Of a stretch of 33,019 nucleotides of DNA, positions 1-33,019 are shown in pieces (the stretch's first letter is position 1; each line of letters opens with the position of its first letter). The translations under genes and the position numbers were made by a program. The notes beneath the pieces are model-generated. The model was given only the letters and a program-made list of their open reading frames with translations, did not search any database and had not been told where the DNA came from. Source of the DNA: Pseudoxanthomonas sp. (GTDB lineage Bacteria; Pseudomonadota; Gammaproteobacteria; Xanthomonadales; Xanthomonadaceae); NCBI GenBank assembly GCA_035653955.1, contig DASRYD010000193.1:1-33019 (forward strand). Reading direction: 5' to 3'.

Positions 1-1219
1 CGGCATCTGGGGCGCCGGCGGGCCGGCGGTGGACGCGCAAGGCAGCGTGTACGTCGTCACCGGCAGCGGTTTCGACGGCTACAAGGAACAGGCGCACGAC
101 TGGACGCAGTCGGTGCTGAAGCTGTCGCAACCGGGCGGGAATGGCTTCGTGCTGCAAGGTACCTATACGCCGTTCAACCATTGCACCACCGCGAAGAACG
201 ATATCGATCTCGGTTCCGGCGGCGTGCTGTTGCTGCCGGATGCGCCGGCCGGCGGAGGGCCGCGCCTGCTGGCTGTCGGCGGCAAGCAGGGCAATTTCTA
301 CCTGCTCGATCGCGATCGCCTGCCGGGAAGACTCGATCGGCGTCCCGCATGCAGCACGGATGCTTCCGGCGACGGTTCCCTGTTGCCCCCGCAAGTGCAG
401 CCGCAATTCGGCACACGCGGTCCGTTGAACGTGTTCGGGCCGTATTCGGAAGAGGACGCGGCGCTCGACCTGGCGCGGGCGCGTTCGCTGCCCGCCGCAT
501 TCCGCGACGGGCGCGGTATCGATTACCTGTTCGCCACCGGCAACACCAAGGCTGCGCCGGGATCGTCGAAGAGCGAGCCGCCGTCGGTGGTCCGCCTAGA
601 AGTGGTGCGCACGCCCGGGCGACCGCCATACCTTCGCGTCGACCGCAGCAACCGCGGCCTGGTGCTGGGCAATCCCGGCTCGCCGGTGGTGACCAGCGAC
701 GGGCCGCGCAACGCCATCGTCTGGGTTCTCGATGAGAACGCGTCGCGTTCGGCGTTGCTGTCCGGCGATGGGGTGCCGCGGCCGGTGCTGTATGCGCTGG
801 ATGCGCACAGCCTGGATGTGCTGTGGCGCAGCGCGCCGGGTGAATTGTTCACCAGCGGCAAGTACAACGAGCCCGCGTTCGGCGGTGGCCTGGCCTTCGT
901 CGGCACCGACCGTATCCAGGCCTTCGGGCACGGTGGTCGACGGCTGGCGAATCGGCAACAGGCATCTTCAACCGTGCCCGGCAAGAAAGATGCGGCGGCG
1001 TCCGCCGAGGTCGCCGACCTCGACGCCGCGGGCATTTACCGGCAGCGCTGCGCGATGTGCCATGACCATCCGCAAGGCAATATTCCTCCGAAGGCCGTGC
1101 TGGCGGCGCGCCCCCGTCAATGCATCGTGGATGCGCTCGACCATGGTGCGATGCGCATGCAGGCGCAAGGACTCAGCAAGGAACAGATCGACGCCATGGC
1201 GAGGTATCTCAAGCAATGA
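1..1219 (+). CDS. 5'-truncated PQQ-like beta-propeller protein with C-terminal c-type cytochrome domain
   Basis: The frame is open from base 2 (GIWGAGGPAVD...), so the true start lies upstream of the window. Propeller-type motifs VYVVTGSG, DIDLGSGG, GGKQGNFYLLDR and LYALDA-x5-LW are present. An Ala-rich linker is followed by the heme motif CAMCH and a candidate axial Met (GAMRMQ). The stop overlaps the next start (ATGA, 1216-1219). Confidence 0.7.
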   Translation, partial: GIWGAGGPAVDAQGSVYVVTGSGFDGYKEQAHDWTQSVLKLSQPGGNGFVLQGTYTPFNHCTTAKNDIDLGSGGVLLLPDAPAGGGPRLLAVGGKQGNFYLLDRDRLPGRLDRRPACSTDASGDGSLLPPQVQPQFGTRGPLNVFGPYSEEDAALDLARARSLPAAFRDGRGIDYLFATGNTKAAPGSSKSEPPSVVRLEVVRTPGRPPYLRVDRSNRGLVLGNPGSPVVTSDGPRNAIVWVLDENASRSALLSGDGVPRPVLYALDAHSLDVLWRSAPGELFTSGKYNEPAFGGGLAFVGTDRIQAFGHGGRRLANRQQASSTVPGKKDAAASAEVADLDAAGIYRQRCAMCHDHPQGNIPPKAVLAARPRQCIVDALDHGAMRMQAQGLSKEQIDAMARYLKQ

Positions 1220-3042
1220 ATCCAGGCCGTACCGAACTGGGCGGGGTGTTGGGCGAAGCGCTGGCAGCGAACCTGCGTGGCCGCCTGCTGCATTTCATCG
1301 TCGACGAGCGCAGTCCCGCCATCGCGCTGTTTTCTCCGGAGCACCGGGCGGCCAACTTCGAAGGCGACTGGTACGGCGAACATGCCGGAAAATGGCTGTA
1401 TGCGGCGGCGAAGGCGGTGATGCGCAGCGACGACGCGACGCTGGCGGCGCACCTGCGCCGGGTCGCCGATTACCTGGCGTCGGTGCAGGAACCCGATGGC
1501 TATCTCGGCACCTATGCGCCGCCGCGCCGTTTCATGGTGCCGCAACCGCCGAAACCGGTCAGTTGGGACGGCGCGCCCGCAATGCGCACCTGGGATGTGT
1601 GGACGCACAGTTACCTGGTCGTCGGCCTGGTCGAAACCTGGCGCGCGCTTGGTGAATCCCGGCATCTCGAAGCCGCCATGCGCATCGGCGACCTGTGCCT
1701 GCGCATGCTGCGCGCCGGCATCGACATCAACAGCCTCGGCAACCATCACGGCATGTCGGCGACGGTGCTGCTGGATGCCGCGGTCGAGTTGCATTTCGCC
1801 AGCGGCGAACAGCGTTTCCTCGAACTGGCGTTGCTGGTGCTGGAGCAGATCGAGGCCAATCCGGCGTTGCGCCTGCTCGGCCGTGCGCTGGAAGGCGCAG
1901 ACGCTTCGGAAATCGCCACCGGCAAGGCCTACCAGTTGCTGTGGAACCTGGTCGGATTGGCCAAGCTGCACCGCGCGACCGGCGACCCGGCCTACCTCGC
2001 CGCGGTGGAACGGCTGTGGCGCAACATCCGCGACCACCATCTGACCCTGGGCGGCGGCCCATGGGGTGGTGTCGCCCATCGTTCGCGCGAAGTGTTCAAC
2101 CCGGCGAACGTATTCAGCCCGCAGGGCTACGTGGAAACCTGTTCGATACTGGCCTGGCTGCAACTCAACCGCGAATTGCTGCGCATCACCGGCGCTGCGC
2201 GCTATGCCGAGGAAATCGAACGCACCGCCTACAACGACCTGCTCGGCGCGGCCGCGCCCGACGGCGAGGACTGGTGCTACTACTCGTTCCCCAACGGCAA
2301 GCGCGTGCATACGACCTACTGGCGTTGCTGCAAATCCAGCGGCGCGATGGCATTGGAGGAATTGCCGGAGCTGGCTTACAGCGGGACGACCGGCGGCTTG
2401 CGCATCAACCTGCTCGGCCCGGGCTCGGCGAAGCTGCTGATGCCGGTGGCCGGCGAAGTGGTGCTGAGCCAGGCCACGAACTACCCGTTCGACGGCGACG
2501 TGGACATCCGCGTCGAGCCGGAGCGCGCCACCCGCTTCGCCATCGAGATCCGCATTCCATCCTGGTTGCGCAACGCCGGCGCCGAAGTCGACGGCGAGCC
2601 CGTCGATGCTGTCGTGGCCGGAGAATGGCTGCGCATCGTGCGCGTATGGCGCCCTGGCGACCGCATCCGCCTGCGCCTGTCGATGGCGCCGGCCTTGCAC
2701 TTCCGCAGCAACCGCAACGTGCAGGAATCGCGCGCGCCCGATGGCAGCGAGGTGAAGCAGCAGGTGTTGCGCTTCGACTACGTCGCGTTGAGTCGTGGCC
2801 CGTTGGCCTATGCGACGGGACTGATCGACGGGTTCAAGTTCGAGGAAACGATCAGGCTTCCGGACCTGCCGCCGGAGCGCTGGCTGCGCGAGGAAGGCGA
2901 TCCGGCGGCGGGCGAGGGCGTCGGCATCGCGATGGAGCTGGGCTATCGCGCGCCGCTGGGGTTCGTGCCGTATTACCGCGCCGGTGGCCGCGAGGACGGT
3001 GCCTGGCGCCTGACCTGGCTGTCGCTGGCACCCGACGGGTAG
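1216..3042 (+). CDS. Glycoside hydrolase family 127-like (beta-L-arabinofuranosidase/DUF1680), 608 aa
   Basis: Motifs GEHAGKWL, QEPDGYLG, ETC (Zn ligands), WRCC (Cys nucleophile/Zn), TNYPFDG, RIPSW and RGPL. Start placed at ATG 1216 because of the ATGA overlap. No signal peptide seen. Confidence 0.85.
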   Translation: MNPGRTELGGVLGEALAANLRGRLLHFIVDERSPAIALFSPEHRAANFEGDWYGEHAGKWLYAAAKAVMRSDDATLAAHLRRVADYLASVQEPDGYLGTYAPPRRFMVPQPPKPVSWDGAPAMRTWDVWTHSYLVVGLVETWRALGESRHLEAAMRIGDLCLRMLRAGIDINSLGNHHGMSATVLLDAAVELHFASGEQRFLELALLVLEQIEANPALRLLGRALEGADASEIATGKAYQLLWNLVGLAKLHRATGDPAYLAAVERLWRNIRDHHLTLGGGPWGGVAHRSREVFNPANVFSPQGYVETCSILAWLQLNRELLRITGAARYAEEIERTAYNDLLGAAAPDGEDWCYYSFPNGKRVHTTYWRCCKSSGAMALEELPELAYSGTTGGLRINLLGPGSAKLLMPVAGEVVLSQATNYPFDGDVDIRVEPERATRFAIEIRIPSWLRNAGAEVDGEPVDAVVAGEWLRIVRVWRPGDRIRLRLSMAPALHFRSNRNVQESRAPDGSEVKQQVLRFDYVALSRGPLAYATGLIDGFKFEETIRLPDLPPERWLREEGDPAAGEGVGIAMELGYRAPLGFVPYYRAGGREDGAWRLTWLSLAPDG

Positions 3043-3153
3043 CGATCGCAAGAATTTCTGGAAGCAGAACATATGCCGCAGGCCTGTTTCGGGCCGCACC
3101 CGTCGCCCACACTCGCCGCATAGAACGGACAGGATTCGAAGGATCAGCCGTCC

Positions 3154-4350
3154 ATGAAGCATTCATCGCCATTCGACCTGGCCCTGCGCGAGGGCCCGCG
3201 GGGCCCGCTGGGCGGGATCAAGGTGCTGGACCTCAGCGCCTACATCGCCGGCCCCTACGGCTGCACGCTGCTGGCCGACCAGGGTGCTAGCGTGATCAAG
3301 GTGGAGCCGCCCGATGGCGACAACCTGCGCCAGTACCCTTCGACCTTGCAGGAGGAAAGCCGGGCCTTCATGGGCGTGAACCGCAGCAAGTTGGGTATCC
3401 GCCTGGACCTGAAGAGCGCCGAAGGCCTGAACGCGCTGCTGCGCCTGGTGCGCGAAGCGGACGTGCTGGTGCACAACTTCCGTCCCGCGGTACCGAAGCG
3501 GCTGGGCATCGATTTCGACCGCCTGACCGCGATCAACCCGCGCCTGGTCTATTGCGCGGTGACCGGCTACGGCGAAACCGGGCCGATGAAGGACAAGGCC
3601 GGCTACGACCAGGTGCTGCAGACCATGACCGGCATCTGCGCGCTGCAAGGCAAGCGCGGCGGCCCGCCGGAAATCGTCTACGGCTCGGTCGTCGATTACT
3701 ACGCTGCGGCGTTGCTGGCTGCCGGTGTTTCCTCGGCGCTGTACGAGCGCGAGCGCAGCGGCCTGGGCCAGTATGTCGGCATCTCGCTGCTGCGCAGCGC
3801 GCTGACCATGCAGTCGGCACGTCTGATCTGGGCCGAAGGCGAATCGCTCGATATCGGCCGCGACATGCGTTCGGGCGGGGTCACCGGCATCCATCCGGCC
3901 CGCGACGGCTACCTGTACATCTCGGCCAATACCCCGCGCTTCTGGCAGGCACTATGCGAGAAGACCGGCTTGCAGGCCCTCGCGGCGAACCCGCGCTACG
4001 ACAGCGTGCGCAAACGCGCCGAACACGCCACGGAAATCATCCCGCCGTTGCACGACGCCCTGGCCGCGCACGATGCGCTGGAATGGGAAACGATCTTCGG
4101 CGACGAAGTGCCGTGCTCGGCGGCGCGCAAGGTCGAGGACATGTTCACCCATCCGCAGGTGCTGGCCGAAGGCATCATCACCCGCATCGATCATCCCGTG
4201 CTGGGCAGTTACCACGGCGTCGCCCAACCGATCAAATTCGGACGCACGCCGGGGCCGGCGCCGTTCGCTTCGCCGGTGCTCGACCAGGATACGGCGGAAG
4301 TGCTCGAAACCGTCGCGGACCGGTCGGGAACGCAGGCTCGCAAGGCATAG
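3154..4350 (+). CDS. Class III CoA-transferase (CaiB/BaiF family)
   Basis: PLGGIKVLDLS..IAGP, GASVIKVEPP.GD, NRSK, ADVLVHNFRP, NPRLVYC and catalytic-region VVDYYAA. Confidence 0.92.
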   Translation: MKHSSPFDLALREGPRGPLGGIKVLDLSAYIAGPYGCTLLADQGASVIKVEPPDGDNLRQYPSTLQEESRAFMGVNRSKLGIRLDLKSAEGLNALLRLVREADVLVHNFRPAVPKRLGIDFDRLTAINPRLVYCAVTGYGETGPMKDKAGYDQVLQTMTGICALQGKRGGPPEIVYGSVVDYYAAALLAAGVSSALYERERSGLGQYVGISLLRSALTMQSARLIWAEGESLDIGRDMRSGGVTGIHPARDGYLYISANTPRFWQALCEKTGLQALAANPRYDSVRKRAEHATEIIPPLHDALAAHDALEWETIFGDEVPCSAARKVEDMFTHPQVLAEGIITRIDHPVLGSYHGVAQPIKFGRTPGPAPFASPVLDQDTAEVLETVADRSGTQARKA

Positions 4351-4359
4351 GCAGGGCAC

Positions 4360-4387
4360 GCAGGAGCGCACCAGGATGCGCTCCTGC
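4360..4387. terminator. Perfect 11-bp stem hairpin between convergent genes (possible bidirectional terminator or REP remnant)
   Basis: GCAGGAGCGCA-ccagga-TGCGCTCCTGC. No U-tract on either side. Confidence 0.5.
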
Positions 4388-4399
4388 AAGGTCATCGGT

Positions 4400-5653
4400 T
4401 CAATCGGCAGGATTCGCTTCCGCGGCCGCTTCGTCGCGCGTCTGCCGCGCCACCACGGCGGTCGCGGTCATGTCGCCGGTGACGTTGCCGACCGTGGCCA
4501 GTACGTCGGGGATCGCATCCACCGCCATCAGCACCGCCAGCGGCGCGATCGGCAGGCCCATGGCCTGGCTGACCGGCACATTGGTGGCCAGGAAGATCGC
4601 CTGGCCGGGCAGGCCGACCGAGCCCATGCTGACCAACACCGCAAGCACCACGCCGGTGGCCAGTTGCGCCGGACCCAGTTCGACGCCCATCGCCCAGGCG
4701 ACGAAGCAGGCGGTGGCGAGGTACTGGATCGGCGAGGTGATGCGGAACAGCGATACCGCCATCGGCAGCACCAGCCCGGACACGCGCTGCGAAAAACCGA
4801 GTCGCTGCTGCGCGCTGTCGAGCATCGCCGGCAAGGTCGCCAGCGACGACTGGGTGCTGGCGGCGACCGCCTGCACCGGCACCAGTCCGGCGATGAAGCG
4901 CCCCGGCGACTGGCGGCCGAAGGCCACGCCCACGCCGACCAACAGCACCACGGCCAATGCGTACAACGCGCATTCCAGCGCGATGTAGATGCCCAGGGCC
5001 TGCAGCATGCCCAGTCCCGCGCGCGCGGTGAGCGCCAGCACCAGGGCGAAGATGCCGACCGGCGCCGCCCACAGCACCCAGCGCACGACCACGATCATCG
5101 CGTCGGCGATCGCCTTGAAGAATCCGACTACCTGGGCGCGCGCCGGCGGTTCGAGCCGGGTCAGGGCGAAACCGAAGAACAGGGCGAAGGTCACCAGCGG
5201 CAGCATCGCGCCCGCCGCTGCCGCCGCCACTGCGTTGCTTGGGACGATGGCGATCAGCGCGGAAGCCCAGCCACCATTCGTTGCCTGCACCTCGGCCTCG
5301 TGGCCGCGCAGGGCGGCGGCGACCGCGGGATCCGGCTGCAGCATCGACAGCACCAGCGGCGCCAGCACCGCGGTCATCGCCGCGGCCGCGAACAGCAGCA
5401 CCACGAAGGTGACGATCGCGCGCCGCGCGACGCGCCCGGAATGCGCGGCATCGCTGGTCTGATTGATGCCGACGATCACCAGCGCCAGTACCAGCGGCAC
5501 CACGGTCATCTGCAGGGCATTGAGCCAGAGCTTGCCGAACGGCTCCACGATGTCGGCGACCTGTCCGGCGAACGCAGGATCCATCCATGCCAGCAGGATG
5601 CCGAGGACGATGCCGGCGACCAGGCCGGTCAGTACGCGTGCGGTCTGGCTCAA
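4400..5653 (-). CDS. Dicarboxylate/amino acid:cation symporter (DAACS/SDF family), 417 aa
   Basis: Multiple TM helices, FGKLWLNALQMTVVPLV, HP1 STQSSLATLP and TM8 DAIPD...TVGNVTGD. TTG start at 5653 overlaps the upstream stop (TTGA). Confidence 0.88.
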   Translation of the reverse strand: MSQTARVLTGLVAGIVLGILLAWMDPAFAGQVADIVEPFGKLWLNALQMTVVPLVLALVIVGINQTSDAAHSGRVARRAIVTFVVLLFAAAAMTAVLAPLVLSMLQPDPAVAAALRGHEAEVQATNGGWASALIAIVPSNAVAAAAAGAMLPLVTFALFFGFALTRLEPPARAQVVGFFKAIADAMIVVVRWVLWAAPVGIFALVLALTARAGLGMLQALGIYIALECALYALAVVLLVGVGVAFGRQSPGRFIAGLVPVQAVAASTQSSLATLPAMLDSAQQRLGFSQRVSGLVLPMAVSLFRITSPIQYLATACFVAWAMGVELGPAQLATGVVLAVLVSMGSVGLPGQAIFLATNVPVSQAMGLPIAPLAVLMAVDAIPDVLATVGNVTGDMTATAVVARQTRDEAAAEANPAD

Positions 5654-6426
5654 GGTGCGATCTCCGGCAATTTCCAGTCGTGTGCGAGGCGCGCGTATTC
5701 GGCTCTTGGCAGTTGCACGAACACCGGCCGGCGGCGCGCATCCAGCCAGGCCAGCAGGGCATCCATGCTGGCCGGGGCCATCGCGGTGCAGCCCGACGTG
5801 GTTTCGCCGGGCGCCTTCCACAAGTGCGCGAAGATGCAACTGCCGCCCTGGCGTACCGCGCCATCGGCATTGTGTTCGATCACGAAGCCTTCGCGGTAGC
5901 GCTGGTCGCCGTCGACGTGCAGGTCGCGACGCATCGGCTCGCTGGACTTGTCCAGGCCTGGTGCCTTGACCACGCTGCGGTCGACGATGCGGTTGTAGTA
6001 CGCCGATTCGGGGACGTCGATGCACCAGTCGTTGCCGCCCATCGCCTTGTAGTCGAGCCCGGTGCGGGCGCTTGCGGCATAGCCGAACGCGGGACCGATG
6101 GCGAACACGCCGGCCGGGGACTTGCCGTCGCCTTCGCGCTTCACCGGCCCGTCGTCGCGCGCGGCGTTCAGGCCGATGCCCCATGCGCTGCCGGTGCGGC
6201 CCAGGGTGATCGGCACGGCTGCGCCGACCTGGGTCCAGCCGTCGCCGTCGCGTTCGAAGCGGCGCAATTGGCCATCGGTCGCGTTCCAGTCGGCGCTGGT
6301 CACCAGGACCAGCTGCTGCGCGTTCGACCAGCGTGCGGCTTCTGCGACATCGGCCACGGGCCTGTGCGCGCAGGCGACCAGCAACAATGCGAGCAGGAAA
6401 GGGGCGACACGGCGGATCGGCATCAT
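5650..6426 (-). CDS. YkuD-like L,D-transpeptidase/carboxypeptidase family lipoprotein, 258 aa
   Basis: Signal peptide with lipobox LVAC; KREGDGKSPAG; catalytic region GSCIFAH...TTSGCTAM (His/Cys). Confidence 0.85.
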   Translation of the reverse strand: MMPIRRVAPFLLALLLVACAHRPVADVAEAARWSNAQQLVLVTSADWNATDGQLRRFERDGDGWTQVGAAVPITLGRTGSAWGIGLNAARDDGPVKREGDGKSPAGVFAIGPAFGYAASARTGLDYKAMGGNDWCIDVPESAYYNRIVDRSVVKAPGLDKSSEPMRRDLHVDGDQRYREGFVIEHNADGAVRQGGSCIFAHLWKAPGETTSGCTAMAPASMDALLAWLDARRRPVFVQLPRAEYARLAHDWKLPEIAP

Positions 6427-6486
6427 CGGATTCCGGAGATCGGGGAGAAGCGGGCAGGGCCTTCCTGCATTAAGCCATGGCACCGA

Positions 6487-7332
6487 TCACGACTCCAGCA
6501 GCGGCTGGATGCGTTCCTGGTTTTCCTGCAACCGCGAACGGCGCCCGCCATCGGCTTCGTACAGGCGGATGAACACGCGGTCGAGCAGGTGCTGCAGGGC
6601 CGAGTGATAGAGCAGCGGCTCGATGTGCGGATGCTCGTCGTGCGCGGACACCAACAGGGCCACGTCGGCAAGCGCGCGCAAGGCATTCGAACTGTGGCGG
6701 GTGACGGTGACCACCTTGCCGCGTTGCGAACGCATGTGGCGCGCCAGCTGGCACAGCGCGGGCTGCATGCCGTGCTCGGAAAACACCAGCAACACGTTGT
6801 CGGCCCTGGCCGCAGACAGGCTGGCGGTCATGTGCGCGGCGTCGAAGTTGTGCACGGTGAGGATGCCGAGCTGGGCCAGGCGCAACGCCAGCGCGCGCGC
6901 GTGCAGATCGTCCTCGCCCAGGCCGATGATGAACACCGTGCCCGCGCGACCGATCAGGTCGGCCGCCTGGGTCAGGGTGCCAGGCGGGTTGATCATTCGG
7001 GTGGCTTCCTCGGACTCAGACTTTCGCAACCACAGACTGTGGCCTTGTTCCCTGGTGGCCGGCGCGCCTGCCGGTGGCGCGACCGCACGCCCGCCGTTGT
7101 CGGCGCGGATCACCGCTTCGTTGATCGCCAGCTTGAGGTCGGGATAACCCTTGAAACCCAGCTTCTGGCAGAACTTGACCACGCTCGACTGGCTGATGTC
7201 CAGCGCGTCGGCCAGTTGCTGCGAGGAGTAGTCGCGCAGCAATTGCGCGTTCTCGATGATGAAATCGGCGATACGGCGTTCGATCGCCGACATCCGGTCG
7301 CGTTCGGAGCGGATCTTGACCAGCGCGGTCAT
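6487..7332 (-). CDS. MurR/RpiR family transcriptional regulator (HTH + SIS), 281 aa
   Basis: N-terminal ERRIADFI...SSQQLA...ISQSSVVKFCQKLGFKGYPDLK, followed by a C-terminal SIS fold. ATG at 7332 lies 10 nt after the epimerase stop. Confidence 0.93.
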   Translation of the reverse strand: MTALVKIRSERDRMSAIERRIADFIIENAQLLRDYSSQQLADALDISQSSVVKFCQKLGFKGYPDLKLAINEAVIRADNGGRAVAPPAGAPATREQGHSLWLRKSESEEATRMINPPGTLTQAADLIGRAGTVFIIGLGEDDLHARALALRLAQLGILTVHNFDAAHMTASLSAARADNVLLVFSEHGMQPALCQLARHMRSQRGKVVTVTRHSSNALRALADVALLVSAHDEHPHIEPLLYHSALQHLLDRVFIRLYEADGGRRSRLQENQERIQPLLES

Positions 7333-7342
7333 CGTCGACGCC

Positions 7343-8449
7343 TCAGGCCGCGAGGTCGGCTGCGGGCGCGAGGCCGTCGATGCTACGGATGCCCAGGCCG
7401 GGGGCATCGGTCACGCTGATCTCCGATTCGTTGAACACCACGCCGCTGGTCACCGGATCGAACTGGCACAGCGAAGGCCCGTCCAGGTCGACCTTGCTGA
7501 TCACGTCGGACCGGGCCACCGCCAGGTGCACCGCCGCGGCGACGCCGATGCTGGATTCCAGCATGCAGCCGATCATGCAATCTATGCCGTACAGGCTGCA
7601 GAGGTCGGCGATGCGCACGGCGTTGGAAATGCCGCCGGTCTTCATCAGCTTGATATTGACGATGTCGGCCGCGCGCATGCGGATCAGCTCCACGACTTCG
7701 CGCGGGCCGAACACGCTCTCGTCGGCCATCACCGGGGTGTGCACGCGCTCGGTGACGTAGCGCAGGCCGGCCAGGTCGTGCGCCTTCACCGGTTGTTCGA
7801 CCAGTTCCAGCTTCACCCCGGCGTCTTCCAGCGTGCGCAGCGCGTACACCGCCTGCTTGGCGGTCCAGCCCTGGTTGGCGTCCAGCCGCAACAGCGCGCG
7901 GCCTTCCACCGCGGCGTGGATCGCCTTGGTGCGCTCGATGTCCAGCCCGATGTCCTTGCCGACCTTGATCTTCAGCGATTCGAAGCCGCGTTCCACCGCC
8001 GCCAGCGAGTCGGACACCATCTTGTCGATGTAATCGACGCTGATGGTGATGTCGGTGGTTATGGCGGGGTCGCCGCCGCCCAGCAGCTTGTACAGCGGCG
8101 CGCCGTACAGCTGCCCCCACAGGTCGTACACCGCGATCTCCACCGCCGCCTTCGCGCTGGTGTTCTTCTCCATCGCGGACTGCACCAGCTGGGTGATGCG
8201 GTTGAGGTTGGCGATGTCCTGGCCAATCAGGCGCGGGGCGATGTAGTGGCGCACGGCCTCGACGATCGAGCCGTGGGTGTCGCCGGTGATGACCGCGGTG
8301 GCCGGCGCGCTGCCGTAGCCGACGTGGCCGCTGTCGGTATGCACCATCACCACCACGTCCTCGACCCGGTCCACGGTGCGCAGCGCGGTCTTGAACGGCG
8401 TCTTCAAAGGCACGCGCAGCATGCCGAAACGGATGTCGGTGATCTTCAT
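7343..8449 (-). CDS. ykfB: L-Ala-D/L-Glu dipeptide epimerase (enolase superfamily), 368 aa
   Basis: PFKTALRTV, KIKVG, LDANQG, EQP, ADES, NIKLMKTGG, GCMLES and the dipeptide-epimerase DLDG motif. ATGA overlap with the upstream NlpC/P60 gene (8446-8449). Confidence 0.93.
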   Translation of the reverse strand: MKITDIRFGMLRVPLKTPFKTALRTVDRVEDVVVMVHTDSGHVGYGSAPATAVITGDTHGSIVEAVRHYIAPRLIGQDIANLNRITQLVQSAMEKNTSAKAAVEIAVYDLWGQLYGAPLYKLLGGGDPAITTDITISVDYIDKMVSDSLAAVERGFESLKIKVGKDIGLDIERTKAIHAAVEGRALLRLDANQGWTAKQAVYALRTLEDAGVKLELVEQPVKAHDLAGLRYVTERVHTPVMADESVFGPREVVELIRMRAADIVNIKLMKTGGISNAVRIADLCSLYGIDCMIGCMLESSIGVAAAVHLAVARSDVISKVDLDGPSLCQFDPVTSGVVFNESEISVTDAPGLGIRSIDGLAPAADLAA

Positions 8450-9879
8450 GGAGAGTCCTTGGCCACCCGCACGATGTTGGTGATGCGATCCACGTAGTCG
8501 TTGTCCTTGTTGAAGCGAAGCGGCAGCAACGGCGTGACCGAAACGGCGTTCAAGTGCATCGAACGCATTTCCCCGTCCGCGCCGAGGAAACTGCCGCCAT
8601 TGGTATCGTGAATGACGTAGGGCATGCCGTCGATATCCCCGATGTACATCATTACATGGCCGGGAATGTAGATCAGGTCGCCAACTTCCATTGCCCGCAC
8701 CGCCGCCATGCGCTTGTCGCGGCTGTCGCCGGGCTCGAAATGGGTCCGTGCGAATACCGGGCTGATCGCCTGCGCGCTGGTATTGCGCGGCATCTGCACG
8801 CCCATGCTGCGGTAGACGTCGGAGACGAAACCGCTGCAATCGCGGCCATTGTAGGAATGGCCCCAGCCATAGCGTTCGCCCAGGAACTCGAAGGCCTGGC
8901 GCAGGATGTTGGCGCGGGTCAGCGGCAGATAATCAGCGCTGCTTTCGGCGTTCTTCTGCAACAGGGCAGGCGCGAAGCCGAGGCGGCCGTCGCCGTCGCG
9001 TACCGGCAGGTCGAGGATCCACGAACTGTAAGGGTGCTGGCCGTTGACCGGCTTGTCCGCCGCGGCGTTCGCCAGGGGCACGCGCGTGCCCATGTCCAGT
9101 TGCAGCTCCGAGACGCGCGGCGCCTCGCGGGTGAATACGGTTCGCGGCTTGGCGCCGGTGACGATCCGGTATGGCGCGCGTTGCGCATACGCGAGCACCG
9201 TCGTCCTGTCGCCTTCGGCGATGGCCTTGGCTTCCACCCATGCGGCATAGCGTGGGCTGACCACGAACAACCACTGTCCATCGTCACTGGTGTGCGCGAT
9301 GACGACCGGATCGCCGGGGAACAGCGTGCTTTCCTGGAAGCGATCGATGTCGGTATCGTCGTCGCGGCTGAACACGCGCAGTAGGGTGGGGAACGTGCGC
9401 AGCGCGGCGCGTTCGACGGCCATGCCGTAGCGCGACGTTTGGTTTGCGGGGATGGCGTCCATGGCACGGTTGGCGACGATGGCATCCAGCGTCGCCTTGG
9501 GTACCGGTTTGCCGGCTTCATCCCACAACGGTTTCGTGGGGGGCGAGGCCAGTCCGTCGATCCAACCGGCGACCTGCGTGCGCGTCAGTGTCGCGGGCAG
9601 GCCCGACAGGTCGTGCATCGAAGGGTCGTCATGCAACAGTCGCGCGTTGCGGGCGTCGATGGCGGCGCGCGGCATCAGGACCGTGTCCGGCGCGGACAGC
9701 CGTTTTATCCAGAATTCGGGCGCAAGGTAGGCATCGGCAACGCCTACGACACCGCTTTCGGGCACCGGCAACGCGGCGGCGGCCTGCCGGTCGCCGGCGG
9801 CCGCGGTCGCGACGGTCAGAACAAACCCCAGCAGGACCACGGCGGGAAGCCTCGGTCGCAAGTAGCGCATGGCGCTCAT
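8446..9879 (-). CDS. Exported SH3-domain NlpC/P60 gamma-D-glutamyl-diamino acid endopeptidase (YkfC-like), 477 aa
   Basis: RBS AAGGAGAGGG before ATG 9879; signal peptide; SH3b-like middle region (LRTFPT, DRFQES); C-terminal YGWG...DCSGF...PRNT...GDLIYIPGHV...IH catalytic triad. Confidence 0.9.
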   Translation of the reverse strand: MSAMRYLRPRLPAVVLLGFVLTVATAAAGDRQAAAALPVPESGVVGVADAYLAPEFWIKRLSAPDTVLMPRAAIDARNARLLHDDPSMHDLSGLPATLTRTQVAGWIDGLASPPTKPLWDEAGKPVPKATLDAIVANRAMDAIPANQTSRYGMAVERAALRTFPTLLRVFSRDDDTDIDRFQESTLFPGDPVVIAHTSDDGQWLFVVSPRYAAWVEAKAIAEGDRTTVLAYAQRAPYRIVTGAKPRTVFTREAPRVSELQLDMGTRVPLANAAADKPVNGQHPYSSWILDLPVRDGDGRLGFAPALLQKNAESSADYLPLTRANILRQAFEFLGERYGWGHSYNGRDCSGFVSDVYRSMGVQMPRNTSAQAISPVFARTHFEPGDSRDKRMAAVRAMEVGDLIYIPGHVMMYIGDIDGMPYVIHDTNGGSFLGADGEMRSMHLNAVSVTPLLPLRFNKDNDYVDRITNIVRVAKDSP

Positions 9880-9951
9880 TCCCTCTCCTTTTTTCCCCAG
9901 CTTGCCACCTGTGACGGCGCCGGCGCTGGCAGTGCGATTTGTGCGATGCGG

Positions 9952-10022
9952 AATACGTAATTCGTATTTGTTATACGTCAAGAATAAATTATTGACCAGT
10001 CCTGACCGTCGTGTTACACAGC
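9952..10022. promoter_or_regulatory. Divergent promoter/operator region
   Basis: AT-rich island with the inverted repeats AATACG-N5-CGTATT (9952-9968) and GTCAAgAATaaATTaTTGAC (9977-9996). On the + strand TTGACC-N17-TACACA (9992-10020); on the - strand TTGACG at 9976-9981. Confidence 0.6.
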
Positions 10023-10107
10023 CGAAGTCAACGCGGGCGCAGGCCGTCGGGCCGCACGCCTCCACGTCACGAACGAATCCAATGTCGGTCATCACCGGGG
10101 AGTGGTT

Positions 10108-13100
10108 ATGAGCAATGCACGCCGTTTGCGCAAGTCCGTACTCAACGTCGCCCTGGGCCTGTGCCTGACCTCGCTGGCCGCGCCTGGATTCGCCCAGGCC
10201 GTCACCGGTGCGGTAGCCGGCCGCGCCAATGCCGGCGACACGATCACCGTCACCAACGCCGCGACCGGCCAGAACCGCGTGGTCACGGTCGGCAAAGACG
10301 GCAGTTACCGCATCGCGCAATTGCCGCCGGGCGACTACACGTTGACCGCCGGCAACGGCAAGCCGATCGCGGTCAGCGTTTCGCTGGGCGGCACCACCAC
10401 GGTCAATCTGAGCGCCGAAGGCAGCGTCGCCAACCTGGATGCGATACAGGTGGTCGGCTCGCGCGTGGTCAACCGCGTGGACGTGCGCAGCACCGAAACC
10501 GCGACCAACGTGACCCGCGAAGAATGGGCGCGACTGCCGGTGGACCAGAGCCTGGGCGCGGTCGCGTTGATGGCGCCTGGCGTGGTGGGGTCGGGCGCGA
10601 CCTTCGGCGGCCTTACCTTCGGCGGCTCGTCGGTGGCGGAGAACGCCGTGTACATCAACGGCTTGAACGTGACCGATCCGTACCGTCGCCAGGGCTTCTC
10701 GTCGGTGCCGTTCGCTTTCTACAAGGAAGTCCAGGTCAAGACCGGCGGCTATTCCGCCGAATTCGGCCGCAGCACCGGCGGCGTCATCAACGCGGTGACG
10801 CGCTCGGGCGGCAACGAATTCCACGGCGGCGTCGAAGTGACGCTGGAACCGGCGGATTGGGCGGCCGACAAGAAGGACCATTTCCACACCGACGGCACCA
10901 TCGACGAGCGCGACCGCACCAGCCGGGACAAGAGCCCCCTGTACAAGACCAACGTGTGGGCGTCGGGCCCGATCGTGAAGGACAGGCTGTTCTTCTTCGC
11001 GATGTACGAAAAGCGCGACAACGATTCGAAGGACTTCGATACCAACGACGCCTTCATCACCGAGGGCGACAACGACTTTTGGGGCACCAAGCTTGATTGG
11101 AACATCACCGACAACCACAAGTTGGAGCTGTTGGCCTTCTCCGACAAGACAAAATCGACCACCGACATCTACGAGTACACATGGGACACGGGCAGCAAGG
11201 ACAGGCTGAAGGGCGACAGCGTTTCGGAATCCGGCGGCGATAACTGGTCGGCTACGTATACCGGACGATTCGGCGACAACTTCGTTGCCAAGGCGATGTA
11301 CGGCGTGAACAAGCGCCGGGCCGCCAACAGCAGCAACCAGGATCCGGATTGCAGCATCATCACCCGTTCGGGCGATTACACCGAGGCTTTCGGCGAAGAG
11401 ACAACGCCGGAAGGATGCCACCCGACCGACACCGGCATTGGCGATCGCAACGACAAGCGCGAGGCGGCGCGACTGGACTTCGAGTGGACGTTGGGCGATC
11501 ACCTGCTGCGCTTTGGCGTGGATCAGGAAATCATGGATTCCAACAGCGCGGTGCGGTATCCGCACGACGGCGTGAGCTACCAGGTGCAGTCCGCCACGCC
11601 GGGTGACGAGTTGCCCAACGGAGCCATAATTCCCGATGGCGTGACCGCGATCATCGATGCGCGCCATTACGTCACGGGTACGCCTGTCACGACCAAGGCG
11701 CAGGCGTTCTACCTGGAAGACAACTGGAGCGTAACCCCTAACCTGTTGCTGAGCCTGGGCGTGCGCGCCGATATGTTCCACAACAAGTACGCGTCGGGCG
11801 TGACCTTCGCCAAGGCCGATTTCAAGGACATGATCTCGCCGCGCGTCGGCTTCAGCTGGGACATGAAGGGCGACGGTACCACCAAGTTGTTCGGCAACGC
11901 AGGCCGATATTACCTGCCGCTGACCAACAAACTCGCCGACTATTTCGCCGGCAGCACTGACGAGCATACCTATTACGTGCTCGATGGCTGGACCCAAATG
12001 CAGCACCCCGTGGCAGGCGACTATCTCCTGCCGGACGTGGGCGAACAACTTGGACCGGTCGATACGACCAACAACGTGCCGGCGCCAGAGGATTTCCGCA
12101 CCGCGGTCGCGCGCGATCTGAAGATGGTCTACCAGGACGAGTACATTCTCGGCTTCCAGCAGGCGATCAATCAGGAATGGTCGTACGGGGTCAACGCCAC
12201 TTACCGGAAGGTGACCCGTGCCGTGGAGGATGTGCGCACCAACCACGTCGAAGGGTGCGATTGGTATTCCGGAGATTGGCCAATCCTCAACCCGGGTGAA
12301 ACGAACACCCTGTGGTGCCCGGATACCAACAGCTGGGTGACTTTCGACAACTCCGAGGATGGCTACAAGGCGACCGGCAGCGGCGCCATCATGGGCTACA
12401 AAAAGCCGCGGCGCACCTACAAGGCGGTCGAATTCCAGGTCGACCGCGCATGGGACGACAAGTGGGCGTTCAACGCCAGCTACATCTGGTCCAAGAGCGA
12501 GGGCAACATCGAAGGTCCGGTGAACTCGGATACCGGTTACGCCGATACCAACCTGGTGCAGTATTACGACCATCCGGCGGTCAACGAACGCTACGGCGTG
12601 CTGTTCAACGACTTCCGCCACCAGATCAAGCTGCGGGGCAGCTACAAGCTCAACGAGATGTGGAGTTTTGGCGCCACCCTTTCCGCGCGCTCTGGCGGGC
12701 CGATCACTGCCTTTGGCGTGCGCTGGCCCAATGACAACCGCAGCGCGGGCGGTCCGGGTGAGTTCAGCGGTGGCGGTTCGGGCTGGCTATGCGTGGATAA
12801 ATGCGTCGATCCTCAGGACGGCACGCCGTGGAGCTACGCGGATCGCGTATTCAAGTACAGCCCGCGCGGGGCATTCGGTCGCATGCCGTGGGTCACCAAC
12901 CTGGGACTCAGCGCGACCTGGACCTTGCCGGTGGAGGGAGTGGACCTGAAGGCCCGTTTCGCGGTGTATAACCTGCTCAACAGGCAGGTGAAGGTCAATG
13001 TGCACTCGCGCTACGAAAGCACGCCGGGAGCGCAAATGCCCTATTTCGGCGAAGGCACGGTCTGGCAATCGCCGCGTTACATGAACCTGGTCGTGAGCTG

Positions 13101-13110
13101 GAATTTCTGA
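10108..13110 (+). CDS. TonB-dependent receptor, Oar-like with N-terminal carboxypeptidase-regulatory-like domain, 1000 aa
   Basis: GGGGAG RBS; signal peptide; DGSYRIAQLPPGDYTL; plug motifs ENAVYINGLNVT and TGGYSAEFGRSTGGVINAVTRSG; SPRVGFSWD; C-terminal Phe. Confidence 0.95.
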   Translation: MSNARRLRKSVLNVALGLCLTSLAAPGFAQAVTGAVAGRANAGDTITVTNAATGQNRVVTVGKDGSYRIAQLPPGDYTLTAGNGKPIAVSVSLGGTTTVNLSAEGSVANLDAIQVVGSRVVNRVDVRSTETATNVTREEWARLPVDQSLGAVALMAPGVVGSGATFGGLTFGGSSVAENAVYINGLNVTDPYRRQGFSSVPFAFYKEVQVKTGGYSAEFGRSTGGVINAVTRSGGNEFHGGVEVTLEPADWAADKKDHFHTDGTIDERDRTSRDKSPLYKTNVWASGPIVKDRLFFFAMYEKRDNDSKDFDTNDAFITEGDNDFWGTKLDWNITDNHKLELLAFSDKTKSTTDIYEYTWDTGSKDRLKGDSVSESGGDNWSATYTGRFGDNFVAKAMYGVNKRRAANSSNQDPDCSIITRSGDYTEAFGEETTPEGCHPTDTGIGDRNDKREAARLDFEWTLGDHLLRFGVDQEIMDSNSAVRYPHDGVSYQVQSATPGDELPNGAIIPDGVTAIIDARHYVTGTPVTTKAQAFYLEDNWSVTPNLLLSLGVRADMFHNKYASGVTFAKADFKDMISPRVGFSWDMKGDGTTKLFGNAGRYYLPLTNKLADYFAGSTDEHTYYVLDGWTQMQHPVAGDYLLPDVGEQLGPVDTTNNVPAPEDFRTAVARDLKMVYQDEYILGFQQAINQEWSYGVNATYRKVTRAVEDVRTNHVEGCDWYSGDWPILNPGETNTLWCPDTNSWVTFDNSEDGYKATGSGAIMGYKKPRRTYKAVEFQVDRAWDDKWAFNASYIWSKSEGNIEGPVNSDTGYADTNLVQYYDHPAVNERYGVLFNDFRHQIKLRGSYKLNEMWSFGATLSARSGGPITAFGVRWPNDNRSAGGPGEFSGGGSGWLCVDKCVDPQDGTPWSYADRVFKYSPRGAFGRMPWVTNLGLSATWTLPVEGVDLKARFAVYNLLNRQVKVNVHSRYESTPGAQMPYFGEGTVWQSPRYMNLVVSWNF

Positions 13111-13122
13111 GTTCCATGGCCG

Positions 13123-13158
13123 GCCGGAGCCGCCGTTCGGGTGGACGGCGGCTTCGGC
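13123..13158 (+). terminator. 16-bp GC-rich stem-loop after TBDR1 (mRNA stabiliser or partial terminator)
   Basis: GCCGGAGCCGCCGTTC-gggt-GGACGGCGGCTTCGGC with two G-U pairs. No U-tract. Confidence 0.55.
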
Positions 13159-13193
13159 ATGCCGCAGACGTATCCGTAACGTAGGACGAACAC

Positions 13194-13955
13194 TTGCGTA
13201 TTGCATTGCGCTGGTTGCCGATATCGCTGCTGGCGTTGCTGCTGACGTCATGCGCCACCGGACACAACCCGCTGGCCAAGTGGGAGCGTTCGCGCAACTT
13301 CAACGAACGCCAGCCGGTCCTGGTCGTCCTGCACTACACCACCGAAGAATCGTCGGAAAAGAGCCTGCACACGCTGAAGACCGCCAACAGCAAGGGGCCG
13401 GTCGGCGTGCATTACCTGGTGGGCCGCGACGGCAGGTTGTTCCAGCTGGTCAAGGACGGCAAGCGCGCCTGGCATGCGGGTGGCGGACGCTGGGGCACCA
13501 TCGCCGACGTCAATTCCGCATCCATCGGCATCGAGCTGGACAATAGCGGCCACGATCCGTTTCCGGACGCGCAGATCGACAAGCTGATCGTGTTGTTGAA
13601 CGATCTGACCCGACGCTTGGCCATTCCGCGACAGCGAGTCATCGGTCATGAGGACATGGCCCCCGGGCGCAAGATCGATCCGGGTCCGTTGTTCCCGTGG
13701 AAACGCCTGCACGAAGCCGGCTTCGGCCTGTGGCCCGATCCGGAGGCCGGAGATCCGCCGCCGGGTTTCGACGGTTGGCTGGCGATGGCGGCGGTGGGCT
13801 ATCCGCTGGACGATCCCGAAGGTGCGTTGCGCTCCTTCCGCCATCATTTCCGCGGCATCGAGAGCCAGGGCGTCGAGTTCGAAGCTCAGGATCTGCGTAT
13901 CCTGTATGCGCTGACACGGCCGCTGGTGGCGCAACTGCCCGCGAAATCGCAATAG
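13194..13955 (+). CDS. N-acetylmuramoyl-L-alanine amidase (Amidase_2, AmiD-like lipoprotein), copy 1
   Basis: TTG start; lipobox LTSC; LHYT, AWHAG, NSASIGIELDN and IGHEDMAPGRKIDPG (Zn ligands His/His/Asp plus catalytic Glu). Confidence 0.92.
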   Translation: MRIALRWLPISLLALLLTSCATGHNPLAKWERSRNFNERQPVLVVLHYTTEESSEKSLHTLKTANSKGPVGVHYLVGRDGRLFQLVKDGKRAWHAGGGRWGTIADVNSASIGIELDNSGHDPFPDAQIDKLIVLLNDLTRRLAIPRQRVIGHEDMAPGRKIDPGPLFPWKRLHEAGFGLWPDPEAGDPPPGFDGWLAMAAVGYPLDDPEGALRSFRHHFRGIESQGVEFEAQDLRILYALTRPLVAQLPAKSQ

Positions 13956-13993
13956 CCGTTCCGGGAACGGAGCGGACGGACGGAGGGGAAATA

Positions 13994-15577
13994 ATGAAGT
14001 GTTTGGCCGTGGCGCTGCTGGTGCTTTTCGCCGGATTCCCCCGCCTGGCCCACGCGGCGGGCGCGGGTCCCGACCCGCAGGCCATCGACGCTGCGGTACG
14101 CGCCACCATCGAGCGTTACCGGCTGCCCGGCATCGCGGTCGGCGTGATCGAGGAGGGCAAGGTGACGTTCGCGCGCGGCTACGGCGAAACCGTGTACGGC
14201 AGCGGCGACCCGGTCACGACGAAGACGTTGTTCAAGATCGCCTCCAACAGCAAGGCGATGACCGCTGCCGTGCTGGCGCGGCTGGTGCAGCAAGGCAAGT
14301 TGCGCTGGGACGATCCGGTGGTGAAGCATCTGCCGGGATTCGCCATGCACGATCCGTGGGTCACTCGGCACATGACGGTCAGCGACCTGCTGGTGCACAA
14401 CAGCGGCCTGCCCGAGGGCGGCGGCGACCTGATGCTGTGGCCGGAGCCGAACCTGTTCACCCGCGACGACATCGTCAACGGATTGCGTCATATCAAGCCG
14501 GCCTACGGCTTCCGCGCTGGCTACGCTTACGACAACCTGCTGTACGTGGTGGCAGGGCAGGTGGCTGCGGCGGCGGGAGGCGCGTCCTACGAAGAACTGC
14601 TGCGGCGCGAAGTGTTCGAACCGTTGGCGCTGGATGGCTGCCGGGCTGGAGAGTTCCGACTGGCCGACGCGGGCAGTGTGGCGCAGCCGCATTCCCGCGA
14701 TGGCGACCAGGTAATCCGTACCCGCGGCGACGCCGAACTGGTGCCGGAAATCGCTTCCGCACCGGCGGGAGGCATCCGCTGTTCGCTCGACGACATGCTC
14801 GTCTGGGCGCGCAACTGGGTGGTGCCTACCGACGCGCAGAAACAATGGCTGGGCGATGCGCAGCGCGCGGACATGTGGAAGGCGCGCACGCCGATGCCGA
14901 TTTCGCAGCGGCAGAAGCGCTGGGACGGCACCCACTACTACGCATACGCCTATGGCTTTCGCCTGGCCGATGTCGACGGCGAGTGGACGGTGTCGCATAC
15001 CGGCACGCTCGGCGGCATGTATTCGATGATGATGTTGCTGCCGGATCGCAAATCCGGTTTCGTATTCATGATAAACGGCGAAGGGGGCAGCGCCCGGACT
15101 GTTCTGGGCGAGGTATTGCTCAAGCTGTTCACCGCGCCCGAGATTTCGCTGGGCGTGCGGGGATATGCCGAGGACTTGGCTAAACCGGTTGAGCCGACTG
15201 CTGCGGCAAAGCGCAGGTTGCCCGACATCGCCAAGCGCAAACCCGTCGTCGCCGACGCGATGCGCGACTGGCTGGGCACCTGGCGCGACCCGTGGTTCGG
15301 CGAGGTGCGTATCTGCGCGGTCGGCAAGGAAGTGGAGTGGCGTTCGTTGAAGTCGCCGAAGATGCATGGGCGGATAGGGAAGCTGGGCGGACGCTACCTG
15401 CTGGTCTGGGACGACGAAGCCGTCGACGAGAATGCCTGGCTGGACTTCGCCAGGCAGGGCGGCGCGCACACGTTGCGCATGGCCAAGTTCGATCCGCAGG
15501 GCGACTTCAGCTCGGACTACGAAGACCTCGCCCTCGCTCGCGTTGGCGATTGCCCAACGACGACGCCAGAGCCATAG
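13994..15577 (+). CDS. Exported serine hydrolase (beta-lactamase class C / DD-peptidase superfamily) with C-terminal beta domain, 527 aa
   Basis: GGAGGGG RBS before ATG 13994; signal peptide; SxxK (IASNSK), YxN (YDN) and HTG motifs. Confidence 0.9.
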   Translation: MKCLAVALLVLFAGFPRLAHAAGAGPDPQAIDAAVRATIERYRLPGIAVGVIEEGKVTFARGYGETVYGSGDPVTTKTLFKIASNSKAMTAAVLARLVQQGKLRWDDPVVKHLPGFAMHDPWVTRHMTVSDLLVHNSGLPEGGGDLMLWPEPNLFTRDDIVNGLRHIKPAYGFRAGYAYDNLLYVVAGQVAAAAGGASYEELLRREVFEPLALDGCRAGEFRLADAGSVAQPHSRDGDQVIRTRGDAELVPEIASAPAGGIRCSLDDMLVWARNWVVPTDAQKQWLGDAQRADMWKARTPMPISQRQKRWDGTHYYAYAYGFRLADVDGEWTVSHTGTLGGMYSMMMLLPDRKSGFVFMINGEGGSARTVLGEVLLKLFTAPEISLGVRGYAEDLAKPVEPTAAAKRRLPDIAKRKPVVADAMRDWLGTWRDPWFGEVRICAVGKEVEWRSLKSPKMHGRIGKLGGRYLLVWDDEAVDENAWLDFARQGGAHTLRMAKFDPQGDFSSDYEDLALARVGDCPTTTPEP

Positions 15578-15679
15578 CAAAGGTGTCCGTTTTTTCCCCC
15601 GTTTACGTGCATCGATATGCGTCACGGCGCGCAAGGCCGATCGGATTGGCAAGCGGATGCCGCGAGGTACCAAAGGCCG

Positions 15680-15719
15680 TTGACGCTTTTGTGAATACCG
15701 TGTTAAACAGCAAATAACA
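15680..15719 (+). promoter_or_regulatory. Putative sigma70 promoter/operator of TBDR2
   Basis: TTGACG at 15680 followed by TGtTAAACA at 15701-15709; inverted repeat TGTTA-N9-TAACA (15701-15719). Confidence 0.5.
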
Positions 15720-15890
15720 TCGCGCTGCCGCAGCTGCACGCCACGCCATGGGGATACCGGCTCCAGAACCATCCCGATGGCTTCGTGCGCGAACGGGGGA
15801 AATCGGTCGCGCGTATGGCCACGGGCAAGGGAAGGCCGCCGTTTCGCGCCCGTCTGCTCTGCTCCATTGTCCATTTCGTCCGGAGACAAC

Positions 15891-18779
15891 ATGCGAACCC
15901 ACCCGAATTTCCGACTGAACCTCCTCTGCGCGGCAGTGCTGGCCGCGATGGCCGTGCCTGCCCTGGCGCAGGACGCCGGCCAGTCCTCCCAGCCGTCTTC
16001 GGCGACGAACCTCGACAAGATCACTGTCACCGGTTCGCGCATCAAGCGTACCGACATCGAAGCGGCGCTGCCGGTGACCATCATCCAGAAGGCCGAAATC
16101 GAGGCGCAAGGCATCACCTCGGCCGAGCAATTGCTGCAGCAGTTGAACGTCGCCAGCAATGGCCCGGATAGCTTGGCCGCGAATAGCGGCATCGCGCCTC
16201 CGGGCACCCGCGGCAACAACGGCGTATCCGGCGCCAACCTGCGCGGGCAGGGCGCCGACGCGACTCTGGTCCTGCTCAACGGCCGCCGCGTCGCCACGCA
16301 CGGCCTGGCCGGTCAGGTGGTGGATCTGAACTCCATACCGTTCCAGGCGGTCGAGCGCGTCGAGGTATTGCGCGACGGTGCTTCCGCGGTCTACGGCACC
16401 GACGCCATTGGTGGCGTGATCAATTTCATCACCAAGACCGACTACCAGGGCCTGTCGCTCACTGCAGGCGCGGACGTGACCCAGGAAGGCGGCGGCAATA
16501 TCTACAACGCCAGCATGCTGGGCGGCTTCGGCGACCTGGACACCGATCGCTGGAACGTATGGATCGCGGCGACCGCGAAGAAGAACGATATCCTGCGCGG
16601 CAACCAGCGCGACTTCGCCAACAGCTTCCAGGCAGACCGCGGCCTGGCGCCGGATACGCGCGGCACCCCGTTTGCCACCCTGGTCACCGGTACCGGCTCG
16701 CTGATTGGCAGCGGCTTGAGGGATCCGGCCACCAACCTCACCAAGACTTCGATCAACACTCTCGACTTGCCTGCGGGCGCCGGCTGCGAAAACGGCGGCG
16801 ACATGATGGGCCCCTACGGCGACCAGATCTGGGCCAGCCCCGGCGCGAGTTTCGCGTGCGCCTGGGACTACGGCCGCGCCCGCACCATCCAGCAGCCGGT
16901 GCAGACCCTGCAGGCCATCGGTCGCGCCACCTTCAAGATCGGCGACAACCACGAATTCTTCGCTGAGATAATGGGCTCCAAAGTCACCTCGAAGCGACAG
17001 TTCGAAGCTCAGCAACTCACCACTTCGATCGCTTCGTTGGCCAGCAACCCCGCGATTGCGCTGGACGCTTACGAGTTGAACGCGAACACCAAGGCAACCT
17101 ACGACTCGGTATACAACGCGCTTCATGATTATTTCGGCGATCAAGCTAATCTCGTCTACGGCAATCCGATCAACTATCGGTGGCGTTGCGAAATTTGTGG
17201 CCCGCGCCAACTGGAAACTACCACCAGTTCCTATCGCGTCCTGTTCGGCTTGAACGGCACCATCGGCACCTGGGACTACAGCACCGGCTTGTCGCGTGCG
17301 GAGAGCCGCGCGCAATCGGTGTTGGCCGGCGGTTACTACTACACGCCGCAGTTGAAGGCGCTGCTGAAGAACGGCGTGCTCAATCCGTTCCTGATGCCAG
17401 GCCAGAGCCAATCGCAGGCGGCCTACGACGGCATGGCCGCGGCCGACGCCAGCGGTCTGGAGCTGTACCACGGCGTGTCCGCCATGACCACGCTGGACGC
17501 GAGCTTCAGCGGCAGTCTCGGCTTCAAGCTGTGGGGCGAGGACGATGTGCAGGCCGCGGTCGGCATGGATCTGCGCCGCGAAGAGTACGAATTCGGCGGT
17601 CCGGCCGAATGGTCGCAGGGCAACGCCTACATATTCGGGGCGCCGGGCGATGCGGCCAATTACATGCCGAAAAAAGAGCGCGACGTGAAGGCCGTGTTCG
17701 TCGAGTTCAACGTGCCGGTCTTCAAGGGCTTCGACCTGAACCTGGCCGGGCGTCGCGACGAATACGACGGCTTCGGCAGCAGCACCAATCCGAAGTATTC
17801 GTTCAAGTACCGTCCGGCCGACTGGCTGGCCTTCCGCGGTTCGTACAGCACCGGCTTCAAGGTGCCCGATTTCGCCAAGCTGTTCCGCGGCGTCACCGCA
17901 ACCCTGTACACCGGCCTGGACCTGGCCGATCCGGCGATCTGCCCGAATGGCAGGTACAACCCGGATGTCGCCAACTGCAATGTGCAGATCCGTCCGGACA
18001 TCATCACCGGCGGGAACCCGAACCTGGACCCGGAAGAGGCCAAGCAGAAGAGCATCGGTTTCGTGCTGGCTCCGACCAGCAATTTCAACATCAGCGTCGA
18101 CTGGTGGGAAATCGAGCGCATCAACACGATCCGCGGCGGCTTCAGCCTGGAGACGATGCGAACGAACTACGCCAAGTACGCGGAAAACTTCCTCCGCGAC
18201 GGCAGCGGCGAGATCGTGGGCATCGACCAGCGCTACATCAACACCGGCGGCACCCTGACCCGTGGCATCGAGGTGGACTCCAACCTGAGCGGCGAACTTG
18301 CCGGTGGCGACTGGAACATCCACCTCAACGGCAACTATCTGGACACCTTCAAGACCAAGAGCTTCACCATCGACCCCTACAGCGACAACCTGGTAGGCAT
18401 GTACGAGCGTTACTTCAACCTGCCGATCAAGTGGAAGCACACCCTGAGCTTCGGCTGGCACAAGGGCGACTGGGCCCACACGCTGACCCAGATCTACCGC
18501 GGCGGGTACAAGGATTACCAGCCCGGCGGCATCGTCAACGGCTACCGTCCACCGAACTGGAATCCCGACGTGGACGAGTACATCACCTACAACTACAGCG
18601 TCAGCTGGACGGGCATCAAGAACCTGAAGGCGACCTTCGGCGTGCGCAACCTGCTGAACACCGACCCGCCGTTCACCCTGCGCTACCTGGACGACGGCGA
18701 TGGCGCCGGCTGGGAAGCGCGCGTCGCCGATCCGCGCGGCCGTTCGTTCAACATGCTGCTCGAATACAGTTTCGAATGA
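15891..18779 (+). CDS. TonB-dependent receptor, 962 aa
   Basis: GGAG RBS before ATG 15891; signal peptide; TonB-box-like LDKITVTGSRI; plug motifs NLRG...TLVLLNGRR and VERVEVLRDGASAVYGTDAIGGVINFIT; GGNPNLDPEE; GVRNLLN. Confidence 0.95.
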   Translation: MRTHPNFRLNLLCAAVLAAMAVPALAQDAGQSSQPSSATNLDKITVTGSRIKRTDIEAALPVTIIQKAEIEAQGITSAEQLLQQLNVASNGPDSLAANSGIAPPGTRGNNGVSGANLRGQGADATLVLLNGRRVATHGLAGQVVDLNSIPFQAVERVEVLRDGASAVYGTDAIGGVINFITKTDYQGLSLTAGADVTQEGGGNIYNASMLGGFGDLDTDRWNVWIAATAKKNDILRGNQRDFANSFQADRGLAPDTRGTPFATLVTGTGSLIGSGLRDPATNLTKTSINTLDLPAGAGCENGGDMMGPYGDQIWASPGASFACAWDYGRARTIQQPVQTLQAIGRATFKIGDNHEFFAEIMGSKVTSKRQFEAQQLTTSIASLASNPAIALDAYELNANTKATYDSVYNALHDYFGDQANLVYGNPINYRWRCEICGPRQLETTTSSYRVLFGLNGTIGTWDYSTGLSRAESRAQSVLAGGYYYTPQLKALLKNGVLNPFLMPGQSQSQAAYDGMAAADASGLELYHGVSAMTTLDASFSGSLGFKLWGEDDVQAAVGMDLRREEYEFGGPAEWSQGNAYIFGAPGDAANYMPKKERDVKAVFVEFNVPVFKGFDLNLAGRRDEYDGFGSSTNPKYSFKYRPADWLAFRGSYSTGFKVPDFAKLFRGVTATLYTGLDLADPAICPNGRYNPDVANCNVQIRPDIITGGNPNLDPEEAKQKSIGFVLAPTSNFNISVDWWEIERINTIRGGFSLETMRTNYAKYAENFLRDGSGEIVGIDQRYINTGGTLTRGIEVDSNLSGELAGGDWNIHLNGNYLDTFKTKSFTIDPYSDNLVGMYERYFNLPIKWKHTLSFGWHKGDWAHTLTQIYRGGYKDYQPGGIVNGYRPPNWNPDVDEYITYNYSVSWTGIKNLKATFGVRNLLNTDPPFTLRYLDDGDGAGWEARVADPRGRSFNMLLEYSFE

Positions 18780-18813
18780 CGCGGCCATAGGCCCGATCGG
18801 GCTTTTGGCCTTG

Positions 18814-18839
18814 CGCCGCCGGGCAACCGGCGGCGTTTT
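18814..18839 (+). terminator. Intrinsic terminator after TBDR2
   Basis: CGCCGCCGG-GCAA-CCGGCGGCG-TTTT, preceded by a second small hairpin (about 18783-18810). Confidence 0.75.
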
Positions 18840-18879
18840 CATTTACGCTCCCGGCAGTGCTCCCCGTTGCGGAATATCC

Positions 18880-19623
18880 ATGATGAAGATGCCTTCGAGA
18901 CTTCTGATCCTGGCGGCGCTCTCCTGCCTTCTCGCCGCTTGCGCGCATGCGCCGCGCAATCCGCTGGCGACCTGGGTGCCCTCGAAGAACTACGACGAGC
19001 GCCGCGCCAACCTGATCGTGCTGCACTTCACCGAAGAGGATTCGGTCGAGCAGAGCCTGCATACCCTGCGCACGCGCAACAGCAAGGGACCGGTCAGCGC
19101 GCATTACCTGCTCGGTCGCGACGGCCATATCTACCAATTGGTCAGCGACCGGGACCGCGCCTGGCAGGCAGGGGCGGGAAGCTGGGGCACGATCACCGAA
19201 CTCAATTCGGCCTCGATCGGCATCGAGATCGACAACGACGGCCACAGCCCGTTCCCTCCGCAGCAGATTGACAGCCTGCTGGTGCTGCTCGACGATCTGT
19301 GCAAGCGCCTGCGGATCCCGCGCCAGTCGATCATCGGCCACCAGGATCTGGCGCCGACGCGCAAGCCCGATCCGGGTCCGCTGTTCCCGTGGAAGCGACT
19401 GGCCGAAGCCGGCTTCGGCCGCTGGCCGGACAACACCGACCAGATGCCCCCGCCGAACTTCGATCCATGGTTGGCGCTGCGCCTGGTCGGCTATTCGCTC
19501 GACGACCGCGCCGCCACCGTACGCGCCTACCGCAACCACTTCCGCGGCGACAGCGCCACCGATCTCGATGAGCAGGACAGCCGCATTCTGTATGCGCTGA
19601 CCCGTGCCGACTGGGCGCGATAG
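18880..19623 (+). CDS. N-acetylmuramoyl-L-alanine amidase (Amidase_2 lipoprotein), copy 2, about 247 aa
   Basis: Lipobox LAAC; LHFT, VSAHY, NSASIGIEIDN and IGHQDLAPTRKPDPG. The start could be 18880, 18883 or 18889. Confidence 0.92.
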   Translation: MMKMPSRLLILAALSCLLAACAHAPRNPLATWVPSKNYDERRANLIVLHFTEEDSVEQSLHTLRTRNSKGPVSAHYLLGRDGHIYQLVSDRDRAWQAGAGSWGTITELNSASIGIEIDNDGHSPFPPQQIDSLLVLLDDLCKRLRIPRQSIIGHQDLAPTRKPDPGPLFPWKRLAEAGFGRWPDNTDQMPPPNFDPWLALRLVGYSLDDRAATVRAYRNHFRGDSATDLDEQDSRILYALTRADWAR

Positions 19624-19667
19624 CGCCGGGTTCGTCGCCGTCTGGCTTATCATGCAACCGCTGTCCC

Positions 19668-19754
19668 GCCCGGGTGGCGAAACTGGTAGACGCAAGGGAC
19701 TTAAAATCCCTCGCCCGAAAGGGAGTGTGGGTTCGATTCCCACCCCGGGCACCA
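19668..19754 (+). tRNA. tRNA-Leu (anticodon TAA)
   Basis: Acceptor stem GCCCGGG/CCCGGGC-ACCA; D-loop AACTGGTAGA; anticodon arm AGGGA-CTTAAAA-TCCCT; long variable arm; GTTCGATTC T-loop; encoded CCA. Confidence 0.97.
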
Positions 19755-19773
19755 ATCGATCAAAGGGAGTGCG

Positions 19774-21396
19774 ATGCACCGCTACCTGGCCTACGCGGCA
19801 AGCCTGCTGTTGACCCTGGCCTGCATCGCGCTGGCGCTGCGCTGGCCGGCGGCGGGGTGGGGCATCGCAATGTTCGGCTCGCTGGCGCTGCTCGGCACCT
19901 GGGACCTGCTGCAGAAACGCAGCACGCTGCGCCGCAACTATCCGATCCTGGCGCATTTCCGCTACGGGCTGGAAGCGGTCGGCCCGGAGATGCGCCAGTA
20001 CTTCATCGAGGGCGACACCGCCGAGGTGCCGTTTTCGCGCCAGCAGCGCGCGCTGGTGTACCAGCGCTCCAAGAACGTGATGGACGTGGTGCCGTTCGGC
20101 AGCCAGCAGGGCATGTACGCGGTCGATTACGAATGGTTGAACCATTCGCTGGCGCCGCTGCACGTCGCCTCGCACGATTTCCGCGTCGAGATCGGTAGCG
20201 GCACCGCGCATCCGTATTCGGCCAGCGTGTTCAACATCTCGGCGATGAGCTTCGGCGCACTGTCGGCCAATGCGATCCGCGCGTTGAACCAGGGCGCGCG
20301 CCTCGGCGGCTTCTACCACGACACCGGCGAGGGCTCGATTTCGCCGTACCACCGCGAGAACGGCGGCGACCTGGTCTGGGAGATCGGCTCGGGCTATTTC
20401 GGCTGCCGCAACGACGACGGCAGTTTCAGCGAAGCGCGCTTCGCCGAGAACGCGCGCTCCCCGCAGGTGAAGATGGTCGAGGTCAAACTGTCGCAGGGCG
20501 CCAAGCCAGGCCACGGCGGCGTGCTGCCGGCGGCCAAGGTCAGCGCCGAAATCTCCGCCACGCGCGGCGTGCCGATGGGGCAGGATTGCGTTTCCCCGGC
20601 GAAGCATTCGGCGTTCTCCACGCCGCGCGGACTGCTCGAATTCGTGGCCAGGCTGCGCGAGTTGTCCGGCGGCAAGCCGGCCGGGTTCAAGCTGGCCATC
20701 GGCCATCCGTGGGAATGGTTCGGCATCGCCAAGGCGATGCACGAGACGGGGATCCTGCCGGACTTCATCGTCGTCGACGGTGCCGAAGGCGGCACCGGCG
20801 CGGCGCCGGCCGAGTTCATCGACCACGTCGGCGTGCCGATGCACGAGGCGTTGCTGCTGGTCCACAACACCCTGGTCGGCCTGGACCTGCGCGACCGCAT
20901 CCGCATCGGTGCGGCGGGCCGCATCACCAGCGCGTTCGATATCGCCCGGACCATGGCGCTGGGCGCGGACTGGTGCAACGCGGCGCGCGGTTTCATGTTC
21001 GCGTTGGGCTGCATCCAGTCGCAGAGCTGCCACAACGACAAGTGCCCGACCGGCGTGGCCACGCAGGACCCGAGCCGCTGGAAGCACCTCGACGTGCCGG
21101 ACAAGGCGACGCGGGTGCTCCATTTCCAGCAGAACACGCTGAAGGCGCTGCGCGACCTGCTCGGTGCGGCCGGGCTGGCGCATCCGGCGGAACTCGGCCC
21201 CGAGCACATCCTGCGCCGGGTATCGCCGGTGGAGGTACGTTCGCTGGCGGCGCTGTACCGTTTCCTGGAGCCGGGCGAGTTGCTGGCCGGCACGCCGGAA
21301 CATGCGGTTTTCCGCCAGTTCTGGGCGGATGCGCGCAGCGACAGTTTCGCCCCGCCGGACCGGCTGCTGGCGCTGCGGGCCAGCAAGTCGCGCTGA
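19774..21396 (+). CDS. FMN-binding glutamate synthase family protein (stand-alone FMN/Fe-S domain with N-terminal TM segments)
   Basis: SAMSFGALS, DTGEG, EVKLSQGAKPGHGG, VDGAEGGTGAAP and the Fe-S motif CIQSQSCHNDKCPTG. GGGAG RBS. Confidence 0.93.
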   Translation: MHRYLAYAASLLLTLACIALALRWPAAGWGIAMFGSLALLGTWDLLQKRSTLRRNYPILAHFRYGLEAVGPEMRQYFIEGDTAEVPFSRQQRALVYQRSKNVMDVVPFGSQQGMYAVDYEWLNHSLAPLHVASHDFRVEIGSGTAHPYSASVFNISAMSFGALSANAIRALNQGARLGGFYHDTGEGSISPYHRENGGDLVWEIGSGYFGCRNDDGSFSEARFAENARSPQVKMVEVKLSQGAKPGHGGVLPAAKVSAEISATRGVPMGQDCVSPAKHSAFSTPRGLLEFVARLRELSGGKPAGFKLAIGHPWEWFGIAKAMHETGILPDFIVVDGAEGGTGAAPAEFIDHVGVPMHEALLLVHNTLVGLDLRDRIRIGAAGRITSAFDIARTMALGADWCNAARGFMFALGCIQSQSCHNDKCPTGVATQDPSRWKHLDVPDKATRVLHFQQNTLKALRDLLGAAGLAHPAELGPEHILRRVSPVEVRSLAALYRFLEPGELLAGTPEHAVFRQFWADARSDSFAPPDRLLALRASKSR

Positions 21397-21401
21397 CCGC
21401 G

Positions 21402-21431
21402 TTGACCGGACCGGCGGCCGCCCAGTACCAT
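21402..21431 (+). promoter_or_regulatory. sigma70 promoter for tRNA-Val
   Basis: TTGACC-N18-TACCAT followed by a GC-rich discriminator, about 40 nt upstream of the tRNA. Confidence 0.65.
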
Positions 21432-21470
21432 ACGCGCCCCGAATCGGCCCACCGGCCATTCCACGGTTCC

Positions 21471-21545
21471 GGGCGGTTAGCTCAGCGGTAGAGCACTGCT
21501 TTCACACGGCAGGGGTCACAAGTTCGAAACTTGTACCGCCCACCA
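21471..21545 (+). tRNA. tRNA-Val (anticodon CAC)
   Basis: GGGCGGT/ACCGCCC-ACCA acceptor; TAGCTCAGCGGTAGAGC D-arm; CTGCT-TTCACAC-GGCAG anticodon arm; GTTCGAAAC T-loop. Confidence 0.97.
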
Positions 21546-21574
21546 AATAAGCCCTTGATGCCCAGGGATTTTTG

Positions 21575-21613
21575 ACACAAAGGCCACCCTTGAACGGGTG
21601 GCCTTTGTGTTTT
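21575..21613 (+). terminator. Intrinsic terminator after tRNA-Val
   Basis: Perfect 15-bp stem ACACAAAGGCCACCC-ttgaac-GGGTGGCCTTTGTGT followed by TTT. Confidence 0.85.
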
Positions 21614-21789
21614 GGTCCTGCATACGCCCTGCAGACCAAGACGCCGACGAAAGGCGCCCAGCCCGTGTCGCATGAGACACGCAATTGGCTATACCGACTT
21701 GGAAGAGGGCGGAGGCGCGGTTCGGTTCGCCATTTAATTGCCTCCGTTCCCTTTCAGTCCCACCACTCTTAAGTCCAAATCCGCGCTTG

Positions 21790-22596
21790 TCATTGCAGTT
21801 GCAGAACCAGCGGGCAATGATCGGAAACTTCAGGCTGCATCACCACATCGAAGGCGGCCACGTTCACCACATCATTGACCAGCAGATAGTCGGCGTAGCG
21901 GCCAGGCTTGGCGTAGTGCGCCGTGCGGGTGCCGCTGAAGCCGCGGCTCACGACCAGATCGACGAGTCCCAGTTCCGCCAGGACGTCGAAGGTCGCGCTG
22001 TCGGGCTCCACGTTGAAATCCCCGCACGCGACCAACCGATCCCCCGGCTCCATCACGCTGCGGCACAGCGCGGCGAAGCGCTGCGCCTGCACCAGGCGTT
22101 CGGGCGTGTCCCGCTTGCCCGCCGCCGGATCCCGCAACCCGTGCATGTGCGCGACGCAGACCGCGTGCCCGCGTTCGAAATCGTACACGCGCAGCGCATG
22201 CGCGCTGCGCGAACGCGGATGCTCGCCATAGCCGTCGGCTGAAAAGGACTTGTGCACGAAACCCTGCGCCTGGGCCACGATGGCCAACGACCGGCGCACG
22301 AACGTGGCCAGCCCCCATTGCGAGGGAACGGCCCGGTCGCCATCCCACAGGATGCCCTGCGCCGCAGGGCAGAACGTGGCCACGTGCCCGGGCAATGCCG
22401 CGGCGACATCGCGGAAGAGGTTAGCGCGTTGCGAGAGCACGTGGTCTCCATCGCGATACGTCAGCGTGTCCTTGTCCGAAGCGGGCGTATGCACCACTTC
22501 CTGAAGGCACAGCACATCCGGCGACTCGGCGGCGAGATACGCGATGAGCGGATCGTGCAGCTTGCCGCCCCAGGCGTTGAGGCACATCAGGCGCAT
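21790..22596 (-). CDS. Endonuclease/exonuclease/phosphatase (EEP) family protein
   Basis: MCLNAW, DVLCLQEV, AHMH, CGDFN, DYLLV and SDHCP. Confidence 0.9.
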   Translation of the reverse strand: MRLMCLNAWGGKLHDPLIAYLAAESPDVLCLQEVVHTPASDKDTLTYRDGDHVLSQRANLFRDVAAALPGHVATFCPAAQGILWDGDRAVPSQWGLATFVRRSLAIVAQAQGFVHKSFSADGYGEHPRSRSAHALRVYDFERGHAVCVAHMHGLRDPAAGKRDTPERLVQAQRFAALCRSVMEPGDRLVACGDFNVEPDSATFDVLAELGLVDLVVSRGFSGTRTAHYAKPGRYADYLLVNDVVNVAAFDVVMQPEVSDHCPLVLQLQ

Positions 22597-22713
22597 GCGT
22601 TCAATCCATCCCGTGCGTTGGCGGCCATTGCGAGCGCGCCATGTCTATTCCCAGTCAATTTACAACGAGACGCTGAAAGCAGCATTCGTAAAGTGTCTTC
22701 GGTGGCAGGGGCC

Positions 22714-22736
22714 CAATTGTGGCGTCAATTGTGGCG
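22714..22736. repeat. Tandem 11-bp direct repeat CAATTGTGGCG (12-bp period)
   Basis: Exact copies at 22714-22724 and 22726-22736. Confidence 0.8.
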
Positions 22737-22788
22737 ACAGCCTAGTCTCGCAGGACCCGCAAGGGACGGGGGCGATTAAGTCGTCCCG

Positions 22789-24252
22789 TCATTGCTTCCA
22801 GACAAAAGTCGCCAAGCTCTTCGCCGGCAAACGATAGCGGAACGTGCGGCCAGCCTGGGTCACCGAGAAGCGTTGCGATTTCTTTGCCGAATTGGTGACG
22901 ATCAGCACCAGCGAGCCATCGTCCTCGTTGCGGAAGGCGACGTTGTCCAGATCGTGCCCGGTTTCGTTCGAGGCGATGCGCCGCGCGCCGGGACGGACGA
23001 AGCGGCTGGCGTGGGCGAGGGCGTAATACTCGTCGGTGCGGCTGACCGCGCCCGTGCGCGAATCGATGGTCACCACCCCGCGGCAGGTATCGCAGCCGCC
23101 GGCGTGGGGGCCGCGATTTTCGTCCAGCGCCAGGTTCCAGAACAGCACGCCGCGCGCCCAGTGCCGCGGCGACTGGATGATCAGCCGCCGCGCCTGCAGG
23201 GTCAGGCCGCCGCTGATCAGCGGTTCCCATGCGCCACCCGAGCATTCGGTCAGGTAAGCGTCCATGTCCGGATGGGCATCGTGAATCTTCGACTGGGCGG
23301 AAGGTTCGCCGCCGTAGCAGTGCCAGGCGACGCCATCGACGTAACGGCCGGCGACCGGATCGTCGAGCACGCCCAGCGGCTCCTGCGGCTTGTCCCAGTT
23401 GTGGTCCCAGTCGAACAGCAACGGCTTCGAACCGCGCTTCGCCAGCAACGGGCCGAGATGATCCCCGATCAGGCGCGCGCGCTCGGGTGCGTTGAGGCGC
23501 ATGCCGGGATAGTCGCCGGGCTCGAAGTCCGGTTCGTTCTGCACGGTCAGGGCGAAGACCGGAATGCCTTCCGCCGCGTAGGCATCGACGTACTTCAGCA
23601 GGTAGCGCGAGAACGCTTCGTAGTAGCGCGGCGACAGCTTGCCCTTGACCAGGCTGTTGTTGTCCTTCATCCACGCCGGCGCGCTCCACGGCGAAGCCAT
23701 CACCTGCAGATGCGGATTGACCGCCAGCGCCGCGCGCGTCACCGGCACCACGTCGCCCAGGTTCGGCGCGATGCTGAAGTACTTCAGTTGCGGGTCCGGC
23801 TGGCCGTCGGGCGGATCGTCCAGGCTGTAATGATGGCGCGAGAAGTCCGACGCTCCGATGGTCAGGCGGGCGAAGTTCAAACCCAGCCCCGGCGCGGGGC
23901 CGAACAACTCTTTCAGCAACGCGTTGCGCTGCATCGGGTTCAATCGGTTCTGGATCAGCCAGGCCGAGGCGTCGGTGATCGATGCGCCAAAGCCGATCAT
24001 CGATTGGAAGCGCTGGTCGGCATCGACATCGATGTGCAACGGCAGGCGCTTGCCGGAGCCGAACGTGGCGACGGGCGTGGGCCGCAGCGCCATGGCGTGG
24101 TCCGAGGTGGTGATCCATACCGAAGCTTTCGACTTCGGCGGCTCGGCCGCGCTTGCGCCGACGGCGCAGGCCAGCGCCAATACCCCAAGCCATCGAAGCG
24201 ACCTGCCGATGGGCCTCGCTTTCGGGTTGAGTCGCCGGTTGCTTTTGCTCAT
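22789..24252 (-). CDS. Exported glycoside hydrolase family 30 (probable endo-beta-1,6-glucanase/glucosylceramidase-like)
   Basis: Signal peptide; GFGASITD, IGASDFS, ASPWSAPAWMK, acid/base QNEP, WDHNWD, WHCY, nucleophile LTEC and HASRFVRPGA. Confidence 0.9.
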   Translation of the reverse strand: MSKSNRRLNPKARPIGRSLRWLGVLALACAVGASAAEPPKSKASVWITTSDHAMALRPTPVATFGSGKRLPLHIDVDADQRFQSMIGFGASITDASAWLIQNRLNPMQRNALLKELFGPAPGLGLNFARLTIGASDFSRHHYSLDDPPDGQPDPQLKYFSIAPNLGDVVPVTRAALAVNPHLQVMASPWSAPAWMKDNNSLVKGKLSPRYYEAFSRYLLKYVDAYAAEGIPVFALTVQNEPDFEPGDYPGMRLNAPERARLIGDHLGPLLAKRGSKPLLFDWDHNWDKPQEPLGVLDDPVAGRYVDGVAWHCYGGEPSAQSKIHDAHPDMDAYLTECSGGAWEPLISGGLTLQARRLIIQSPRHWARGVLFWNLALDENRGPHAGGCDTCRGVVTIDSRTGAVSRTDEYYALAHASRFVRPGARRIASNETGHDLDNVAFRNEDDGSLVLIVTNSAKKSQRFSVTQAGRTFRYRLPAKSLATFVWKQ

Positions 24253-24398
24253 GGATGCTCCTGTCTAATCGCGCTTGCAACGCCTCGCGCACGCGCAGTC
24301 GGCGTAGTGCATTGCAGCAATGAATTGCCTGGGCGGATACGTAACCGCATGAAATGCAATATCGCCGCGGCGCCGCGGGCAACTAATTAAGTTTTCGT

Positions 24399-24438
24399 TT
24401 GACAAGTCCAAGTAGACGCAGGTATGACAGCGCTGTCA
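24399..24438 (+). promoter_or_regulatory. sigma70 promoter overlapped by a LacI-family operator
   Basis: TTGACA (24399-24404)-N18-TATGAC (24423-24428). Perfect palindrome TGACAGCGCTGTCA at 24425-24438 with the central CG typical of LacI sites. Confidence 0.8.
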
Positions 24439-24458
24439 ACTTCGACGGGAGAGGGGCG

Positions 24459-27251
24459 ATGTCGCGTCACGAAAAAGCTGCAGACTTGAAGGGGAACCGG
24501 ACCATGCTACGCAAACGCGCCCTCGTGGCGGCGTGCAGCGCCGCATTGTTCGCCAGCTTCGCCATCCAGGCGCAAGAAGCGCCGGCGGATCAGGCCACGA
24601 CCACGGATGCACAGAAGAAGAGTGTCGAGACGCTGGACACGGTCAAGGTGACCGGTATCCGCGCGGCGATCGCTTCCGCCGTCGAAACCAAGAGCGAATC
24701 CACCTCTATCGTCGAAGCTGTTTCCGCAGAGGACATCGGCAAGCTGCCCGACATCAGCATCGCCGATTCGATTTCGCGCCTGCCGGGCCTGACCATGCAG
24801 CGCGTGGACGGACGTGCGCAGGTGATACATATCCGCGGCATGTCCGAACAGTTCGCCGGTACGTTGCTGAACGGCCGGGAGCAGGTCACCACCGGCGACA
24901 ACCGCGGCGTCGAGTTCGACCAGTATCCGGCCGAGCTGATCAACGGCGTCACCGTGTACAAGACCCCGGACGCCTCGCTGGTCGGGCAGGGCCTGTCCGG
25001 CACGGTGAACATGCAGACCGTGCGCCCGCTGGACTTCAGCGAGCGCCGCATCGTGTTCAGCGGACAGGGCGAGTCCAATTCGCTGGGCGACCTGACCGCA
25101 GGCGGTGACGACAAGGGCTACCGGCTTTCGGCCTCGTACATCGACCAGTTCGCCGACGACACCGTGGGCCTGGCCATTGGCGTGGCGCGGATGAATTCGC
25201 CGTTCCAGGAAAAGCATTACAAGTCGTGGTGGTGGGCCAACACCGACATGTGGGGCACGCCGCAGGATGGCAAACCGGCGGACGCGATCGCGTTGCAGGG
25301 CGCCGAAGGCTGGGTCAAGTCGCGCGATATGACACGCGATGGCGTGATGGCAGTGCTCGAGTTCAAGCCCAACGACACCTGGCACAGCGTGATCGACGCG
25401 TACCACTCCAAGTTCGACCAGACAGAGTTGATGCGCGGCGCGATGTGGACCAATGACCCATGGTGGAATGGCGGCGCCGCGGATTATTCCAACGTCGGCA
25501 CGACCGATTACCACGGCACCCCGGTGGTCACCAGCGGTACCCTGAGCGGTATCCAACCACTGGTACGCAACGACGACAATCAGCGTGAATCGAAACTAGA
25601 TTCGTTCGGCTGGAACAACGAATTCAAGCTGGACACGTGGACGTTGACGGCGGACGCAAGCTACTCACGCGCCAAGGTCTATGACTCGAAACTGGAAACC
25701 TATGCGGGCATGCTGGGCGGCGTGAGTGCGGATTTCCGCATTCCGTTGTCGCCGGGCTATGCCTATTACGGCCTGCCGGATCTGTCCGATCCTTCCGCCG
25801 TGTACCTGCGCGACACTCAAGGCTATGGCCATGACGGCAAGATGGAAAACACCTGGCAGGAAGACGAGTTGAAGTCCGTACGCTTATCGGTGACCAAGGT
25901 GGTGGAGTCGTCGGATTTCCTGCGCAGTTGGGATGCGGGTTTCAACTACAGCAAGCGCACCAAGAGCAAGCGTGCAGACGTGTTCTTCGCCGATCTTCCG
26001 GATCGTGAGCCGACCTTGGTCGATCCGTCTCTGCTGCAGACTCCGACCAACCTCGGCTTTGCGGGCATGGGCAATGTATTGACTTTCAATCCGCGCGAAT
26101 TGCTGTCTCGTTACTACAACGTGCACCTCAGCGAATCCAACGATGATCTGCAGAAGGATGCGACCACCGAGGAAAAGATAAAGACCTTTTACTTCAAGGC
26201 CAACATTGACATCGACGTTACCGACAGTGTGCGATTGCGCGGCAATGCCGGCGTCCAATACGTCCGTACGGAGCAGACGTCAACGGGCGTGGTAATTGAG
26301 AGGCACGGTGACGATGACGTGATCGTGGCTGGCACTCATGGCGCTTCATACGGTGACATCTTGCCCAGTCTGAATTTGGTGTTTGATTTCGGCAATGGCT
26401 GGAACGTGCGTTTTGGTGCGGCCAAGGAGCTGATGCGCCCGCGCATCAACGACATGGGTGCGTATGCGAGCGTCAGCTTGTCCGATGGCAGCACGGGTCC
26501 CCGCGAGTGGTCCGGCAATGGCGGCAACCCGTCCCTGGAACCGTATCGCGCCAATTCGGTCGACCTCTCGATCGAGAAGTATTTCGGTACCGCCAGCTAC
26601 GTGGCCCTGGCCGGCTTCTACAAGGACCTGGATTCGTACGTATACACCCGGGAAATTCCGTGGAATTTCGCCGGCTACGATTACGAAGGGGCGCCGCCGC
26701 CATCGGATTGGGGTAAATTCTCAACTCCGGCCAATGGCACCGGCGGCTACATGCGCGGCGTGGAGTTCAGCACGGTGCTGGGCGGCGACCTGATCAGCCC
26801 GTCTCTGGATGGTTTCGGCTTGCTGGTGAACGCTTCGTACACCGACTCGTCGATCGATCCGGATGGTCCCGACCAGGGCTCCAGCACCGATACTTTCCCG
26901 GGCCTGTCGAAGATCGTCGCCAATGCCACCGTGTACTACGAAAAGCACGGCTTCTCCGCGCGTATCAGCCAGCGCTATCGCGACAAGTACCGCGGCGAGT
27001 ACAGCAGCCTGTTCGGTCAACGCGTCTATCGCTACACCCTGAGCGAGCGCACCGTCGACCTGCAGCTGGGCTACGACTTCCCCGAATCCAGCAAGCTGGG
27101 CGGGTTGTCCTTGCTGTTTCAGATCAACAACGTCAACAACGAACCGTTCCGCACCGAAGTTAGTTCCGGCACCCATCCGGACCTGTTCTTCCCCGAGGAA
27201 TACACCGAGTACGGTCGCCAGTACATGCTGGGCTTCCGTTACAAGCTGTAA
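24459..27251 (+). CDS. TonB-dependent receptor (oligosaccharide-type)
   Basis: Signal peptide; LDTVKVTGIR, AEDIGKLPD, RLPGL, EFDQYPAEL, VYKTPDA and GNPSLEPYRA. An alternative start at ATG 24504 also has an RBS. Confidence 0.93.
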   Translation: MSRHEKAADLKGNRTMLRKRALVAACSAALFASFAIQAQEAPADQATTTDAQKKSVETLDTVKVTGIRAAIASAVETKSESTSIVEAVSAEDIGKLPDISIADSISRLPGLTMQRVDGRAQVIHIRGMSEQFAGTLLNGREQVTTGDNRGVEFDQYPAELINGVTVYKTPDASLVGQGLSGTVNMQTVRPLDFSERRIVFSGQGESNSLGDLTAGGDDKGYRLSASYIDQFADDTVGLAIGVARMNSPFQEKHYKSWWWANTDMWGTPQDGKPADAIALQGAEGWVKSRDMTRDGVMAVLEFKPNDTWHSVIDAYHSKFDQTELMRGAMWTNDPWWNGGAADYSNVGTTDYHGTPVVTSGTLSGIQPLVRNDDNQRESKLDSFGWNNEFKLDTWTLTADASYSRAKVYDSKLETYAGMLGGVSADFRIPLSPGYAYYGLPDLSDPSAVYLRDTQGYGHDGKMENTWQEDELKSVRLSVTKVVESSDFLRSWDAGFNYSKRTKSKRADVFFADLPDREPTLVDPSLLQTPTNLGFAGMGNVLTFNPRELLSRYYNVHLSESNDDLQKDATTEEKIKTFYFKANIDIDVTDSVRLRGNAGVQYVRTEQTSTGVVIERHGDDDVIVAGTHGASYGDILPSLNLVFDFGNGWNVRFGAAKELMRPRINDMGAYASVSLSDGSTGPREWSGNGGNPSLEPYRANSVDLSIEKYFGTASYVALAGFYKDLDSYVYTREIPWNFAGYDYEGAPPPSDWGKFSTPANGTGGYMRGVEFSTVLGGDLISPSLDGFGLLVNASYTDSSIDPDGPDQGSSTDTFPGLSKIVANATVYYEKHGFSARISQRYRDKYRGEYSSLFGQRVYRYTLSERTVDLQLGYDFPESSKLGGLSLLFQINNVNNEPFRTEVSSGTHPDLFFPEEYTEYGRQYMLGFRYKL

Positions 27252-27269
27252 CCGCTGTACAGCAAACTG

Positions 27270-27313
27270 GCCCGCGGCGGCGGAAGTATCCACTTCCGCT
27301 TTCCGCGGGCTTT
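27270..27313 (+). terminator. Stem-loop after TBDR3
   Basis: GCCCGCGG-cg-GCGGAAGT-atcc-ACTTCCGC-ttt-CCGCGGGC-TTT. Confidence 0.6.
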
Positions 27314-27369
27314 CCACTCTGATACGGGCCGGGGCTGGCGACGTCCATGCCCCTGCGATGGAGAAGTCA

Positions 27370-29946
27370 GTGAATCCGATCCGCATGAGCTTGTTGGGAG
27401 CCGGTCTTCTGGCCTGCCTGTCCTGCACCGGCCAGAAAGTAACGGCCGACCAGTCGAAGTCCGTAGGCAACGGCGCTGCCGCCGAAACGCTGAAAGACTG
27501 GCCGCATGTCGACAGTGCGGTCGCCAAAGACGAGCAGATCGAAGCGCGGATCAAGCAGATGCTGTCCGAGATGTCGCTGGCGCAGAAGATCGGCCAGATG
27601 ACCCAGGCCGAGATCAAGACGATCACGCCGGAGCAGGTGCGCGAGTACTACATCGGTTCGGTGCTGAACGGCGGCGGCTCGTGGCCCGGCATGAACAAGC
27701 AAGCGGCGGTGAAGGACTGGCTGGCGCTGGCCGACCGTTATCACGACGCTTCGACGAGCGTCGACGCCAAGGTCAAGATTCCGATCATCTGGGGCATCGA
27801 CGCCGTCCACGGCAACAGCAACGTCTATGGCGCGACGCTGTTCCCGCACAATGTAGGTCTCGGTGCCGCCCACGACGCGGAACTGATCGAGAAGGTCGGC
27901 GAAGCCACCGCGCAATCGACCCGCGCCACGGGCATCGGCTGGGTGTTCGCCCCGACCCTGGCCGTGGCGCAGAACACGCGCTGGGGCCGCAGCTACGAAA
28001 GTTTCTCCAGCGACCCGGCGTTGGTGAAGGAATACGCCTCGGCCTACGTCAAGGGCTTGCAGGGCGACCCCGGATCGAGTCCGGGGCAGGCTCTGCGCGG
28101 CGACGGCACCGTGGTGGCCACGGCCAAGCATTTCATCGGCGACGGCGCCACCGACCAGGGCAAGGACCAGGGCAACGCGATCGTCGACAAGGCGACCATG
28201 GTCAACGTGCATGGCCAGGGCTACTACGGCGCGCTCGCCGCCGGCGTACAGACGGTGATGGCCTCGTACAACAGTTGGGACGACGTCGCCGCCAAGGTCG
28301 ATTACGGCAAGATGCATGGCGCCAAGGCGCTGCTGACCGAAGCACTGAAGGAAAAGATGGGCTTCGACGGTTTCGTCGTGTCCGACTGGAACGGCATCGG
28401 TCAGGTGCCGGGTTGCAGCAACGCCAGCTGCGCGAAGGCGATCAACGCCGGCATCGACATGGTGATGGTGCCCGACGACTGGAAGGCATTCATCGCCAAC
28501 ACGACCAAACAGGTGGAAAGCGGCGAGATCCCGATGTCGCGCATCGACGACGCGGTCGCCCGCATCCTGCGGGTCAAGCTGCGCGCGGGGCTGTTCGAGC
28601 ACAAGCCGTCCGACAGCGAGTACGCGGGCAAGGATTCGGCCCTGCAACATCGCGATCTGGCGCGCCGCGCGGTACGCGAATCGCTGGTGCTGCTGAAGAA
28701 CGAAGGCGGGGCGTTGCCGCTGAAGCGCGGCCAGCGCGTGCTGGTGGTCGGCAAGGGCGCCGACAGCCTGCCGAACCAGGCCGGCGGCTGGTCGCTGACC
28801 TGGCAGGGTACCGACAACGGCAACGCCGATTATCCGAATGCCGACAGCATCGTCGCAGGCTTCCGCGAAGCCCTGGGCGAAGGCAACGTGACCCTGCGCG
28901 ACAATGTCGATGGCGTCGATGCCTCGAAGTTCGACGCGGTGGTCGCGGTGATCGGCGAAACCCCGTACGCGGAAATGATGGGCGACATCGTGCCGTCCGA
29001 CACCGTCGCGCACAGCCGTCGTTTCCCCGAAGATCTCGCCACCCTGCAGGCCGCGGCGAAGACCGGCAAGCCGGTGGTCACCGTGTTCCTGTCGGGGCGC
29101 CCGCTATACGCCAACGACCTGCTGAACCTGTCCAGCGCGTTCGTCGCGGCATGGCTGCCCGGCACCGAGGGCAAGGGCGTCGCCGACGTGCTGGTCGCTG
29201 GTGCGGATGGCAAGCCCGCACACGACTTCCGCGGCCGCCTGACCTTCCCGTGGCCGAACCTGGCATGCCCGGCGCCGAACAAACCGGCGTTGTTCAAGCC
29301 CGGCTACGGCCTCGGTTATGCGAGCGCGGGCAGCGTCGCGCAGTTGCCGTTGGACAAGGCGCAAGCTTGCGGCGACTCGACCATGCTGGCGATCTTCAAC
29401 CTGTCCGATATGGCGCCGTTCGCGCTGCAGTTGTCGGCGGACGGGCAGGAGCGCGCCGTGGGAGGAGACCTAAACAAGACCAGTGAGTGGCCCGAAGCCA
29501 AGCCGGCGCTGCGCATCGGCACGGTGCAGGTCAACACCCAGCAGGATGCGAAGGAGGTGACCTGGCTGCGGGCCGCGCGTTTCTTCGCCCGCAACACGGT
29601 CGCACGCAACAACCTGACCGCGATGGCCGCTGCAGGCGCCACGCTGCAGTTCGATGTGGTGGTGAAATCCCCGGCAAAAACGCCGGTTTTGCTCGGGATG
29701 GGCTGCGGCAAGGAATGCGGCGGCACGATCGATCTCGGTCCGGCGCTGGCCGGCTTCAGGCTTGGCGAGAAGCACACGATCAAGGCGCCCCTGGCCTGCT
29801 TCGCGGCGAAGGGCGCCGATCTGGCCGTCGTCGACGCGCCGTTCTCGATCGAAGCCGATGCGCCGTTCTCCGCGGCGTTCACCAGGATCCGCGTCGTGTC
29901 GGGTACCGCCGGCGAAGCGGATGTGCTCAAATGCCCCGCGCAATAA
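27370..29946 (+). CDS. GH3 beta-glucosidase / exo-1,3/1,4-beta-glucan glucohydrolase with C-terminal carbohydrate-binding-like domain; probable lipoprotein
   Basis: GGAG RBS before GTG 27370 (ATG 27358 or 27385 also possible); Cys after a hydrophobic stretch; KIGQMTQ, IDAVHG, RWGRSYE, AKHFIG, nucleophile SDWNG, SLVLLKN and AWLPGTEG. Confidence 0.93.
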   Translation: MNPIRMSLLGAGLLACLSCTGQKVTADQSKSVGNGAAAETLKDWPHVDSAVAKDEQIEARIKQMLSEMSLAQKIGQMTQAEIKTITPEQVREYYIGSVLNGGGSWPGMNKQAAVKDWLALADRYHDASTSVDAKVKIPIIWGIDAVHGNSNVYGATLFPHNVGLGAAHDAELIEKVGEATAQSTRATGIGWVFAPTLAVAQNTRWGRSYESFSSDPALVKEYASAYVKGLQGDPGSSPGQALRGDGTVVATAKHFIGDGATDQGKDQGNAIVDKATMVNVHGQGYYGALAAGVQTVMASYNSWDDVAAKVDYGKMHGAKALLTEALKEKMGFDGFVVSDWNGIGQVPGCSNASCAKAINAGIDMVMVPDDWKAFIANTTKQVESGEIPMSRIDDAVARILRVKLRAGLFEHKPSDSEYAGKDSALQHRDLARRAVRESLVLLKNEGGALPLKRGQRVLVVGKGADSLPNQAGGWSLTWQGTDNGNADYPNADSIVAGFREALGEGNVTLRDNVDGVDASKFDAVVAVIGETPYAEMMGDIVPSDTVAHSRRFPEDLATLQAAAKTGKPVVTVFLSGRPLYANDLLNLSSAFVAAWLPGTEGKGVADVLVAGADGKPAHDFRGRLTFPWPNLACPAPNKPALFKPGYGLGYASAGSVAQLPLDKAQACGDSTMLAIFNLSDMAPFALQLSADGQERAVGGDLNKTSEWPEAKPALRIGTVQVNTQQDAKEVTWLRAARFFARNTVARNNLTAMAAAGATLQFDVVVKSPAKTPVLLGMGCGKECGGTIDLGPALAGFRLGEKHTIKAPLACFAAKGADLAVVDAPFSIEADAPFSAAFTRIRVVSGTAGEADVLKCPAQ
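28066..28092. repeat. REP-like palindrome inserted in frame within the GH3 gene
   Basis: GA-CCCCGGA-tcgag-TCCGGGG-CAGGCT, read as DPGSSPGQA between GLQG and LRGDG. Confidence 0.65.
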
Positions 29947-30025
29947 TGAGCCGAACCGGGCGGCGGAAAATCCGTCGCCCGATTCCATTGATACCCGCAC
30001 AGGCAACCCAGGAGAGGGGTAGGGC

Positions 30026-31486
30026 ATGAACAAGCAAACGACCCGATGGTCGCAGTTCCTGGTTTTGATCACGGTGTTCTTCTTCTGGGGTTTCGTCGCC
30101 GCCAGCAACGACATCCTGATCCCTGTATTCAAGCAGGCTTTCGATCTCAAACAGTGGCAAAGCCAGCTGGTCTCGGTGGCTTTCTACGTCGCGTACACCG
30201 TCGGTTCGCTGATCTATTTCTTCGTGTCGAAGGCGATCAAGATCGACGTGCTCAACCGCATCGGCTACAAGAACGGCATCTGCCTGGGCCTGGTGATCTC
30301 GGCGCTGGGCACCTTGCTGTTCTTTCCGGCGGCGAACGCCGGCTCGTTCGCGCTGATGCTGTCGGGCCTGTTCATCGTCGCACTGGGCTTTTCGCTGCAG
30401 CAGATCGCGGCGAATCCGCTGGCCATCGTGATGGGCGACCCGAGCACCGGGGCGCAGCGCCTGACCATGGCAGGCGGCATCAACAATTTCGGCACCACCA
30501 TCGGCCCGTTGATCGTCAGCATCGCGATCTTCGGCAGCGTGGCCGCGGGCGGCACCACGGCCAGCATCGAAAGCGTGAAGACGCCGTACCTGGTGCTGGG
30601 CGCGGTGTTCATCCTGGTTGCGGTGTTCCTGTATTTCTCCTCGGTGCCCAACCACATCGACCTTGAGCACCTGGCCGCGGAAGAGGCGGGCGACAGCGGC
30701 AAGCTGATCCACGCCGACTCCGCGTTCGCCGCGTTCCGCTACCCGCAGCTGGTGCTGGGCATGCTGGCCATCTTCGTCTATGTCGGCGTGGAAGTGTCGA
30801 CGGCGGCGAACCTGCCGGCTTACCTCGAGAAAGACCTCGGCATGCAGACCGCGCACATCGCGCCGTACATCTCGTTGTACTGGGCCAGCCTGATGATTGG
30901 GCGCTGGTCCGGCGCGGCCGGTGCGTTCGACGTGGGCGCTTCCATGAAGGGCTTGCTGACCTTCATCCTGCCGTTCCTCGCCTTCGGCGTGTTCCTCGCG
31001 GTCAACGCCATCGCCCAGCACGACATCAAGCCGTTCCTGATCTATGCGCCGGTGATCCTGGTGATGATCGCGGCGGCGTTGCTGAGCCGCGGCAACCCCG
31101 CGCGCATGTTGCTGTACTTCGCCGTGTGCGGCATCGCCGCGCTGCTGCTGGGCATGGCCACCAACGGCATGGTCAGCACCTTCGCCTTCACTTCGGTGGG
31201 CCTGTTCTGCAGCGTGATGTGGCCGTGCATCTTCACCCTGGCCATCGCCGGCCTGGGCAAGAACACCAACGAAGGTTCCAGCTTCCTGATCATGATGATC
31301 TGCGGCGGCGGCTTCGTCAGCCTGTTCCAGGGCTGGGTCGCCGATATCGTCGGCATCCACGCCAGCTACTGGGTCGGCGTGGCCTGTTTCGCCTATCTCG
31401 CTTTCTACGCGGTCGCAGCCACGCGGACCTTGCGTCGGCAGGGCATCGATCTGGACAAGCTGGCTTCCGGCAGCGGCGGCCACTGA
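30026..31486 (+). CDS. MFS sugar transporter, fucose/glucose-galactose permease (FucP/GluP) family
   Basis: FFFWGF...NDILIP.FK..F.L, RIGYK.G, LQQIAANP, NNFGTTIGP, IFVYVGVEV, MIGRW and SVMWPCIF. GGAGAGGGG RBS. Confidence 0.92.
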   Translation: MNKQTTRWSQFLVLITVFFFWGFVAASNDILIPVFKQAFDLKQWQSQLVSVAFYVAYTVGSLIYFFVSKAIKIDVLNRIGYKNGICLGLVISALGTLLFFPAANAGSFALMLSGLFIVALGFSLQQIAANPLAIVMGDPSTGAQRLTMAGGINNFGTTIGPLIVSIAIFGSVAAGGTTASIESVKTPYLVLGAVFILVAVFLYFSSVPNHIDLEHLAAEEAGDSGKLIHADSAFAAFRYPQLVLGMLAIFVYVGVEVSTAANLPAYLEKDLGMQTAHIAPYISLYWASLMIGRWSGAAGAFDVGASMKGLLTFILPFLAFGVFLAVNAIAQHDIKPFLIYAPVILVMIAAALLSRGNPARMLLYFAVCGIAALLLGMATNGMVSTFAFTSVGLFCSVMWPCIFTLAIAGLGKNTNEGSSFLIMMICGGGFVSLFQGWVADIVGIHASYWVGVACFAYLAFYAVAATRTLRRQGIDLDKLASGSGGH

Positions 31487-31508
31487 CCGCGGCGTTCGTT
31501 CCGACCAC

Positions 31509-31540
31509 GAAAAACCCCGGCATCGCCGGGGTTTTTCTTT
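31509..31540. terminator. Bidirectional intrinsic terminator
   Basis: GAAAAACCCCGGC-atc-GCCGGGGTTTTTC between the convergent MFS and LysR genes. Confidence 0.92.
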
Positions 31541-31562
31541 CCACGCCGCGCAGCGCGTGGAA

Positions 31563-32558
31563 TCAGGCCAGCGCGGCTTCGACGATGCGCAGGCCGGCCG
31601 CTGCCGCGTCGCGCGCCTGCTGCTGGGCCAGGAACACCGGGCAGTGCGCCTGCATGTAGTCGATCTCGAAGTTCAGCCGTTCGACCAGGAAATCGATGAA
31701 CGCACGCACCTTCGGCGACTGGCCCTGTCCGCGCGGGAACACGGCGTTGAAATCCCAGGTGGGGCCGGTCCAGCCGGCCAGGACACGTTGCACCAGCCCC
31801 TGCTCGATGAACGGCTTGACCATCACGTCCGCGCCGAGCATCAGGCCTTCGCCGCACAGCAATGCGCCCTTCAGCGCGCCGGGATCGTTGGCGACCAGCA
31901 CCGGGCTGACTTGGAATTCGGCTTCGCCCGAGCCGTTGCTCAACGTCCAGTAGTAGCTGTTGCCCCGGCGGTACTTCGACATCGCCAGGCTGCGATGGTG
32001 GCGCAGATCGTCCGGATGCAGCGGCTCGCCGTGGCGGGCGATGTAACTGCTGCTGGCATAGACCTGGCTGCCGAAGGTGGCCAGCTTGCGCGCGATCAGG
32101 TTGGAGTCGGGCAGGGAACCGCCGCGCAGGGCGACGTCGATTTCCTTGTCGATCAGGTCCAGCGGTTCGTTGCTGAGCAGCATCTCGACCCGTACTTCGG
32201 GATGGCGCGCGTGGAATTCGCCCAACAGCGGCGCGATCTTGTCGATGCCGATGGAATAGGGCGCGGTGAAACGCAGCCAGCCGCGCGGACCGCTCTGCAA
32301 CTGGCCGACCGCGCTCTCGGCTTCGCCCAGCGCCTGGGCGATGCGCTGGCAATGCTCGAAATAGATGTTGCCGGCTTCGGTCAGGCCCAGCTTGCGCGTG
32401 GTCCGGTGCAGCAGCTGCGCGCCCAGGCGCGCTTCCAGTTCCTGCACCTTGCGGCTGACCGTCGTCTTGGGCAGGCGCAGCGATTTGGCCGCGGAGATGA
32501 AGCTGCCGTGCTCGACCACCTTGACGAAGATCAGGGTGTCGTTGAGGTCGTGACTCAT
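31563..32558 (-). CDS. LysR family transcriptional regulator (CrgA-like), 331 aa
   Basis: DLNDTLIFVKVVEHGSFISAA...TVSRKVQELEARLGAQLLHRTTRKLGLTEAG; PRGWLR; SPKVRAFIDFL. Confidence 0.96.
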   Translation of the reverse strand: MSHDLNDTLIFVKVVEHGSFISAAKSLRLPKTTVSRKVQELEARLGAQLLHRTTRKLGLTEAGNIYFEHCQRIAQALGEAESAVGQLQSGPRGWLRFTAPYSIGIDKIAPLLGEFHARHPEVRVEMLLSNEPLDLIDKEIDVALRGGSLPDSNLIARKLATFGSQVYASSSYIARHGEPLHPDDLRHHRSLAMSKYRRGNSYYWTLSNGSGEAEFQVSPVLVANDPGALKGALLCGEGLMLGADVMVKPFIEQGLVQRVLAGWTGPTWDFNAVFPRGQGQSPKVRAFIDFLVERLNFEIDYMQAHCPVFLAQQQARDAAAAGLRIVEAALA

Positions 32559-32680
32559 GGGAATTCCTTGGGAGAGGGATTGGACCGCTTGCGGGATGAT
32601 TATTCCCCTAAACACAGACTAATCAAGTCCTGATTGCAGGCGTAACTTTGCGTCCAGGTTCCACCCACCGGAGACGCCAA

Positions 32681-32908
32681 ATGCTCAGCGACTTGATGAA
32701 AGCCGCATTCGAAGCCGCCGAGAAACCGGCGCAGAATGGCGATTTCACTACGATTTCTATCGGGAAAACGCCGTCGCGGACACGCCTGCGCGATTTGCTC
32801 GCGCCCCGTCGACAGCAGGTCGGTGGTGGCCTGCGTGTCGGTAAAAATCGGCTCCCGAATTTGATTGCCGCTGCAATTATCCCGGATGCAGGAATTAAAA
32901 TCCCATGA
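32681..32908 (+). CDS. Small hypothetical protein (75 aa)
   Basis: GGAG RBS 7 nt before ATG 32681. The stop overlaps the SDR start (ATGA 32905-32908). Divergent from lysR. Confidence 0.55.
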   Translation: MLSDLMKAAFEAAEKPAQNGDFTTISIGKTPSRTRLRDLLAPRRQQVGGGLRVGKNRLPNLIAAAIIPDAGIKIP

Positions 32909-33019
32909 GCGGGATATTGAATCCGGCAACACTAGTACTGGGCGCCAGTGGGACAGTCGGCTCGGGCGTGGTCGGCGCCTTGCTCGAAGCAGGCGGTCCG
33001 GTGCTCGCCGCCGGCTGCA
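32905..33019 (+). CDS. 3'-truncated NAD(P)-binding Rossmann-fold (SDR-like) oxidoreductase
   Basis: Translated by hand: MSGILNPATLVLGASGTVGSGVVGALLEAGGPVLAAG, with the glycine-rich GASGTVG motif. Runs off the window and is not in the ORF track. Confidence 0.8.
   Translation, partial: MSGILNPATLVLGASGTVGSGVVGALLEAGGPVLAAGC

Follow-up and report, generated by a model that had tools for sequence, protein, structure and literature searches.

Between positions 4400 and 19623, the window, a 33,019-nucleotide stretch of Pseudoxanthomonas sp. DNA, carries ten genes that adjoin one another and form two divergent arms. Coordinates and Pfam families agree with the preliminary description, which had reported the same layout and assignments. 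The genes and features are the following:

4400..5653, minus strand, SDF/DAACS symporter (PF00375, E 3e-80)
5650..6426, minus strand, YkuD-fold lipoprotein (PF03734)
6487..7332, minus strand, RpiR-family regulator (HTH_6+SIS)
7343..8449, minus strand, MR_MLE epimerase, predicted cytoplasmic (MR_MLE family match)
8446..9879, minus strand, exported SH3b-NlpC/P60 peptidase of the DvLysin family (SH3_6+NLPC_P60)
9949..9996, no strand, two operator-like boxes (pattern GAAT-N5-ATT(C/G))
10108..13110, plus strand, TBDR1, Oar-like TonB-dependent receptor (CarboxypepD_reg + Plug + barrel)
13194..13955, plus strand, Amidase_2 lipoprotein 1, AmpDh2/AmiD-like (PF01510, E 4e-33)
13994..15577, plus strand, exported two-domain serine hydrolase (Beta-lactamase family)
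15891..18779, plus strand, TBDR2, classical TonB-dependent receptor (Plug + barrel)
18880..19623, plus strand, Amidase_2 lipoprotein 2 (PF01510, E 9e-34)

All ten genes are real and their catalytic residues are intact; a tRNA-Leu gene (19668-19754) closes the right end of the locus. The stop/start overlaps previously ascribed to the left arm are present at two of its four junctions (ATGA, 8446-8449; TTGA, 5650-5653), whereas 10 bp separate the epimerase and RpiR genes and about 60 bp the RpiR and YkuD genes. A terminator-like hairpin is situated between TBDR2 and amidase 2 (18813-18836). As judged by eye and hydropathy alone, the YkuD protein and both amidases bear lipoboxes, the SH3-NlpC/P60 peptidase and the serine hydrolase have cleavable-type signals, and the epimerase and RpiR have no export signal. 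Neither a glycan-cutting enzyme nor a surface binding protein was found in the window's locus, and none of the ten genes matched a glycoside hydrolase family in the Pfam search. Since the identical ten-gene order is kept in Pseudoxanthomonas helianthi (L048), with 86-98% identity, and the core of the locus was found repeatedly across the family, this arrangement is not due to chance.

The best solved match of the SH3-NlpC/P60 peptidase is DvLysin (3m1u, E 5.5e-26), with YkfC matching only at E 3.8e-05. It shares the motifs YGWG, RDCS, PRN and GH with the DvLysin/PnpA/EcgA lysins, of which XCC3806 has been named an orthologue (PMC4600125, PMC7860986). Cys348, His408 and His424 are present in 132/132 peptidases, as is Tyr211, which was also found in all 24 scored peptidases of another bacterial order. 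According to a low-identity but locally gap-free alignment, Tyr211 occupies the position of Ala211 in DvLysin and of a Thr in PnpA. Unlike DvLysin, the locus enzyme thus naturally carries the change A211Y, which abolished sacculus activity and most MurNAc-peptide activity, making DvLysin a free-peptide enzyme (PMC4600125). Since Tyr211 equals this published change, the peptidase is predicted to cut the gamma-D-Glu-mDAP bond of free stem peptides only. Of the recycling-type Tyr/Asp pair the Tyr alone is present, the Asp position being Asn366 (Asn in 132/132), and DvLysin Trp411 is not kept in the locus peptidases.

Among solved structures, the epimerase is most similar to the L-Ala-D/L-Glu epimerase 1jpm (E 7.5e-102; next solved match 3.5e-81). 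R24, T135, K160, K162 and the metal ligands are conserved in 122/122 orthologues and D321/D323 in 119/122, the substrate residues of this enzyme type being among them; the NCBIfam epimerase models score under their cut-offs. By sequence, it is likely a cytoplasmic dipeptide epimerase of the L-Ala-D/L-Glu type. In the YkuD protein, His201 of the Cys-His dyad is kept in 105/106 and Cys213 in 106/106 cases. Its model (pLDDT 90.5) is closest to Pgp2 (Z 12.8, rmsd 2.6, 137 aligned), Csd6 (12.3) and Bd1075 (11.1), which are carboxypeptidases, and transpeptidase folds follow at Z 10.3 or less, a small margin. Although a fold does not in itself establish function, the model suggests a putative L,D-carboxypeptidase that would convert tetrapeptide to tripeptide and D-Ala.

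The best solved match of amidase 1 is AmpDh2 (E 1e-34), and its zinc and catalytic positions are kept in 23-24 of 24 cases; the enzyme is expected to release stem peptides from their MurNAc. Amidase 2 is 63% identical to it. Both amidases had been listed as part of the proposed system, but such genes occur in only 24/106 long loci (a floor, the flanks being limited) and are accessory to the locus. The serine hydrolase combines a beta-lactamase-like domain with a C-terminal beta domain, and SxxK, YxN and HTG are conserved in 95/95 proteins. The closest folds to its model (pLDDT 94.2) are Pab87 (2qmi), IS11, the Lip3 DL-peptidase, SurE and D-aminopeptidase, a mixture of D-aminopeptidase, DL-peptidase, esterase and D,D-peptidase types at about 20% identity, and the AmpH model gives 82 bits against a cut-off of 266. 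The D,D-bond specificity first attributed to this enzyme is unsupported, and we regard it as a putative D-stereospecific peptidase or amidase. In the DAACS symporter, the Arg of the aspartate-transporter motif DMART is replaced by Ala in 53 of the 54 parsed orthologues (76 in all) and NMDGT reads FRITS. It is predicted to be an inner-membrane symporter, a putative importer of mDAP, Ala or L-Ala-D-Glu. A DAACS, APC or DUF819 transporter is encoded in 95/106 long loci, DAACS and the APC permease being nearly mutually exclusive.

Relatives of the locus provide further clues to the substrate, with the reservation that all counts overstate independence, the genomes being related and some loci fetched twice. 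An exported M15 D-Ala-D-Ala dipeptidase is present in 71/106 long loci and a stand-alone LysA above cut-off in 40/106, 38 of these 40 also encoding DAACS. In 4/4 genomes checked, a weaker match within a long frame, presumably the fused kinase-decarboxylase, makes the locus LysA a second copy. In the other bacterial order, the peptidase lies beside NamZ/MurK/MurQ in 9/24 loci and beside a TBDR in 13/24, and only there do sugar genes join the locus. The genes ampG, mpl and anmK are not in the locus: ampG and mpl score above cut-off in 5/5 genomes and anmK in 4/5, all elsewhere. Since Tyr211, LysA and M15 in relatives, the MurQ/NamZ neighbours and AmpG/Mpl encoded elsewhere all point the same way, the substrate is very likely a peptidoglycan peptide. 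The stem-peptide substrate initially proposed is therefore upheld by independent clues, whereas the roles given to TBDR2, the amidases, the serine hydrolase and a foreign source were overreaching.

RpiR was found in 94/106 long loci and in 87 of the 200 family genomes; RpiR and TBDR1 occur together in 80 genomes and are both absent from 109. Its SIS loops read GLGEDD and FSEHG, versus GTGSS and FSLSG in solved phosphosugar-binding RpiRs, where these loops bind phosphate. The Ser-rich phosphate-binding loops of MurR-type regulators were not found in it, the MurR model scores 79 bits (cut-off 408), and the acidic residues D141, D164 and E186 are kept in 108/108 orthologues. RpiR is predicted to be a repressor of the locus with an acidic SIS pocket. 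The operator boxes (9951-9963 and 9982-9994) are spaced by 31 bp, and box 2 overlaps the predicted -35 element TTGACC (9992-9997) of a TBDR1 promoter with a predicted extended -10 TGtTACACA (10012-10020), a promoter absent from the list of a simple sigma-70 scan. Box 2 is present in 77/79 divergent regions, compared with 0.0 in 100 shuffles; box 1 accompanies it in 71 of the 77, with the spacing of 31 in 68. Genome scans gave one operator site in 4/5 genomes and two in the fifth (control, 0). Among 34 loci across genera, sorted by eye, RpiR, box and TBDR are all present in 23, all missing in ten and mixed in one.

TBDR1 is present in 84/200 family genomes, 83 of which also encode the peptidase, at 8 kb or less in 80/84. 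The preliminary description would have been contradicted by a lack of conserved receptor-peptidase linkage, and for TBDR1 this linkage is conserved. Of the four exceptions, two were examined: in one, the operator boxes still precede TBDR1, and in the other, a 9-kb contig carries TBDR1 together with the serine hydrolase, an amidase and M15. The receptor has a TonB-box-like NLDAIQV and a C-terminal Phe, and sequence search gave no solved relative. Locus-linked TBDR1 copies of the two bacterial orders group in a single clade (support 1.0), to which none of 20 unlinked Oar-like receptors belongs. TBDR1 is therefore dedicated to the locus and is predicted to import wall peptides. The receptor-peptidase linkage first proposed for both receptors is less firm for TBDR2: among its 22 orthologues in 200 genomes, ten are in the locus, ten near gcvP, one with the operator, an alanine racemase and M15, and one on a short contig. 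In a quick tree, the TBDR2 pair of the window and P. helianthi is sister to two gcvP-linked copies, and no operator lies upstream of TBDR2 in the window's locus (best score -0.1). Rather than a dedicated member, as had been supposed, TBDR2 is a mobile accessory one, which takes the place of TBDR1 in 6/20 loci of the genus. Several lineages occupy the receptor slot (TBDR1, a second Oar-like clade, TBDR2 and a 26%-identity type), with three sequence classes even within the genus; such variety would follow from selection by a common imported substrate.

CUT loci and PULs are defined by a linked receptor, transporter and regulator and by glycoside hydrolases acting on a carbohydrate; the linked receptor, transporter and regulator were found here, whereas the carbohydrate substrate and the glycoside hydrolases were not. 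The locus thus resembles the Xanthomonas CUT loci and Bacteroidota PULs (PMC1790865) in joining a TonB-dependent receptor, degradative enzymes, an inner-membrane transporter and a regulator, but its enzymes are peptidases and no SusD-like gene is present. The terms 'peptidoglycan', 'murein', 'epimerase' and 'RpiR' are absent from the main text of the CUT paper. As in the Bacillus cereus form of ykfABC(D) (PMC2954226), an NlpC/P60 gamma-D-Glu-diamino-acid peptidase adjoins a cytoplasmic L-Ala-D-Glu epimerase, here of YkfB type by its 1jpm match and kept substrate residues, and the peptide would be cut outside the cytoplasm and the dipeptide imported. In contrast to that system, the peptidase is a four-domain DvLysin type instead of YkfC, a YkuD enzyme stands for YkfA and DAACS/APC/DUF819 for Dpp/Opp, and an outer-membrane receptor and an RpiR operator are added; neither a YkfA carboxypeptidase nor a Dpp/Opp ABC importer was found among the ten genes and annotated recurrent neighbours. 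The route BT1087-BT1314-BT1313-BT1086 proposed for Bacteroides thetaiotaomicron likewise comprises periplasmic amidase action, D-Ala trimming, gamma-D-Glu-mDAP cleavage and epimerisation, but with other amidase and permease families and, in the accessible text of PMC4600125, no mention of a receptor. The literature search returned no description of this receptor-linked locus.

Collectively, these data make it probable that the locus is an inducible system for feeding on peptidoglycan peptides, with TBDR1 importing small wall fragments from outside. Judging from linkage and co-regulation, stem peptides or small muropeptides would cross the outer membrane through TBDR1. The amidase lipoproteins could then remove MurNAc, as their family and residues suggest, and the YkuD lipoprotein, by its fold, would take D-Ala off tetrapeptides, with M15 added in relatives. 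SH3-NlpC/P60 would cut the gamma-D-Glu-mDAP bond once L-Ala is unblocked, as Tyr211 and A211Y suggest, so that the intact wall should be spared. The products would be imported by DAACS (or APC/DUF819/NhaC in relatives) and the epimerase would yield L-Ala-L-Glu; in relatives, the locus LysA could convert mDAP to lysine, and D-Ala would fall to a D-amino-acid oxidoreductase or transaminase. RpiR would act on the two boxes over the divergent promoters until released by a ligand of peptide rather than phosphosugar type. Once split off and epimerised, L-Ala-D-Glu is no longer reusable by Mpl, and the route would for this reason be catabolic. The fragments most likely come from other cells' debris and probably also from the cell's own shed peptides. 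The earlier argument that an outer-membrane importer implies foreign walls overreaches, given that recapture of self-shed peptides needs an importer too and that 47/130 peptidase genomes have no TBDR1.

These 47 genomes, 40 of which also lack this RpiR, indicate that the peptidase core serves a purpose even where the receptor is missing. Also counting against feeding on imported wall peptides are the loose ties of TBDR2 and the amidases to the locus, the Asn at the Asp position of the recycling-type pair, the low identity of the alignment that places Tyr211, the unconserved Trp411, and the lack of a glycan-cutting enzyme or surface binding protein in the window's locus. The 40 genomes and the ten reduced loci among the 34 would fit a salvage of the own wall, in which the locus would dispose of turnover peptides in the periplasm as a ykf-like branch beside AmpG/Mpl, the receptor only recapturing self-shed peptides or serving another role. 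Stenotrophomonas maltophilia accumulates in its periplasm anhydromuropeptides with dipeptide stems (M2N/U2N), which derive from its own wall by the action of a peptidase and an amidase not yet identified (PMC13436218); own-wall material is therefore cut there at the gamma-D-Glu-mDAP bond with the sugar still attached. A periplasmic amidase-YkfC-epimerase route has also been proposed as own-wall recycling for Bacteroides (PMC4600125). However, AmpG-NagZ-AmpD-Mpl recycling in Stenotrophomonas and other proteobacteria (PMC13436218, PMC13046382), though it also acts on peptidoglycan turnover products, reuses the tripeptide intact and, with AnmK, is encoded elsewhere in the same genomes; epimerisation and the extra LysA destroy the peptide. 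Furthermore, the peptidase was detected in 130 of 200 family genomes and not in the other 70, which argues against a general wall function, and a variable outside source is the better fit for a receptor that is tightly linked, shares the operator and falls into three sequence classes in this one slot, even within the genus. We thus consider own-wall salvage unlikely.

A still less probable reading takes other compounds with D-amino acids or isopeptide bonds as the actual substrates of the locus (peptide antibiotics, pieces of poly-gamma-glutamate, Gly-rich peptides), peptidoglycan being incidental. The serine hydrolase fold resembling SurE, ClbP and D-aminopeptidases, the M19 dipeptidase in 9/106 loci and the TBDR2 orthologues near gcvP in 10/22 genomes would suit it, but Amidase_2, YkuD, DvLysin-type NlpC, the Ala-Glu epimerase, M15 and LysA correspond, one after another, to the bonds and residues that make up an mDAP stem, and the MurQ/NamZ neighbours in the other order also speak for the wall. 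Finally, export of the locus enzymes by the Oar-like TBDR1 for wall digestion outside, as Oar is required for PopC secretion in Myxococcus (PMC6434023) and as the DvLysin relative PnpA is secreted to attack competitors' walls (PMC7860986), is highly improbable, given that the classical receptor TBDR2 replaces TBDR1 in some loci, that three locus enzymes are lipoproteins and that a lysis-blocking Tyr stands where PnpA has Thr and DvLysin Ala.

Feeding on wall peptides imported through TBDR1 has a wider form, which we advance tentatively and hold at slightly under an even chance: TBDR1 would be the first clade of TonB-dependent stem-peptide transporters, the entry of a regulon for feeding on other bacteria's walls in Xanthomonadales and alteromonad-like gammaproteobacteria, with an RpiR subfamily whose ligand would be a D-amino-acid peptide, not a phosphosugar, and three receptor classes matching different wall chemistries. 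Within microbial necromass, peptidoglycan makes up a large pool; the literature searched does not describe by what route its peptides pass the outer membrane in Gram-negative decomposers or predators. With a receptor, a regulator whose operator is precisely defined and an enzyme set, all in genera that can be cultured (Pseudoxanthomonas, Lysobacter, Luteimonas, Thermomonas and Stenotrophomonas), the locus makes this question directly testable. For S. maltophilia, it also supplies candidates for the unidentified peptidase and amidase of the periplasm (PMC13436218). Its peptidase would be the naturally occurring equivalent of the engineered A211Y form of DvLysin, and its genes together offer markers of wall-peptide turnover for metagenomes from soil and sea.

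The window corresponds to contig C193, from a parent genome that is 68% complete. A gene and Pfam check bore out the ten genes of the locus and the families given to them in the preliminary description; the overlapping stop and start codons described for the left arm are present at two of its four junctions (4 bases each) and absent from the other two. The nearest named relative is Pseudoxanthomonas helianthi (89% by the SH3-NlpC protein), whose locus L048 has the identical ten-gene set in the identical order. The features of the window are as follows.

29-4350, immediately to the left of the locus: genes for a cytochrome c-domain protein, a GH127-like hydrolase and a CoA-transferase III
4400-19623: the locus; reverse strand, DAACS, YkuD, RpiR, epimerase and SH3-NlpC; forward strand, TBDR1, Amidase_2, serine hydrolase, TBDR2 and Amidase_2
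9949-9996: two operator-like boxes
10108-13110, forward: TBDR1, Oar-like receptor
15891-18779, forward: TBDR2, classical receptor
19668-19754 and 21471-21545: tRNA-Leu(TAA) and tRNA-Val(CAC), with an FMN-binding glutamate-synthase-family gene between them
22789-32615: second receptor locus, for carbohydrate (GH30, TBDR, GH3, MFS sugar permease, LysR)

TIGR01782 scores above its cut-off for the receptor of this second locus, placing it in the Xanthomonas/Caulobacter type, and the region resembles an ordinary CUT locus. Of the 106 long loci of the ten-gene system, only that of P. helianthi has GH127 and CoA-transferase at its flank.

Conservation was surveyed with four query proteins in a single sample of 200 scored genomes of the family; the tallies include the window's own genome and two marked unpublished, G210 and G236 (RpiR unmatched in the latter). 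SH3-NlpC was matched in 130 of the 200 genomes (48 of 64 genera), RpiR in 87, TBDR1 in 84 and TBDR2 in 22. The genomes are kin, which makes these counts non-independent, and an unmatched genome is one where that query gave no hit. SH3-NlpC is present in 83 of the 84 TBDR1 genomes and lies within 8 kb of the receptor in 80, so the proposed linkage of receptor and peptidase holds for TBDR1. Two of the linkage exceptions were read: L207, where the operator boxes still precede the receptor, and L208, a short contig with serine hydrolase, amidase and M15; G109 and G132 (fragmented) were left out. RpiR and TBDR1 occur together in 80 genomes and are both missing from 109, with TBDR1 alone in 4 and RpiR alone in 7. 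Across 401 genomes drawn from the whole phylum, SH3-NlpC was matched in 14, and TBDR1 matches better than 1e-200 all came from the window's order.

A motif search found the box GAATAAATTATTG in 77 of 79 divergent regions (0.0 in shuffles); one of the two regions missing it, L114, likewise lacks RpiR. In 71 regions a second box is present, and in 68 of these it lies 31 bp upstream of the first. The downstream box, GAATAAATTATTG, overlaps TTGACC; with TACACA, which follows after 17 bp, this makes up a predicted promoter, absent from the listing of a strict promoter scan. Among 34 loci across genera read by eye, 23 have RpiR, box and receptor, 10 have none of them and one has the receptor alone. 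From this co-occurrence we infer that RpiR binds the boxes. RpiR had no match in five reduced-locus genomes, in a search run without a positive control. Since invariant acidic residues occupy the serine positions of solved phosphosugar sensors in its SIS pocket, the RpiR inducer is likely not a phosphosugar. The operator pattern occurs once per genome in four of five genomes; a second operator-like site in G060 lies beside unrelated small ORFs. A matrix scan of the window's own genome gave one strong site outside the locus (G000:C96:2603, score 23.8), flanked by a secreted protease-like gene and an FAD oxidoreductase. Since this oxidoreductase shares only 29% identity with its locus-type counterpart, a D-amino-acid oxidoreductase, we do not claim the site for a wider regulon. 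The locus is real, conserved and co-regulated.

TBDR2 does not share the standing of a dedicated, linked member that it was first given: among 22 genomes it lies in the locus in 10 and near gcvP in 10, and an operator scan found none upstream of the window's copy. SH3-NlpC is unmatched in six TBDR2 genomes, and a quick tree groups the window's TBDR2 with gcvP-linked copies. A cyanophycin-type receptor was considered and rejected, as the neighbours turned out to be gcvP. This glycine-cleavage gene is near TBDR2 orthologues in 10 of 13 neighbourhoods read (L194, L195, L198-L205), which may hint at uptake of Gly-containing peptides. L196 (G167) has a displaced TBDR2 that retains its operator-like box, in the company of genes for alanine racemase and M15 dipeptidase.

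The TBDR1 tree (59 sequences, FastTree local supports) includes 28 Xanthomonadales receptors, namely the window's and about a quarter of 107 others. The 28 form one clade with three locus-linked receptors of another order (local support 1.0). Outside it fall 20 Oar-like receptors that are unlinked, and a further 8 locus-linked ones, also Oar-like, make up a second clade placed elsewhere on a long branch. The TBDR1 slot holds three identity classes (about 45, 58 and 75%), all found inside the window's genus (L028-L047 and family loci), a pattern suggesting that alleles are exchanged, with substrate range or pressure from phages or bacteriocins as the driver. The reduced loci L129 and L211 lack RpiR but have an amidase and a receptor of a distant type (26%); in L129 a gene with peptidoglycan-binding and XVIPCD secretion-effector domains is inserted before M15.

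Of 135 loci examined, 106 reach 19 kb or more, and gene content was counted in these, a few genomes contributing twice.

Gene content of the 106 long loci (number of loci; counts are floors, as flanks are limited)
Epimerase: 101
TBDR1 or TBDR2: 95
RpiR: 94
Serine hydrolase: 93
YkuD: 92
Transglutaminase-like exported protein: 72
M15 D-Ala-D-Ala dipeptidase: 71
DAACS: 70
Diaminopimelate decarboxylase: 40
DUF819: 30
Amidase_2: 24
APC permease: 22
D-amino-acid oxidoreductase-like: 17
TBDR2: 15
M19 dipeptidase: 9

The transglutaminase-like protein (about 510 aa) opens the receptor arm in 72 long loci, among them L028 (11211-12740). It is always accompanied by TBDR1 (72/72) and absent from the window; it is a candidate cross-link or isopeptide hydrolase. 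Two recurrent ORFs, U13 and U16, were dropped as apparent shadow frames opposite its gene with no Pfam match. The locus decarboxylase scores above the lysA cut-off and is a second genomic copy in all four genomes with a locus copy checked, an indication that mDAP is a product.

The catalytic residues of all five enzyme types are intact and conserved; export signals were assigned by eye and hydropathy. By comparison with solved structures SH3-NlpC is DvLysin-like, and it has Tyr at the DvLysin 211 position, as do 132 of 132 and a further 24 of 24 relatives. According to Xu et al. 2015 (PMC4600125), DvLysin A211Y loses sacculus activity and drops from 5400 to 60 on MurNAc-tetrapeptide, keeping 4900 of 6100 on the free tetrapeptide. 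By analogy, SH3-NlpC is predicted to act after an amidase and to spare the wall. True YkfC enzymes carry a partner Asp, whereas the window's protein has Asn there. The closest folds to the predicted YkuD model are Pgp2, Csd6 and Bd1075, which we take to be L,D-carboxypeptidases; PDB sequence searches with YkuD and with TBDR1 gave no match. The closest solved structure to the epimerase is 1jpm. Since Amidase_2 is missing from most loci, the serine hydrolase could itself be an amidase, or an amidase could be encoded elsewhere, as in two genomes checked. DAACS lacks the aspartate-transporter arginine, so its cargo is probably not Glu or Asp. The substrate of the locus is very likely a peptidoglycan peptide.

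The reading we favour, and consider probable, is that TBDR1 imports this peptide from outside. Salvage of the cell's own wall, the main rival, appears unlikely. Besides the loose linkage of TBDR2, it counts against outside import that 47 of the 130 peptidase genomes are missing TBDR1 and that S. maltophilia is reported to turn its own wall into anhydromuropeptides with dipeptide stems (PMC13436218). The canonical recycling genes are present apart from the locus, which argues for a separate catabolic route and is not an argument for a foreign substrate. The locus functions similarly to CUT/PUL loci and its chemistry is ykf-type, but it is a member of neither. Rhodanobacter dssB is described as monocistronic (PMC11928319). 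Searches of open-access literature yielded no account of the locus, nor of any TonB-dependent receptor that takes up wall peptides; terms for the locus are absent from the main text of a Lysobacter predation paper (PMC12510463). XCC3806 surfaced in a single open-access paper, which names it as an orthologue of DvLysin.

The same genes recur in another order, in a low-GC family, alteromonad-like by gene content, where SH3-NlpC was matched in 32 of 121 genomes. Outside the window's order 24 loci were read, 23 from this family and one from another. A TonB-dependent receptor belonging to the three linked types is present in 13 of them, NamZ/MurK/MurQ genes in 9, and both in 2. In L186 the window's layout recurs, both receptor types included. 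L153 unites receptor, amidase-hydrolase fusion, RpiR, epimerase, peptidase and M15, and further carries a D-amino-acid-transaminase-like gene, NamZ, a kinase-MurQ fusion and GH3. An FAD-linked oxidase with 4Fe-4S domains adjoins NamZ/MurK/MurQ in two loci (L177:17673-19901, L180:1-2247). It is presumably of the D-lactate dehydrogenase type, and if so, it would consume the lactate released by MurQ.
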